A stretch of 64,000 nucleotides of DNA, from the NCBI GenBank assembly GCA_963708025.1, contig CAVPSB010000007.1:32001-96000 (forward strand), written 5' to 3'. The notes beneath the pieces were generated by a model. It saw only the letters and a program-made list of their open reading frames with translations, ran no database searches and was not told the origin of the DNA. Below, one piece after another: positions 1 to 64,000 of this stretch. The position numbers and the translations under genes are program-made. Source of the stretch: an uncultured Candidatus Rokubacteria bacterium. Its GTDB lineage: Bacteria; Methylomirabilota; Methylomirabilia; Rokubacteriales; DASRDR01. Every line of letters starts with the position of its first letter. Positions within the stretch are counted from its first letter, which is position 1.

Positions 1-471
1 GTCAGCTCCGACATCTACCAGGAGGGGATCCTGGCCGGCCTCCTCGGCGCGGCGGTGATCGCCCTCTGGTTCCTGATCCTGGACACCGCGTGGGGGCGGC
101 CCCTCTATACGCCTTCCGTCCTCGGCGCCGCCCTATTCCGCCGGGAACTCGCCGCCTCACCCGGCCCGGTGCCGATCTCGTTCGAGATGGTCGCGGCCTA
201 CACCTGGATCCACGGCCTCCTCTTCTGCGTGATCGGCGGGCTCGCCTCGCGCCTGCTGACCCTGGCCGAGGAGCGGCCGAACGTGGGCTTCGGCATCGTG
301 CTCCTGTTCGTGGTGTTCGAGTTCGGCTTCGTCGGGGTCGCGCTGGCCTTTGCCGAGCCGCTGCTCCACGCGCTGACCTGGCCGGCCGTGCTGATCGGGA
401 ACCTGCTGGCGGCCACGGCGATGGCCGTCTATCTGTGGCGGCGGCACCCCCACCTCACCATCCAGCCCTAG
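1..471 (+). CDS. Multi-pass membrane hypothetical protein (5'-truncated by window edge)
   Basis: Frame open from position 1 (VSSDIYQEGILAGLLGAAVIALWFL...); several hydrophobic helices; TAG stop at 469-471. Confidence 0.75.
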   Translation, partial: VSSDIYQEGILAGLLGAAVIALWFLILDTAWGRPLYTPSVLGAALFRRELAASPGPVPISFEMVAAYTWIHGLLFCVIGGLASRLLTLAEERPNVGFGIVLLFVVFEFGFVGVALAFAEPLLHALTWPAVLIGNLLAATAMAVYLWRRHPHLTIQP

Positions 472-714
472 TGGGCAGGGCCGATGAGCGTCGCAATGTC
501 GATCTCGGTCGTGGGACGTCGCTCGGCCGCAGGCCTCGCGTACGTCCGACAGGTCGTCGTTTGGACGGCCTTCGGCCTTTGGGTCGTCGCCGATCCTCGG
601 TGTACTCGGAGTACGCCTGCGGTCGGCAGACTCCCGGCGTCCGAGCGCTGCTCGCTCCTCGGCCCTGCCCCCGAGAAGGTGGCCATCCCCCATGGCTTTG
701 AAGCTTCGAGGAGT
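472..714 (+). repeat. Family A structured intergenic repeat, copy A1
   Basis: GGGCCGATGAGCGTCGC...GTCGCCGATCCTCGGTGTACTCGGAGTACGCC...GCTGCTCGCTCCTCGGCCC, shared with 4 other loci; CTAG at 468-471 and 715-718. Confidence 0.9.
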
Positions 715-816
715 CTAGTGCGCTAGTCGCGCGATCGTCGAGCCGATCAGGACGACGATGAGGACGGCGACGATCGCACCGATTCCGGCTGCCCACATGC
801 GCGCATGGTCGCTCAT
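715..816 (-). CDS. 33-aa single-TM small protein ([33 protein letters not shown])
   Basis: GGAGGG RBS; ATG overlaps upstream TGA (ATGA); one hydrophobic helix. Confidence 0.6.
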
Positions 817-1808
817 GACTTCTCCCTCCGGGTGGTCCGGGTGAGCTGCTCGATCAGGGTCGTGTCGGCGGGTGGGAAGGGCAGGCGAGCCATCTCCCGC
901 GGCGTGACCCAGCGGACGGGCTGATTCTCGCGGGGCTCGACCGGCTGATCTCCGATCTCGCAGCGGAAGAAGTGCAGCACGACCCGCTTCTCCGGATAGG
1001 TCCAGGGTACGACGGCGAGGCGGTCGCCCACGCGGGCGTCCACGCCCAGCTCCTCGGCTAGCTCCCGCCGCAATGCCGCCTCCAGGCTCTCGCCGGGCTG
1101 TCGCTTCCCGCCGGGAAACTCCCAGAGCCCGGCCAGATGCTTTCCTTCGCCCCGCCGGGTCACGAGGTAGCGGCGGCGGCGCGACACGACGGCGGCGACG
1201 ACCTCGACCACCGGGTAGCCGGCGCGGGCGGCCAGCTCGGCGAAGAGGGCGAGCAGCGACGGCCGGTACCCTGGCCAGACGCTCGGGTGGCGGCTCGCGT
1301 TCGCCGGGTGGAGGAGGACGACGACTTCGCGGCCGTCCCGCGAGAGCCGCCTCCCGTGGTCGTCCGGCAGGCGGATGGGCTGCGGGACGACGGCGCGGGC
1401 GGCGACGCCGCCGACGGCCACCACGACCGACGGGTCGAGCGCGGCGATCTCCCGGGCAAGGAACGGGCCGCAGCGGACCACCTCCGAGCGCAGGGGGCCC
1501 CGGTTCGCCGGCTTCCGACCGGGGGCGGACGGCCAGCACTTCACCGCGTTCGTGAGGTAGAAGAGGTCCTCGAGATCGAGGCCCAGGCGGCGGATCTCGC
1601 GGCGGAGCACCATCCCGCCGGCCCCCGTCCACTGCCGCCCGTTCTCGATGCTGGCGATCCCGGGCGCCTCCCCGACGAGCATGAAGCGGGCGTCGCGCCG
1701 CCCGGCGGCGGCGCCCGGGAACTTGCGGTACGGCTGCATGGTCGGGCAGACCGTGCAGCGTCCGACCGCGCCCAGGAGGCGGCCGAGCCCGCGGGAGGCG
1801 GCCGTCAT
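813..1808 (-). CDS. Uracil-DNA glycosylase (family 4/5-like, Fe-S) fused to a MutT-like Nudix hydrolase
   Basis: CTVC, LVGEAPG, TNAVKC and LLHPA UDG motifs; complete Nudix box [26 protein letters not shown] at 1808 overlaps the mutY stop. Confidence 0.85.
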
Positions 1809-2497
1809 CGGCCGTCCCAGGGGAAGGCCCGGCAGAAGCCCCGCATGGGACACGGCAGGCAGAGTGGCTTGCGCGGGGTGCACCAGGTGGCGCCGAAGTC
1901 CATCAGGGCCTGGTTGAAGTCGTAGACGCGGGCGCGGGGCAAGAGGATCTCGGCCAGCCGCCAGAGCCCCGCCGTGCCGAGGTGCCGGCCGTCCTTGCCG
2001 TGGAAGACGCGGCCGAGGACGCGGCGGACGTTGGTGTCGAGGATCGGCGCCCGGCGACCGAAGGCGAAGGAGAGAACGGCCCCGGCGGTGTAGCGGCCGA
2101 TCCCCGGCAGCGCCTGGAGCGCCGCGTCTTCGTCGGGGAGCCGGCCGCCGTAGCGGGCCATGGCCTCGCGGGCGATGCCGTGGAGGTGTAGGGGCCGGAT
2201 GTTGTAGCCGAGCGGGTACCAGGTGCGGCGCACCTCGCTCACGTCGGCGGCCGCGAGGTCCGCGAGGGTCGGGTACCGGCCGAGGAACTCCCGGTACTTG
2301 GGGATCACTCGCTCGACCTGGGTCTGCTGGAGCATGATCTCCGATACCAGCACATGATACGGGTCGCGGGTGCGCCGCCACGGCAGGTCGCGGTGGTGCC
2401 GCCCGTACCAGCGAAGCAGCGCCTCCCGAAAGCGCCGGCGCAGCGCCGGCGAGGGCGCCGGGTGACGCGGAGCCCGGCCGGCCCTGGCCCTCGTCAC
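1805..2497 (-). CDS. mutY: A/G-specific adenine glycosylase, catalytic domain only
   Basis: [23 protein letters not shown], HhH motif LPGIGRYTA, Fe-S motif [17 protein letters not shown]; protein ends right after the cluster. Confidence 0.88.
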
Positions 2498-2502
2498 GCC
2501 CG

Positions 2503-2671
2503 CTACTGCTGGGCCTGCCGGCCGGCGCCCACCGTGACATCGACGTCCAGCGAGCTCACGCTCGATCCCCGGTAGCTGCCCTTGATGGGAGTGACGTCCG
2601 CGTAGTCACGGCCGTAGGCGACGCGGACGTAGCGGTCGTTGACCCACGCGGTCGTTGGCAGGACGGCTCAT
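2503..2671 (-). pseudogene. C-terminal fragment of a transglutaminase-like family protein
   Basis: Reads ...WVNDRYVRVAYGRDYADVTPIKGSYRG...LDVDVTV; no N-terminal or catalytic region; 1-nt frameshift near 2648. Confidence 0.6.
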
Positions 2672-2704
2672 TTGCCGCATCTCACCCCGGGTTGACGGGA
2701 GCTG

Positions 2705-3289
2705 TCAACAACCTTCGGTGTTGGCGGCGGTGGCGATGGTGGCGGCGGGAGGGAGCGGCTCGACGAAGCGGCGGACGCGGAACCGGTAGAGCCTGACCGC
2801 GGCGTCGGCGGCCAGCCCGGCCTTGCCGCGCGCGATCTCGAGCTGTCGCTCGACGCTCTCCACGCCGTCGAGGTCGGGCAGGAGGACACCGCGCCGCTCC
2901 TCGCACTCGACAAGGACGCCGTAGATCTTCGGGTCCAGGTCCCCCGGCCCCGTCACGGCCTCGAGGGCCTCCACGACGTCAACCTCGTAGCGGAGGTCGG
3001 CCAGCTCGTCCGGACGGACCGGAGGGAAGCGCGGGTCCGTGGACGCGGCGGCGATGGCGCAGGCCACGATCTCGCGGGCGATGTCGGGGCGGGCCGGCGC
3101 CAGGGTGCCGACGCAGCCGCGGAGCCGGCCCCGCGCCCGGAGGGTCACGAACACCCCGCTCGGCCGGCCCAGCGCCTCCGGCACGTCGGGCGGCGGCCCG
3201 GCGACGAGACCCGTGCGGACGTACCGCTCCACGGCTTCCCGGGCCAGCGCGAGGGCCACCAGGCCGGGCGCGTCCAGGCTCTCGCCCAC
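2705..3289 (-). CDS. AMMECR1-domain protein (AmmeMemoRadiSam system protein A-like)
   Basis: GVFVTL...LRGCVGT, AASTDPRFPPV, GVLLPDL; start estimated at GTG 3289. Confidence 0.85.
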   Translation of the reverse strand: MGESLDAPGLVALALAREAVERYVRTGLVAGPPPDVPEALGRPSGVFVTLRARGRLRGCVGTLAPARPDIAREIVACAIAAASTDPRFPPVRPDELADLRYEVDVVEALEAVTGPGDLDPKIYGVLVECEERRGVLLPDLDGVESVERQLEIARGKAGLAADAAVRLYRFRVRRFVEPLPPAATIATAANTEGC

Positions 3290-3333
3290 CGCCGAATCAT
3301 GCGCCCGCCCCAACCCCCGATCAAGCCCCGCTC

Positions 3334-3342
3334 TGCTATAAT
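3334..3342 (+). promoter_or_regulatory. Extended -10 promoter (TGcTATAAT)
   Basis: Perfect TGnTATAAT 25 nt upstream of the ATG at 3368. Confidence 0.6.
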
Positions 3343-3367
3343 GCGCCGGTAGGAATTCTTCCGGATC

Positions 3368-4450
3368 ATGGCCACCCGACTCCCCCTGCACGATCTCCAC
3401 GCGGCCCTCGGCGCGCGCTTCGGCGAGGCCGACGGCCGTCTGCTCCCGCTCCATTACGGCGACCCGGCCGCCGAGCATGCCGCGGTGCGCGAGCAGGTGG
3501 GGATCGTCGACCGGTCTCAGCGCGGGAAGATCGAGGTCACCGGGCGCGACCGGGTGGCCTTTCTCCAGGGGATGCTATCGAACGACGTCAAGGCGCTCCA
3601 GCCCGGGCAGGGGTGCCCGGCGCTATTCCTCGACGCCCACGGGAAGATCGTCTCGCTGCTGACCGTCCACGCACTGGCGGACCGCCTCCTCCTAGAGATG
3701 GACCGCCACCTCGTCGAGCCGACGCTGGCGGCGCTCGACCGGTTCCTGATCTCCGAGCGCGTGGAGTTCGAGGACGTGAGCGAGGCCTCCGGCATCCTGA
3801 CCCTGGCCGGTCCGGCCGCGCGGGGCACGGTGGAGAAAGTCGCCGAACAGGCGATTCCCGAGTTGGCGCTCCACCATCACGCCGGCCTGGGCGCCGACGG
3901 TCTCGAGCTGCGGGTCGCGGCGAGCGAGGAGACCGGCGAGGAGGCCTTCGACCTGTGGGTCGGCCCCGAGGGGCTGTCCAGGGCCTGGGGGCGCGCGCTC
4001 GCCGCCGGCGCTCGGCCGGTCGGCCGGGAGGCCTGGAACGTCCTGCGCGTCGAGGCGGGGGTCGTGTGGCACGGCGTGGACGTGGACGCCTCCACGCTCG
4101 TCATGGAGGCGCCGCTCGAGTCCGCCTACTCGCTGAACAAGGGCTGCTACATCGGCCAGGAAGTGATCGCGCGCGTCACGTACCGGGGCCACGTCAACCG
4201 GAAGATCGTCGGCTTCCGGTTCCCGGACGGGCGGATCCCGGCGCCGGGCGCTATCGTCCGGGTCGGTGACGCCGAGGTCGGGAGGATCACGAGCCCCGTC
4301 GTCTCGCCCCGGCTGGGCGGGCTCGCGCTGGGCGTCCTGCGGCGGGAGCACTGGGCGCCGGAGAGCCGGGTCGAGGTCGTGGCGGAGGGCGGCACGTTGA
4401 CGGCGGAGGTGGCCGAGCTGCCCTTCTACCGGCGCGGGGCGCGCGCCTGA
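3368..4450 (+). CDS. ygfZ: Folate-binding GcvT-family protein, YgfZ-like
   Basis: KGCYIGQE signature; GcvT-like N-terminus ([12 protein letters not shown]). Confidence 0.8.
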
Positions 4451-6558
4451 TGTCATCCGACGCGACCGGGGCGACCGCCGCCGGCCGACGGCCGAACCGG
4501 CTGGCCCGGGAGAGCAGCCCCTACCTCCTCCAGCACCAGCACAACCCGGTGGACTGGTTCCCGTGGGGGGACGAGGCGTTCGAGCGGGCCCGGGCCGAGG
4601 GGAAGCCCATCCTGCTCTCGGTCGGCTACTCGGCCTGTCACTGGTGCCACGTGATGGAGCGCGAGTCGTTCGAGGACCCTGCCATCGCCGGCCTCATGAA
4701 CGAGCACTTCGTCAGCGTCAAGGTGGACCGCGAGGAGCGGCCAGACGTCGACTCCATCTACATGCAGGCCGTGCAGTCGATGACCGGCCACGGCGGCTGG
4801 CCGATGACGGTCTTCCTGACCCCCGAGGGCGTGCCCTTCTACGGGGGGACCTACTTCCCGCCGGCGGACCGCCACGGCATGCCCGGCTTCCCGCGGGTGC
4901 TGGAGGCGGTGTCGGCGCACTACCGGGACAACCGGGGGGATGCCGAGGCGGCCGGCCAGCAGCTCCTCGACCAGCTCCGCCAGTCCGGCGCGGTGCGGGG
5001 CGGCGCCGACCTCCTCTCCCGGGCGATCCTCGACCGGGCGTTCGGTCAGCTCGGCGCCGACTTCGACCGCCAGCACGGCGGCCTGGGCCGGGCGCCCAAG
5101 TTCCCGCAGCCCATGGCGTGGGAGTTCGTCCTGCGCTACTGGCGGCGGACGGGGGTGCCGAGCGCGCTCCAGATGACGCGGCTCACCCTGACCCGGATGG
5201 CGCGGGGCGGCATGTACGACCAGCTCGGCGGCGGGTTCCACCGCTACTCGGTCGACGGCGAGTGGCTCGTCCCCCACTTCGAGAAGATGCTCTACGACCA
5301 GAGCCAGCTCGTCCTCCTCTACCTCCAGGCCTGGCAGGCGACGGGGGAGGCGGAGTACCGGCGGATCGCCGTCGAGACGCTGGACTACGTCGTCCGCGAG
5401 ATGACCGACCCCGAGGGGGGCTTCTACTCGACCCAGGACGCCGACTCCGAGGGGGAGGAGGGGAAGTTCTTCCTCTGGAGCGAGGCCGAGCTGGGCGAGG
5501 CGCTCGACCCGGAGGAGGCGCGGGCGGCGGCCCGCTACTGGGGGGTCGCGGACGGCCCCAACTTCGAGGGGCGGAACATCCTCCACGTGCCCCGGGAGCC
5601 GGACGCGGTGGCATCATCGCTCGGCCTGTCCCGGCCGGCGCTGGACGACCTGGTGGCCCGCGCCCGGCGGAAGCTGTGGGAGGTGCGCGAGCGCCGCGTG
5701 AAGCCGGGGCGGGACGAGAAGGTGCTGGCCGGCTGGAACGGCATGATGCTGCGCGCGTTCGCCGAGGCCTCGAGAGCCTTCAATCGCCCCGACTACCGGG
5801 CGGTGGCCGAGCGGAACGCGGCGTTCCTGCTCGGAGCGCTGCGCCGGGACGGCCGGCTCCTGCGGACGTGGAAGGCGGGCCGGGCCAAGCTCCTCGGCTA
5901 CCTCGAGGACTACGCGATGGTCGCCGACGGGCTCGTGGCGCTCTACGAGGCCACGTTCGACCGCCGCTGGCTCGAGGCGAGCCGCGAGCTGGCCGACGAG
6001 CTGCTCCGCCTCTTCTGGGATCCGGAGGCCGAGGCGCTCTTCGACACCGGGACCGACCACGAGGCGCTGGTCGTGCGGCCCCGGAATCTCTTCGACTCCG
6101 CGGTTCCCTGCGGGACGTCGGTAGCCGCCGACGTCCTGCTGCGCCTGGCCGTCCTGACCGGCGACGATCGTTACGAGCGGATGGCGGTGACGGCGCTCCG
6201 CCCGATGGCGCCGCTCATGATGCGCTACCCGTCGGGCTTCGGCCGCTTCCTGTCGGCCCTGGACTTCCACCTGGGCCCGCGGGTGGAGGTGGCGCTGGTG
6301 TGGCCGGCCGGGAGCCCGGCCGACGCGACCGAGCCGCTGCTCCGAGAGGTCTTCTCCCGCTACTTGCCGGCGCGCGCCATCGCCGGAGCCCCCGAGGGCG
6401 GGACGGCCGGCCTGCCCCTGACCGAGGGCAAGGCGCCGCGCTCGGGATTGGTGACGGCGTACGTCTGCGAGCAGTACGCGTGCCAGGCGCCCACGAGCGA
6501 CGCGGCGGAGCTGGGTCGCCAGCTCGAGAGCCGGGCGGGGGTCGCCGCGCATGTCTGA
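4450..6558 (+). CDS. yyaL: Thioredoxin-domain / glycosidase-like fold protein (YyaL/SSP411 family)
   Basis: [40 protein letters not shown]. Confidence 0.9.
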
Positions 6559-6600
6559 GGTGCCCTCAACTCCCTCAACCCCAGAAGGAGGAACACGCCT

Positions 6601-8208
6601 ATGCGCTTGACCAGAGCCGTTATCGTGGTGGCCGCCGTCCTGCTGCTGCTCGGCAGCGCGGCGCCCGCGCTCGCCCAGACGTTCGTCTTCGGCGCCCAGG
6701 GCGAGCCGGTCCAGTTCGATCCGGCGGTGATCACCGACGGGATCTCGGCGAAGATCACCCGCCAGGTCTTCGACCAGCTCTACCAGTTCAAGGGCGCGAC
6801 GACGGAGGTCCAGCCGGCCCTCGCCGAAAAGGCCGAGCCGTCCTCCGACGGGAAGGTCTGGACGCTCCAGCTCCGGAAGAACGTGAAGTTCCACGACGGC
6901 GAGCCGTTCGACGCCAAGGCGGTCGTCTGGAACTTCGAGCGCTGGATGAACACCAAGCACCCCCAGCACGAGAACCAGCTCAAGGCCGGCCAGACCTTCG
7001 AGTACTTCGAGGGCCAGTTCGGCGGCTTCGACGACAAGTCGATCATCGCCAAGGTGGAGGCGACGGGCTCGCACACGGTCAAGTTCACCTTGAAGCAGCC
7101 CCAGGCCCCGTTCTTACAGAACATCGCCATGTTCCCCTTCGGCATCGCCAGCCCCAAGGCGGTGGAGAAGGCGGGGATCGAATTCGGCAAGAACCCGGTC
7201 GGCACCGGCGCCTTCAAGTTCGTCGAGTGGAAGCCGAACCAGGAAGTCGTCCTCGACGCGAACCCCGACTACTGGGGGTCCAAGGCCAAGGTCAAGCGAG
7301 TGGTGGTGCGGAACATCAAGGACAGCTCGCAGCGGCTGGCGGCCCTCAAGGCCGGCGAGGTCCACGCGATCGAGGGCATCAACCCCGACGACGTCAAGGT
7401 CATCCAGGCCGACCCCAACCTCTACGTCCTTCGCCGGCCGACCAACACCACCGGCTACGTCGCCTTCAACTACAAGGTGAAGGAGTTCCAGGACAAGCGG
7501 GTCCGCCAGGCGATCGCTCACGCGATCAACAAGAAGGCGATCGTCGACGCGATGTACGGCGGGAGCGGCCTCGTCGCCACGCAGTTCCAGCCGCCGCCGA
7601 TGTGGGGGTACAACAAGGAGATCAAGGACTACGAGTACAGCACGGTCAAGGCCCAGGACCTGCTGAAGCAGGCCGGCTTCGCGAACGGCCTGAGCGAGAT
7701 CACCTGGGACGACGGCAAGAAGGAGCCGCTCGTCTTCTGGTACATGTCGCGCTCGCGGCCGTACTTCCCGAACCCCAAGGAGATCGGGGAGGCCATGGCC
7801 GCCGACCTGGCCAAGGTGGGGATCAAGGCCCAGCTCCAGACGGTCGAGTGGGCCAACTACCTCGACAAGCGCAAGAACGGCCAGCTCCCGATCTATATGC
7901 TCGGGTGGACCGGCGACAACGGTGACCCCGACAACTTCCTCTGCTACTTCTTCTGCTCGCCGGGCGCCTCCCGCGAGGGCTTCTATTCCAACAAGCCCGT
8001 GGCCGACGTCCTGCTCCGGGCCCAGGCCCTGACCAGCCAGCCGGAGCGGGCGAAGCTCTACCGCCAGGCCGAGCAGATCGTCCACGACGACGTGGGCCGG
8101 GTGTTCATCGCCAACAACGAGCCCCCCCTCGCCTTCTCGAAGAAGATGAAGGGGTACGTTCCCAACCCGGTCGACGACGAGCGCTTCAACACCGTCGAGG
8201 TGCAGTAG
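6601..8208 (+). CDS. dppA: Peptide ABC transporter substrate-binding protein (family 5, DppA-like)
   Basis: Signal peptide; LRKNVKFHDG, PVGTGAF, GWTGDNGDPDNF; AGGAGG RBS. Confidence 0.88.
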   Translation: MRLTRAVIVVAAVLLLLGSAAPALAQTFVFGAQGEPVQFDPAVITDGISAKITRQVFDQLYQFKGATTEVQPALAEKAEPSSDGKVWTLQLRKNVKFHDGEPFDAKAVVWNFERWMNTKHPQHENQLKAGQTFEYFEGQFGGFDDKSIIAKVEATGSHTVKFTLKQPQAPFLQNIAMFPFGIASPKAVEKAGIEFGKNPVGTGAFKFVEWKPNQEVVLDANPDYWGSKAKVKRVVVRNIKDSSQRLAALKAGEVHAIEGINPDDVKVIQADPNLYVLRRPTNTTGYVAFNYKVKEFQDKRVRQAIAHAINKKAIVDAMYGGSGLVATQFQPPPMWGYNKEIKDYEYSTVKAQDLLKQAGFANGLSEITWDDGKKEPLVFWYMSRSRPYFPNPKEIGEAMAADLAKVGIKAQLQTVEWANYLDKRKNGQLPIYMLGWTGDNGDPDNFLCYFFCSPGASREGFYSNKPVADVLLRAQALTSQPERAKLYRQAEQIVHDDVGRVFIANNEPPLAFSKKMKGYVPNPVDDERFNTVEVQ

Positions 8209-8214
8209 GCTGAC

Positions 8215-8245
8215 ACCGGAGGGGGGCCGCCGGCCCCCCTCCGGT
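8215..8245 (+). other. Strong intergenic hairpin after the SBP gene (likely mRNA stabiliser)
   Basis: ACCGGAGGGGGG...CCCCCTCCGGT inverted repeat; no U-tract. Confidence 0.5.
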
Positions 8246-8271
8246 TCCTCCCGGGGAGGGCGCGGACCACA

Positions 8272-9276
8272 GTGACCCAGTACGCCATCCGGCGGGCGCT
8301 CACCGTGATCCCCGTGCTCCTCGGGGTGTCGATCCTCGTCTTCAGCTTCGTCCACATGATCCCGGGGGACCCCGCCCTCACCATGCTCGGGGAGCGGGCG
8401 ACGCCCGAGAAGGTCGCCCAGGTCCGGCAGCGACTCGGGCTCGACCGGCCGATCTACGAGCAGTATGCGATCTACCTCGGCAAGGTGCTCCAGGGCGACC
8501 TCGGCATCTCGATCGTCCGCGGGGATCCGGTGGCCCGGGACCTCCTGCGGCGCTTCCCGGCCACCGTCGAGCTGGCGGCCTCGGCGATCTTCCTCGCGCT
8601 GCTGCTCGGGATCCCGATCGGCATCGTCTCCGCGGTGTGGCGCAACTCGTGGATGGACAGCGTCTCCCGCGTGTGGGCGCTGGTCGGGGTGTCGATGCCG
8701 ATCTTCTGGCTGGGGGTCATGCTGGCCTGGTTCTTCGGGGTCCAGCTCGGGTGGCTCCCGACGGGCTTCCGGCTCGACAGCGCGACCGACTTCCGGCCCT
8801 GGACCAACTTCGTCGTTCTGGACGCCCTGGTGCAGGGGAACTGGGCGGTGCTCCGCGACGCGCTGCGCCACCTGGTCCTCCCCGCCATCGCGCTGGCGAC
8901 GATCCCCCTCGCCATCATCGCCCGGATGATGCGGGCCAGCATGTTGGAGGTCCTCTCCCGAGACTACATCCGCACCGCCGAGGCCAAGGGGTTGCCGCAG
9001 ACGGGCGTCGTCCTGCGCCACGGGCTGCGGAACGCGCTCCTGCCGGTGATGACGGTCGTCGGCCTCCAGATCGGGCGGCTCCTGGCCGGGGCCATCCTGA
9101 CCGAGACGATCTTCTCCTGGCCGGGGATCGGCCTCTGGGTCTACGACTCGATCGAGTCCCGTGACTACGCGATCGTCCAGGGGGCGAGCCTGTTCATCGC
9201 GGTGATCTTCGTCACGGTGAACCTGGTCACCGACCTGCTCTACGCGGTGGCCGACCCGCGCATCAAGTACGACTGA
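8272..9276 (+). CDS. dppB: Peptide ABC transporter permease
   Basis: IPGDPA, LGLDRP, DYIRTAEAKGL EAA loop, DPRI C-terminus. Confidence 0.9.
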   Translation: MTQYAIRRALTVIPVLLGVSILVFSFVHMIPGDPALTMLGERATPEKVAQVRQRLGLDRPIYEQYAIYLGKVLQGDLGISIVRGDPVARDLLRRFPATVELAASAIFLALLLGIPIGIVSAVWRNSWMDSVSRVWALVGVSMPIFWLGVMLAWFFGVQLGWLPTGFRLDSATDFRPWTNFVVLDALVQGNWAVLRDALRHLVLPAIALATIPLAIIARMMRASMLEVLSRDYIRTAEAKGLPQTGVVLRHGLRNALLPVMTVVGLQIGRLLAGAILTETIFSWPGIGLWVYDSIESRDYAIVQGASLFIAVIFVTVNLVTDLLYAVADPRIKYD

Positions 9277-9278
9277 TG

Positions 9279-9412
9279 TTGGTCGCGGCGGGGGCACCGG
9301 CGCCGAGATCTCCCCTTTCCGGGGGAGGCAGGCCCGATCCGTTCGCCGAATGGCGAACGGTTGGGCTTCGCCCAAAGGGCCGTCGGCGGGGGGCGAAGCC
9401 CCCCGCCGAGAG
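9279..9412. mobile_element. Family D multi-hairpin insertion flanked by a 14-bp direct repeat
   Basis: AAGTACGACTGATG at 9265-9278 and 9413-9426; four internal hairpins. Confidence 0.7.
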
Positions 9413-9423
9413 AAGTACGACTG

Positions 9424-10327
9424 ATGGCCACCACCGCCACCGCCGTCGAGCCGATCCTGCTGCCGGCGACCCGGAGCCAGAGCCCGGCCGCCCAGGCCTG
9501 GCGCCGGCTCCTGTCGAGCCCGGTCGCGCGGGCCGGGCTCGCGATCGTCTGCACGTTCCTGCTGATGGCGATCGTCACCCCGTTCGTCCACCACTACGAC
9601 GCGAAGACGGATTCCAACCTGATCCTGCGCCTGAAGCCCCCGACCGCCGAGCACCCGTTCGGCACCGACTCCCTGGGACGGGACATCCTGGTGCGCGTGC
9701 TCCATGGGACGCGGGTCTCGCTGGGCCTGGGGCTGAGCGCCGTCGCCATCGCCTCCGTCATGGGCTCGCTCCTCGGGCTGATCGCCGGCTACGCCGGCCG
9801 CCGGGTGGACCTCGTGATCAGCTTCTGCCTGGACATCCTGCTGGCCTTCCCCTCGACCCTGCTCGCCATCGCCATCGTGGCGATGATCGGCCCCGGGCTC
9901 CGCAACTCGCTCCTGGCGATCAGCCTGGTCTCGATCCCGATCTACGCCCGGATCGCGCCGAGCCGCCGTGCTCGAGCTGCGGGAGCAGGAGTTCGTGACG
10001 GCGGCCCGGGGCCTGGGCGGCGGCGCCCAACGCGTCCTCATGCGGCACATCTTCCCCAACACGCTGCCGCCGCTCATCGTCCAGACGACGCTGGCCATAG
10101 CCTTCGCCATCCTGGAGGCGGCCGCCCTCGGCTTCCTCGGCCTCGGTGCCCAGCCGCCGACGCCGGAGTGGGGCGCGATGCTGGCCGACTCCTACAAGTA
10201 CTTCACGAGCGGCGCCTGGTGGGTGTTCTTCTTCCCCGGGGCGGCCATCATGCTCTCGGTGCTCGGCTTCAACCTGCTGGGCGACGGGCTCCGCGACGCC
10301 CTCGACCCGCGCATGCGCACGGACTGA
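9424..10327 (+). CDS. dppC: Peptide ABC transporter permease (one frameshift near 9958)
   Basis: HPFGTDSLGRDI in one frame; EFVTAARGLG, PPTPEWGAM and GDGLRDALDP in the next frame. Confidence 0.85.
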
Positions 10328-10435
10328 AGTGCTCTGAAGGAACTGCCGCGGATGCGTGACCGAGGAAAAATCCGGAGGGGGGTCCGGGGAGGAGCGCGCT
10401 AGCTCCCCCGGCCCGAACAATCCCGGAGGTATCGA

Positions 10436-11393
10436 ATGCGGACGCTGTACGCTCCGATCGAGGCCTACGAGCAGGGGAGCCTGAAGGTCTCGCCGCTCCA
10501 CACCCTCTACTACGAGCAGTGCGGCAACCCGGCGGGGACGCCGGTGGTCTTCCTCCACGGCGGGCCCGGCGGCGGCATCGATGCCGGACCATCGCCGCTT
10601 CTTCGATCCCGAGGCCTACCGCATCGTCCTCTTCGACCAGCGCGGCGCCGGCAAGAGCACGCCGCACGCGGCGCTCGAGGAGAACACGACCTGGGACCTG
10701 GTCGCCGACATCGAGCGGCTGCGGGCCCACCTCGGCATCGACCGGTGGGACGTCTTCGGCGGCTCGTGGGGGAGCACCCTCGCCCTCGCCTACGCCGAGA
10801 CCCACCCCGACCGCGTCCGCGCCCTCGTCCTCCGCGGGCATCTTCCTCTGCCGGCCGAAGGAGATCCGACTGGTTCTACCAGGAAGGCGCCAATGCCATC
10901 TTCCCGGACCGCTGGGAGGAGTACCTCGCGCCCGATCCCCGAGGCCGAGCGCGGCGACCTCGTGCACGCCTACTACCGGCGACTCGACCGAGCGACGACC
11001 AGGCGGTGCGGCTCGCGGCCGCCCAGGCCTGGAGCGTCTGGGAGGGGAGCACCTGCCGCCTTCTCCCCGACCCGACGCTCGTCGGCCGATTTCGGGGACC
11101 CTTACCGGCGCTGGCCCTCGCCCGCATCGAGTGCCACTACTTCGTCAACAACGGCTTCTTCGACGCCGACGACTGGCTCCTCGACACGTCCAGGCCGATC
11201 CGCCACATCCCCGGCGGTGATCGTCCAGGGCCGCTACGACGTCGTCTGCCCCGCGATGAGCGCCTGGGACCTCCACCGGGCCTGGCCCGAGGCGGAGCTC
11301 GCCATCGTGCCCGACGCCGGACATCATGCCCTCGAGCCGGGGATCATCGACGCGCTCGTCGCCGCCACCGACCGGTTCCGCGCCGCGCCGTAA
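10436..11393 (+). CDS. pip: Proline iminopeptidase (several frameshifts)
   Basis: YEQCGNPAGTPVVFLHGGPG, FDQRGAGKS, FGGSWGSTL, ARIECHYF and QGRYDVVCP spread across three frames. Confidence 0.85.
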
Positions 11394-11394
11394 C

Positions 11395-12483
11395 ATGGGC
11401 CGCGCCCGCCTCCGCGATCTCGGGATCGAGCTCGGCCACTGGCCGACGGGCCCCCTCAATGCGATCACCGACGTCCCGGGGGTCCTGGTCGGCCACGCCA
11501 GCGTGATCCGCGACGTCCCGCGGGTCGCCCGGACCGGCGTGACCGTGATCGTCCCCGCCGAGGACGTCGGCCGGCGGTTGCAGGTCTTCGCCGGCTACGA
11601 GTCCCTGAACGGCAACGGCGAGATGACGGGTCTCCTGTGGGTCGCCGAGTCGGGATTCCTGACGACGCCGATCGGGATCACCAACACCCAGGACGTGGGC
11701 ACCGTCCGGGATGCGATCTCGTCCCAGCTGTTCGAGCGGCATCCCGAGGCCCGCTTCTTCCTGCCGGTCGCGGCCGAGACCTACGACGGCTGGCTCAGCG
11801 ACATCAGGGGCGCCCACGTGACGAAGGCCGAGGTCGCCGAGGCGCTGGGGGCCGCCCGGGACGGCCCGGTGGCCGAAGGCAACGTCGGCGGCGGCACCGG
11901 CATGATCTGCCACGAGTTCAAGGGCGGGATCGGCACGGCCTCCCGGGCCGTGACCACGCGGAGCGGGCAGTACACCGTGGGCGCCCTCGTCCAGGCGAAC
12001 TACGGGCACCGCCGGCTCCTCCGGGTCGACGGCGTGCCGGTCGGCCGGGAGATCGGTCACGACCGGGTCCCGAGCGCCTGGGGGCACCCGCGTCACGACG
12101 GCTCCATCATCGCGGTGATCGCGACCGACGCCCCGCTGATCGCCGGGCAGTGCGTCCGGCTCGCCAAGCGGGCGACGGTGGGCCTGGCCCGCGCGGGCGG
12201 GGTCGCCCACAACGGGAGCGGCGACATCTTCCTCGCCTTCGCCACCGGCAACGCGGTGCCGGCCGCCCCGCCCGCCCCGGTCGAGGTCAGGATGCTGCCG
12301 AACGAGCACATGGATCCGCTCATCGAGGGCGCGGCCGAGGCCGTCGAGGAGTCGATCCTCAACGCGCTCACCGCCGCCGAGACGATGACCGGCTTCCAGG
12401 GCCATCAGGCCCACGCCATCCCGCTGGACGACCTGGGGCTGGTGATGCAGCGGTACGGGAGAAGGGCCGGAGCTTCCTCGTGA
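11395..12483 (+). CDS. P1/S58-family (DmpA-like) aminopeptidase
   Basis: RARLRDLG, NAITDVPGVLVGH, EGNVGGGTGM, DGSII autoprocessing site. Confidence 0.88.
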   Translation: MGRARLRDLGIELGHWPTGPLNAITDVPGVLVGHASVIRDVPRVARTGVTVIVPAEDVGRRLQVFAGYESLNGNGEMTGLLWVAESGFLTTPIGITNTQDVGTVRDAISSQLFERHPEARFFLPVAAETYDGWLSDIRGAHVTKAEVAEALGAARDGPVAEGNVGGGTGMICHEFKGGIGTASRAVTTRSGQYTVGALVQANYGHRRLLRVDGVPVGREIGHDRVPSAWGHPRHDGSIIAVIATDAPLIAGQCVRLAKRATVGLARAGGVAHNGSGDIFLAFATGNAVPAAPPAPVEVRMLPNEHMDPLIEGAAEAVEESILNALTAAETMTGFQGHQAHAIPLDDLGLVMQRYGRRAGASS

Positions 12484-12522
12484 GAGGTCTTCGTTCCGTT
12501 CGGGGGCCGGGGGTCACGCCGG

Positions 12523-12551
12523 TTGAACTCCCGTGAGCCGGGGCGTATAGT
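12523..12551 (+). promoter_or_regulatory. Sigma70-type promoter of the thi operon
   Basis: TTGAAC-17 nt-TATAGT immediately upstream of the riboswitch. Confidence 0.6.
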
Positions 12552-12561
12552 GACTAGCGAG

Positions 12562-12652
12562 AGCCGCGGGGGGAGAGCCACTGAGAACCGGGTGCTCGAG
12601 CCCGGGACCCCTCGAACCTGCTCCGGGTAATTCCGGCGAAGGGAACGCGGCG
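12562..12652 (+). ncRNA. TPP riboswitch
   Basis: GGGGAG...CTGAGA...ACCC..GAACCTG.TCCGGGTAATTCCGGCGAAGGGA consensus upstream of thi genes. Confidence 0.92.
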
Positions 12653-12713
12653 CGGCAGCCCGACGACGCAGCGACGGCAGACCGCACCGTGTCCCGGTGC
12701 GGTTTTTTCGTTC

Positions 12714-12918
12714 ATGCGAATCGTCGTCAACGGGCAGCCGATGGAAGTCAGCGACGGGGCGAGCCTGGAGCAGCTCCTGGGGGAGCTGAAGGTGCGCCGC
12801 GCAGTTCACCGCCGTGGCGCTCAACCGGGAGGTGGCGCCCAGGTCGGGTTACGCGACGACCATCCTGCGCGAAGGCGACCGGGTGGAGATCGTCCATCCG
12901 ATGGCCGGCGGACGCTGA
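12714..12918 (+). CDS. thiS: Sulfur carrier protein ThiS (frameshift near 12800)
   Basis: MRIVVNGQP... then AVALNREV...LREGDRVEIVHPMAGGR* in a shifted frame. Confidence 0.85.
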
Positions 12919-12934
12919 AAAGGAGGAGGCGACG

Positions 12935-13756
<822 letters not shown>

Positions 13757-13783
13757 CGGCGGGCCGCGATCGGAACGTCAAGA

Positions 13784-14423
13784 ATGAGAGGCCTGACCCT
13801 GTTCCGCCTCTGCCTGGTGACCGACCGCCGGGCCACGGCGGGCCGACCGCTGCTCGGCGGTCGTCGAGGCGTGCCTGGGCGCCGGCCTCCGCGCCGTCCA
13901 GCTCCGCGAGAAGGATCTGCCGGCCCGCGATCTCCTCCACCTGGCGACCGACCTGCGGGCCCTGACCGCCCGTCACCGGGCGCGCCTCGTCGTCAACGAC
14001 CGCGTCGACGTCGCCCTCGCGGTCGGCGCCGACGGCGTGCACCTTCCCGGCGCCGGCCTGCCGCCGGCCGCCGCGCGCGCTCTCGTGGGACCGGAGCGTC
14101 TCGTCGGCGTCTCGACCCACTCGGCGGCAGAGGCCGAGGCCGCCGCGACGGAGGGTGCCGACGTCGTGTTCTTCGGTCCGATCTACGACACCCCGTCCAA
14201 GCGATCGTTCGGCGAGCCCCGGGGGCTGGCGGAGCTGACCGTGGCCTGCCGGAAGACCCGGCTGCCGGTGATCGCGATCGGGGGCGTGACCGCCGTCCGG
14301 GTGCCGGAAGTGCGGGAGGCCGGGGCCGCCGGGGTGGCCGTCATCCGCGCGTTGCTCGAGGCCGAGGACCCGGCCGCCGCCACCAAGGCGCTGCTCGCCG
14401 CCTGCGAGCGGGCCTGGCCATGA
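13784..14423 (+). CDS. thiE: Thiamine-phosphate synthase (frameshift near 13860)
   Basis: LCLVTDR, VQLREK, VVNDRVDVA, GVSTHS, FGPIYDTPSK, VIAIGG. Confidence 0.85.
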
Positions 14424-15599
14424 GCGTGTCGCGTCGTCCCGACGTCGTCGTGATAGGCGCGGGCGCCATCGGCGCCGCCTGCGCCTACGAGCTGGCCGTC
14501 GCCGGCTCGCGGGTCACCGTGATCGAGCGGACCGAGCCGGGTGCCGAGGCCTCCGGTGCCTCGGCCGGGATGCTGTCGGCCTTCACCGGGGAGCGGGCCG
14601 GCCCCGCCGGCGAGCTGTACCGCATGAGCCGGGACCTCTACGAGCCGCTCGCCAGGGCTCTCCTCGACGAGTCGGGGGTGGACATCCACCACGAGCGGGG
14701 AGGGCCACCTCGAGCTGTGCATGGGCGAGGACGACGTCCGCCGGGCGCGGAAGCTGGCGGCCGACCAGGGGCGCGACCCGGAGCGGATCGAGTTCCTCAC
14801 CGCCGAAGAGGTCCGGGATCTCGAGCCCGAGGTGACCCTGGAGGCCAGAGGTGGGCTGTTCCTGCCCCGGAACGAGTGGGTGAACGCTGGCCAGCTGGTT
14901 ACCGCGCTCGTCCGGACGGCGACGATCCGTGGGGTCCGATTCCTCCTGGGCCAGCCGGTGGAGGAGCTCCTCCGATCGGGCGGGCGGGTCACCGGGGTGC
15001 GCGCCCGGGGCATCGGCACGGTCGAGGCAGGGGCGGTCGTGCTGGCGGCGGGGGCGTGGGCGAGCGAGATCGCGGGAGTGCCGCCCGAGCTGCGGCTGCG
15101 GCCGGTGAAGGGGCAGATGCTGGCCCTCGCCAACGATCCGCCCCTCATCTCGCGCGCGGTGGTCCGAGAGGAGATCTACCTGGTGCCCCGCTCCACCGGC
15201 GAGTGCCTGGTGGGTGCGACCGTGGAGGACGGCGTGGTCGACAAGACCGTCACCCCGTCCGCGCTGCACTGGCTGATCACCGAGGCGCTCACGACCGTCC
15301 CCGCCTTCGGGCGCGCGCCGTTCCTTCGCGCGTGGGCCGGCCTTCGTCCCGCGAGCTCGGACGGGCTGCCGGTGGTGGGACCGTGGCCCGACCTTCCCGG
15401 CCTCCACGTCGCTACCGGTCACTTTCGGAGCGGCATCCTGCTGACCCCGGTCACGGCCCAGATCATTCGCGACTGGATCACGAAGGGCCGCTGCGAGCTG
15501 CCGGCCGACCGATTCCTGCCGGACCGGCTGGTGAAGAAGCCTCGGGTTCCGGCGCCACCCTCCGCCCAGCCGAGCGGTGGGCAGGACGTCCCGAGCTGA
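14420..15599 (+). CDS. thiO: Glycine oxidase (frameshift near 14700)
   Basis: VVIGAGAIG, ASGASAGML, RPVKGQM, WAGLRP, TGHFRSGILL. Confidence 0.85.
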
Positions 15600-15603
15600 C
15601 GCC

Positions 15604-16425
15604 GTGTACGGCACGCCTCCCGCCCCCTATCCCCAGCGAATCGTCTGCCTGACCGCCGAGACCACGGAAGTCGCCTTCGCCCTGGGGGCCGGCGCCCGGG
15701 TCGTCGGCGTCTCCGGGGCCGCGACCCGACCTCCCGAGGCCCGCGAGAAGCCGAAGGTCGGCGGATTCACGACGTTCCGGCTCGACAAGATCCTGGCCCT
15801 CCAGCCGGACCTCGCCCTCGCCTTCTCCGACCTCCAGGCGGACGTGGTCCGCGACCTGGTCCGGGCCGGCGTCCCGGTGCTGGCGCTGAACCAGCGCAGC
15901 CTGGCGGACGTCTTCCGCGCCATCCTCCTCATCGGCGGCGTCCTCGGCTGCGACGCCGGGGCCCGGGCGCTGATCGCGGACATGCAGGACGAGATCCGGC
16001 AGATCCGCGAGTTCTCGAGCATCTGGCCCGACCGCCCCCGCGTCTACTTCGAGGAGTGGGACGAACCGCCGATCGCCGGGATCCGATGGGTGTCCGAGCT
16101 GGTGGAGATCGCCGGCGGCCAGGATGTCTTCCCGGAGCTCCGCGACCGCGCCGACGCCCGGGGGCGGGTCGTGGACCTGGCCGAGGTGGCCCGGAGAGCG
16201 CCGCAGATCGTGGTGGCTTCCTGGTGCGGCAAGCCCGTGGATGTCGATGCCATCCGGCGGCGCCCCGGCTGGGAGACGATCGACGCGGTCCGGGACGGCC
16301 GGGTGTACTCCATCGCCTCCGCCGACGTCCTGGCCCCCGGCCCGTCGCTCCTGCGAGGGCTCCGGACCCTCCACGACATCGTCCAGGCGTACGTCACCGG
16401 GGCCCCGTTCAACCCTTCGGACTGA
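15604..16425 (+). CDS. BtuF-like (helical-backbone metal/cobalamin-binding) protein lacking a signal peptide
   Basis: PQRIVCLTAETTE, ILALQPDL, RVYFEEWDEP, SWCGK, PGP. Confidence 0.8.
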   Translation: MYGTPPAPYPQRIVCLTAETTEVAFALGAGARVVGVSGAATRPPEAREKPKVGGFTTFRLDKILALQPDLALAFSDLQADVVRDLVRAGVPVLALNQRSLADVFRAILLIGGVLGCDAGARALIADMQDEIRQIREFSSIWPDRPRVYFEEWDEPPIAGIRWVSELVEIAGGQDVFPELRDRADARGRVVDLAEVARRAPQIVVASWCGKPVDVDAIRRRPGWETIDAVRDGRVYSIASADVLAPGPSLLRGLRTLHDIVQAYVTGAPFNPSD

Positions 16426-16577
16426 GCTGAAGTCAAGGCTGAGTCGAACTCATGGAAGCTACTGACATATAATATCTTGTCTCGCTTCTGACACGCTCCG
16501 GATCGGCCGGGATCCCTGTGGTACGATGGAGGCAGTCGGTACGAGCAGCCACCCCCGGCTCCAGGAGACCCTCCCGG

Positions 16578-18038
16578 ATGGAATCAGCGGCCCCGGTCCG
16601 GACAGCTCAGGCCCCCGAGCGCTTCTTCGCCGACCGCTATGGCCTCACCCCCAGCCGACTCGAGCGGCTCCTCGGCTCGGCCGGTGGGGGACCCGTGGAC
16701 TACGCAGACATCTACCTCGAGCACCAGGTGAACGAGGAGATCGCGCTCGAGGACGGGGTGGTCAAGACGGCGTCGCGGACGATCAGCCAGGGCGCGGGCG
16801 TCCGGGCGCAGGCCGGGGTCCGGACCGGCTACGCCTACACGGACGACCTGGCCATCGAGCACCTGGAGCTGGCGGCCCGCCAGGCCCAGGCCATCGCCGA
16901 GCGGAGCGGCCGCTCGGGGGTGGTGCCGGTCAGGGGGGAGCGCGGGCCCCACGACCTCTACCGGCTGGCGGAGCCGCCCATCGACGCCGACCTGAGGCGC
17001 AAGGTGGACCTCCTCCGGCGGGTCGACGCGCTGGGCCGGGGTCACGATCCGCGGGTGCGCCAGGTGATCGCGACCCTCTGGAGCGAGGAGCAGCAGGTGC
17101 TCCTCGCCACCTCGGGTGGCTGGCAGGTCGGCGACGTCCGGCCGCTCACCCGGCTGAACGTCACCGTGGTCGTGGAGGAGAACGGCCGCCGCGAGATCGG
17201 CGGGTTCGGCGGCGGGGGTCGTGTCGGCTTCGACTTCTTCCTCGAGTCGGAGCGCTGGGCCGGCTACACGCGCGAAGCCGCCCGGCAGGCCGTGGTGAAG
17301 CTCTCGGCCGTCAACGCCCCGGCCGGCACCATGACCGTCGTGCTGGCGCCAGGCTGGCCGGGCATCCTCCTCCACGAGGCGGTGGGGCACGGCCTGGAAG
17401 GCGACTTCAACCGCAAGGGCGTCTCGGCCTTCACCGGCCGGCTCGGCCAGAAGGTCGCCTCGGAGCTGGTCACGGTGGTGGACGACGGAACGCTCGCCAA
17501 CCGCCGCGGCTCGCTCAACGTGGATGACGAGGGCACGCCCACCGGGCGCACGGTGCTGATCGAGAACGGGATCCTGCGCGGCTACATGCAGGACCGGCTG
17601 AACGCCCGGCTCCTCGGCATGCCGCTCACCGGGAACGGGCGGCGCGAGTCGTTCCAGCACCCGCCGATGCCGCGCATGACCAACACGTTCATGCTGGCCG
17701 GCCAGGACGACCCCGAGGAGATCATCCGGTCCGTGCCCCGGGGCCTCTACGCGGTTTCGTTCGGCGGCGGCCAGGTCGACATCACCAACGGGAAGTTCGT
17801 CTTCTCGGCGAGCGAGGCCTACCTGATCGAGGACGGCCGCATCACGGCGCCGGTCAAGGGGGCGACGCTGGTCGGCTCGGGGCCGGAGGTCCTGACCCGG
17901 GTGAGCCGGGTGGGCCACGACCTCCGGCTCGACGAGGGGATCGGGACCTGCGGCAAGGACGGCCAGTCGGTTCCGGTCGGGGTCGGGTTGCCGACGATCA
18001 GGGTGGACGGCATCACCGTGGGCGGGACGGAGGTCTAG
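16578..18038 (+). CDS. tldD: Metalloprotease TldD
   Basis: GILLHEAVGHGLEGDFNRK, MPRMTNT, TCGKDGQSVPVGVG. Confidence 0.93.
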   Translation: MESAAPVRTAQAPERFFADRYGLTPSRLERLLGSAGGGPVDYADIYLEHQVNEEIALEDGVVKTASRTISQGAGVRAQAGVRTGYAYTDDLAIEHLELAARQAQAIAERSGRSGVVPVRGERGPHDLYRLAEPPIDADLRRKVDLLRRVDALGRGHDPRVRQVIATLWSEEQQVLLATSGGWQVGDVRPLTRLNVTVVVEENGRREIGGFGGGGRVGFDFFLESERWAGYTREAARQAVVKLSAVNAPAGTMTVVLAPGWPGILLHEAVGHGLEGDFNRKGVSAFTGRLGQKVASELVTVVDDGTLANRRGSLNVDDEGTPTGRTVLIENGILRGYMQDRLNARLLGMPLTGNGRRESFQHPPMPRMTNTFMLAGQDDPEEIIRSVPRGLYAVSFGGGQVDITNGKFVFSASEAYLIEDGRITAPVKGATLVGSGPEVLTRVSRVGHDLRLDEGIGTCGKDGQSVPVGVGLPTIRVDGITVGGTEV

Positions 18039-18043
18039 CGGTC

Positions 18044-19381
18044 GTGGTTGATCGGCTGGAGGAGCTGCTCCGGCGGGCGCGCGCCCAGGGCGCGGTGGAG
18101 GCGGACGCCTTCCTGGTCGAGGACGAGATCCAGACCGTCCAGGTCCGGATGGGCCAGCTCGAATCCCTGAAGCACGCGCGCGAGAACCGCTGCTCCCTCC
18201 GGATCTTCACCGCCACCGGCTCGGCGTCGGCGACGACCTCCGACCTGTCCACGGCGGCACTGGGCCGCCTGATCGACGAGACGGTCGCCCTGGCCCGCGT
18301 GACGCAGCGCGACCAGCACTCCGGGCTGCCCGCGCCGGAGACGCTGGCCCGGGAGGTGCCGGAGCTGGACCTCTGGGACCGCGAGGGCCACGGTCTCCCG
18401 GTCGAGGCCAAGATCGAGCGCGCTCGGCGGGCCGAGGCGGCCGCGCTGGAGGCCGACCCGCGCGTCGAGAACTCCGAAGGCGCGGAGTTCTACGACCGGG
18501 TGAGCCAGGTCGCGTACGCCGGGACCGGGGGCTTCGCCGGACAGTTCCGGCTCTCGTCGTTCGCGCTCTCCGTCACGCCGGTGGCCGTGGAGAACGGCCA
18601 CATGGAGCGGGACTACTGGTACAGCTCGGCCCGGAAGCTGGCGGCCGTCGAGAGCCCGGAGGCCGTCGGGCGGGAGGCGGCCCGCCGGGCCTGCCAGCGA
18701 CTCGGCGCCCGGAAGCAGGCGACGGCCGAGGTGCCGGTCGTCTTCGACTCCGAGACGGCGGCCAGCCTGGTCCGCGCCCTCGCCGTCGCGGCCTCGGGCC
18801 CGAGCCTCTACCGCGGCACCTCGTTCCTGATCGGCCGGATGGGGGAGCGCCTCGCCCCGCCCGGCGTCAGCATCATCGACGACCCCCTCGTGCCGGGCGG
18901 CCTCGGCTCCCGGCCCTTCGACGGCGAGGGCCTGCCGAGCCGGCGAAGCTTCCTGCTGGACGGGGGTGTCCTGTCGGGCTATCTCCTGGACACCTACAGC
19001 GCCCGGCGCCTCGGACTCGAGGCCACCGGCCACGCCGCCCGCGAGAGCGGGGGCGGTGTGACCGTCGGCTACACCAACCTCTACCTGGCGCCCGGCCCCC
19101 ACGCCCCGGATGCGATCGTCCGCTCGGTCGAGCGCGGCCTCTACGTGACGGAGCTGATCGGGTTCGGGGTCAACTTCGTGACCGGCGACTACTCCCGGGG
19201 CGCGGTGGGACACTGGATCGAGCGGGGGGAGCTGGCCTATCCCGTCGAGGAGATCACGATCGCCGGCAACCTCCGCGACATGTACCGGGACATCGAGATG
19301 GTCGGGACCGACCTCGCCTTCCGGGACCAGACCGCGGCGCCCACGCTCAAGATCTCCCGCATGACCGTTGCCGGGCAGTAA
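18044..19381 (+). CDS. pmbA: TldE/PmbA partner protein
   Basis: MERDYWY, SRPFDGEG, VTGDYSRGA, EEITIAGNL; follows tldD. Confidence 0.9.
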   Translation: MVDRLEELLRRARAQGAVEADAFLVEDEIQTVQVRMGQLESLKHARENRCSLRIFTATGSASATTSDLSTAALGRLIDETVALARVTQRDQHSGLPAPETLAREVPELDLWDREGHGLPVEAKIERARRAEAAALEADPRVENSEGAEFYDRVSQVAYAGTGGFAGQFRLSSFALSVTPVAVENGHMERDYWYSSARKLAAVESPEAVGREAARRACQRLGARKQATAEVPVVFDSETAASLVRALAVAASGPSLYRGTSFLIGRMGERLAPPGVSIIDDPLVPGGLGSRPFDGEGLPSRRSFLLDGGVLSGYLLDTYSARRLGLEATGHAARESGGGVTVGYTNLYLAPGPHAPDAIVRSVERGLYVTELIGFGVNFVTGDYSRGAVGHWIERGELAYPVEEITIAGNLRDMYRDIEMVGTDLAFRDQTAAPTLKISRMTVAGQ

Positions 19382-20153
19382 CGCCGACCTGACCGACACT
19401 CACTGCCACCTGGCCGACCCGGCCTTCGCCGACCCCCGAGCCGCTCTCGAGCGCGCCGGGCGGGTCGGGGTCACGCGAGTCGTCGCCGTCGGCAGCGATC
19501 CCGCGAGCAACGCGGCGGTGCTGGAGCTGGCCGGGCGGCACCCCGAAGTCCTGCCTGCCCTCGGCTGTCATCCCGAGCGGCTCGACCTCACCGACGCCGA
19601 CCTCGACGCCGTCGAGGCGCAGGTCCTCGCTCACCGGACGCGGCTCGTCGCCCTCGGCGAGATCGGCCTGCCCTGGTACAGCCTGGAGGGCCGCGCCGAC
19701 GCCGGCGTCCTGGCGGCCCGGGGGCGCGAGCGACTCGGACGCCTCCTCGCGCTCGCGAAGCAGCTCGACCTGCCGGTCTCCCTCCACGCGCCCCACGGCG
19801 CCGCCGCCGACGCGCTCGAGCTGTTGACCCGGACGGGCGCCGGGCCGGCGGCGTTCCACTGGCACAAGGCCGAGCCGGCGGTGACGGAGCGGGTCGTGGC
19901 GGGCGGCCACTTCGTGGGGATCACGCCCGAGGTCGTCTACCGCGAGCGGGACAGGGTGCTCGTGCGCCAGGTCCCGTTGATCCAGCTGCTCCTCGAGTCC
20001 GACGGGCCGTGGCCGTATCGCGGCGAGCCGGGGGAGCCCGCGATGCTCGCCCGCTCGGCGGCGGCGATCGCAGAGATCCTCGGGATGCCGCCGGACGAGG
20101 TCGTCTCCGCCCTGGCCGAGAACGCCCGCCGCTGCTTCCGCCTACCCGCGTGA
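19368..20153 (+). CDS. TatD-family hydrolase
   Basis: DTHCHL, LGCHP, LGEIGL, LLLESDGP. Confidence 0.85.
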   Translation: MPGSNADLTDTHCHLADPAFADPRAALERAGRVGVTRVVAVGSDPASNAAVLELAGRHPEVLPALGCHPERLDLTDADLDAVEAQVLAHRTRLVALGEIGLPWYSLEGRADAGVLAARGRERLGRLLALAKQLDLPVSLHAPHGAAADALELLTRTGAGPAAFHWHKAEPAVTERVVAGGHFVGITPEVVYRERDRVLVRQVPLIQLLLESDGPWPYRGEPGEPAMLARSAAAIAEILGMPPDEVVSALAENARRCFRLPA

Positions 20154-22379
20154 CGCGGCGACGGGGCGCCGCGGCCACTTGAAGGTCTGGATCAGCGCGG
20201 AGAAATCGTCGGTCCAGGCGGCCAGAGCCGGGTCGCCGCGGGCCTGACGCCAGCGAGGGTCGGCCGCCAGGGGAGCCAGGTCGGCCGGCTGGCGGGCCAT
20301 CACCACCCACTCCGACGGCCGCTTGCCTCTCTCGTACTCCTCGTCGCTCACCACGGCGTCGTCCTGGACGAGGGCCGCCAGGCTGGCGTCGCGGGCCAGG
20401 TTGGCGAGCACCGGCTCGAAGTCCATGTGCCGGTTCGAGATGTTGAAGACGAGGATCCCGCCCGCGGCCAGCTTGTCGAGGTAGAGGGCCAGCGCCTCGC
20501 GCGTGATCAGGTGAAGCGGCGGCGAGTCCGAGCTGTACGCGTCCAGGATGAGCAGGTCGTAGTCCCGGGGCGGCGCCGAGACGAGCGAGAGCCGCGCGTC
20601 GCCGAGCACGACCCGCACGCCGGGGACGCAGTCCCGCAGGAAGGTGAAGTACCGGTCGTCCCGCGCGATCCGCTCGACCACCGGGTCGATCTCGTAGAAG
20701 ATCCACCGCTGCCCCGGCGTGGCGTGACACGCGATGGCGCCGGCGCCGAGGCCGACGACCGCGACCGACTGGCGGAGCCGCGGCCCGCCGTAGGCGGCGA
20801 AGACCTGGCCGAGCGGGCCGGTCCGGTAGAAGTAGGCGAGCGGCTCCCGCCGCCGGGCCGGCTCCAGGCTCTGCATGCCGTGGAGCGTCGTGCCGTGGAG
20901 GAGGTAGTGGTACCCGCCCGGCTCGTCGCGGGTCACCCGGCTGATGCCGAAGAAGCTCCGCTCGGCGTAGAGGAGCCGCCCCTCCTCTCCCCGGTAGACC
21001 CCGGCGGCCACGAGGATGGCGGCGATCCCCAGGCCGAAGCGGACCGGCCGCCGCGAGAAGGCGAAGCAGACGAGGACGAGCAGCCCGAAGACGAGCCCCA
21101 TGTGCGCCCGGGCGCCCTCCGGATCGCGGGCCTGGACGATCGCGACCAGGCCGGCCCCGAGGAGCCCGAGGGCGATCGGGAGTGCCCCGTCGAGGACCCG
21201 CTGCATCGGCGTCGAGGCCGCCGCCTTCGGCCGGCGCACCAGGAGGCAGCCGAGGACGAGCGTCAGCGGGTACTCGAGCACGGTGGTGAAGAGGAGCGGG
21301 GCGAGCAGCGCCGTGAACGCCCCGCCCAGGACGCCGCCCACCGACATCCAGAGGTAGAACTCGGTGAGGTGGCCGGTCGCCGGGCGGTCCCGCGCCAGCT
21401 CGCCGTGGCACACCATCGCGATCACGAACAGCGCCAGGGGGTGGACCGGCAGCACCAGCGCCAGCGGCCCGGTGGCCCGCGAGGCGAGCACCAGGACGAG
21501 CGGGAGCATGGCGATGGGGAGCAGCTCCACCATGAGGGTATGGGGGAGCGGCGGGCGCCGCGCGAAGACGAGGATGAAGGTCAGGAGGTAGATCGCCAGC
21601 GGGATGACCCACAGGAGCGGGATGGCGGCGATGTCGGTGGAGAGATAGGTCGTCACCCCCAGCATGAGGCTCGAGGGCACGAACGACAGGAGCACCCAGC
21701 GTAGCCGGCGGGCGGCGGTGGGGGCCGGCGCGGCCTCGGGTAGCGGGCCGTCGGAGGCGCCCGCCACCGCCGGCACCGTCCGCCGGGCGAGGGAGCGCCA
21801 GACGAAGACGGCGCAGGCCAGGGTCAGCACGACGAGCAGGCCGTACGCCGCCGTCCAGAGCCCGCTCTGCTGGCCGAGGCGCAGGTACGGCTCGATGAGC
21901 GACGGGTAGCTCAGGAGCACCAGCATGCTGCCCAGGTTGCTGGCCGCGTAGAGGAAGTACGGATCGGCGGCCGCCCGGTGGCCGGTCGCCGTGAACCACT
22001 TCTGGAGAAGGGGCGCGCTCGTCGACACCACGAAGAAGGGCAAGCCGACGGCCACGGCCAGCACGGAGAGGAGCCAGGGGATGGGGCTGCCCTGGGCCGG
22101 CGGCGTCCACCCCGGGGGCACGCCGATGGGAAGCGCCAGCAGGGGGAGGAGCAGCACCACCGCGTGGAGCGCGACCTGGCGGCGCGGCCCGAGCCACGCG
22201 CTCGTGGCGTGGGCGTAGCCGTACCCGGCGAGAAGGGCCGCCTGATAGAACACCATGGCGGTGTTCCAGACCGCCGGCGCCCCACCGAGGAGCGGGAGCA
22301 CCATCCGCGCGAACATGGGCTGCACCAGGAACAGCAGGGTCGCGCTCAGGAAGATCGTGACCGTGTAGACGATGAGCAT
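20142..22379 (-). CDS. Membrane protein fused to a spermidine-synthase-like SAM-binding domain
   Basis: LLFLVQPM, DPYFLYAASNLGS, HGTTLHG, VVGLGAG, YEIDP, DAYSSD, WTDDFS. Confidence 0.85.
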   Translation of the reverse strand: MLIVYTVTIFLSATLLFLVQPMFARMVLPLLGGAPAVWNTAMVFYQAALLAGYGYAHATSAWLGPRRQVALHAVVLLLPLLALPIGVPPGWTPPAQGSPIPWLLSVLAVAVGLPFFVVSTSAPLLQKWFTATGHRAAADPYFLYAASNLGSMLVLLSYPSLIEPYLRLGQQSGLWTAAYGLLVVLTLACAVFVWRSLARRTVPAVAGASDGPLPEAAPAPTAARRLRWVLLSFVPSSLMLGVTTYLSTDIAAIPLLWVIPLAIYLLTFILVFARRPPLPHTLMVELLPIAMLPLVLVLASRATGPLALVLPVHPLALFVIAMVCHGELARDRPATGHLTEFYLWMSVGGVLGGAFTALLAPLLFTTVLEYPLTLVLGCLLVRRPKAAASTPMQRVLDGALPIALGLLGAGLVAIVQARDPEGARAHMGLVFGLLVLVCFAFSRRPVRFGLGIAAILVAAGVYRGEEGRLLYAERSFFGISRVTRDEPGGYHYLLHGTTLHGMQSLEPARRREPLAYFYRTGPLGQVFAAYGGPRLRQSVAVVGLGAGAIACHATPGQRWIFYEIDPVVERIARDDRYFTFLRDCVPGVRVVLGDARLSLVSAPPRDYDLLILDAYSSDSPPLHLITREALALYLDKLAAGGILVFNISNRHMDFEPVLANLARDASLAALVQDDAVVSDEEYERGKRPSEWVVMARQPADLAPLAADPRWRQARGDPALAAWTDDFSALIQTFKWPRRPVAASRG

Positions 22380-22497
22380 GGGGTCGTCGCCTGGCAGTCC
22401 AGCGTACGCCCGCACCGCGCCGGATTCCTAACATTCCGGCGGGATGGCCGCCGGTGGCCGGGCTCGCGGTAGAATCGGTGAGGAGACACGCGCAGGC

Positions 22498-23349
22498 ATG
22501 CGAGTCCGGACCGAGCGGGACTATTACGCAATCCTCGGTGTGGCCCAGACCGCCACCGATGACGAGGTCAAGCACGCCTACCGCCGTCTCGCTCTTCGCC
22601 ATCACCCCGACCGCAATCCGGGAGACCGGAAGGCCGAGGAGCGGTTCAAGGAGATCAGCGAGGCCTACGCGGTCCTGATGGACCCGCGCCGGCGGCGCGA
22701 GTACGAACGGCTCCGCCGGGCCCGCGCCGAAGGGTCCCGACCCCGCGAGCCGCGCTGGCGCGAGGAGGATCTGTTCCGCGACCTCTTCACCGATCCGCGG
22801 ACCGCCTCGATCTTCGACGAGCTGTCCCGCGAGTGGACCCGGATGGGACTGCGCTACGACGAGGCGTTCCTGCGTAACGTCTTCTTCCGTGGCCAGGGGG
22901 TCATCGTGATCGGGCCCTCGGGCATCCGCTGGATCGGCACCTTCGGCGGGCGGGCGCCGGCTGAGCGCGTGGCCGAGGGCGGGGAAGCCGGCGGGACGGC
23001 GAGCGGGGAGGTGGTGCCGTCGATCCCCGGCTTCCTTGGCCGGGCGTGGGGGCGGTTCAGGGAGCGCGTGGCCGCGCCGCTCCGGGCGCTGAAGCAGGCG
23101 CTGGCGCTCGATTCGGGCGAGCGAAGCCGGGGCGATCTCTCCTACGAGATCGCGCTGACCTCCGAGGAGCTCGGCCGGGGAGGCCGGTACCGCGTCACGA
23201 TCCAGCGGCCCGGCCGCACCGAGGAGCTGCTCGTCCGGATCCCCGTCGGGACTCGCGCGGGCACTCGCCTGCGATTGCGCGGAAAGGGAGAGCCCGGACG
23301 GGACGGCACCCCCGGCGACCTCTACCTCCTCGTCCGCCCCCGAAGCTGA
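22498..23349 (+). CDS. J-domain protein with a partial DnaJ C-terminal domain
   Basis: [23 protein letters not shown]-terminal LRLRGKG...GDLYL; no zinc finger. Confidence 0.85.
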
Positions 23350-23697
23350 GCAGCGCGCAGCTCCGCGTTGGCCTGACCCAGCTCGTCGGCCCGCTGGACC
23401 AGCGCCGCGTGCTGAGCCCGGAGCTACGCCGCCACCCGATTTCGTCCCGGCGTCACCTTCCGATACGGACGCCCTCCGGCGGTCCCATCCCGGCCCTGTC
23501 TCGCCTGGGAGCACCACGCTGGTCTCCACGGTTGGTTGATCCTCACCGGCTGTCGTCGTAGAGTCGAACATGTCCATGTGGCCCAATGGTTCCGGAGGGA
23601 GTGGGCTCTGGCCGGTCGAGGCGCCCGGCGCCGTGAGGGCGCGCCGACCGGTGACGACGATGGCCGGCCCCGGTCGGCGGGTCTGGTCCTGGGGGCC

Positions 23698-24963
23698 GTG
23701 TTGACGTCCCCGGGCCGCCGGCGTCTTGGCCGTGCCCTCGCCGCGCTGGCCGTCCTCGGTGGGATCGGCTACGGCGTCTGGTGGTATCTGGGGACGCGCC
23801 ACCAGGTCTCGACCGAGGACGCGAGCATCGAGGGGTCCGTCGTCATCGTCAGCGCCCGGGTGGCGGGCCCGGTGGCGAAGATCCTCGTGCGCGACAACGA
23901 AGAGGTCCGCGCCAATCAGGTAGTCGTGGAGATCGACCCGCGGGACTACGAGATCCGGGTCCAGCAGGCGAAGGCCGCGCTGGCCATGGCGGTGGCGAGC
24001 GAGCGGGCGGCGCAGACCGACGTGCCGATGACGCGAGCGACGTCGGCCAACCGGATCGAGCAGATGGACGCGGCGCTCGAGGCGGCCCGGGTCGCGGTCG
24101 AGATGGGGCGCGCCCAGGTCGCCGAGGCGCGGGCCCGGCTCGAGGGCCGGCTGGCCGCCGTGGCCGCCGCCCGCGCCGACGCCGCGGTCGCGGAGACGAC
24201 CGTGGACAAGGCGCGCCGGGACCACGAGCGCCTGGCCCGGCTGGCCGCCCAGGGGCTGGTCTCCAAGCAAGACCACGAGACGGCGGAGATCGGCGAGCGG
24301 GCGGCCCGGGCCGCGCTGGACGCGACCCACCGCCGGCTCGCCCAGGCCGAGAGGGAGGCCGAGCAGGCGGCGGCCGAGGTGCGAACCCGGGAGCTGACCG
24401 CGGACCAGGCGCAGCGCCGGACCCGGGAGGCCGCGGCGCTCCTCAGCGAGGCCGAGTCACAGAAGGCGCAGGTGCCGATGAAGGAGGCCGGTGCGGGCCG
24501 CGCCGTCGCCGAGGTCCAGCAGGCCCAGGCCGACCTCGCCGCCGCCGAGCTGCAGCTCGCCAAGAGTCGGGTCCGGGCGCCGGTGGACGGCATCGTGTCC
24601 AAGAAGACGGTGGAGCCGGGCCAGCTCGTCCAGCCGGGCCAGCCGCTGCTGGCGATCGTTCCGCTCCACGGCGTATGGGTCGTCGCGAACTTCAAGGAGA
24701 CCCAGATGGGGCGCATCCGTCCCGGCCAGCGGGCCACGGTCGTGGTGGACACCTTCCCCGATCGGCTCCTGCACGGGACCGTGGACTCGATCAGCGCCGG
24801 CACCGGCTCCCGCTTCAGCCTCCTGCCGCCCGAGAACGCCACCGGCAACTGGGTCAAGGTCGTCCAGCGCGTGCCGGTGAAGATCCTGCTCGACGGCTAC
24901 AAGCCGAACCCGCACATCCTGCGTCCCGGCATGTCGGCGACCGTCACCATCGACGTGCGGTGA
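23698..24963 (+). CDS. EmrA/HlyD-family efflux membrane-fusion protein (start uncertain, 23536-23700)
   Basis: VSTEDA, ANFKETQ, FSLLPPENATGNWVKVVQRVPV. Confidence 0.88.
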   Translation: MLTSPGRRRLGRALAALAVLGGIGYGVWWYLGTRHQVSTEDASIEGSVVIVSARVAGPVAKILVRDNEEVRANQVVVEIDPRDYEIRVQQAKAALAMAVASERAAQTDVPMTRATSANRIEQMDAALEAARVAVEMGRAQVAEARARLEGRLAAVAAARADAAVAETTVDKARRDHERLARLAAQGLVSKQDHETAEIGERAARAALDATHRRLAQAEREAEQAAAEVRTRELTADQAQRRTREAAALLSEAESQKAQVPMKEAGAGRAVAEVQQAQADLAAAELQLAKSRVRAPVDGIVSKKTVEPGQLVQPGQPLLAIVPLHGVWVVANFKETQMGRIRPGQRATVVVDTFPDRLLHGTVDSISAGTGSRFSLLPPENATGNWVKVVQRVPVKILLDGYKPNPHILRPGMSATVTIDVR

Positions 24964-24977
24964 GGGCCTGAGGCTGA

Positions 24978-25067
24978 GAGCGCGTGAAGCAACCGGGTTC
25001 TCCGACTCCCCCCTCCCCCCAGTGGGTGGGGGAGGGGGGCTGGGGGGGAGGGCGGGAGGTCCCGAAC
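24978..25067 (+). repeat. Family B repeat, copy B1
   Basis: GTGAAG...CCCCCCTCCCCC-loop-GGGGGAGGGGG...GGGCGGGAGGTCCCGAAC; bounded by TGA and TAA. Confidence 0.9.
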
Positions 25068-25070
25068 TAA

Positions 25071-26645
25071 CACCTTGGCTCTCGGGCGAAGCCGCCCGCC
25101 GGTGGGTGGTCACGGTGGCCGTCATGCTGGTGGCCACCATGCAGATCCTCGACACCACCGTCACCAACGTCGCGCTGCCCCAGATGCAGGGGAGCCTCTC
25201 GGCGTCGGTCGACGAGATCACCTGGGTCTTCACGTCGTTCCTGGCGGCCAACGCCGTCGTCCTCCCGGCCACCGGCTGGCTCTCGACCCTCCTCGGCCGG
25301 CGCCGGTTCTTCTTCGCCAGCACCGTCGTATTCATGGCCAGCTCGCTCCTGGCCGCAATCGCGCCGAGCCTGCCGGTCCTGGTGGGGGCGCGCGTCCTGC
25401 AAGGGATCGGAGGGGGACCGCTCCTGCCGCTGTCGCAGGCGATCCTGATGGAGATCTTCCCGGCGCGCCAGCGCGGGCAGGCGATGGCGATCTGGGGCCT
25501 GGGCGTGATGTTCGCCCCCATCGTCGGCCCGACGCTCGGGCGGCTGGATCACCGACAACGTGAGCTGGCGGTGGATCTTCTACCTCAACCTGCCGATCGG
25601 CGCGCTGGCCCTGATCCTCGCCTGGGCTTTCCTGGAGGAGCCGACCTACTCGCCGGCGCCCGTCACGCGGATCGACGGGCTGGGGCTCGCGTTGATGGTC
25701 CTCGGGGTGGGCGCCATCCAGATCGCGCTGGACCGCGGCAACCGGCTGGACTGGTTCGACTCGCCCGACATCTCGATGCTGGTCGTGGTGGGGGGCGTCG
25801 CGCTGGTCGCCTTCGTCGCCCGCGAGCTGACCACCGAGCATCCGATCGTGGACCTGCGGGTGCTCGCCGACCGGACGTTCGCCATCGGCGCGCTCCTCAT
25901 CGCCCTCATGGGGTTCGGGCTGTACTCGAGCATGGTGCTCCTGACCCTGTACGTCGAGCACCTGCTGGGCTACGACGCCCTGACGACGGGTTACGTGTTG
26001 GCCCCCGGCGGTCTGGGCTCGATGATCTCCCTCGCGGTGGCCGGCCGGTTGGTGAACCGGGTCGACCCCCGCTGGCTGGTGTCCGTCGGCGCCGCCATCA
26101 TCGCGTACTCGCTCCAGCTCATGTCGTCCTTGAGCCTCGGCGCCGACTTCGAGACCGTGCTCTGGTCGCGCTTCGTCCAGGGGCTCGGGATGGGGCTCGT
26201 CTTCGTCCCGCTCACGACGATGACCCTGGCCGCCGTGCCGGCGGTGGGGATGACCAACGCCACCGGGGTGTTCAACGTGGTCCGGAACCTGGGTGGCAGC
26301 GCGGGGATCGCGGTGCTGACCACGCTGCTCTCCCGCCAGACCCAGGCTCACCAGGCGACACTCGTCGGCCGGGTGACCGTCTGGGATCCCGCGACGACCG
26401 AGCGCCTCGCCGCCCTCGAGCGCGTTTACGCGGCCGGCGGCGCCGACGCCCACACCGCCCAGACCCAGGCTCTCCAGCACCTCTATCTCGAGGTACAGCG
26501 GCAGGCTTCGATGAAAGCGTTCCTCGGGAACTTCTGGCTCCTGACGCTCTGCTTCGCGGCGTTCGTCCCCCTGGTCTGGTGCATGTCCCGGCCGACGCAC
26601 CTCGCGACGAAGGACGAGGTGCTACAAGCGGTCGAAGCGGGCTGA
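25071..26645 (+). CDS. DHA2/EmrB-family MFS efflux permease (frameshift near 25540; start uncertain)
   Basis: MQILDTTVTNVALP, LQGIGGG, GPTLG then WRWIFYLNLPIG, LDWFDS, RNLGGS. Confidence 0.85.
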
Positions 26646-26658
26646 CGGCCCCCTCCCG

Positions 26659-26871
26659 GTGCCCTTCCGGCTGCCGCAGCTCGGCCGCCCCCAGGACACC
26701 TGGCCCGGCGTCACCATCAGCGGCGCCGTGATCCTGGCCGCGGCCGTTTTGGCCGACGCCTTCGGCGACCCGCCGCGCGGGGGGCCCCGCCTGATGGTCG
26801 GCCTTGCCCTCGGCTTCGTCCTCCTCGTCCTCGGCTACCTGCTCCGTTACTGGGAGCGGCGCCGCCCCTGA
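26659..26871 (+). CDS. Small two-TM membrane protein
   Basis: 70 aa, two hydrophobic helices, basic C-terminus. Confidence 0.55.
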   Translation: MPFRLPQLGRPQDTWPGVTISGAVILAAAVLADAFGDPPRGGPRLMVGLALGFVLLVLGYLLRYWERRRP

Positions 26872-26883
26872 CCCTCTAACTAA

Positions 26884-26974
26884 AGAGAGTCCAAACCAAG
26901 CGGTCCCTCCGGCACCCCCCTCCCCCCCAGTGGGTGGGGGAGGGGGGTCGGGGGGTGGGAGGGAGGTCCCGAAC
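26884..26974 (+). repeat. Family B repeat, copy B2
   Basis: Same C-tract/G-tract hairpin and GGGAGGTCCCGAAC end; preceded by TAA. Confidence 0.85.
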
Positions 26975-26977
26975 AAT

Positions 26978-28108
26978 ATGCGCTACGACCTGATCCTCAA
27001 AGGCGGTCACCTCATCGACCCCGCCGCCGGCCTCGACGCGCGCCGCGACGTCGCCTTCTCGGCAGGGCGGGTGGCGGCGGTGGACGCCGACATCCCCCGG
27101 GAGGCCGGGCGGGAGGTCATCGAGCTGGCCGGCGCCTACGTCGCCCCGGGACTGATCGACCTCCACGCCCACGCCTTCATCGCGGGCCACGACCTCGGGG
27201 TCGAGACCGATCCCATCTGCCGGGCCACCGGCGTCACCACGCTGTGCGACGCCGGCAGCACGGGGGCGGCAAACTTCACCGGGCTCCGCGAGTACGTGAT
27301 GGCGCGCGCCGAGACCCGGGTCCTGGCGTTTCTCCACGTGTCGGCCATCGGCCTCACCCATCTCGGGATCGGCGAGCACTCCTTTCTCGAGTACGCCGAC
27401 CCGGACCTGGCGGCCGGCGTGGCCCGCGAGCACCGCGACGTGATCCTCGGCATCAAGGTGCGGGAGCAGGTCGAGGTCGTCGGGGGCCACGGCCTCGAGC
27501 CCCTCCGCCGAGGGATCCGAGCGGCGGAGGCGGCCGGCGTCCCGGTGATCGTCCACGTCAACAACCCGCCGACCGAGTATGGCGAGGTGCTCGCCCTCCT
27601 GCGTCCGGGCGACATCGTGAGCCACTTCTTCCACGGGCGCGGGTCCGGCATCCTCGACGCCCAGGGCCGCATCAAGCCGACCGTTCACGAGGCGCGGCGC
27701 CGGGGCGTCCTCTTCGACGTCGCCCACGGGCGGAATCACGTGAACTTCCCGGTCGTGCGACGGGCCTTCGAGCAGGCCTTCTACCCGGACAGCATCTCCT
27801 CGGACCTGACCCGGCCGGGGCGAGCGGGTGTCGTCAAGGATCTGCCGACCACGCTGTCGAAGTTCCTGAGCCTCGGCATGCCGCTCGCCGAGGTCGTACG
27901 CGCGGCCACGGCGACGCCGGCGCGGGCGATCGGGCGCAGCGGGGAACTGGGCACGTTGCAGGTCGGCGCGGTGGGGGACGCGGCGGTGTTCAAGGTGGAG
28001 GAGGGGCGCTTCCCGTACGAGGACGCCGACCGCAACACCATCGAGGGCGCCATGCGTTGGGCACCCCGGCTCACGGTCCGGGCCGGCCGGCTGTGGTGGA
28101 CCGCCTAG
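26978..28108 (+). CDS. Amidohydrolase/deacetylase-family metallohydrolase (dihydroorotase-like)
   Basis: YDLILKGGHLIDP, PGLIDLHAH, GVTTLCDAGS, FDVAHG, ISSDL. Confidence 0.88.
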   Translation: MRYDLILKGGHLIDPAAGLDARRDVAFSAGRVAAVDADIPREAGREVIELAGAYVAPGLIDLHAHAFIAGHDLGVETDPICRATGVTTLCDAGSTGAANFTGLREYVMARAETRVLAFLHVSAIGLTHLGIGEHSFLEYADPDLAAGVAREHRDVILGIKVREQVEVVGGHGLEPLRRGIRAAEAAGVPVIVHVNNPPTEYGEVLALLRPGDIVSHFFHGRGSGILDAQGRIKPTVHEARRRGVLFDVAHGRNHVNFPVVRRAFEQAFYPDSISSDLTRPGRAGVVKDLPTTLSKFLSLGMPLAEVVRAATATPARAIGRSGELGTLQVGAVGDAAVFKVEEGRFPYEDADRNTIEGAMRWAPRLTVRAGRLWWTA

Positions 28109-28352
28109 GGGGCGGGGCCGATGAGCGTCGCAACGTCCATCTCGGTCTGGACGCGCTCGGCCTGCATCGATCGGACGGCCTTCGGCCTGTGGGCGTCCGT
28201 CCCGACCTAGGGTCGTCCTCGGTCGTCGCCGATCCTCGGCGTACTCGGAGTACGCCTGCGGTCGGCGACTCCCTGCGTCCATTGGACGGCCTTCGGCCTG
28301 TGGGCGCTGCTCGCTCCTCGGCCCCGCCCCCGAGAACTTGACTCGTCAAGGA
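28109..28352 (+). repeat. Family A repeat, copy A2
   Basis: Terminal stem GGGGCGGGGCCGA/TCGGCCCCGCCCC; CTAG at 28105 and 28353. Confidence 0.9.
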
Positions 28353-29153
28353 CTAGCGAGGACGGCCGAAGAACAGGAGGATCGCGATGCCGAGCGCGAT
28401 CCGGTACACCACGAACACCGTCAGCGTGCGGCGCTGGAGGTAGCGGATCAGGAACCACACCGCCGCCAGGCCAGCCACGAACGAGGTCAGGAGACCCACG
28501 CCGAGGGCGGCCGCCTCGCCGCCGGGGAGGCCGTGACGCAGCAGGGTGACCGTCTTCAGCAGACCGGCGCCGGCGGTGAGGGGCAGCCCGAGCAGGAAGG
28601 CCAAGCGAGCCGCGGTAGGGCGATCGAGGCCGGCGAAGAGCCCGGCCGAGACGGTGATGCCCGAGCGCGAGGTGCCCGGCGCCAGCGCCAGGATCTGGGC
28701 GCAGCCGATCGCCAGACCCCGAAGAACGCCGACGTCGCGCAACTCGTCCACGTGGGCCCGAGCGGCCCGGCGGTCGGCCCACCAGAGGATGAGGCCTCCC
28801 CCGATGGTGGCGAGAGCGACCGTGCCCGCCGAGCGCAGGTAGGCCTCGATGGGGCGCTCCAGGAGGACGCCGGCGATCGCGGCGGGGATGGTCCCGACGG
28901 CCAGGGCGGCGACGAGCCTGCGGTCCCGCCGCGACCCGGTCAGCGTGCCGATGGCGAGTCCGCGGAGCTCCGGGGCGAAGTAGCAGAGGAGCGCCAGCGC
29001 GGTCCCGAGGTGCACGGCGGCGTCGAAGGCGAGTCCCTGATCCGGCCAGCCGAGGAGCGCCGGGACGAGGATCAGGTGGCCAGACGACGAGATCGGCAAG
29101 AACTCGGTGACGCCCTGGACGAATCCCAGGACCAGCGCGTGGAGGAGCGTCAC
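28353..29153 (-). CDS. uppP: Undecaprenyl-diphosphate phosphatase
   Basis: QGVTEFLPISSSGH, PGTSRSG, FVVYRI. Confidence 0.93.
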   Translation of the reverse strand: MTLLHALVLGFVQGVTEFLPISSSGHLILVPALLGWPDQGLAFDAAVHLGTALALLCYFAPELRGLAIGTLTGSRRDRRLVAALAVGTIPAAIAGVLLERPIEAYLRSAGTVALATIGGGLILWWADRRAARAHVDELRDVGVLRGLAIGCAQILALAPGTSRSGITVSAGLFAGLDRPTAARLAFLLGLPLTAGAGLLKTVTLLRHGLPGGEAAALGVGLLTSFVAGLAAVWFLIRYLQRRTLTVFVVYRIALGIAILLFFGRPR

Positions 29154-29321
29154 GTGGAGGCTACGGGGGCGTCGCTAGCGGTTTCCCACCGAGGACCGAG
29201 CCGCCCTGGGACGACGGGGCGCGAACGTCGCCGACGCGACCACTAGAGTAGGACCGTTCGCGCAACCGGAAAGACGGCCCGGGGCGCGGGGCGTGCGGGG
29301 CCAAGTGACGAGCCTGGCTAG

Positions 29322-29490
29322 GGCGGAGGGAATCGCCGACCGCGGGCGTACTCCGAGTACGCCGAGGATCGGCGACGACCCCAGAGGTCGGGACGGACGC
29401 CCTCAGGCCGAAGGCCGTCCGATCGACGCAGGCCGAGCGCGCCCCGGCCGAGATGGAGGACGACGCCAGGCGAAGTCAATTGGCTCCGCA
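29322..29490 (-). repeat. Family A repeat, copy A3 (shorter)
   Basis: Reverse complement of the core GTCGCCGATCCTCGGCGTACTCGGAGTACGCC; CTAG at 29318 and 29491. Confidence 0.85.
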
Positions 29491-30306
29491 CTAGCCTACG
29501 ATGTCCTCGCCGCCATCGACGCCCAGCACGTTGCCGGTCATCCAGTGGGTGCTCGAGTGCGCGAAGGCGACGATGGCGCCGGCGACGTCCTGGGTAGTGG
29601 TCAGGCGGCCGAAGGGGTTGCGGGCCAGGGCGGCCGCCTTGATCCTCTCGGACCCCGGGATCTTCTGGAGGGCCGGCGTGTCGGTCACCCCGGCCCGGAC
29701 GGCGTTGACGGTGATGCCCCGGGGCGCTAGCTCCATCGCGAGCTGGCGAACGTGGGATTCCAGCGCGGCCTTGGCCCCCGACACCGGCCCGTAGTTCGGC
29801 AGGACCCGGGTGCCGCCGCCGCTCGTCATCGCGAAGATCCGCCCGCCGCCACCCATCAGGCCACGAACTACGACGTCCTGGGTCCAGTAGACCAGCGTGT
29901 GAGCCATGACGTCCAGCGTCATGTCCATCTGGTCCTTGGACACCGCCTCCTTGATGGGCTCGGCGATGAACGGCTTGAGCGTCCCGAAGGCGAGCGAGTG
30001 GAGCAGCACCCGAAGCCGGCCGCTCTCGCCACGGGCCTCCAGGTGCTTCTGCACCGCGTCGAGCACCTCGGTCCGGCGGTCCGGGTCGGCGGCGTTGACG
30101 TTGAAGAAGAGCGCCTCGCGCCCGTGGCGGCGGACCTCGACGGCGATGCGCTCGGCATTGGGCAGCGTGGCCTTCCGGTCGAGATGCACGCCGGCGATTG
30201 ACAGGCCGGCCTCCGCGAGGGCGAGCGTCGTGGCCTCACCGAAGCCGGAAGACGCGCCGAGGATCAACGCCCAGCCGGAAAGACGGATCGGGGGGTCGGT
30301 CGCCAT
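29491..30306 (-). CDS. SDR oxidoreductase, enoyl-ACP reductase (FabL-like)
   Basis: LILGASSGFG, YGPVSGAKAALE (Y-x6-K), GVTDTPAL, VDGG. Confidence 0.8.
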   Translation of the reverse strand: MATDPPIRLSGWALILGASSGFGEATTLALAEAGLSIAGVHLDRKATLPNAERIAVEVRRHGREALFFNVNAADPDRRTEVLDAVQKHLEARGESGRLRVLLHSLAFGTLKPFIAEPIKEAVSKDQMDMTLDVMAHTLVYWTQDVVVRGLMGGGGRIFAMTSGGGTRVLPNYGPVSGAKAALESHVRQLAMELAPRGITVNAVRAGVTDTPALQKIPGSERIKAAALARNPFGRLTTTQDVAGAIVAFAHSSTHWMTGNVLGVDGGEDIVG

Positions 30307-30333
30307 GGTGGGCGTCATTCTAGCACGAGGGAT

Positions 30334-31011
30334 TCAGCCGAGACGGCGGCGAAGCCATCCGGCCTTGAGTCGCCAGAGCCGCTCCTCACGCCGGCGGAAC
30401 GGCGGCGAGTCGCGGTACGCTCGGACGGCGTCAGCCGCCAGGAGCCGCGCCCGCTCGCGGTCCTCGGTCGCCAGGTAGGCTCGGGCGAGCTTGTAGCGGC
30501 CTTCCACGCTGGAGGCGTGGAGGGCGATGAAGGCCTCGAGCGGTGAGATCGCGTCGGCCGGGGAGCCCCGGCGGAGTTGGTAGTCCGCGAGGGCGAGGTG
30601 AGGCTCGCCATAGCGGAGCTTCGGGTCCAGGACGAGCGCGCGCTCGACGAGAGGGCGTCCGCCGCCGTCGCCGACACCGAGCCGCGCCGCGCCCAGGTAG
30701 TACAGCGTCTCCGGCGTGTCGGGCATGCGCGTCACGGCGGCCTCCAGGTGGGGCAGCGCGGCCGCCGGGCGGCCGGCCTCGACGAGGAGCCGGCCGAGGT
30801 CGCTGCGGGCCGCCGCATCGTGAGGATTGGCCCGCACGGCCTGTTTCAGCTCGCGGATCGCGCCCCAGCGCTCGACCGCGCGCGGGATCCGGAAGAGACG
30901 CCCCGACAGGTAGCCGTAGCCCGCCCCGGAGAGGAGCAACATTGCCAGCAGGGCCAGCAGCGGCTGACCCGTGATCCAGGAGAGGAGGGCCCACAGGAAG
31001 AGCTTCTCCAC
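30334..31011 (-). CDS. Membrane-anchored TPR protein
   Basis: N-terminal TM, then TPR-like helices (NPHDAAARSDLGRLL, LYYLG, DPKLRYGE). Confidence 0.75.
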   Translation of the reverse strand: MEKLFLWALLSWITGQPLLALLAMLLLSGAGYGYLSGRLFRIPRAVERWGAIRELKQAVRANPHDAAARSDLGRLLVEAGRPAAALPHLEAAVTRMPDTPETLYYLGAARLGVGDGGGRPLVERALVLDPKLRYGEPHLALADYQLRRGSPADAISPLEAFIALHASSVEGRYKLARAYLATEDRERARLLAADAVRAYRDSPPFRRREERLWRLKAGWLRRRLG

Positions 31012-31093
31012 GGCGCCACGATACCCAGCGCGGCGCCTTGCCCGCAAGCGCAGGGGGCCCCGGCGATCGCCGACGACCTCCCCGAGCATCTGA

Positions 31094-31312
31094 GGGGTGT
31101 GAAGGAATGGGGTTCTCCGGCTCCCCCCTCCCCCCGGTGGGTGGGGGAGGGGGGTTGGGGGGTGGGCGGGAGGTCCCGAACTGAGGGCGTGTGAAGGAAT
31201 GGTTCGTCCGGCCCCCCTCCCCCCGCCAAAGGCCGCAGGCCGTCCAACGGTGGGGGAGGGGGGCCAAAGGCCGAAGGCCGTCGAAGGATCGGGTGGGCGG
31301 GAGGTCTCGAAC
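31094..31312 (+). repeat. Tandem family B repeats B3 (31094-31181) and B4 (31185-31312)
   Basis: TGA-[B3]-TGA-[B4]-TGA; B4 carries two extra GGCCG(A/C)AGGCCGTC modules. Confidence 0.92.
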
Positions 31313-31387
31313 TGAAGGCTTCGGGCGGGCCGGCCCCTCTCCCGGGGGGGTGGGTCGGAGGTTCCGATCTGGGTACAATCTTGGATC

Positions 31388-32116
31388 ATGGCCAACACGG
31401 CGGGCATCGTCCTCATCGGCAACGAGCTACTCTCCGGGAAGGTGGTGGACGCCAACGCCGCCTACCTCTGCCGCCAGTTCCGTGAGCTGGGCGTGGAGGT
31501 CCGGAAGGTCTCGGTCATCCCCGACGAGGTCGATCTGATCGCGCGGGAGGTCCGCGAGTTCCGCGCCGCCTACACCTGGGTCTTCACGTCGGGCGGCGTG
31601 GGCCCGACCCACGATGACGTGACGATCGAGGGCATTGCCCGTGCCGTCGGGGTCCGGGTCGTGCGCCACCCGGAGCTGGTGGGCCGACTGGAGGAGCTGT
31701 ACAAGGGCCGGCTCAATCCCGCCCGCCTGAAGATGGCCGAGATTCCCGACGGCGCCGAGCTGCTGGCGATGGACTCGCTCATCGTGCCCGTCCTGGCGAT
31801 CGGGAACGTCTTCGTCTTCCCCGGCGTGCCTGAGATCTTCCGGCAGAAGTTCGAGGCCATCAAGGAGCGCTTCCGCGAGCGGCCATTCTTGCTGCGGAGC
31901 GTCTACGTTCGGATCGGCGAGGGCAGTCTCGCCGAGCACCTGAACGCGATGCTGCAGGCGTTCCCCGACCTGCTCTGCGGGTCCTACCCGGAGTTCTCAA
32001 ACCCGGACTACCGGGTGCGCGTGACCCTGGAGTCCAAGGAGCCGGACTACCTGGAGCGGGCCCTCCGCCACCTCCTGGACCGGCTCCCGCTCGACGCCGT
32101 GGTGCGGATCGACTGA
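31388..32116 (+). CDS. CinA N-terminal-like (molybdopterin-binding fold) protein
   Basis: IGNELLSGKVVDAN, TSGGVGPTHDDVT, FPGVP, GSYP. Confidence 0.87.
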   Translation: MANTAGIVLIGNELLSGKVVDANAAYLCRQFRELGVEVRKVSVIPDEVDLIAREVREFRAAYTWVFTSGGVGPTHDDVTIEGIARAVGVRVVRHPELVGRLEELYKGRLNPARLKMAEIPDGAELLAMDSLIVPVLAIGNVFVFPGVPEIFRQKFEAIKERFRERPFLLRSVYVRIGEGSLAEHLNAMLQAFPDLLCGSYPEFSNPDYRVRVTLESKEPDYLERALRHLLDRLPLDAVVRID

Positions 32117-32259
32117 GAGGGGAAGGAATGGGTCGTCCGACTCCCCCCTCCCCCCGGTGGCCGCCGGAGGGTGGGACGTCGCGAGGGCCGCAGGCCCGAG
32201 CCGTCCCGGCGATCCGGTCAAACGGAGGGGGGCTGGGGGGTGGGCGGGAGGTCCCGAAC
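32117..32259 (+). repeat. Family B repeat, copy B5, with ~70-bp internal insertion
   Basis: B arms intact; TGA on both sides (32114 and 32260). Confidence 0.85.
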
Positions 32260-32262
32260 TGA

Positions 32263-32472
32263 CCTACCTGCCGGGGACTGGCCTGGCGCGGCCCAGCCGT
32301 GAAGCCGCATGCCGTTCTCAGCCGTCACCCGCACATCCTCGAACGCGAGGCCGTACTCTCGAGGGGTTGCCTCCAGCCGACGTGTGGGGTAGTAGATAAG
32401 GGACCGCTCGATGCCGCTGCCACAGCCGGTGAGGAGGGCGAGGGCGGTGACGAGCGTGGTTCGCACGCGCAC
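32263..32472 (-). pseudogene. N-terminal fragment of a lipoprotein alpha/beta hydrolase
   Basis: LLTGC lipobox; IERSLIYYP...GLAFEDVRVTAENGMRLHGW, then runs into repeat B5; no catalytic core. Confidence 0.7.
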
Positions 32473-32541
32473 CTTCTAATTCGTCGCGGGGGCCTGCGCC
32501 CAACCCCGAGCGCGGCGTCGCACCGGCAGGAGGCGAACTCG

Positions 32542-32934
32542 ATGCTGCGAGCGGAGAAAGCCACGCTGGTCCTGGTCCTCATCGTGACGATAGCGGTCGT
32601 GCCGGGCGCCGCTTCGGCTCTCTGCGCGGTAGAGGGCAAGCTCGAGCTGGTACGCCTCAACCTCGACGAAGCGGTGGCGTTCGTCGTCCACGTGAGGCAG
32701 CCGCGGAGCGTCGCCTCCAATGCCTTCCAGGTCGAGCGGCCCGCCCTGGGCGCGCTGGGCGACATCCCGGTGGTCATCCAGCTCCTGAATCTGGCCAGTC
32801 CTGCCAGCGCGACCGTCCTGGCCGTGGGTGATCTGGCCAGCTGCCCCGATGCGGTGGAATTGGAGCGGGCGCGGACCGAGAATCGCGCCGCGTACTCCGG
32901 CCGCCTTCTCCGCGTCTTCGTCAAGTACCCATGA
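32542..32934 (+). CDS. Secreted hypothetical protein
   Basis: AGGAGG RBS; signal peptide ending ASA; two Cys. Confidence 0.65.
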   Translation: MLRAEKATLVLVLIVTIAVVPGAASALCAVEGKLELVRLNLDEAVAFVVHVRQPRSVASNAFQVERPALGALGDIPVVIQLLNLASPASATVLAVGDLASCPDAVELERARTENRAAYSGRLLRVFVKYP

Positions 32935-32949
32935 GTCTCGCCGATGTCC

Positions 32950-32979
32950 TTGACACTCGTCGATAATCGCGCATAAAGT
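32950..32979 (+). promoter_or_regulatory. Sigma70-type promoter of the TPR/CsgG/kinase cluster
   Basis: TTGACA-18 nt-TAAAGT in a locally AT-rich patch. Confidence 0.5.
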
Positions 32980-33015
32980 ATCTTCTCTAAAGGAAAAGCC
33001 GGGAGGGCGGTCTGC

Positions 33016-34784
33016 GTGGTTTCGTTTTCGGGATCCTGGACGGTGGAGGGCCGGCCGGGCGCGTCCGACCCCCCGCCAGTCCCCCGATGGCGTAGAGCCG
33101 TCTGGGGTGTCCTCTTCCTCGGGTCGCTCGTCGTTTGCTTGCCGCCGGCGATGGCCGGCCCGCTCACTCGGGCCGAGATCCTGAAGCTCGTGAGAAGGAA
33201 CGTCCAGGAGGTACGGCTCCTCGCGGTGGTGCGCGAGCTGGGGATCGACTTCAAGATCACGCCCGAGGTCGCGGACGAACTGCGAACCGCCGGCGCCAGT
33301 CCCTCACTCCTCTCGGGGCTCAAGGTGCTGGCCCCCAGGGATGAGCCGGCAGCGGGGCCTTCGCCAGCACCGGACGTGGCCAGGGCACCCGCCCCGGGGC
33401 CCCCGGCTGCACCGGTGCCGCCGCCGATGGCGCCGCCTCAGGCGATGCCCGACGTTGCGAAGGTGGCTCCTGCTCCCGATCCCCCCGCGCCGCTTGCGAC
33501 GGCTCCGTCACCGCCGACTCCCGTGCCGCCGGCCTCGCCACCTCCTGCCGCGCCAACGCCCCCAACGATCCCGGAGGTGACGAAAGTGGTGCCCGCGCCG
33601 GAGCCGCCCCCGGCGCCGCCAGCGAGCGCTCCGCCGCCTGTGGCGCCCGCACCCCCGGCGATGCCCGAGGTGGCGAAAGTGGTACCCGCGCCGGAGCCGG
33701 AGGTGGCGAAGGTGGCGCCCACGCCGGAAGGCCCCGCGCCGCGCGGCGCCGTGGTGCCGCCGAGCGCCGTCGATTCATCTCCGGTCGGCGCCGACGCTCC
33801 GCCGGCGCCGGTCCTGCCGCGCGCCGCCATCGATGCGATGGTGGCGCTCATCCCGGGCCCGCCGCCCCCGCCACCTCCCCCTGTGATCGCGCCACCGAGC
33901 GGGATGTCGACCCTCGTCGAGCCCCGGGCCACGCCACCGCCCGCGGTCGCGCCGCCGCCCGCGCCGCCGGCCACGGTGACGCCGGCCCCCGTGGTCGCGC
34001 CACCGCTCGCGGCCGCCCGGCGCCGGCGCCGCCGCCGCCCGCGCCGCCGGCCGCGGTGACGCCGGCCCCCGTGGTCGCGCCACCGCTCGCGGTCACGCCG
34101 GCCCCCGTGGCGCCGCCGCCGCCCGCGCCGCCGGCCGCGGTGACGCCGGCCCCCATGGTCGCGCCGCCGCCCGCGCCGCCGGCCACGGTGACGCCGGCCC
34201 CCGTGGTCGCGCCACCGGCCGCGCCGCCGCCCGCGGTGGCTCTGGTCCCCGCTCCGGCGGTCCCCGCGCCGCCGCGACCGCCCCAGTCTGCCCCCGAGCT
34301 GCCCGGCAAGTGGGAGCAGGTGCGCCCGCTCCTCGAGAAGGCGCAGACCCTGGCGGCGGAGGGCGACGTCCGCGGCGCCCAGATGATGGTCGTCAAGGCG
34401 ATGGAGATCGACCCTGTCGAGCCGCTGGTGTGGCGAGCCTTCAAGGACATCGAGCAGGACCTGCTCGTCCGCGCCGAGACCTTCCTGGCGGACGGCCAGC
34501 TCCCGCGGGCGCTCCGGGAGTTCCAGTTCATCATCACGACCAACCCGGAGTCGGCCCTCGGACACAACGGTGTCGGCCTGGCCTTGCTCCAGCTCAGGAA
34601 CTACGACGAGGCGGTGGCCGCGTTCGAGCGGGCCCTGATCCTCGAGCCGGGGAACGCCCGCTACCGGGCGGCGCTGACCCGCGCCCGCAGCCTGCAGAAG
34701 GCGTCGAAGGCGCTCGAGCGCCAGGGGCAGCAGAACTTGAAGGAGATGATCGAGGACCAACCCGGGAAGAAGAAAGGACCGTGA
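33016..34784 (+). CDS. Secreted protein: small helical N-domain, long Pro/Ala-rich linker, C-terminal TPRs (frameshift near 34020)
   Basis: Signal peptide; PEVAKV and VTPAPVVAPP repeats continue across the frame change; TPR-like GHNGVGLALLQLRNYDEAVAAFERAL. Confidence 0.75.
33940..34240 (+). repeat. Intragenic tandem repeats (GTGACGCCGGCCCCCGTGGTCGCGCC...) encoding VTPAPVVAPPPAPPA
   Basis: About five imperfect units directly visible. Confidence 0.85.
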
Positions 34785-36775
34785 TGGCACCCAGGTGGCG
34801 CGCGCGAGTTCGGATGGGGCTGGTGGCGGGGGTCGCGCTCGCGCTGGCCGCCTGCGCGACCGGCAAGGGCGACTTCGACCTCGGGCAGACGCTGTCCGGA
34901 CAGCAGAAGTGGGACGAGGCCATCCGCGCCTACGAGCAGGCGCTCCAGAAGGAGCCGGCCAATCCCCAGTACCGGGCAGGGCTGGCCCAGGCGCGGGCCG
35001 GCGCGGCGCAGGAGCAGCTCCGGAGCGCCACCTCGATCGCGGGTCAGATGGCCCAGATCGCCGACGTGGACCGGGCGCTGCAGGTGGTCGAGCGCGCCCT
35101 CCGCTACGATCCGCAGCACGCCCCCTCGCTCGCCTTCCAGGCGCGGCTCAAGGAGCGGCGCGCTGCTCTCGGGCAGGAGGTGGAGCGGCTCCTCAGGGAG
35201 GCGGCCGCTCTCGCCCAGCGGGAGGAGTGGGCACAGTCGGAGCAGGCGGCGGTGCGGGTGCTGGCCATCGATCCCGGCAATAGCGCGGCCACGCGGCTGC
35301 GCCAGGAGGCCGTCCGGGGCGCCGTCGAGAAGAGTCTGCGGCTGGCCGGCCAGGCCGAGGCGGCCGAGGAATGGCGGGAGGCCGCGCGCTTCCTCGAAGA
35401 GGCCCTGGGCCGCGATCCGAACAACGAGGCCATCCAGGCGCGGCTCCGCGCTGCCCAGCAGAAGGACAGCCTCGCCTACTACCTCGGGCGGAGCGGTCAG
35501 ATCGAGGCGGAGGGCCAGCTCGAGAAGGCGTTCAACCTGCTCCGGCTGGCGGCCCGCTACTTCCCGGGTGACGCGCGGGTCGGGGGGGCGATGGACCGGA
35601 TCGCTCGCGACGGTCGCCGCCGCTACTACGCGGAGGCGTTGCGCCGCGCGGACAGCGACGACTGGGGGAAGGTCTACGCCGCGCTCAGCCAGGCGGTGAC
35701 CGGGTTCGGTCCGGCCACGGCCCTGGACCCGGCGCTCCGGACCCAGGTCCGCGACTTGGCCGCCAAGCTGTACGACCGGGCCCTCGAGTTCGAGAATCAG
35801 AAGCTCTGGGGAAACACCTGGCTCTGGCTGCGAGCCCTGCAGCAGGTCAACCCCTCGTATCGCGACACCGCGAACAAGGTCGAGCAGACGCGCGAGAAGC
35901 TCCTGGACCGGGCCTCGCTGAAGATCGCGGTGCTCGAGCTGGAGGCGCCCCGGGCCTCACCGGACGCCGGCTCCATCGTCTCCGGCAGCATCGTCACCAA
36001 CCTGTTCAAGCTCGGGCGCAAGGACTTCCGGGTCATCGAGCGCGAGGCGCTCCAGTCGATCATCAAGGAGATCTCGATCGGCCAGGCCGGCGTGCTGGAC
36101 GTCGAGACCGCGAAGGAGATCGGCAAGATCGCCGGCATCGACACGATCCTGGTCGGCCGCGTGCTCCAGTACAAGGTGGACCAGAACGAGGCCGAGGGGC
36201 GGAAGACGGTGACCGTGCAGGTCGGGAGCCGGACCGTGCCCAACCCCGCCTACGAGATGCACCTGATCGAGGTCCGCGAGGGCCGCCGGAAGTCGTCCGA
36301 TCCGGCGCCGCCCCAGACCGTCCAGGAGCCGGTGCACCAGCTCTTCAGCTACCGAGTGGGGACCGTCACCGCGATCGGCTACGTGAGCGTCTCGTTCCGG
36401 CTGGTCGGCGTCGAGCGAGGCGAGATCCTGCTGGCCGAGAAGATCGACGAGCAGGAGACGTTTCGGCAGGACTTCTCGGAAGGGGTCGAGGCGGCGGGGA
36501 TCCAGGCGGTCTCCAAGAACGCGCCGATCCCGACCGAGGTGCTGAACCGCGTCAGCGAGAAGGTCGTCGGCAAGATCGTGCTGCTCATCGCCAAGCACTA
36601 CGGGAGCCGGCAGCAGTACTATCTGGAGGCGGGCCGGGAGCTCCAGCGCCGGCGGCAGTTCACCCGGGCCATCGAGGAGTACATGAACAGCACGGCCAGC
36701 GCCGACCTCGAGAAGACCGGCGAGGAGTACGCGGTCCAGGCGCGGGCCCACATCGAGGAGCTGATGCGCCAGTAG
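34784..36775 (+). CDS. Lipoprotein with multiple TPRs and a C-terminal CsgG/HfaB-like domain
   Basis: LAAC lipobox; TPR helices; KIAVLE...FRVIEREALQSIIKE...TAKEIGKIAGIDTILVGRV...FRLVGVERGEIL. Confidence 0.75.
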   Translation: MAPRWRARVRMGLVAGVALALAACATGKGDFDLGQTLSGQQKWDEAIRAYEQALQKEPANPQYRAGLAQARAGAAQEQLRSATSIAGQMAQIADVDRALQVVERALRYDPQHAPSLAFQARLKERRAALGQEVERLLREAAALAQREEWAQSEQAAVRVLAIDPGNSAATRLRQEAVRGAVEKSLRLAGQAEAAEEWREAARFLEEALGRDPNNEAIQARLRAAQQKDSLAYYLGRSGQIEAEGQLEKAFNLLRLAARYFPGDARVGGAMDRIARDGRRRYYAEALRRADSDDWGKVYAALSQAVTGFGPATALDPALRTQVRDLAAKLYDRALEFENQKLWGNTWLWLRALQQVNPSYRDTANKVEQTREKLLDRASLKIAVLELEAPRASPDAGSIVSGSIVTNLFKLGRKDFRVIEREALQSIIKEISIGQAGVLDVETAKEIGKIAGIDTILVGRVLQYKVDQNEAEGRKTVTVQVGSRTVPNPAYEMHLIEVREGRRKSSDPAPPQTVQEPVHQLFSYRVGTVTAIGYVSVSFRLVGVERGEILLAEKIDEQETFRQDFSEGVEAAGIQAVSKNAPIPTEVLNRVSEKVVGKIVLLIAKHYGSRQQYYLEAGRELQRRRQFTRAIEEYMNSTASADLEKTGEEYAVQARAHIEELMRQ

Positions 36776-36837
36776 CGGTTCGCGCCGGTTCCCTGGGCGC
36801 TCTCCTCGGGACTGGCGATCGACCCCACACCCCGGCT

Positions 36838-38832
36838 ATGGCGAACCCGCAACCGGAACGGATCGGGAAATACCGCGTGGTCGAATCGATCGGCCGCGGC
36901 GGGATGGGAAGCGTCTACAAGGCGCACGATCCCTTCCTCGACCGGATGGTGGCCATCAAGGTGATGACGGAGGGCGCCGAGGTCGGCACCGAGGCCCACG
37001 AGCGCTTCCTGCGGGAGGCGCAGTCGGCCGCCCGGCTGAACCACCCGAACATCATCACGGTCTACGAGCTGGGCCAGGACCAAGGTCAGGTCTTCATCGC
37101 GATGGAGCTCCTCGAGGGGGAGCCGCTCTCGCGCCTCATCGGCTGCGTGCCCCCGCTGCCGCTGCCCCGCAAGGTCGCCATCATGGCCCAGATCTGCGAC
37201 GGCCTGGGCTTCGCCCACCAGCGCGGCGTCATCCACCGGGACATCAAGCCGGCCAACATCTTCGTCCTGAACAACGGCCCCGCGAAGATCCTCGACTTCG
37301 GCATCGCCCGCCTGTCCAGCTCCGAGCTGACCCGGACCGGGCTGCTCATGGGAACGCCGAACTACATGTCGCCCGAGCAGGCGAGCGGTCGGCGGAGCGA
37401 CGCCCGGTCCGACATCTTCTCGGTGGGTGTCGTCTTCTACGAGCTCCTCTCCGGCCGGAAGCCATTCGTCGGCGAGAACCACTTCGAGACCATGGAGAAG
37501 GTGCGCTCCGAGGAACCGGCGCCGCTGGGCGAGATCGTCCCGAGCCTGCCGCCGACGCTCGCCCGCGCCGTTCACCGAACGCTGGAGAAGGATCCGGCGG
37601 CGCGGTATCAGACGCTGGAGGAGCTGAGGGGCGACCTGCTGGCGATGCCGGACATGACCCCGCCGGCCGGCGGCCCCGAGGCGCTGCGCGATGCGGTGGA
37701 CCGGCGATTCGCCGAGGTCATGCGACTGCACCGCCTGCTCGTCGCCGCGCTCGGCTCGGCCGCCTTCGGCGAGGAAACCCTGCGCCTGGGTGACATCGGC
37801 GACCAGACCGGGGCCGGGCTCGAAACGATGCTCCGCGACCTGGAGGGACAGACGGACCGGCTGCGCGCCCTCGCCCGCACGGTGGAGCGGCTGGAGCCGA
37901 GCGTCGCGCGCGGCATCGCCGCCTACGAGCGCGGGGCGTTCGCGGATGCGGTGGCCGAGCTGGACGCGGTACTGCTCGAGGTCCCGCAGCACCAGCGCGC
38001 CCTCGATTACCGCGAGCGCGCGCGCCTCGAGGTGTTGCGCACGCCCACGCCGTGGGGGGTCGGGCTGGCGGGAGTCCCGCCCGAGACGCTTTCACCAGGC
38101 GACAGCGAGCGGGACGCCATGATCGCGCGCGAGTGGGAAGGGGGGACGGCGATCGCGACGCCGCCTGCGCTTCCGGTGAGGGCGGCACCGGTGACCCGGA
38201 TGCCCGCGCCCACGGCGGCGGACACCGACCTGACGCAGGCGATCTCCGGGAGGCGCGCCCGGCTCGTGCTGGCCGGCATCGCGCTGGCCGCGCTCGCGAC
38301 CGGCGGTGTGCTTCTCCTCCGCATGCCGGGTCAAACCCGGGCGACCCTTCCGGCGGTCGTCACGCCGACTGCTCCCGCCGTCGCGCCCGCGCGGGGTCCC
38401 GCGGTGTCGCCGGCGCCGGACCCGGCGGCGCCTCCGACCTCCGCTGCTCCGGCCCCTGCCAGGCCCACCCCCGCGCCGGCGCCCGGGTCGTCAGGGCCCG
38501 CGGTGAAGCCGGGCCCGGGGCCTTCGGCGGGAAAGCCGCCGGCGGTCTCCCCCGGACCCGGCGGCGGGAGCGCCCGGCGGCCGGGCACGCCGTCGGACAC
38601 GCCGCCCGCGCGGATTCCCGAGGCCAGCCCCCGGGCTAGCCTGACACCCGAGCAAACCAGGGTCGTCGAGGACGCGCTGACCCTGGCCCAGATGTTCCAG
38701 GCGCGGGGGGACGGCGAGCGCGCCCTGCGCGAATACCGCCGCGTTCTCGCCCTCGATCCGAGGCACGCCGAGGCCCGGCAGGGTGTCGCCGAGGTAGAGG
38801 CGTCGATGAAGAGCAATCAATCCCAGCGCTGA
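36838..38832 (+). CDS. Hanks-type Ser/Thr protein kinase with TM, Pro-rich linker and terminal TPR
   Basis: IGRGGMG, VAIK, HRDIKPAN, DFG, GTPNYMSPE; TM LVLAGIALAALATGGVLLL. Confidence 0.93.
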   Translation: MANPQPERIGKYRVVESIGRGGMGSVYKAHDPFLDRMVAIKVMTEGAEVGTEAHERFLREAQSAARLNHPNIITVYELGQDQGQVFIAMELLEGEPLSRLIGCVPPLPLPRKVAIMAQICDGLGFAHQRGVIHRDIKPANIFVLNNGPAKILDFGIARLSSSELTRTGLLMGTPNYMSPEQASGRRSDARSDIFSVGVVFYELLSGRKPFVGENHFETMEKVRSEEPAPLGEIVPSLPPTLARAVHRTLEKDPAARYQTLEELRGDLLAMPDMTPPAGGPEALRDAVDRRFAEVMRLHRLLVAALGSAAFGEETLRLGDIGDQTGAGLETMLRDLEGQTDRLRALARTVERLEPSVARGIAAYERGAFADAVAELDAVLLEVPQHQRALDYRERARLEVLRTPTPWGVGLAGVPPETLSPGDSERDAMIAREWEGGTAIATPPALPVRAAPVTRMPAPTAADTDLTQAISGRRARLVLAGIALAALATGGVLLLRMPGQTRATLPAVVTPTAPAVAPARGPAVSPAPDPAAPPTSAAPAPARPTPAPAPGSSGPAVKPGPGPSAGKPPAVSPGPGGGSARRPGTPSDTPPARIPEASPRASLTPEQTRVVEDALTLAQMFQARGDGERALREYRRVLALDPRHAEARQGVAEVEASMKSNQSQR

Positions 38833-38998
38833 CCTCGAGCCGTAGATCCACCTGAGCGGCCGCACGCGACGGCGGCTCTCGAGCAGATCCGCCGCCGGCG
38901 GCATTTCCCGGCGGGATTCACCACGCCCGCTCCAATGCGTGGCAGAAATGCGCGCCGCTCATGATATCGTTTGCTCACGCACCGATGGAGAGCAAACC

Positions 38999-40096
38999 AT
39001 GACACGATCCATCGTCCCCGTCGCCTTGCTCCTGGCCGGCCTCATCCTGAGCGCGTGCGCCGCGCCGGCCCCGCCACCGGCCCCGGCGCCCGCGGCGGCC
39101 CCGCCCACGCCAGTGACCAGGCCGCCGACGGCTCCGGACGCGGAGCGCTGGACCGGGCTCGTGGCCGCGCCCGTGACCGAGGCGCTCGCCGCCGCCGCCA
39201 ACCTGCCGCGGGTCGAGGGCGTCTACGTGCGACAGGTCGAGCCAGGCAGCCCCGGGGCCCGGGCGGGTGTCCGCGCGGGAGACGTCCTGCTCCTGGCGGG
39301 TGGGGTGTACCTCACGGCGCCCGAGGCGCTCCCCGGCGTTCTTGCCGGCGCCCCGCTGGGCTCGGCGGTCGAGCTGGCGATCCGTCGCGGCGGAGACTTG
39401 CTGACCGTCCGACTTCCGGTAGAGACCTCGCCGCCCGGACGGCTCATGGTCGTCATCCGGCCACCGCTCCCCGGGCTGCTCAACATCGCCGCCGATGGCG
39501 CGGCAATGTACGCGTACGGACCGGTGCCGGGTGGCGCGGATCGCGGGATCGTCCCGCTCCAGCTCCCCGGTGGTCCGCTCCCGGCGATCGGCTCACGCGC
39601 CGTCGCATCCCCGGGAGCCGAGCGCGTGATCGCGGTCGACGGGGAGCGCGTCTACCTCGGCTGGGCCGGTTCCGAGATCTACCTCGACTTCTACGAGATC
39701 CAGTCGGGCCGGGTTGGCCGGGTGCCGGTGCGGGGAGCCGAGAGCCTCGCGAACCGCTGCCGGCCGCAAGGCCTGGCGCGGATCGGCGCCGAGCTGTGGA
39801 TGGCCTGCCAGCGCCCCGAAGGCCCGGCCGTCGTGCGGGTCGACCTGGGCTCGGGGCAGGCGCGAGTCGAGCCGCTGCCCGCGACGTACGCGACCGGGCT
39901 CGCCTTCGACGGCGAGGCGGTGTTGTGGCTCTGTTGCCCGGCCGGGGGACAGCTCGCGCTCTCGCGGACGGACCTGGCCACCGGCGCGGCCAAGGTGTTC
40001 CCGCTGCCCGAGCGCGCCCTCAGCGTCGCGGCCGATAGGCGCGCCGTGTACCTGTTGACCCCGACAGGGATCTTTCAACACAAGCCCTGGCGCTGA
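38999..40096 (+). CDS. Lipoprotein with a PDZ domain and a beta-propeller-like C-terminus
   Basis: LSAC lipobox; GVYVRQVEPGSPGARAGVRAGDVL PDZ motif; GLAFDG-type strands. Confidence 0.75.
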   Translation: MTRSIVPVALLLAGLILSACAAPAPPPAPAPAAAPPTPVTRPPTAPDAERWTGLVAAPVTEALAAAANLPRVEGVYVRQVEPGSPGARAGVRAGDVLLLAGGVYLTAPEALPGVLAGAPLGSAVELAIRRGGDLLTVRLPVETSPPGRLMVVIRPPLPGLLNIAADGAAMYAYGPVPGGADRGIVPLQLPGGPLPAIGSRAVASPGAERVIAVDGERVYLGWAGSEIYLDFYEIQSGRVGRVPVRGAESLANRCRPQGLARIGAELWMACQRPEGPAVVRVDLGSGQARVEPLPATYATGLAFDGEAVLWLCCPAGGQLALSRTDLATGAAKVFPLPERALSVAADRRAVYLLTPTGIFQHKPWR

Positions 40097-40153
40097 CCGC
40101 GGCGCCAGGGTGGCAGCACCGCCGTGGCGCTAACGGGCGTGAGGAGTGTGAGG

Positions 40154-41326
40154 ATGAGACGGCTCAGTGTCTGGATGGGCCTCGCGGCGCTCGGCCTGGC
40201 GTCGCTCCTGGCGGCTCCGGCCGACGCCCGCACGGTGGAGGTCCATCTCGTCGTGAAGTCGGACATCCAGCGCCTCCATCCCAACGCCCCCCCCGACGAG
40301 CCGCTGGAGCCGACGCCGACGATCGCCGAGAAGGCGCGCGAGGTGATCAACGCTCACCCGGCGTTCCGCCAGGTCACCGTGCGGCTGGAAAAAAGCGAGA
40401 CCGCGCCGAATCCCAGGGTGCCGGCGGACTTCATCCGCCTGGTCGACAGTGGTGTGGACGACGTGGTCGAGGTCAGCCTGAATTATCACCTGAGGCTCGA
40501 CAGCTTTCACGCCAACGGGAAGGCCGGCGTCCAGGGCTACGTGGCGGTCTACAGCGTGCCCGGGCGACGCAAGGTCCTGTCGCGCACGTTCACCCTGGTG
40601 GTGTCGTACCCGGGCGAGGTGACCAAGGCCGCGGTGATCCAGGCCGAGCTGGCGGCCCGGGCGAGAGGAACGGCGGTCCCGATCGAGGAGGTGGAGCTCG
40701 GCCTCCTGGACGCGGCCGTGAAGGAGCGTATCGGCCGCGAGCTCGGCACCGCGCTCGGCGCCTACTATCCGGCATCCCTCCCGGTGCTCTCCAAGGAAGC
40801 GGTCCGCGAGAGTCTCCGCCGGATGGCGCTCTTCCTGGCGAACGCGCCCGACCGGCGCGACGACGCCATCCTGGCCCTGGGGAACTACCTTCAGCGCTAC
40901 CCCGACTCGCCCGATCGCGGCCAGCTCGAGCAACGGCTCGCCCGGCTCAAGCAGGCGGCTGGCCGCGGCCCTGGCCCGAAGGCGCAGGCCCAGTCGGATT
41001 GGGCCTCGATGGGCATCAGCAAGGCCGTCACCGCCAAGGAGCTGGCCGAGGCGTTCGAGCGCCTCGTCGGCGCCAAGGTCGAGCTGTGGTCGTTCAAGCT
41101 CGACTGGCGCGACGGCACCGTCGTGATGACGCCGACCGACAAGAACCAGGACTTCATCGTCGAGGGAACGCCCCCCACCATGCGGGAGCTCGAGGCCGAC
41201 CCGAACCCGATCTACATCCTGGTCGTCGGCCGGCGCGAGGATCCTCGCATGCCCCTGGTGGATGTGAAGATCCCGGTCGTGCGCTTCATCGGCTGCCCCA
41301 AGACCTCCTGTCCCCCGACCCAGTAG
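40154..41326 (+). CDS. Secreted hypothetical protein
   Basis: Signal peptide (ADA); TPR-like YLQRYPDSP; C-terminal CPKTSC. Confidence 0.7.
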   Translation: MRRLSVWMGLAALGLASLLAAPADARTVEVHLVVKSDIQRLHPNAPPDEPLEPTPTIAEKAREVINAHPAFRQVTVRLEKSETAPNPRVPADFIRLVDSGVDDVVEVSLNYHLRLDSFHANGKAGVQGYVAVYSVPGRRKVLSRTFTLVVSYPGEVTKAAVIQAELAARARGTAVPIEEVELGLLDAAVKERIGRELGTALGAYYPASLPVLSKEAVRESLRRMALFLANAPDRRDDAILALGNYLQRYPDSPDRGQLEQRLARLKQAAGRGPGPKAQAQSDWASMGISKAVTAKELAEAFERLVGAKVELWSFKLDWRDGTVVMTPTDKNQDFIVEGTPPTMRELEADPNPIYILVVGRREDPRMPLVDVKIPVVRFIGCPKTSCPPTQ

Positions 41327-41377
41327 GGAGTGTTCAGGGGGACCTCGGGAGGTCTTCCGAGCCCCCCCCGGAGGCTC
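41327..41377 (-). repeat. Partial family C repeat (C0)
   Basis: CGGGAGGTCTTCCGAG(C)CCCCCCGGAGGC nearly identical to 45661-45690. Confidence 0.65.
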
Positions 41378-41740
41378 TCAGTCGTCCGGCGCGCCGGCGT
41401 CGGCCGTCACGATGACACGGTCGTCGGCGACGCGGACGGCCAGGCGATAGAGGCCGCCGCCCCCGCACGGGCCCCCGGCGCAGTGCCCGGTGTCCGGCTC
41501 GTACAGGGCCCCGTGGGTCGCGCAGATGAGCAGCCGGCCGTCATCGGTGAAGAACTCGTTCGGCCACCAGTCCAGGGGCGTGCCGGCGTGGATGCACTGG
41601 TTGACGTAGGCGTGGAAGGCGCCGTCGAAGTTCACCACGAAGGCCTCGACCCGGCGGCCGCGCCAGCGAAGCGGGAACTTCGCGGAGGCGCCGGGAGGAA
41701 GATCGCGGGTCGGTACGGACCACTCGTCGGGATCGCTCAT
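41378..41740 (-). CDS. Rieske [2Fe-2S] ferredoxin-like protein
   Basis: NQCIH...ICATHGALY...GHCAGGPC. Confidence 0.88.
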   Translation of the reverse strand: MSDPDEWSVPTRDLPPGASAKFPLRWRGRRVEAFVVNFDGAFHAYVNQCIHAGTPLDWWPNEFFTDDGRLLICATHGALYEPDTGHCAGGPCGGGGLYRLAVRVADDRVIVTADAGAPDD

Positions 41741-41952
41741 GGGGGCCTCCTCGAAGACGCCAGGGTAGACCATCCGGTCTCGCGCCGCCAGAGGGAGGGG
41801 CAATGCGGGAGGGGCAATGCGCCGGCGGATCGGCGGCGTCCACCCGGCGGCGGTCCGGCCGACATGGCGAGAGAGGCCTTGCCGGCTGGGCGACAAGGGG
41901 GCTGGACCGGGCCGGCTGCGGAGGCGAGAAACCCGCGTGGTAGAGTGGGTTT

Positions 41953-42906
41953 GTGACGATCCACGCGTCCGAGCCCCCCGCCGTCGAGGTCCGCGACCTA
42001 GGGAAGACCTTCCGGTCGGGGTGGCCCCGACGCCGTGACCAGGCGGCCCTTCGCGGGGTGTCCTTCCAGGTTCCCCGGGGCGCCATCTTCGGCGTGCTGG
42101 GCCCGAACGGAGCCGGCAAGACGACCCTGCTGTCGATTCTCGCCACGCTCCTGCTTCCCGACCGCGGGGAAGCGCGGGTGCTCGGGCTCGATGTCGTCCG
42201 CGATGCCGCGCGGCTTCGCGAGCGGATCAACATGGCGGCGGGGAGCACCTCCTTCCCCTGGAGCCTTTCCTGCCGTGAGGTGCTCGACATCACCGGGCGG
42301 AGCTACGGCCTCGCGGGGCGCGAGCGGGCCCGCCGGGTGGGCGCGCTCCTGGACCAGTTCGAGCTGGCGGCGTTCGCCGACACGCCGTACAACGAGCTGT
42401 CCACGGGGCTCAAGCAGCGACTGGCCCTCGCCAAGGGGTTCGTCAACGACCCCGAGGTCCTCATCCTCGACGAGCCAACGGTCGGCCTGGATCCCGACAT
42501 CTCGGTCCGGATCCGCGAGCAAATCGCGACGCTCCGCCGGGCCCGACGGATCACCATCCTGCTCTCGACCCATTACATGCGCGAGGCCGAGCAGCTCTGC
42601 GACGAGATCGTCTTCCTGCGAGACGGGTCGATCCTGGCCCGCGGAGAGGCGGCCACCCTCAAGCGCCAGATCCTGGCCGGTGACCGGATCGCCATGAGCG
42701 TGGAGGGCGACTGGAGCGGGGTGGCGGCGCTGCCGGGCGTCCTCTCGTGCCGGCGGGACGGGGGCCGGATCGAGTGCGTGGTGGACGACGCTCGGAAGCG
42801 ACTGCCCGAGCTGTTCCGCTACCTGGTAGAGCAGGGGGTCGCGGTCAGCGACGTGACGGTGGCGGAGCCGAATCTGGAGTCGGTCTTCATCGAGCTGGCC
42901 CGATGA
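41953..42906 (+). CDS. ABC-2 exporter ATP-binding protein
   Basis: GPNGAGKTT, LSTG, ILDEPTVGLD, STHYMREAE. Confidence 0.92.
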   Translation: MTIHASEPPAVEVRDLGKTFRSGWPRRRDQAALRGVSFQVPRGAIFGVLGPNGAGKTTLLSILATLLLPDRGEARVLGLDVVRDAARLRERINMAAGSTSFPWSLSCREVLDITGRSYGLAGRERARRVGALLDQFELAAFADTPYNELSTGLKQRLALAKGFVNDPEVLILDEPTVGLDPDISVRIREQIATLRRARRITILLSTHYMREAEQLCDEIVFLRDGSILARGEAATLKRQILAGDRIAMSVEGDWSGVAALPGVLSCRRDGGRIECVVDDARKRLPELFRYLVEQGVAVSDVTVAEPNLESVFIELAR

Positions 42907-42999
42907 GGGCGTGTGAGGCATTCGGCTCCCTCCGGCTCCCCCCTCCCCCCGGTGGGTGGGGGAGGGGGGTTGGGGGGGGGTAGGCGGGAGGTTCCAAAT
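42907..42999 (+). repeat. Family B repeat, copy B6, inserted at the ATPase/permease junction
   Basis: TGA at 42904 and 43000. Confidence 0.9.
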
Positions 43000-43796
43000 T
43001 GACGGCGCTGAGGCGGGAGGCGATCAAGACCTCGGCCTTCTTCCTCAAGAGCTGGCGCATGACGCGGCGGAACGCCCTGACCGTCTTCGAGGTGGTGTTC
43101 TGGCCCGTCGTCAGCCTCCTCTCGGTGGGGCTCATGACGGCGTTCCTCGGCGTCGATCCGCGGACCACCGTCTTCGTGCTCATCGGGACCCTGGCCTTCT
43201 CGGTCGTCCAGGTGTGCCAGCTCGACGTCGCCTACGTCGTCCTGTTCGACATGTGGGGCAAGAGCCTCCGCCACCAGTTCCTCGCGCCCGTTCAACCCTG
43301 GCACATGGCGCTGGGGGGCTGGCTGATGGGCGCGCTGCGGGGGGTCGTTGTCTTCGTGTTGATGGCCGGCGTGGGCCGATGGGCGTTCGGCGTCAGCTTC
43401 TTCGACCAAGGGTGGGCGCCCACGGTCGGGTTCGTCCTCGGGCTCCTGCTGTCCGCGGGCGGGATTGGGCTGATCGTGGCGGCCCTGCTGCTCCTGTTCG
43501 GCGTCCACGCCGAGGTCACCGCGTGGTCCGGCGTCAGCCTGGTCCTGCTCCTCTGCGGCATCTACTATCCGGTCTCGATGCTGCCGGCGCCCCTGGCCAC
43601 GGTGGCGGCCGCCATCCCCCTGACCTACTTCCTCGAGGCCTTCCGCCAGGGCTACGGCTTCGCCCCCGTCTTCCCGGTTCCCTGGCTCCGGGGCTTCGCG
43701 ATGGCCCTGGCCTACCTCACGGCCGGCTACGCCACCTTCACCTGGGCGATCTCCCGGGCGCGGCGAACCGGCATGCTCCTGAAGCTCTCTGACTAG
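42999..43796 (+). CDS. ABC-2 type permease
   Basis: About six TMs; GIYYPVSMLP, IPLTY; follows the ATPase. Confidence 0.85.
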   Translation: MTALRREAIKTSAFFLKSWRMTRRNALTVFEVVFWPVVSLLSVGLMTAFLGVDPRTTVFVLIGTLAFSVVQVCQLDVAYVVLFDMWGKSLRHQFLAPVQPWHMALGGWLMGALRGVVVFVLMAGVGRWAFGVSFFDQGWAPTVGFVLGLLLSAGGIGLIVAALLLLFGVHAEVTAWSGVSLVLLLCGIYYPVSMLPAPLATVAAAIPLTYFLEAFRQGYGFAPVFPVPWLRGFAMALAYLTAGYATFTWAISRARRTGMLLKLSD

Positions 43797-43935
43797 AATC
43801 GTACCGCGCCGGGCCTGGCCGGCCGGTGGTCCGGGGGCAGACCGAGGCCTCGCCTGGCCGCAGGCCGACGCGACGCGGGCCGGAAGTGCCGGAGTTCCAG
43901 GGGTTTCCGATTCGTTGGTGCTGCCGTCCGGGAGT

Positions 43936-43951
43936 TGGCACCGCGCTGGCA
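43936..43951 (+). promoter_or_regulatory. Candidate sigma54 -24/-12 promoter
   Basis: TGGCAC-CGCGC-TGGCA, GG-N10-GC spacing. Confidence 0.45.
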
Positions 43952-43982
43952 TAATCAAGGCAAGGAAGGAGGACGCCTAGCG

Positions 43983-45050
43983 GTGGACGGCACGGTCTGG
44001 CGGTGGTTCTGCGGGGTCGCCGACCGGCAGCGTGCCCGCCGGGTCCCGCTCCCCGGGCTGGTCACCTGCGGAACGAGCCCCCTGTCCGAGGCCGACTGCC
44101 TGGATCCGCGGTGCCTGGACGATCCCTCCCGCCTGTACCCGCCGCCTGCCCCGGTCAAGCCCGATGTCTGGGAGACGATCGACCAGGCGGACGGCGTTGA
44201 GGTCGAGAGGCTCTCCTTCCCCAGCTCGGCGCCCTTCGGGATCACCCTCAACGATCGCGTGACGGTCCGTTTCTTCCGGCCGGCCAGTCGCCCACCCGTG
44301 TTCAGCCTCCTGATCCTTCACGGGATCTGGCGGCAGGACCAGGAGTTCGAGGACAAGCTCTGCCGCTCCCTGGCCCGGCAACGCGTGAGCTCGGCGCTGA
44401 TCTCGCTGCCCTTCCACTGGGAGCGGGCACCCGAGGGAGCACCCAGCGGGGCCTACTTCCTCTCGGGCAACCCGCTCTGGACCTCGTCGGCGTTCCGGCA
44501 GGCGCTCATCGACGCGCGGGGCGTGTTAGGCCTCCTGCGTGGCCGCGGGGTGCCCGTCGGCGTGTTCGGATTCAGCCTGGGCGGGATCATCGCGCACATG
44601 CTGATGGCGATCGAGCCGCTCGATTTCGGCGGCTCCGCCTTCGCCGGCGGCGACACCGCCGGCATCGTCTGGGAAGGCGTCCTGACCCAGCCGTACCGCG
44701 AGGCGATGGAGGCCGGAGGGGTCACCCGGGAACGGCTCTCTCAGCTCTGGGCGACCGGAGACCCGACCCGGTATGCCCACTTGCGCCGGCCCTCGCGAAT
44801 GCTTATGCTCAACGCACGGTACGACCTGTGCGTGCCGCTCCGGTTCACCCTGGCACTGTGGCGGGCCCTCTGCGAGCCGTCGATCCGGTGGCTCCCGGCC
44901 GGTCACATCACGGGGTTCCTCTTCCGCGACACGATCGTGGCCGAGGTACTGGCAGCCCTGGGGCTGCCGCGCCCGGTGCAGGCGTCACGACGCCTCGGCC
45001 TTCCGTGGCGCGTGGAGCCGGCGGCGCACCAGATCCGCTGGGCGTCCTAG
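43983..45050 (+). CDS. Alpha/beta hydrolase
   Basis: GFSLGG nucleophile elbow, YDLCVP, AGH. Confidence 0.8.
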   Translation: MDGTVWRWFCGVADRQRARRVPLPGLVTCGTSPLSEADCLDPRCLDDPSRLYPPPAPVKPDVWETIDQADGVEVERLSFPSSAPFGITLNDRVTVRFFRPASRPPVFSLLILHGIWRQDQEFEDKLCRSLARQRVSSALISLPFHWERAPEGAPSGAYFLSGNPLWTSSAFRQALIDARGVLGLLRGRGVPVGVFGFSLGGIIAHMLMAIEPLDFGGSAFAGGDTAGIVWEGVLTQPYREAMEAGGVTRERLSQLWATGDPTRYAHLRRPSRMLMLNARYDLCVPLRFTLALWRALCEPSIRWLPAGHITGFLFRDTIVAEVLAALGLPRPVQASRRLGLPWRVEPAAHQIRWAS

Positions 45051-45083
45051 GGGGTCCAGGCCGGCCGTAAGGGGGTCAGGCCG

Positions 45084-45470
45084 ATGGTCGGGCATCTGGT
45101 TCGGACGGTGAGCGCCCTGGCGCTCGCGCTCGCGTTCGGCCTGCCTGCGGTCGAGGCGGCCGAGCGCCTGCTCCGCTACTCTGGGAAGGTCGAGCGGGTG
45201 GACCTCGACGAAGGGGTGGTGGTCGTGGACGAGATGGCTGCCCGGGGCCACCGCCGCCGCCACGCTCTCCATGTCAGTCCCGAGACACCCATCGTCACCG
45301 CCGAGCGCTTGCGCCCCTGGGAGATGCGGGGCAACGGCGCCTTCGAGGAGATCGCGGTCTCGCTGCTGGACGTGATCACCGGGGACTTCGTGGTGGTCGA
45401 GTCCACGGAGGAGGGGGGCCGCCTGGTGGTGGTGCGCATCACGATCGTCGACAACCGCCGCCGGCCCTAG
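45084..45470 (+). CDS. Secreted small beta-rich hypothetical protein
   Basis: Signal peptide; YSGKVERVD...GDFVVVE. Confidence 0.7.
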   Translation: MVGHLVRTVSALALALAFGLPAVEAAERLLRYSGKVERVDLDEGVVVVDEMAARGHRRRHALHVSPETPIVTAERLRPWEMRGNGAFEEIAVSLLDVITGDFVVVESTEEGGRLVVVRITIVDNRRRP

Positions 45471-45532
45471 TCGTCAGCTCTTCGGGCCCTCCCGCCCACC
45501 GGCACCCATTGGGCCAAGGTCTGTGCCGCGGG

Positions 45533-45692
45533 GAAGATGCCGGCGCCTCCTATTCCGTCCCACCCGCCCATCGTCGTCTCGCAACCCTTTGGCGCTGGCG
45601 GCTCGGCCGAGGCGTTCCGCTCCGAGCCGCGGCTTCGCCGCGGCCTCCGAGGGGGGGCATCGGGAGGTCTTCCGAGACCCCCCGGAGGCGCT
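45533..45692 (-). repeat. Family C structured repeat, copy C1
   Basis: GGCGTTCCGCT..GAGCCGCGGCTTCGCCGCGGCCTCCG...CCGAGACCCCCCG, shared with 50931 and 57397. Confidence 0.85.
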
Positions 45693-46886
45693 TCAGAGCG
45701 GCTCGACGAGGACCGGCTCGCCGGCCTTCACGTCGCCGCGGTCCTCCTCGAGGATGATCAGGCAGTTGGCCGCCACCATCGAGGAGAGGATGCCGGAGCC
45801 CTGGGGGCCGGTGGTGGAGACCTCCCAGCCCCGCTCGCCGAAGCCGAGGATTCCCCGCTTGAACTCGCGCCGCCCGGGCTTCTTCCGCATCGGCTCGGTC
45901 GCGGTCGCGGTGAAGCGGGACGGCTCGAGCTCCCGGCGGCCTGCGAGCTTCCAGAGCGCCGGCCGCACGAAGAGGAGGAAGCAGAGCATCGAGGCGACCG
46001 GGTTCCCCGGCAGGCCGAAGAAGTGGCTCTCGCCGATCCGGCCGACCGCCATCGGCCGCCCCGGCTGCATCGCCACCTGCCAGAAGTCGATTCCGCCGAT
46101 CTCGGCCAGGACCTGCTTGACCAGATCGTAGACCCCGACCGACACGCCGCCCGAGCTCACCACGACGTGCGCGACCTCGGCCGCCTCGACGAGGCGCGTG
46201 CGCAGCACATCCCGGAGGTCGGGAACGATCCCGAAGTCGATGGGAGTGGCCCCGGCCGCCTCGACCAGCCCGTGGAGGGAGAAGCGGTTGGCGTCGTAGA
46301 TCTGCCCGGGCTTGCGCGGCAGCCCGGGCTCGACCACCTCGTCGCCGGTCGAGAGCAGGACGACCCGCGGGCGGCCGTGGACCCAGACGTCGGGAAGGCC
46401 GAGCGAGGCGAGGAGTCCCAGCTCCTGTGGCCGGAGGACGGTCCCGCCGCGGAGCACCTCGGTGCCGGCCGAAACGTCCTCGCCGCGGGCCCGCACGTTC
46501 GCGCCGGGCTCCACGGGCTGGAGCCAGACCGCGTCCTCGTCCCTCTCCGCCAGCTCCTGGGGCACGACGGTGTCGGCGCCGGCCGGCATCGGGGCGCCGG
46601 TCATGATGCGGAGGGCCTCGCCGGGGCCCAGCGTCCCCGCGTAGGTCGAGCCGGCCGGGAGGTCGCTGACCACCCGCAGCCGAGCGGTCCCGCCCGCCTT
46701 CAGGTCCGCCGCCCGCACCGCATAGCCGTAGACGGCCGAGTTGTCGGCGGGGGGCACATCGAAGGGCGCGAGCACGTCCCGGGCGAGCACGCAGCCCAGC
46801 GCGTGCGCGACCGACACCGACTCCGGTGAGATCGGGCGGATGACCTGGGCCAGGATTCGAGCCTGCCCGTCGGCGACGGAGATCAT
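45693..46886 (-). CDS. moeA: Molybdopterin molybdenumtransferase
   Basis: DNSAVYGYAV, RIMTGAPMP, STGDE, SSGGVSVG, GLPGNP. Confidence 0.92.
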   Translation of the reverse strand: MISVADGQARILAQVIRPISPESVSVAHALGCVLARDVLAPFDVPPADNSAVYGYAVRAADLKAGGTARLRVVSDLPAGSTYAGTLGPGEALRIMTGAPMPAGADTVVPQELAERDEDAVWLQPVEPGANVRARGEDVSAGTEVLRGGTVLRPQELGLLASLGLPDVWVHGRPRVVLLSTGDEVVEPGLPRKPGQIYDANRFSLHGLVEAAGATPIDFGIVPDLRDVLRTRLVEAAEVAHVVVSSGGVSVGVYDLVKQVLAEIGGIDFWQVAMQPGRPMAVGRIGESHFFGLPGNPVASMLCFLLFVRPALWKLAGRRELEPSRFTATATEPMRKKPGRREFKRGILGFGERGWEVSTTGPQGSGILSSMVAANCLIILEEDRGDVKAGEPVLVEPL

Positions 46887-46956
46887 GACGTTCGATCGGT
46901 ATTATACTCGCCGGCGGCCCGCGCTCCGGGTCCGCCCTCTGGTATAGTGGCGGGCG

Positions 46957-47463
46957 ATGACCGCCCGGGAGTCCCCACTCGACCTGCCATCCGGATGGGC
47001 GGCCCCGCCCTGGGCGGACGCCACGACGCCATCGCCGGCCGCCGACGGGAGCTTCGCGGCGCTGCGCCCTGCCGGCTTCTGGCTGAGGGCCGGCGCCCTC
47101 GCGGTGGATGCCGGGGTTTGGTGGCTGCTCCTCCGGCTCGGAGACCTGGGCACCGGGACCCTGGGGCGCTGGGAGCTGATCGCGCGCGCCTTCGACTACA
47201 CCTTCGGGCTCGTCGTCCCCGCCGCTTACGTCGTGGTGATGCACGGGACCTCCGGCCGGACGCTCGGCAAGATGCTGGTGGGCGCTCGGGTCGTGAGCGT
47301 GTCCGGCGAGCCGATCGGCTACCCGCGAGCGCTGGCCCGGTATCTGGCCTGGTTCCTCTCGGCGCTCCCCCTGCTTCTGGGCTTCGTCATGGCCGCGGTG
47401 CGGCCGGACCGGCGCGCGCTGCACGATCTGGTCGTCGGCACCCGCGTCGTGCGCGCTCGGTGA
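46957..47463 (+). CDS. RDD-family membrane protein
   Basis: AGFWLRAGALAVD, GRTLGKML, RALHDLVVGTRVV. Confidence 0.9.
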   Translation: MTARESPLDLPSGWAAPPWADATTPSPAADGSFAALRPAGFWLRAGALAVDAGVWWLLLRLGDLGTGTLGRWELIARAFDYTFGLVVPAAYVVVMHGTSGRTLGKMLVGARVVSVSGEPIGYPRALARYLAWFLSALPLLLGFVMAAVRPDRRALHDLVVGTRVVRAR

Positions 47464-47488
47464 CCCCGCGCGCTATCATGAGGGCGCG

Positions 47489-48613
47489 ATGAGCCTGCAG
47501 GTCCTTCGCGAGGCGTGGGAGCGTCTGTCGCTGGGTGAGCGGCTCGGGCTGGCCACCCTGGTCGCGACTCGCGGCTCGACGCCCCAGAGAGTCGGCGCCC
47601 GCATCCTGGTGCGCGCCGACGGCGCCTCCCTCGGCACCCTGGGCGGCGGGGCGGTGGAGGCCGAGGCCGTCCGGGAGGCGGCGCTCCGCATCGGCTGGGG
47701 AGAGGCGACCCTTCACGAGTACACGCTGTCAACCGGCACCGACGAGTGGGGCCTGGCCTGCGGCGGAACCATGCTGGTCTTCATCGAGCCCCTCGACGAG
47801 CGCTCGCTGGACTGGCTCTCCGCGGCGCTGGAGGCGCAGTCGGGGGGTGACCCGGTCGCGCCGGTCACGCTGCTCGAGGGCGCCCGGGCGGGCTCCCGCT
47901 TTCTCGTTCGCGAGAGCGGGACCACGGGGGGCCTGGGCGATCCGGTGCTCGATGGCGAGGCGGTCCAGATCGGGCGCCGCGTCCTGACCGAGGAGCGTCC
48001 GGCGCTCCGGTCGGTCGCCGGGACACGCCTGTACGCGGAGAGCTTCGCGCCCACCCCGGCACTCGTCATCGTGGGGGCCGGCCATGTCGGGAAGGCCCTG
48101 GCCACTCTCGGGAAGTTCCTCGACCTCGAGGTCAGCGTGATCGACGACCGTCCCGAGTACGCGACGCCGGAGCGCTTCCCCGAAGCTGATCGGGTGATCG
48201 CCGCGCCGGTCGCGACGGCAGTCGCCGAGCTCCGGGTCTCGCCGCGGACGGCGATCGTGGTCGCGATGCGGAACCACGACCTCGACTACGAGGCCACGGC
48301 CGCCGCCCTCCGCACCCCGGCCCGTCACGTCGGGCTCATCGGCTCCCGGCGCAAGGCGATCCTCGTGGCCCAGCGCCTCCTCGGCGCCGGTATCCCCGCC
48401 GAGCGAGTGCGCGCGCTCCGCAGCCCGATCGGGCTCGACATCGGCGCCGCCACGCCGCCCGAGATCGCCCTGGCGATCCTCGGTGAGTGGATCATGCTCC
48501 GGCAGGGCGCCGCCGGAAAGCCGCTCCAGCTGGAGCCGGACCTCCTGGCCAAGGCGGCCGAGCGGGCCGAGGCGGCCCGGACCCCACGCGGCGCCGAGAG
48601 CGACGACCGCTGA
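47489..48613 (+). CDS. xdhC: XdhC/CoxI-family Mo-enzyme accessory protein
   Basis: GSTPQ, GLACGG, VGAGHVG, GLIGSRRK, SPIGLDIG. Confidence 0.88.
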   Translation: MSLQVLREAWERLSLGERLGLATLVATRGSTPQRVGARILVRADGASLGTLGGGAVEAEAVREAALRIGWGEATLHEYTLSTGTDEWGLACGGTMLVFIEPLDERSLDWLSAALEAQSGGDPVAPVTLLEGARAGSRFLVRESGTTGGLGDPVLDGEAVQIGRRVLTEERPALRSVAGTRLYAESFAPTPALVIVGAGHVGKALATLGKFLDLEVSVIDDRPEYATPERFPEADRVIAAPVATAVAELRVSPRTAIVVAMRNHDLDYEATAAALRTPARHVGLIGSRRKAILVAQRLLGAGIPAERVRALRSPIGLDIGAATPPEIALAILGEWIMLRQGAAGKPLQLEPDLLAKAAERAEAARTPRGAESDDR

Positions 48614-48621
48614 CCGGTCCC

Positions 48622-49302
48622 GTGCCGCCCGGGGCGTTCCCCGTGGCCGTCGCCCTCCCTCTCGGTGTCCGGAACCGCCTCGCCGAGCTGATCCTGGGGG
48701 CCTTCGACGAGCCGGCCGCCCGGGCGACGCTCGAGGCGCTGGCCGCCTTCTGCCGGGATCGCCAGCTCGACCCGGAGGCGGCGTCGCGGCTGGTCAACCT
48801 CGGCTGGTTCGAGGCGACCGGGTCCGGGCGCGTGCGCCTGCTCGGCGCCCATCGCGCGCACCGGGCGGCGCTCTGCCACCGGGCGACGGCGGCGGTCGCG
48901 CTGCTCGACGACCCCGCGACGGCCGGCGCCGGGACCCTGACCGGGCTGCTCGGGCGCGCGGCACGGCTCGGCGACGCGGGGCTCTACTTCGAGGTACACG
49001 AGCTGCTCGAGCCCCGCTGGATGCGCGCCGAGGGAGCCGAGCGGCTCGCGCTCCAGGGATTGATCCAAGTCGCCGTCGCGCTCCATCACGCCGAGCAGTC
49101 CAATCGCCGAGGTGCGATCTCGCTCATGGGCGAGGGGCTGGCCAAGCTCGATGCCGCCGTCGCGGCGTTGCCGCTCGACACCGTCGAGTGGAGGAAGGGT
49201 CTCACCACCTGTCTCGCCGCCTGGCGCCTGAATCTGCCCGCGCCCGGCCCTCCACTCTGGCCGGCGCCGGCGGCGACCGCACGATCGGGCCATCGCGAAT
49301 AG
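48622..49302 (+). CDS. DUF309-family protein
   Basis: YFEVHELLEPRW...LQGLIQVAVALHH. Confidence 0.8.
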   Translation: MPPGAFPVAVALPLGVRNRLAELILGAFDEPAARATLEALAAFCRDRQLDPEAASRLVNLGWFEATGSGRVRLLGAHRAHRAALCHRATAAVALLDDPATAGAGTLTGLLGRAARLGDAGLYFEVHELLEPRWMRAEGAERLALQGLIQVAVALHHAEQSNRRGAISLMGEGLAKLDAAVAALPLDTVEWRKGLTTCLAAWRLNLPAPGPPLWPAPAATARSGHRE

Positions 49303-49311
49303 GAGGCGAAC

Positions 49312-50103
49312 GTGGAGCTGGGGCTGCAGGGACGAGTGGCGTTGGTCACCGGGGGCTCGAAGGGGATCGGGCGGGCGTGCGCGGCCGCGTTCGCGGCCGA
49401 GGGCGCGCGCCTGGCGCTCTGCGCGCGGGGCGCCGAGGGGCTGGCGAGCGTCGCGGAGGAGCTGGGCGCGAAGGGCGCCGAGGTGCTCACGATCGCCGCC
49501 GATCTCGCGGAGCCGGAGGCGGCGCGGCGAGTCGTCGAGGGCGTCCTCGCCCGGTTCGGGCGGCTGGACATCCTGGTGAACAACGCCGGCGCCATCCGCG
49601 GCGGCGATTTCCTCGGCACGCCGGCCGAGCAGTGGGCGGAGGACTGGCGACTCAAGATCCTCGGCTACACTCGCCTGGCCCAGGCCGTCCTCCCCCCCAT
49701 GCGGGCGCGGCGCTGGGGCCGCATCATCAACATCATCGGGGCCGCCGCCCGGAACCCCACGCCGGACTACATGGCCGGCGGCATCGCCAACGCGGGTCTC
49801 ATCAATTTCACTCGCGCGCTGGCCGACCTCGGCGCGCCGGATCAGATCCTCGTCACGGCGGTGAGCCCCGGGGCGACCGCGACCGAGCGGTGGGACGGTC
49901 TGGTCGCCCAGCGGGCACGCGCCCAGGGACGCGCCTCCGAGGATCTCCGTCGTGAGCTCGAGCGGGCCCAGCCGCTGGGGCGGATCGGCCGGCCCGAAGA
50001 CGTGGCCGATCTGGTCGTCTTCCTCGCCTCCGAGCGCGCGAGCTTCCTGACCGGTGTGTCGATCACGGTGGACGGGGGGACCAGCCGCGGCGTCTACCTG
50101 TAG
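49312..50103 (+). CDS. SDR oxidoreductase
   Basis: VTGGSKGIG, ILVNNAG, VDGG. Confidence 0.9.
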   Translation: MELGLQGRVALVTGGSKGIGRACAAAFAAEGARLALCARGAEGLASVAEELGAKGAEVLTIAADLAEPEAARRVVEGVLARFGRLDILVNNAGAIRGGDFLGTPAEQWAEDWRLKILGYTRLAQAVLPPMRARRWGRIINIIGAAARNPTPDYMAGGIANAGLINFTRALADLGAPDQILVTAVSPGATATERWDGLVAQRARAQGRASEDLRRELERAQPLGRIGRPEDVADLVVFLASERASFLTGVSITVDGGTSRGVYL

Positions 50104-50300
50104 CGGGGCCGATGAGCGTCGCAATGTTCGTCTCGGTCGTGACGCGGTCGGCCTGCGGCCTCGCGTCCGTCCCGACCTCTGGTCGTCCTCGGTCGTCGCC
50201 GATCCTCGGCGTACCAGGAGTACGCCTCCGGTCGGGGACTCCCTGCGTCCTTCGGACGGCCTTCGGCCTGTGGGCGCTGCTCGCTCCTCGGCCCCGCTCC
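50104..50300 (+). repeat. Family A repeat, copy A4
   Basis: TAG-[CGGGGCCGATGAGCG...CGCTCCTCGGCCCCGCTCC]-TAG. Confidence 0.9.
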
Positions 50301-50347
50301 TAGGTCCCTGGTGTTTTCCACTTAGGTGGTTTTGCGGAAAAACCTGC

Positions 50348-50377
50348 TTGACACCGTGCCGGGCCCGCGGGTAGCTT
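50348..50377 (+). promoter_or_regulatory. Sigma70-type promoter of the RRM gene
   Basis: TTGACA-18 nt-TAGCTT. Confidence 0.55.
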
Positions 50378-50487
50378 GTTACCCGGCGCGAAGGGACAGA
50401 ACGTGCCGCCTCATCCGTCCAGGTGCCCTCAAAGAGTCGCGGCTCTTTGAGGGAGTTATCGTCTCGGCCCCATTCAGGAGGTACGAG

Positions 50488-50823
50488 ATGTCAGCCAAGC
50501 TCTTCGTGGGCAACCTGTCGTACCAGGCGACGGAGGAGGACCTGCGCGAGCTGTTCCAGCAGGCCGGTACCGTCGAGTCGGTGCGCATCATCACGGACCA
50601 GTTCACGGGTCGGCCCCGGGGGTTCGGCTTCGTGGAGATGTCCACGAAGGAGGAGGCCGAGCGCGCCATCGAGCAGCTCAACGGCCGGCTCTTCCGCGAT
50701 CGTAACCTGGTGGTGAACGAAGCCCGGCCGCAGCCCAGCCGGAGCCCCGGTGGCAGCCGGGGCGGGGGACGCCGCGAGGGGGGACCTGGCGGTGGTGGGG
50801 GCGGCGGATGGGGGCGCCGGTAG
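50488..50823 (+). CDS. RRM RNA-binding protein with a Gly-rich tail
   Basis: RNP2 LFVGNL, RNP1 [23 protein letters not shown]. Confidence 0.93.
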
Positions 50824-50930
50824 GCGACGGCGTCACGATCAGGTAGTCCGGAATCGAGAGCCGGGGCCGAGCAGGCCTCAACTCTCTTTCTCCCCGCCCG
50901 CGGCCGCCGCCCGCCGATCTCGCAGCCCAT

Positions 50931-51089
50931 GAAGAAGTGCCGGCGGCGGCTCCCATTCCCACCGCCCGTCGGGTGCTCGCGACCCTCTGGCTGTGGCCAC
51001 GCGGCCGTGGCGTTCCGCTTTTGAGCCGCGCCTTCGCCGCGGCCTCCGCGGGGGGGCTTCAGACGGTCGTCCGAGACCCCCCGAAGATC
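50931..51089 (-). repeat. Family C repeat, copy C2
   Basis: Aligns with C1 and C3; abuts the TGA of the 51090 gene. Confidence 0.85.
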
Positions 51090-51410
51090 TCAGTCCGTCG
51101 TCTGGTCGGGTTCCGACCCGGGTGCCCCGGGTGGCCGCTCGGCGCTGTACACGTCGTAGCCGGCGTCGCGGTGCAGGATCCGGAACCCCGCTTCCCATCG
51201 AGCCGCCTGCTTCGGCGTCAGGCCACGGCGTGGGCGTGATCGACGCCGCTCGGGGGCGGCGGGCGGAGGCTGCCCGCCGGGGGGCGCAGTCCGACGGTCG
51301 AAGACGACCGCGACCCGCCGGTCCGTCTCGAACAATCGCCGGAGACTCTCGTGGAGGTCGGGCCGGTCTGGCCGCACGACGATGATCCACTCGGACATGG
51401 CGTCCATCAC
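51090..51410 (-). CDS. Small hypothetical protein with DRR/ERRR motifs
   Basis: IIVVRPDRPDL...VVFDRR...ERRR; fills the gap downstream of the LOG gene. Confidence 0.65.
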   Translation of the reverse strand: MMDAMSEWIIVVRPDRPDLHESLRRLFETDRRVAVVFDRRTAPPGGQPPPAAPERRRSRPRRGLTPKQAARWEAGFRILHRDAGYDVYSAERPPGAPGSEPDQTTD

Positions 51411-51435
51411 CGGTCTCGGGCGCTGCCGGGCGATG

Positions 51436-52095
51436 TCATGACGCGGTCGGCGGGGCCGCCCGGAGGAGCGCCAGCACCTCTTCGGGCGTGTCGGCCACTC
51501 TTAGAATAGCCAGCTCCTCGGCGGTGATCCGACCCTGGGCCACGACCACGTCCCGCAGCCAGTCCAGGAGCCCCTGCCAGTAGGTCGAGTCCAGCAGGAT
51601 CACCGGGAACGGTCGGATCCGGTGGGTCTGCACCAGCGTGGTCGCCTCGAACAGCTCGTCCAGCGTGCCGAAGCCGCCGGGAGCGATCACGAAGCCCACC
51701 GCGTACTTGACGAACATCACCTTCCGCACGAAGAAGTAGCGGAAGTTGAGCAGCTTGCCCAGGTAGGGATTGGGCGCCTGCTCCTGCGGGAGGTCGATGT
51801 TGAGCCCGATGGAAAGCCCCCCGGCCTCCATGGCGCCCTTGTTGGCGGCTTCCATGATGCCGGGCCCCCCGCCGGTCAGCACGGCGAAACCGCTCTCGGC
51901 CAGCCGCCGGGCCGTCTTCTCGGCGAGGGCGTAGGCCGGATCCTCGGGTGTGGCGCGCGAGGAGCCGAAGAAGGCGACGGCTGGCGGGATCTTGCCCAGC
52001 GCGGTGAAGCCGGCCAGCAGCTCGTCGACGATCTTGAAGATACGCCACGGGTCTTCCGTGTCGGCCTGGATCGGGCTGGGCTGGAGCTCGGGCAC
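51436..52095 (-). CDS. LOG-family nucleotide phosphoribohydrolase
   Basis: FFGSSR, TGGGPGIMEAANKG, PGGFGTLDE. Confidence 0.92.
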   Translation of the reverse strand: MPELQPSPIQADTEDPWRIFKIVDELLAGFTALGKIPPAVAFFGSSRATPEDPAYALAEKTARRLAESGFAVLTGGGPGIMEAANKGAMEAGGLSIGLNIDLPQEQAPNPYLGKLLNFRYFFVRKVMFVKYAVGFVIAPGGFGTLDELFEATTLVQTHRIRPFPVILLDSTYWQGLLDWLRDVVVAQGRITAEELAILRVADTPEEVLALLRAAPPTAS

Positions 52096-52110
52096 GGAGA
52101 GGGCGCGCCG

Positions 52111-52707
52111 CTAGGCCGCGATCGCCCGCCGGTACTCGGCGAGCGACACCGCGCCGACGATCCGGCGCCCGGTCTCCAGGATGACGGTCGGGATGGCGCG
52201 GACCCCGTGTTCGCGCACCGCCGTCTCGTAGTCGTCGAGGACGGCCGGCCGGCCCTTGCCGGTCTCGTAGTCGTCGAGGAAGCGCGCGACGTCCAGCCCC
52301 GGCACGGTCCGGACGACCCCGGCCACCTCCTCGGGCACGCCGATGTTGACGCCCTCGCCGAAGAACGCCTGGTAGAGGCGCACGTGCAGGGCCTCGAAGA
52401 GGGCCTCGCCCTGGAGCAGCACGCACTTGGCCGCCTCGAGCGCCGGCATGCTGGAGGTCGGGAAATCCGGTCGCTCCCACATCCGGAAGGTGACCCCGGT
52501 GTCGGCGGCGAGCGCCTGGCAGCGCCGCCATCCTTCCTCCCGGTAGGTGCCCTTGAAGGTCACCGTCGGGTCGGGCGTGGGCCGGAGCGGGAACGCGCGC
52601 CAGTGGATCGCCAGGCGACCGCCCAGATCCGTCTGAACCTGCCGGAGGCGCACCGCCGCCGGGTAGCACCAGGGTCAGAGATAGTCGGCATACTCGATGA
52701 TTTCCAC
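52111..52707 (-). CDS. DsbA/FrnE-family thioredoxin-fold selenoprotein (UPWC)
   Basis: GTG-start MEIIEYADYL-TGA-PWCY in frame with the downstream ORF; cis-Pro GVRAIPT; SECIS-like hairpin. Confidence 0.82.
52638..52674 (-). promoter_or_regulatory. Candidate SECIS element
   Basis: CCGG-C-GGCG-GUG-CGCC-U-CCGG starting +13 after UGA. Confidence 0.6.
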
Positions 52708-52798
52708 GCGTCGATTGTAGCCGGCCGGCACCCCGCGGGCAAGAACAGACGCGCAGTGCTTGCGCCGGTGCCGGGCTTGTATTACACAAGAGAGGTCG

Positions 52799-53542
52799 AT
52801 GCGTCGGACGCTGCCCTCCTCCAAGGTCGAAGTCCGCGAGGTGATCTGGCGGGCGATGGAGGCGCGCGGCATCGCCCGCTTTCCCGGCACCAGCGGGCGG
52901 ATCCCGAACTTCGTCGGCGCCGAGCGGGCGGCCCTCCACCTCACCGGGCTCCGCGCCTGGCGCGACGCGCGCATCCTGAAGATCAACCCGGATGCGCCGC
53001 AGCTCCCGGTCCGCCGCATGGCGCTGCGCGACGGCAAGGTCGTGTACATGCCGGTGCCACGCCTGCGGGAGCTCGAGTGCTTCCTCGAGCTCGACCCGGC
53101 CCGGCTCGGCCGGCGCGCCGCCCAGGCCGCGTCCATCAAGGGTGCCGAGCGCTTCGGCCGGCCGGTCCGGCTCGAGGAGATGCCGGCCATCGATCTGATC
53201 GTCTGCGGCTCGGTGGCCGTGAACGGGAAGGGCGCCCGGGTGGGGAAGGGCGGCGGCTTCTCCGACCTCGAGTACGGCCTCCTGGTCGAGATGGGTGGGG
53301 TGACGGAGACGACGCTCATCGCCACGACGATCCACCCGCTCCAGATGGTGCCGCAAGCGATCGAGATGCTGCCCCACGACATCCCGGTGGACGTCGCGGT
53401 GACGACGGACGGACCGATCTTGCTCTCGCCGGCGTTCCCGCGCCCGCGGGGGATCTATCGCGAAGCCTTGACCGCCGAGAAGATCGCCGAGGTGCCGGCC
53501 TTGCAGCGGCTGTTGGCGCGCCGCCGAGCCGACGGAGGGTGA
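52799..53542 (+). CDS. 5-formyl-THF cyclo-ligase paralog (COG0212/MTHFSD-like)
   Basis: GRIPNFVGAE, KINPDAPQ, GARVGKGGGFSDLEY, HDIPVD. Confidence 0.82.
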   Translation: MRRTLPSSKVEVREVIWRAMEARGIARFPGTSGRIPNFVGAERAALHLTGLRAWRDARILKINPDAPQLPVRRMALRDGKVVYMPVPRLRELECFLELDPARLGRRAAQAASIKGAERFGRPVRLEEMPAIDLIVCGSVAVNGKGARVGKGGGFSDLEYGLLVEMGGVTETTLIATTIHPLQMVPQAIEMLPHDIPVDVAVTTDGPILLSPAFPRPRGIYREALTAEKIAEVPALQRLLARRRADGG

Positions 53543-53545
53543 AGC

Positions 53546-54523
53546 GTGATCTCTGCTGAATCATCCGAGCGAGAGGCTTCCCGGGCCACGATCGGGCGGC
53601 GAGTCGCGGCCACCGCGCTCGTCGTGGCGACCGTCGCGCTGGCCGCGGCGGCGGCCGCCCAGGGCACCTGGCGGACGGCGGCGCCGCTGCCGTCCAGCCG
53701 GACCGAGGTGACGGGCGCCGAGCTGGACGACCGGATCTACGTCATCGGCGGCTTCGGTGGTGGCGGTGAGGTCGTGGAGGCCTACGATCCGAAGACGGAT
53801 CGGTGGGAGCGACGCGCCCCGTTGCCGGTCCCCGTGCACCACGCCGCCGCGGTGGCGCTGGGCGGAAGCCTCTACGTCGTCGGCGGCTACTCAGGCATGG
53901 GCTGGAGCGTGCTCGACACGGTCTTCGAGTACACCCCCTCGACGGACCGCTGGCGCGAGCGGGCGAAGCTGCCGACCCCGCGCGGGGCACTGGCGGCGGC
54001 GGCGCTCGACGGCCGCATCTACGCGGTGGGCGGCGTGGGGCGGGACAGCCGGAACACCGGCGCCCTCGAGGTGCTCGACGTCGCGGCGAACCGCTGGGAG
54101 GCCCGCGCCCCCATGCCGACGCCGCGCGATCACCTGGCGACAGCGGCGCTGGACGGGAAGCTCCACGCCGTGGGCGGCCGGCGCGACGGCGACTACCGCG
54201 TCAACCTCGACGCCCACGAGGCTTACGACCCCTCCCGCAACGCCTGGAGCTCCCGCGCCGTGCTTCCCACCGCGCGCAGCGGCATCGCGGCCGCGGTCCT
54301 CGGGCGCCGCATCTTCGTCTTCGGCGGCGAGGGGCCGGGCGGGACGTTCCCCCAGGTCGAGGCCTACGAGTCCGCCGGGGACCGATGGCTCCCGATGAGC
54401 CCGATGCCGACGCCACGCCACGGCCTGGCCGCGGTGGCCCACGAGGGCCGGATCTACGTCATCTCGGGGGGACCGCGGCCCGGAGGGTCCTACAGCTCGG
54501 CGAACGAGGTGTTCACCCCCTAA
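53546..54523 (+). CDS. Secreted Kelch-repeat beta-propeller protein
   Basis: Six repeats of IYVIGG...YDP...W; signal peptide. Confidence 0.9.
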   Translation: MISAESSEREASRATIGRRVAATALVVATVALAAAAAAQGTWRTAAPLPSSRTEVTGAELDDRIYVIGGFGGGGEVVEAYDPKTDRWERRAPLPVPVHHAAAVALGGSLYVVGGYSGMGWSVLDTVFEYTPSTDRWRERAKLPTPRGALAAAALDGRIYAVGGVGRDSRNTGALEVLDVAANRWEARAPMPTPRDHLATAALDGKLHAVGGRRDGDYRVNLDAHEAYDPSRNAWSSRAVLPTARSGIAAAVLGRRIFVFGGEGPGGTFPQVEAYESAGDRWLPMSPMPTPRHGLAAVAHEGRIYVISGGPRPGGSYSSANEVFTP

Positions 54524-54735
54524 CGGGCGGGACCGATGAGCATCGCATGGCGTCGTCCTTCGGACGGCCTTCGGCCTTTGGGGTCGTCGCCGATCCTCGG
54601 AGTACTCGGAGGACGCATGCGGTCGGCGACTCCCTGCGTCGGTTGGACAGCCTTCGGCCTGGGGGCGCTGCTCGCTCCTCGGCCCCGCCTCCAAGAACCG
54701 ACTCCTCCGCCATGGTCATGACGTCCCACGGACTC
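54524..54735 (+). repeat. Family A repeat, copy A5
   Basis: CCGATGAGC...GTCGCCGATCCTCGG...GCTGCTCGCTCCTCGGCCCCGCC; CTAA left, CTAG right. Confidence 0.88.
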
Positions 54736-54847
54736 TAGTGCCGGTGGAGGGGGCGCCGGCCCCTTTCTGACCATCCCCTCTGGTCACATCCTGGGCGCCC
54801 CTCACTCGCCTCGCCGGGTTCCCAAGGGCTGGCGAGCAGTTGGAGCC

Positions 54848-54863
54848 TGGCGCCCGGCTTGCA
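54848..54863 (+). promoter_or_regulatory. Candidate sigma54 -24/-12 promoter
   Basis: TGGCGC-CCGGC-TTGCA, near consensus. Confidence 0.6.
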
Positions 54864-54877
54864 CTCGGAATCGCTCG

Positions 54878-55417
54878 ATGCGTAGATTCGGTTGGTCCTG
54901 CGGCCTGCTGGCGAGCATCGTCTTCGGACCGGTCCTCTTCGCCGCGGTCAGGCTGGTCGCCCTGCTGGGGGCGCTGCCCGCGTGGCTGGCTCACCGGCGG
55001 GCTCGTGTCCTGGTCGTGGCCGAGTTCGCCCCCTACGCCGAGCTGCTCTTCCGCAAGCTGCGCCGTGCCAGCTATCGCCTGGAGAGCTGCCACCCGCGGG
55101 ACGCGCTCGACGCGGTGGCGAGCGGCAAGTACGGGGTCGTCGTGAGCGGCCTCGCCATGCCCTCCCTGACCGGGGTGGCGCTGCTCGGCGCGGTGGCCGG
55201 CTCCTGCCCGCGAACCCAGGTGATCCTCCTGACCAGCGATCCCGCCAGCGAGGCCGCCGCGCGCGCCCTCCGCGCCGGGGCCCTGGTGGTCCTGGACATG
55301 CGGGCCGTCGACGAGCTGGGGTACTGGGTGAGCGAGGCGTTCGCCCGGGTGCTCGCCCCGCCGTCCGCGCGCCGCCCGATCGCGCTGCTTCCGGGCGCGC
55401 GCGCCCGCCCGGCCTGA
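54878..55417 (+). CDS. Membrane-anchored degenerate receiver-domain protein
   Basis: N-terminal hydrophobic segment; RVLVVAE...VVVSGLAMPSLTGVALL...VILLTS...ALRAGA. Confidence 0.6.
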   Translation: MRRFGWSCGLLASIVFGPVLFAAVRLVALLGALPAWLAHRRARVLVVAEFAPYAELLFRKLRRASYRLESCHPRDALDAVASGKYGVVVSGLAMPSLTGVALLGAVAGSCPRTQVILLTSDPASEAAARALRAGALVVLDMRAVDELGYWVSEAFARVLAPPSARRPIALLPGARARPA

Positions 55418-55439
55418 TCCCGGTCTCCGCCGGGGGCGT

Positions 55440-56492
55440 CTACCAGGGGCGGGTCTCGCCGGCCTTCGGTATCCATATCCGCTCGGCTTCGATCCCGAGG
55501 CGACGCGCCTCGGCCTCGGCTCGCCGCGCCGGTTCCTCGATCGGCTCCTCGGTCAGATCGAACGTGCCCCAGTGGACCCCCATGAACCGCCGCCCGCCCA
55601 CCTCCGCGAAGAGGCGCAACGCCTCCTCCGGCGTCGTGTGACTCAGCCGCATCATCTCGGCCGGCTGGTAGGCGCCGATGGGGATGGCGGCCAGATCGAA
55701 GGGCCCCAGCCGCTGCCCGATCTCGCCGAGGCCCTCCCAGTAGCCGGTGTCGCCGGCAAAATAGAGCCGCCTCGACGGCCCCGCCACGACCCACCCGCCC
55801 CAGAGCCGGCGGTTCTCGTCCCACAGGCTGCGGGCGCCCCAGTGCTGGGCGGGGACGAAGGTCAGCGTGAGGCCCCCGAGGGTCCGGCTCTCCCACCAGT
55901 CCAGCTCCTCGACCTCCGTGATGCCGAGCCCCGCGAACCACGTCTTGAAGCCGAGGGGGACCAGAAAGAGCGGGCGGTGGGCGGCGGCGAGCCGCCGGAC
56001 GGTGGGGACGTCGAGGTGGTCGTAGTGGTCGTGAGAGATCACGACGACGTGGATCGCCGGCAGATCCTCGAGCCGGAGCCCGGGAGCCGTCACCCGCCGG
56101 GGTCCGGCCCAGGAGAGCGGGCTCGCCCGATCCGACCACTGAGGGTCGGTGAGCAGGTTCAGCCCGTCGAACTGGACGAGGAGGGTCGCGTGCCCGATCC
56201 AGGTGACCGTCGCCTGTCCCCGGTTGTCGCGCAGCGCGCGGCCGTCGTTGTCCACCCGGGGCAGGCTGGCCGACCGGGGCTGGAAGGCCAGCGCCCAGAA
56301 GCGCCGCGTGAGGAAGCGGGCGCGCACCCAGGAGCTCGGCCGGCTGTACGCGGGATTGAGGTTGCGGAAGCCGTGCTCCAGGTGGTGGGCGGGGGCACCC
56401 TCCTTGGGCCCGCCGGGGCCGGCGCAGCCAGCCACCAGGCCAGCCACCGGGAGTGTCAGGCCCAGGAGGAACGAGGGGAGCCGCCGGGTCAC
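55440..56492 (-). CDS. MBL-fold metallohydrolase lipoprotein (NAPE-PLD/RomA-like)
   Basis: TWIGHAT, ISHDHYDHLD, YFAGDTGY, VHWGTF. Confidence 0.9.
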   Translation of the reverse strand: MTRRLPSFLLGLTLPVAGLVAGCAGPGGPKEGAPAHHLEHGFRNLNPAYSRPSSWVRARFLTRRFWALAFQPRSASLPRVDNDGRALRDNRGQATVTWIGHATLLVQFDGLNLLTDPQWSDRASPLSWAGPRRVTAPGLRLEDLPAIHVVVISHDHYDHLDVPTVRRLAAAHRPLFLVPLGFKTWFAGLGITEVEELDWWESRTLGGLTLTFVPAQHWGARSLWDENRRLWGGWVVAGPSRRLYFAGDTGYWEGLGEIGQRLGPFDLAAIPIGAYQPAEMMRLSHTTPEEALRLFAEVGGRRFMGVHWGTFDLTEEPIEEPARRAEAEARRLGIEAERIWIPKAGETRPW

Positions 56493-56559
56493 GCCATCGG
56501 ATTATACCGTCGCGACTCGCGATTGAACGCGGACCGGGCGGCCGGGTATAGTTGGGGCC

Positions 56560-57396
56560 GTGACTCGCCTCCGGTTCGTCGCGGCGCTCCTGGTGCTGGC
56601 GCTCGGGCCCTTCGCCCCGGCCGACCGGGCGGCGGGCGCCGACGACTTGCCCATCGTCGACACGCATCTCCACTACAGCCGGAACGCCTGGGCCCAGTAC
56701 GCGCCCGAGGCCGTGCTGGCGATTCTCGACCGCGCAGGCGTCCGGCGGGCGTTCGTGTCCAGCACCCCTGACGACGGAACGCTCCAGCTCCACCAGGCGG
56801 CGCCCGACCGCATCGTCCCGGTCCTCCGCCCGTACCGCGAGTCCGGGGACCTCGGAACCTGGCACGCGCACGCCGACGTGGTGGCCTACCTGGAGGAGCG
56901 CCTCCGCCGGGGCGTTCACCGCGGTATCGGCGAGTTCCACCTGTACGGTGACGACGCGCGATCCGTGGTGGTGCGCCAGGTCGCCGATCTCGCCCGGCAG
57001 CGCGGCCTGTTCCTCCACTGCCACTGCGACGCGGAGGCGGTGGAGATCCTCCTCGGGCTCGGCGCGGACCTGCGCGTCCTGTGGGCCCACGCCGGGATGT
57101 CCTCGGGGCCGGACGTCGTCGGGCGCCTGCTCGCCCGCCATTCGAATCTCTCCGTCGAGCTAGCCCTCCGCACCGACGTCGCGCCGGGTGGCCGACTCGA
57201 TCCGGACTGGCGGGCGCTCTTCCTCCAGTACCCGGACCGCTTCATGGTGGGGACCGACACCTGGACGCCGTCGCGCTGGAACGACGTGCCGGCCGCCCAG
57301 GACGCGGTGCGGGTGTGGCTGCGCCAGCTCCCACCCGACGTCGCGGCCCGGATCGCCCGGGAGAACGCCGAGCGCCTCGCCGCCGGCAAGCCTTGA
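56560..57396 (+). CDS. Secreted amidohydrolase-family protein
   Basis: Signal peptide; IVDTHLHY, GIGEFH, WAHAG, FMVGTD. Confidence 0.82.
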   Translation: MTRLRFVAALLVLALGPFAPADRAAGADDLPIVDTHLHYSRNAWAQYAPEAVLAILDRAGVRRAFVSSTPDDGTLQLHQAAPDRIVPVLRPYRESGDLGTWHAHADVVAYLEERLRRGVHRGIGEFHLYGDDARSVVVRQVADLARQRGLFLHCHCDAEAVEILLGLGADLRVLWAHAGMSSGPDVVGRLLARHSNLSVELALRTDVAPGGRLDPDWRALFLQYPDRFMVGTDTWTPSRWNDVPAAQDAVRVWLRQLPPDVAARIARENAERLAAGKP

Positions 57397-57646
57397 AAAC
57401 ATCGGGGGGGTCTTGGAAGATCCCCCCGAGGCTCCCCCTCGGAGGCCGCGGCCAAGCCGCGGCTCGAAGCGGAACGCCGCGGTCGCGCGGCCATAGGCAG
57501 TGGGTTGCGCGAGGCCGATGGGTGATCGGGAGCGCGGCGCCGGCGAGTTCTAAAGAGCGTGTGAAGCATTTGCGGGCCTTCCGGCTCCCCCTCCCCCTGG
57601 TGGGTGGGGGAGGGGGTTGGGGGGGGGGGAGGCGGGAGGCCCCGAA
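57397..57646 (+). repeat. Composite repeat: family C copy C3 (57397-57550), TAA, family B copy B7 (57554-57646)
   Basis: Direct similarity to the other C and B copies. Confidence 0.87.
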
Positions 57647-57656
57647 AGGACGGCCC

Positions 57657-58445
57657 ATGCTCCGCTACGCGGCGAACCTGACGATGCTGTTCAACGACGT
57701 GCCGTTCCTCGAGCGCTTCGAGCGGGCGGCGGCCGCCGGGTTCCGGGCGGTGGAGTTCCTCTTCGCCCACAACGTGGACCAGGCCGGCGTCGAGCGGGAG
57801 CTCCACCGCCACGACCTGGAGCTGGTGCTCTTCGATCCCGAGGCCGGCGATTTCCCGGCCGGCGACCGGGGCTACCTGTGCGATCCCGGGCGGACCGATC
57901 ACCTCCTGAAGACCATCGAGGAGGCCATCCTCACCGCCGGGCGGCTCGGTTGCCGGCGGCTGAACGTCCTGGCCGGCAACCGCATCGACGGGATCAGCGA
58001 CGCCGACATGCGCCGGACGGTGGTCGGGAACCTCAAGCGGGCGGCGCCGCTCGCCCGGGCGGCTGGCATCACGCTGCTGATCGAGGCGCTGAACACCTGG
58101 GAGAGCCCTCGGTATTTCCTCGACCACTCGCGGCTCGGACTGGACCTCGTCCGCGAGGTCGGTGAGCCGAACGTCCGCTTCCAGTACGACTGCTACCACC
58201 TCCAGCGTATGGAGGGGCAGCTCATCGACGGCCTGACCAAGAACCTCGAATGGATCGGGCACGTCCAGATCGCCGACGTCCCGGGCCGTCACGAGCCCGG
58301 CACCGGCGAGATCCACTATCCGAACGTTCTCGGGGCCCTCGAGGCGTCCGGCTACGCGGGCTACGTGGGCCTCGAGTACCGCCCCTCCGCCAAGACGGAG
58401 GACTCGCTGGCCTGGCTGCCGCTCGGCGCCCGCGGGCGGCGCTGA
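57657..58445 (+). CDS. hyi: Hydroxypyruvate isomerase family protein
   Basis: YAANLTMLF, GFRAVEF, QYDCYHLQ, HVQIADVPGRHEPGTGE. Confidence 0.88.
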   Translation: MLRYAANLTMLFNDVPFLERFERAAAAGFRAVEFLFAHNVDQAGVERELHRHDLELVLFDPEAGDFPAGDRGYLCDPGRTDHLLKTIEEAILTAGRLGCRRLNVLAGNRIDGISDADMRRTVVGNLKRAAPLARAAGITLLIEALNTWESPRYFLDHSRLGLDLVREVGEPNVRFQYDCYHLQRMEGQLIDGLTKNLEWIGHVQIADVPGRHEPGTGEIHYPNVLGALEASGYAGYVGLEYRPSAKTEDSLAWLPLGARGRR

Positions 58446-58473
58446 CGCCCCGCGCCGGGCCGGGCGCGGCTCC

Positions 58474-59292
58474 ATGACCGGCCTCCTCCGGGACATCTTC
58501 CGCGCGTTCTGGCGGAACGACGGCTTCTTCCTCGCCGCCGGCCTGTCCTTCTACGTGGTCATCTGCGTGGTGCCGTTCGTGCTGATCCTCATCGCGCTCG
58601 GCGGCTTCCTCCTCTCGGACGAAACCGTCATCGAGGAGGTCGTCACCCAGCTCATGGCGATCCTGCCGGTCTACCAGTCGGACGTGGAGCAGATCCTGAC
58701 CGGAGTGGCCAACGCTCGCCGCGTCTCCGGGCTCCTCGGCACCGCGATCCTGTTCGTCTTCGCCGCCCAGCTCTTCGCGGCCACCCGGTTCGTCCTGAAC
58801 CGCCTCTTCGGCATGCGGGGGCGCACCTTCCTGTGGGGGATGGTGTTCGATCTCCTCATGATCGTCTCCCTCATCGCGCTCTTTTTCGTGACCATGGGGA
58901 TCACGGCGGCGTTCGCCTGGATGCAGAGCCTGCTGGGCCTCTTCCGGCACGGCCGGCTGTTCGCGACGCTGTTCGCCTGGGCGGCGCTCTTCCTGGCCAT
59001 CGTCACCGACACCGCCCTGTTCGTGGTCCTCTACCGCTTCGTGCCGGCCCGGCGCATCCGCTGGTCCAGCGTCCTGGTCGGCGGGGTGACCACGGCCGTC
59101 CTGTGGGAGGTCGCCAAGCAGCTCTTCCGCATCTACATCGAGCGGGCCGGCGTCTACAGCGCGATGTACGGATCGATCGGCGTGAGCATCGCGCTGATCA
59201 TGTGGGTGTACTACTCGGCGAACGTCTTCGTGCTGGGCGCGGCCCTCATCCGGGTCCTGGAGGAGCGGCGGACGAAGCGCGTCGCGGTTTGA
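58474..59292 (+). CDS. YihY/BrkB-family membrane protein
   Basis: LAAGLSFY, LYRFVP, YGSIG, WVYYS. Confidence 0.88.
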   Translation: MTGLLRDIFRAFWRNDGFFLAAGLSFYVVICVVPFVLILIALGGFLLSDETVIEEVVTQLMAILPVYQSDVEQILTGVANARRVSGLLGTAILFVFAAQLFAATRFVLNRLFGMRGRTFLWGMVFDLLMIVSLIALFFVTMGITAAFAWMQSLLGLFRHGRLFATLFAWAALFLAIVTDTALFVVLYRFVPARRIRWSSVLVGGVTTAVLWEVAKQLFRIYIERAGVYSAMYGSIGVSIALIMWVYYSANVFVLGAALIRVLEERRTKRVAV

Positions 59293-59318
59293 CGGCCCGC
59301 TCGGGCGCTGCCTATAAT
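59289..59318 (+). promoter_or_regulatory. Sigma70-type promoter of selD
   Basis: TTGACG-18 nt-TATAAT. Confidence 0.65.
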
Positions 59319-59365
59319 CCGGCATCCCGACGCCCGTTGCCGGCTCGGGAGAGGGGGTGAGAGCC

Positions 59366-60409
59366 ATGGACGAGGCGATTCGCCTGACGACCCTGTCCCA
59401 CGGGGCCGGCTGAGCGTGCAAGCTCGGGCCCGAGGATCTGGCCCAGGTGCTGCGGCTGCTCCCGCCCGTCTCCGATCCGAACCTCCTGGTCGGGCCCGAG
59501 ACATGCGACGACGCCGCGGTCTACCGGCTCACCGACGACCTGGCCCTGGTGCTGACCGTGGACTACTTCACCCCGATCGTCGACGACCCCTACGCCTTCG
59601 GCCAGATCGCCGCCGCCAACTCGCTCTCCGACGTCTACGCCATGGGCGGGCGGCCGATCGCCATGCTCTCCATCGTCGGGTTCCCACGGGACAAGCTCCC
59701 GCTGGGCATCCTGGGCGAGATCCTGAAGGGCGGCGCCGAGAAGGCACGGGAAGCCGGGGTGAGCGTGGTCGGCGGGCACAGCATCGACGACGCCGAGCCC
59801 AAGGTCGGCTACGCGGTGGCCGGGCTCGTCCACCCGGCCCGGGTCTGGAAGAACGTGGGGGCCCGGCCGGGTGACGCCCTCGTGCTGACCAAGCCGCTCG
59901 GGACCGGCATCATCTCGACCGCGATCAAGCAGGCGAAGGCGGCCCCGGCCACGATCGAGGCGGCGGTGCGGACGATGGCGACCCTCAACCGGGCCGCTGC
60001 CGAGGCCATCGCCCAGGTCGAGGTCCACGCCGTCACCGACGTGACCGGGTTCGGCCTCCTCGGCCATCTTCGCGAGATGACCGGCGGCTCGGGGGTGCGC
60101 GCCCGCCTCGAGGCCTCGCGGGTCCCGCTGCTGCCCGACGTCGTCAGCCTCGCCCAGGCCGGCCTGGTGCCGGGCGGCACCCGGCGCAACCTGAAATCGG
60201 TGGCGGAGGTCGTTCGCTGGGATGCCGCCATCGCCGAGCCGCTCCGCGCCGTGATCGGCGATGCGCAGACCTCGGGCGGACTCCTGGTGGCGACCCCGGC
60301 AGCCGCCGCGCTCCTCCGCGCGCTCGAGACCGCGGGCGTGAGCGGGGCGGCCTGCATCGGCGAGATCGTCGCCGAGGATCCCGCGGGGACCATCGAAGTC
60401 GCAGTCTGA
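59366..60409 (+). CDS. selD: Selenophosphate synthetase, Sec-containing form
   Basis: MDEAIRLTTLSHGAG-TGA-ACKLGP; DDAAVY, VDYFTP, SDVYAMGG, TDVTGFGL, QTSGGLL. Confidence 0.93.
59423..59446 (+). promoter_or_regulatory. Candidate SECIS element of selD
   Basis: GGGCC-C-GA-GGA-UC-U-GGCCC starting +13 after the UGA at 59411-59413. Confidence 0.65.
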
Positions 60410-60418
60410 GGAGGCGCC

Positions 60419-61330
60419 ATGCTGCTCGACGGGAAGGTGGCGGTCGTGACGGGGGCCGGTCGTGGGATCGGCCGGGAGATCGCCCTCATGATGGCCGGCG
60501 CCGGGGCCCGGGTGGTCGTCAACGACTTCGGCGGCCGGGAGGACGGGACCGGTGGCGCCACCTTGCCGGCAGACGAGGTCGTGAAGGCGATCGAGGGGGC
60601 CGGAGGCCGGGCGGTCCCGAGCTACGAGTCGGTGGCGTCCATGGCGGGCGGCCAGCGCATCGTCGAGACGGCGCTGGACAGCTTCGGCCGCCTCGACATC
60701 GTCGTGAACAACGCCGGCGTGCTCCGGGACCGGATGATCTTCAACATGACCGAGGAGGAGTGGGACACCGTCATCGCGGTCCACCTCAAGGGGAGCTTCG
60801 CCGTCACCCGGGCGGCGGCACCCCGGTTCAAGGAGCAGCGTTGGGGTCGCTTCGTCAACATGACGTCCACCTCCGGGCTGGTCGGCAACATCGGGCAGGC
60901 GAACTATGCCGCGGCCAAGCTCGGCATCCTGGGCCTGACGCGGGTCACCGCCCTCGACATGGCCCGCTACAACGTGACCGCCAACTGCATCTCGCCGTTC
61001 GCCTGGACGCGGCTGATCGGCACGATCCCGACCGACACGCCGCAGCAGAAGGCACGGGTGGCCAAGCTCGAGAAGATGTCGCCCCGGGACATCGCGCCCC
61101 TGGCCGTCTACCTGGCCTCCGACGACGCGGCCGGCGTGTCCGGGCAGATCTTCGGCGTCCGCGGCAAGGAGATCTTCGTCTTCTCCCAGCCCCGACCGGT
61201 GCGCTCCATCCACCACGCCGAGGGCTGGACCCCCGAGCGACTCGCCGAGGTGCTCCCGGGCAGCCTGGGGCACCACCTGACGCCGCTCGAGACCTCCGGC
61301 CAGTACTTCGCCTATGATCCGCTCGTCTGA
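60419..61330 (+). CDS. SDR oxidoreductase (hydroxyacyl-CoA dehydrogenase-like)
   Basis: VTGAGRGIG, VVVND, NNAGVLRD, NYAAAK. Confidence 0.9.
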   Translation: MLLDGKVAVVTGAGRGIGREIALMMAGAGARVVVNDFGGREDGTGGATLPADEVVKAIEGAGGRAVPSYESVASMAGGQRIVETALDSFGRLDIVVNNAGVLRDRMIFNMTEEEWDTVIAVHLKGSFAVTRAAAPRFKEQRWGRFVNMTSTSGLVGNIGQANYAAAKLGILGLTRVTALDMARYNVTANCISPFAWTRLIGTIPTDTPQQKARVAKLEKMSPRDIAPLAVYLASDDAAGVSGQIFGVRGKEIFVFSQPRPVRSIHHAEGWTPERLAEVLPGSLGHHLTPLETSGQYFAYDPLV

Positions 61331-61463
61331 GAGCGTGTGAAGGGATGGGGTTCTCCGGCTCCCCCCTCCCCCCCGGCCAGAGGCCGAAGGCCGTCCATGA
61401 GTGGGGGAGGGGGGCCAAAGGCCGAAGGCCGTCGATGGATCGGGTGGGCGGGAGGTCCCGAAC
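61331..61463 (+). repeat. Family B repeat, copy B8 (two hairpin modules)
   Basis: Follows the SDR TGA; nearly identical to B9. Confidence 0.9.
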
Positions 61464-62905
61464 GCAGATCAACCGAAGGGGGGCCCGCCACGCCCTCACG
61501 GGCGGCTGACCTGCGGCCCGCCCGGGCCGAGCCGCGCGCGCCCCGCCTCCCCGGTCCTCGCCGCCTCGCGCTGAGCCTCCTGGCCCTGGCCGCCGCGGCC
61601 ACGGCCGGAGCGGACGCCGTTGGCCTCCTGGTCACCGTGGGCGAGGTCGGCGACCGCGCGGCCGTCGTCTGGGTCCGGGCACCCGCGCCGGGGCCGGTGA
61701 TCCTGCACGTCGGCCCGAGCGGGCGGCCGGGAGGGCGCCGGCAGATCCGAGACCAGGCGACGCCGGCGACCGACCTCACGGTCAAGCTGCGCGCCGAGGG
61801 ACTCGCTCCCGCCACACGCCACGCTTACCGGGTGGAGGCCGCCGGGGAGGTGGTGGACGGGGAGTTCGTGACCGCCCCCGAGGCCAGCGCCACCCGCCCG
61901 CTCACGCTCGTGTGGAGCGGCGACCTCGGTGGCGCCGGGCGCTGCCGCTCACCTGGATCGGGCTACCCGATCTTCCGGGCGATGGCCGAGCGTCGGCCCG
62001 ACGTCTTTCTTTTCGTCGGTGACACCATCTACGCCGACCATCGCTGTGGCGGGCCGGAAAACGTGCCGGGCGCCGACTTCCGCGCGGCCGATCTCCCCGG
62101 GTTCCGCGCCAAGCACCGCTACAACCGCGCCGATCCCGCCGTGCAGCGGTTCTTCCGGACGACGGCGGTGTGGGCGATCTGGGACGACCACGAGGTGCGG
62201 AACGACTTCGCGGGGCCCATCGAGCCGCTCATGCCCACCGGTCGACGGGCGTTCCTCGACTACTGGCCGATCCAGCCGCCGGCCGACGATCCGTTCCGGC
62301 TCTACCGGCGGCTCCGCTGGGGACGGCTCGTCGAGGGCTTCATCCTGGACACCCGGCAATACCGGAGCCCCAACGGCGTGTCCGACGGGCCGGGGAAGAC
62401 GATGCTGGGCGAGGCGCAGCGGCAGTGGCTCCTGGCCGGGCTTCGTCGCTCGGACGCCGTCTGGAAGCTGGTGATCTCCAGCGTATCCCTCTCGATCCCG
62501 ACGGGGCGGGTCGCGCGGGACAGCTGGGCGAACGGCAGCACCCACTTCACCCCCGCCGGCACGCCGACCGGCTTCGAGCACGAGCTCCTGCGAATCGTCG
62601 GTGAGCTGGCCGAGGGGCGGATCAGGAACGTGGTCTGGGTAGTGACCGACGTCCACCGGGCCGAGGTGATCCGTCACACGCCGCAGCCGGGGCTCGTCTT
62701 CCACGAGCTGGTCGCGGGACCGCTCTCTGCCGGAGCGGGTCGGCCCGGGGTCCTGGACGACACGCTGCGGCCCGCCCGGCTCTTCGGCGAGGGTGGCTAC
62801 TACAACTTCGGGGAGCTCCGCGCGACCGCGGACGGGCTCGAGGTGCGGATCATCGACGTCGACGGCCGGGTTCGCTTCGAGACGACGCTCACGCCCGAGC
62901 GCTGA
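61464..62905 (+). CDS. phoD: Alkaline phosphatase D family protein (start uncertain)
   Basis: Signal-like RRLALSLLALAAA; GDTIYAD, IWDDHEV, LDTRQYR, TDVH. Confidence 0.85.
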
Positions 62906-62932
62906 CGCCCGAGCGAGTCCTCCCGCGCCTCA

Positions 62933-63065
62933 GTTCGGGACCTCCCGCCCACCCGATCCTTCGACGGCCTTCGGCCTTTGGCCCCCCTCCCCCACCCATG
63001 GACGGCCTTCGGCCTTTGGTCGGGGGGAGGGGGGAGCCGGAGGACCCCATTCCTTCACATATCTC
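62933..63065 (-). repeat. Family B repeat, copy B9
   Basis: TGA-[element]-TGA on the minus strand; the upstream TGA is the Uma2 stop. Confidence 0.9.
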
Positions 63066-63626
63066 TCAGCCGACGATGTCGGCCACCGTGACCGTGATGT
63101 CCAGAAAGCTGCTGGGCGTGACTTGCTCGCCGCGCGATCGGCGCTGTAGATCTCGATACCCGTCCGGGGAGGGCGTCCGGTGGATCTCGATCTCGCCGCC
63201 GTCGAGATCGACGAGCCAGTACTCCACGATGCCCGCTCGGCCGTACAGTCGAGCCTTGACGGTCCGGTCGTAGACGAGGGACGTCTCGGCCACCTCGACG
63301 AGCAGCAGCACGTCGTCGGGTCCCGCATCGGCGTTCCGGTAGAAGTCCGGCCGGGGCTTCAGGAGAAGAAGGTCCGGCTGAGGCTCGGACTGGCGGTTCA
63401 ACCGGACCGCGCCCTGGATCCTGACGATCGCCCGGTCACCACAGCCCAGCGTGAAGCGCCGGTTGAGATAGTCGACCGCGGCCATGTGGCGGCGCCCGAT
63501 GGGTGTCATCTCGACGATCTCCCCCTCGATCAGCTCGACCCGGTCATCTTCGTGGAGAATGCCGGTCGCAGCCATCCGGTGGTACTCGTCGACGCTGAAG
63601 CGACGCCGCTGGACCTCGACGATCAT
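63066..63626 (-). CDS. Uma2-family (PD-(D/E)XK-like) endonuclease
   Basis: FSVDEYHRM, VELIEGEI, EPQPD, VEVAETS, YGRAGIVEYWLVD. Confidence 0.92.
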   Translation of the reverse strand: MIVEVQRRRFSVDEYHRMAATGILHEDDRVELIEGEIVEMTPIGRRHMAAVDYLNRRFTLGCGDRAIVRIQGAVRLNRQSEPQPDLLLLKPRPDFYRNADAGPDDVLLLVEVAETSLVYDRTVKARLYGRAGIVEYWLVDLDGGEIEIHRTPSPDGYRDLQRRSRGEQVTPSSFLDITVTVADIVG

Positions 63627-63646
63627 CGCGAGCCTCCACGCGTATT

Positions 63647-64000
63647 CTAGCGCGAGATCCCTCGGCGGCGGCGCCGCTCGGCCCCCGAACGGGCCTCCGG
63701 CCCGCGGCTCCGCCAGGCCCAGACCGGCCAGGCTGCCAGGCCCAGCACCGTGAGGGCGACGCCGGCCCACTCGACGGCGCCCTCGGCGTACACCAGCTCG
63801 GCCTCGAACACGTCCAGCGGCACGCGGAACTCGAGCAGCCCCCAGGCGTCGGCCCGTGTCTCGAGGCGCCCGTGGCTGCTCTTCGCCTGCCAGAGCGGGT
63901 AGGCCGCGATGCCCGTCTTGACCCACACGCCGCCCGAAGGCGGGACGAGCACCCGGTACCGCCGGTGGGTGATCCGCTCCACCTGGGGCCAGGGACGATC
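63647..64000 (-). CDS. C-terminal part of a membrane protein (truncated by window edge)
   Basis: Open frame with a C-terminal TM (WAGVALTVLGLAAWPVW) and basic tail. Confidence 0.6.
   Translation of the reverse strand, partial: DRPWPQVERITHRRYRVLVPPSGGVWVKTGIAAYPLWQAKSSHGRLETRADAWGLLEFRVPLDVFEAELVYAEGAVEWAGVALTVLGLAAWPVWAWRSRGPEARSGAERRRRRGISR

Follow-up and report, generated by a model that had tools for sequence, protein, structure and literature searches.

Three families of hairpin elements adjoining stop codons in the genome of an uncultured soil bacterium

Repeat elements in the window and in the genome

The stretch of DNA analyzed here (the window, 64 kb) comes from a soil bacterium of an uncultured lineage. 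Repeat finding, reading of the individual loci, and the coverage of blast matches between the window and the genome revealed 15 repeat-rich intergenic loci containing 18 elements, which were assigned to family A (five), family B (nine), and family C (four) (Table 1). The original prediction had counted 5 A, 9 B, and 4 C elements, and the same numbers were obtained; its limits, 472 and 63065, are the positions at which A1 starts and B9 ends. Its single D element is probably the REPIN-like inverted doublet in the last row of Table 1, whose arms match inverted repeats flanking RAYT-like genes of relatives.

Table 1. Positions, strands, and surroundings of the repeat elements in the window
Element	Position	Strand	Surroundings and form
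A1	472-718	+	after TAG 469-471; ends CTAG; inverted ends of ~24 nt plus 3' tail, long hairpin
A2	28109-28356	+	after TAG 28106-28108; terminal CTAG overlaps stop (CTA) of convergent minus-strand gene 28353-29153
A3	50104-50303	+	no tail; bounded by its own inverted ends; TAG 50101-50103 at left, CTAG at right end
A4	54524-54738	+	after TAA 54521-54523 (TAG in G001 and G002); ends CTAG
A5	29243-29490	-	after TAG stop (CTA 29491-29493) of minus-strand gene 29491-30318; ends CTAG
B1	24978-25067	+	short form; gene stop TGA 24961-24963; further TGA directly 5', TAA directly 3'
B2	26884-26974	+	12 nt past TGA stop 26869-26871; TAA directly 5'; 3' GGAGG 12 nt upstream of ATG 26978
B3	31094-31181	+	in divergent spacer; preceded by a TGA that is not the stop of any called gene
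B4	31185-31312	+	long form, two small hairpins added; in tandem after B3 via TGA; TGA at 3' side
B5	32117-32259	+	long form with a different insert; after TGA stop 32114-32116; TGA at 3' side
B6	42907-42999	+	between an ABC ATPase gene (TGA 42904-42906) and its ABC-2 permease gene, hence inside an operon; TGA at 3' side
B7	57554-57646	+	in tandem after C4 via TAA; ends 10 nt upstream of ATG 57657
B8	61331-61463	+	long form; after TGA 61328-61330
B9	62933-63065	-	long form; after stop (TCA 63066-63068) of minus-strand Uma2-family gene; TCA 62930-62932 at far end
C1	41327-41377	-	first hairpin of family C on its own; flanked by convergent genes (TAG 41324-41326, TCA 41378-41380)
C2	45537-45692	-	first base adjoins stop (TCA 45693-45695) of minus-strand moeA
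C3	50924-51089	-	adjoins TCA 51090-51092, stop of a doubtful ORF
C4	57397-57550	+	after TGA 57394-57396; three hairpins in series
REPIN-like inverted doublet	13726-13800	+	behind GTAG

The elements of the three families are 90 to 270 nt long and consist of GC-rich hairpin modules. Their predicted modularity was confirmed, since end and hairpin modules are common to B, C, and A. The A core has terminal inverted repeats, and the predicted fold of A is a single long, closed hairpin (z -5.3); that of C4 is a series of hairpins (z -3.3). Terminal inverted repeats are lacking in B and C, whose two ends are unlike and in which only the internal hairpin is palindromic. The fold of B was no better than that of shuffled sequences (z -0.7 to +0.1), because its G and C runs pair anyway. 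Family A and the REPIN-like doublet start with (G/C)TAG, after which comes a G-rich stem, while B is tagged with TGA and C with any stop. Unlike at an intrinsic terminator, no T run was seen after the hairpins when the loci of the 18 window copies were read, and no Rfam match in the 64-kb window reached the gathering threshold.

An nhmmer search of the whole genome (an 8.17-Mb MAG with a completeness rating of 99.7% and 72% G+C) gave 855 matches (405 of B, 273 of A, and 177 of C), which merged into 792 loci and accounted for 1.08% of the MAG. The elements are extragenic and high in copy number, with the midpoint of 32 of these loci falling within a called gene; they leave ORFs intact, as had been proposed. 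Genes were called with a home-made, crude codon-usage caller, whose stops are reliable and whose starts are unreliable. The median pairwise identity between copies was 83-88%, that to the nearest neighbor was 93-94%, and a neighbor of at least 98% identity was found for 10 B copies only. The copies of A, B, and C are not young.

Stop-codon adjacency and the triplets at both ends

The original prediction held that the elements begin near a stop codon in the sense of the gene. In the window, 14 of the 18 elements start 0 to 12 nt past the stop of a called gene; the exceptions are B4 and B7, which lie behind other elements, C3 at its doubtful ORF, and B3 behind a non-gene TGA. Across the genome, the 5' end lay in sense and no more than 3 nt from a called stop in 131 of 276 B, 107 of 154 A, and 119 of 158 C copies. 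The corresponding values were 0.5% for random intergenic positions and 12-14% (expected) for T-R-R triplets drawn at random from stops and non-coding DNA. In this genome-wide enrichment test at stops, the predicted association with T-R-R triplets was therefore far above intergenic chance. The stop used was TGA in 120 of the 131 B copies and TAG in 79 of the 107 A copies, and C used 68 TGA, 41 TAG, and 10 TAA, compared with 67% TGA, 28% TAG, and 5% TAA in the genome. The stop preference is family-specific: TGA for B, TAG for A, and any stop for C.

The base immediately 5' of the triplet was C in 104 of 146 B, 43 of 68 A, and 48 of 71 C copies (63-71%), whereas C precedes the stop in 2959 of all 7029 called genes (42%). 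Therefore, the site reads CTGA or CTAG. The elements of A, B, and C were positioned directly 3' of CTGA, CTAG, or C-T-R-R in a single orientation. The spacers holding the loci were divergent in 27 cases, co-directional in 581, and convergent in 150, and 794 of the 5956 spacers in the genome are divergent. The adjacency to stops could owe much to selection rather than to targeting; the excess of C ahead of the triplet speaks for a sequence target. In addition, a coding ORF started within 15 nt past the 3' end of B in 95 of 377 cases, compared with 131 of 3000 control positions.

Triplets at both ends, another feature noticed in the original prediction, were found in the window at A1, A2, A4, and A5 (TAG or TAA in front, CTAG at the end) and at B4, B5, B6, and B9 (TGA on both sides). 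The two tandems described there were also recovered (B3-TGA-B4 and, in the numbering of Table 1, C4-TAA-B7), and 16 of 276 B copies in the genome start directly behind another element. TGA was present on either side of 58 of 184 full B copies, TCA on either side of an antisense B subfamily, and TAG at both ends of 21 of 60 A copies. However, in the informative copies of A, B, and C, the 3' triplet does not change along with the 5' triplet. The 3' triplet is TAG in all four A copies whose 5' triplet is TGA or TAA, TGA in both B copies preceded by TAA, and TGA, CGA, or TCG in the C copies preceded by TAG or TAA. In A and the main C subfamily, the 3' triplet remains that of the family even where the 5' stop differs.

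Filled and empty sites among strains and relatives

Empty sites were found both at the strain level and in other genera. In one strain pair, a 125-nt C-type element fills the site on contig C13 (C13:381873-382002), and the site on contig C40 is empty (C40:8086-8088); the empty allele has a single TAG, and in the filled allele a TAG flanks the element on either side. In a second pair, contig C33 is filled and carries TAG, contig C4 is empty and carries TGA, and the spacer is rearranged as well.

Genomes of other genera (among them G001-G005 and G021) were compared with the present genome (G000). The C4+B7 tandem was absent in five of five (G001-G005), A2 in four of four (G002, G003, G004, and G021), B2 in three of three (G001, G002, and G003), B1 in two of two (G003 and G004), and A5 in three of five (G001, G004, and G021). 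A3 was absent in three of three (G002, G003, and G004), in which the stop is TGA, compared with TAG in G000. At the B6 site, almost no spacer was present in two out-of-family genomes, each of four same-family genera had a different insert, and TGA occurred on both flanks in G000, G001, G002, and G003. A-like copies in five other genera start directly after TAG or TAA, and 32 of 40 relatives, from across the order, have the A core hairpin. In agreement with the original prediction, the elements are non-coding and dispersed, with gain and loss of copies among strains and genera.

Candidate mobilizers and the origin of the elements

No transposase was present in the window, as first noted. In the genome (MAG 99.7% complete), there were no matches to Y1/RAYT (PF01797), TnpB (PF07282), the IS5-type domains PF13359 and PF13586, or RT (PF00078). 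No pair of element ends enclosing a gene-sized insert with a transposase was found genome-wide, and no element ends flanked the seven IS110, five DDE_Tnp_1 (IS4-like), and three IS91-fragment loci. The search thus yielded no RAYT/IS200-605, IS5, IS110, or RT gene with element ends in the genome. A RAYT-like gene was present in 13 of the 40 relatives, flanked by other inverted repeats, and nhmmer detected no A, B, or C element beside the RAYT-like genes of those 13.

It is probable that A, B, and C are non-autonomous REP/BIME/MITE-like elements that insert after a family-specific stop tetranucleotide by means of an enzyme acting in trans, for which the HUH type fits best. Integration would occur directly 3' of a short, asymmetric, stop-like site with a preceding C, namely CTGA for B, CTAG for A, and C-T-R-R for C. 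The far end of the element would carry or regenerate the same tetranucleotide; therefore, each copy would be bracketed by stop-like triplets and provide the next insertion with a new site, giving rise to tandem and nested mosaics. C-T-R-R-type sites would be rare outside stop codons at 72% G+C, so insertions would pile up at gene ends. Since insertion just past a stop would keep the ORF whole and the GGAGG at the 3' end of B can be used by the following cistron, copies in such places would be tolerated and accumulate in the sense of the gene. The moving enzyme would be encoded outside the present assembly. We infer the insertion chemistry and the identity of the enzyme from the anatomy, to which a single-strand HUH mechanism (RAYT/IS200-605-like) appears to be the best fit because of the fixed orientation to an asymmetric tetranucleotide, the unpaired tag followed by a hairpin, the absence of inverted ends from B and C, and a tag at the far end that does not change with the target. 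The non-autonomous mobile system originally predicted is partly supported, as to dispersal, ties to T-R-R triplets, modularity, and gain or loss, with targeting of stops and a target duplication as possible features.

IS200/IS605-derived elements have no terminal inverted repeats, carry hairpins near their ends, and insert with a fixed orientation immediately after a family-specific tetranucleotide, while the far-end tetranucleotide belongs to the element. B and C resemble them in the absence of inverted ends, the hairpins near the ends, the oriented insertion 3' of a tetranucleotide, and the element's own far-end tetranucleotide. On the other hand, the genome has no Y1 or TnpB, and A has long inverted ends.

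The ends of A are also those expected of classical MITEs, that is, deletion derivatives of a DDE IS (IS5-like or similar) that duplicates 3 to 4 bp of its CTAG or CTGA target and has itself been lost or left unassembled. The IS5-type target site is CTAG, and A shares with IS5-family MITEs the CTAG at both ends, the inverted ends (~24 nt), the small size, and the stop-codon sites; A3 is bounded exactly by these repeats, TAG, and CTAG. A duplication would also account for the single and double TAG of the C13/C40 strain pair and for the TGA/TGA and TCA/TCA flanks of B in its two orientations. However, such an origin is unlikely: the CTGA of B is another site, B and C have unlike ends and only an internal palindrome, the 3' triplet is independent of the 5' triplet in informative copies, no transposase is enclosed by element ends, no IS5-type transposase with these ends (PF13586 or PF13359) was found, and the five PF01609 genes (frames of 415-543 aa) have no elements nearby. 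IS110/IS1111-type DEDD recombinases directed by guide RNA, which could move the elements in trans or use them as landing pads with the shared triplet as the recombination core, are a still more doubtful source. They are the sole intact site-specific transposase family without classical inverted ends found here (seven loci). One copy (C13:384226-385513) lies 6 nt past a TAG stop, exactly at the position of the A element on the sister-strain contig C40, and G003 has a short IS110 derivative behind the TAG stop at the A5 site. The left end of the C13 copy occurs in ~58 solo copies in the genome. The end hairpin of this IS shares 14 identical nt with the central hairpin of B, but this match consists of low-complexity C and G runs; moreover, the IS110 termini are unlike those of A, B, or C, no A/B/C ends lie beside any IS110 locus, and seven transposase genes stand against ~800 elements without a common junction sequence. 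A mobile-element class of its own, with C-T-R-R as the integration core, families tuned to different stops, and a mover outside RAYT, IS200/605, IS5, and IS110, is quite unlikely; such a mover would be either an enzyme or a process of the host tied to gene ends in the transcribed or single-stranded state.

With three co-resident families, different stop preferences, and no recognizable transposase, the present genome is a clean natural system for studying site choice by REP-like elements and their mover, neither of which is known to be settled even for classical REPs. Although the sequences had not been recognized in the original prediction, elements of this kind are already described: GTAG-REP termini often provide TAG stops according to the accessible parts of Di Nocera et al. 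(2013; PMC3733652). Bertels and Rainey (2011; PMC3116915) are also said to have treated the REP/REPIN/BIME group. As far as the available portions of PMC3733652 and of Nunvar et al. (2010; PMC2817692) extend, GTAG-REPs, REPINs, and BIMEs are likewise high-copy extragenic hairpins with an unpaired tag at one end, lie mainly in co-directional and convergent spacers, form mosaic composites, and give the upstream ORF its TAG stop; the (G/C)TAG and G-rich stem of family A and of the doublet are GTAG-REP-like. By the same partial sources, their units are 20-40 nt, compared with 90-270 nt here, and they differ from B with its TGA tag, from C, which takes any stop, and from the far end here, which bears the same tetranucleotide. 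The REP/REPIN systems with RAYT also differ in that this genome has no RAYT and other repeats surround the RAYT-like genes found in relatives.

A host function was also considered, in which the elements are mRNA 3'-end stabilizers, termination or ribosome-stalling hairpins, or intercistronic spacers that are kept by selection and spread by recombination with no dedicated transposase. It agrees with the fixed sense orientation, the start 0-3 nt past the stop, the strong hairpins, the GGAGG that B places ahead of the next cistron, and the A core hairpin conserved across the order. In the available part of PMC12306157, REPs located no farther than 15 nt from a stop codon are reported to stall ribosomes and reduce translation; the hairpins here likewise begin within the footprint of the terminating ribosome. 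By the count in that part, ~11% of E. coli REPs are near a stop, compared with 47-75% of the 5' ends here. As the main explanation, host function is highly improbable given ~800 loci behind unrelated genes, presence or absence between strains and genera, differing inserts at one orthologous site (B6), the preferred C before the triplet, and hairpins with no T run after them. Function and mobility are not mutually exclusive. The elements probably influence mRNA ends, translation termination, and cistron coupling in this abundant uncultured soil lineage, judging from their positions; a strong, repeat-borne hairpin forms the immediate end of about one gene in ten (792 loci versus ~7,000 called genes).

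Hairpin elements behind stop codons

Repeat finding, locus reading, an alignment of the B copies and a window-versus-genome coverage map placed 18 elements at 15 intergenic loci of the window, and the numbers of copies originally predicted for the three hairpin families A, B and C were all recovered. The original prediction that most elements begin a few nucleotides past a stop codon in the sense orientation was also borne out: 14 of the 18 started 0-12 nt past a called gene's stop in that orientation. B4 and B7 each lie in tandem behind another element, across TGA or TAA, C3 adjoins a doubtful ORF, and B3 lies within a divergent spacer. The one element previously assigned to a fourth type, D, is probably the inverted doublet listed in the table. 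The TGA triplets preceding B1 might have been left by earlier rounds of insertion or excision, or could have arisen by chance. Against Rfam, the 64-kb window gave no match at gathering score. The neighbors of the elements were ordinary chromosomal genes (HlyD, amidohydrolases, short-chain dehydrogenases, MoCF/MoeA, ABC ATPase and permease, Kelch protein, PhoD and Uma2). The window has a G+C content of 72%. It also contains a tandem array within coding sequence, representing a low-complexity protein repeat, and a tRNA call that is doubtful because of its length and place.

Features and their locations. Positions without a contig name are window coordinates; the other locations are on contigs of the source MAG (G000).
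Feature	Location	Description
Family A		5 window copies; approximately 200-250 nt
Family B		9 window copies; approximately 90 nt, or long forms of approximately 130-145 nt with extra small hairpins
Family C		4 window copies; 51-166 nt
REPIN-like inverted doublet	13726-13800	behind GTAG
TGA triplets	24961-24977	three in 17 nt, from a gene stop to B1
Tandem array	33931-34271	18-nt period; very GC-rich
tRNA-Pro(TGG), ARAGORN	12337-12434 (-)	98 nt; inside called ORF 11395-12483
IS110 DEDD		7 loci in the MAG
DDE_Tnp_1		5 loci in the MAG
Y2 (IS91)	C18:52786-53019; C12:226761-226964; C31:12132-12314	3 weak matches; C-terminal fragments
IS1111-like IS (IS110/IS1111-like)	C13:384226-385513; C15:72468-73754	1288 nt; 98.7% identical; subterminal inverted repeats
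1.56-kb repeat	C2:141254-142812 and 7-8 more loci	86-90% identity; HNH-motif gene
881-nt insertion	C34:215134-216016 versus C31:15381	in a DDE_Tnp_1 transposase gene copy; starts GTGCAG

The MAG comprises 8.17 Mb in 49 contigs; its completeness is rated at 99.7% and its contamination at 8%. Its genes were predicted by our own crude codon-usage caller (7,049 genes), of which the stops are reliable and the starts are not. Profile HMMs made from the window copies gave 405 B, 273 A and 177 C matches, which merged into 792 loci covering 1.08% of the MAG. Elements were found on nearly all contigs at approximately 10 per 100 kb, and contig C7, of which the window spans 32001-96000, was the densest (27 per 100 kb). 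The spacers holding these loci were co-directional in 581 cases, convergent in 150 and divergent in 27, divergent spacers making up 794 of 5956 genome-wide; the midpoint fell within a called gene at 32 loci.

The 5' end was located at most 3 nt from a stop, in the sense orientation, in 131/276 B, 107/154 A and 119/158 C copies, compared with 0.5% of random intergenic positions and orientations. Thus, the predicted enrichment at stops over intergenic chance is clear for all three families. A random choice of stop-like triplets (T-R-R, the TGA/TAG/TAA class) in non-coding DNA plus stops would put 12-14% at stops, an expectation whose denominator is an upper bound since the intergenic set takes in uncalled genes. 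The genes abutted by B ended in TGA in 120 of 131 cases and those abutted by A in TAG in 79 of 107, whereas those abutted by C ended in TGA (68), TAG (41) or TAA (10); the genome itself uses 67% TGA, 28% TAG and 5% TAA. B therefore prefers TGA and A prefers TAG, and C mirrors the stop usage of the genome. Furthermore, when tandem copies were excluded, the abutting triplet was preceded by C in 104/146 B, 43/68 A and 48/71 C copies, compared with 2959/7029 stops across all called genes. Because of this excess, the sites read CTGA, CTAG and C-T-R-R. Selection for a place behind a stop would by itself need no preceding C, and these results therefore point to a target chosen by sequence.

Anatomy and terminal triplets

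Folds were computed on real window copies. Family A folds into a single long, closed hairpin (-142 kcal/mol, z -5.3) with inverted ends of approximately 24 nt that start right at TAG; a 3' tail of approximately 47 nt, terminating in CTAG, is present in most copies. Family B opens with an unpaired head of 16 nt, followed by an imperfect long hairpin made up of C and G runs, and the conserved 3' end of the family contains GGAGG. The B fold was not better than that of shuffled sequences because C and G runs always pair. Family C consists of serial hairpins (z -3.3 for element C4). The families share modules. A small hairpin of family A is present twice in the long B forms, one end of an antisense B subfamily is the first 10 nt of C, the terminal part of the main C subfamily is an inverted copy of the B head, and part of the A tail is similar to an inverted stretch of C. 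The GGAGG of B sits at the place of the native ribosome-binding site, and a coding start lay at most 15 nt past the B 3' end in 95/377 cases compared with 131/3000 controls. B thus fits inside operons.

Stop triplets at both ends, which had been predicted for many elements, were common in full B copies and in A copies: 58 of 184 full B copies were flanked by TGA on both sides and 21 of 60 A copies by TAG, and TCA occurred on both sides in the antisense B subfamily. On the other hand, the informative copies speak against a simple target duplication. All four A copies whose 5' triplet is TGA or TAA terminate in TAG, both B copies behind TAA terminate in TGA, and the main-subfamily C copies terminate in TGA, CGA or TCG independently of the 5' stop. 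Since the 3' triplet does not track the 5' one, the far-end tetranucleotide looks element-borne, as it is in IS200/IS605-type elements. Alternatively, the host stop may have changed after insertion.

Empty sites, age and range

Empty orthologous sites, on which the predicted mobility depended, were found both in a strain pair and in other genera. Contigs C33, C39, C40, C41 and C46 of the MAG are strain variants, 88-99% identical to parts of the larger contigs C4, C16, C13, C17 and C13, respectively. The bin also contains a second, related strain; its presence accounts for the 8% contamination and supplies natural allele pairs. In the one clean pair, contig C40 has the stop TAG once, whereas contig C13 has the same flanks plus a 125-nt C-type element with TAG on both sides. 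A second pair was not clean, as contig C33, with a short A (stop TAG), and contig C4, without it (stop TGA), differ in the spacer. Two more strain pairs showed a short B versus a long B at the same site.

Other genera within the family showed good synteny over 30 kb, and presence or absence was read from aligned orthologous spacers in the genomes of relatives (G001, G002 and so on). The site of elements C4 and B7 was without them in all five of G001-G005, where the spacers are 26-78 nt and the stop TGA is invariant. The A3 site was without the element in G002, G003 and G004, where the stop is TGA versus TAG in the MAG, and the A2 site in G002, G003, G004 and G021, with native stops TAG or TAA. 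Absence was likewise found for A5 in G001, G004 and G021, for B2 in G001, G002 and G003, and for B1 in G003 and G004. At the A5 site, TAG is followed in G002 by an A-like copy of its own and in G003 by an insert of another kind. At the A4 site, the stop is TAA in the MAG and TAG in G001 and G002. The B6 site, between ABC ATPase and permease genes, has almost no spacer in two out-of-family genomes and a different insert in each of G001, G002, G003 and G005; TGA stands on both sides in the MAG, G001, G002 and G003. These differences at orthologous sites indicate that the sites are hit repeatedly or turn over.

Metagenome runs with near-identical DNA came from soil and bog. Part of 24900-32300 was contained in 20 of the 24 runs listed (at best 0.40 of the sampled words), soil and bog runs X1-X10 contained 26-40% of window words, and no RNA run containing window DNA was among those listed. 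The contigs of runs X1, X2, X3 and X7 are short and broken at repeats, and no locus-specific empty allele for 24900-44899 was readable among the joints listed. The joints 28132 to 28212 and 31135 to 31262 were rejected as empty alleles, having sides of 19-27 nt that look like other family copies.

The median pairwise identity of copies was 83-88% and the nearest-neighbor identity 93-94%; only 10 B copies had a neighbor with at least 98% identity. The families are therefore no fresh burst. Of the 40 relatives, 11, most of them from the same family, had the B hairpin and 3' end, and 32, across the order, had the central 70-nt hairpin of A. A-like copies in five genera start directly past TAG or TAA, with CTAG at the end where seen. 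A search of 185,579 species genomes for a B 18-mer yielded no more than 30 single matches, which fell in unrelated taxa.

Candidate mobilizers and the mode of insertion

The original prediction named RAYT/IS200-605, IS5, IS110 or reverse transcriptase genes as possible partners, and none with element ends was found in the MAG. Searches of the MAG for Y1/RAYT (PF01797), TnpB (PF07282), DDE_Tnp_4, DDE_Tnp_1_2 and RVT_1 gave no match. No transposase in the MAG was enclosed by a pair of element ends. Candidate autonomous copies, namely pairs of 5'-only and 3'-only elements and inverted pairs of B end modules, proved to be separate elements around ordinary genes. A single RAYT-like (PF01797) gene was present in 13 of 40 relatives, flanked by inverted repeats unlike A, B and C; these repeats recur in the MAG, where they form 19 inverted doublets, that of the window among them. 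The genes and their repeats resemble the "TIRYT" genes with GGGGWSAS repeats in PMC3733652.

Two further repeats were noted in the MAG. The 1.56-kb repeat, which we take by eye to be a DUF222/HNH, "13E12-type" multi-copy gene, was rejected as it is unlinked to the elements. From its GTGCAG start, the 881-nt insertion might, at a guess, be an ORF-less group II intron; RVT_1 was absent from the MAG.

We consider it fairly likely that all three families consist of non-autonomous, REP/BIME/MITE-like elements, with insertion in one orientation directly 3' of CTGA, CTAG or C-T-R-R and with the same tetranucleotide at the far end. The chemistry of this single-orientation insertion is conjectural. A far end bearing the target tetranucleotide would offer a further site, which accounts for the tandems (16 of 276 B copies begin behind another element). 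In this G+C-rich genome, CTGA, CTAG and C-T-R-R sites are scarce outside stops, and insertion at a stop leaves the ORF whole.

As the mover, a single-strand HUH enzyme would fit the anatomy best and is tentatively put forward. The Y2 matches represent remnants of a rolling-circle IS; Y2 was rejected as the mobilizer since only C-terminal fragments were found, with no A, B or C nearby. A DDE parent as the source of the elements seems unlikely; DDE_Tnp_1 loci do occur in the MAG, and element ends flanked none of its DDE_Tnp_1, IS110 or Y2 loci. IS110-type recombination is less probable still. The C13 copy of the IS1111-like IS is separated by 6 nt from a preceding TAG stop and occupies the position of an A element in contig C40; the left end of this IS (first 76 nt, a C/G-rich hairpin) occurs in approximately 58 solo copies, and the end hairpin has 14 nt in common with the B hairpin. 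This IS may target or derive from another hairpin repeat family, and its connection to the A, B and C elements is a lead and not a link.

Hairpin repeats that supply a stop are already in print, as PMC3733652 describes GTAG REPs whose tag supplies a TAG stop. Neither the present families nor TGA-tagged repeats were described in the main texts of the literature searched. The new features are the co-occurrence in a single genome of three interrelated families that differ in stop preference, one of them being tagged with TGA; a tetranucleotide site of the form C-T-R-R; far-end tags that look element-borne; recurrent hits at one orthologous site; and the lack of a RAYT in the MAG. By analogy with the E. 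coli work cited in PMC12306157, the elements may plausibly affect mRNA ends or termination.
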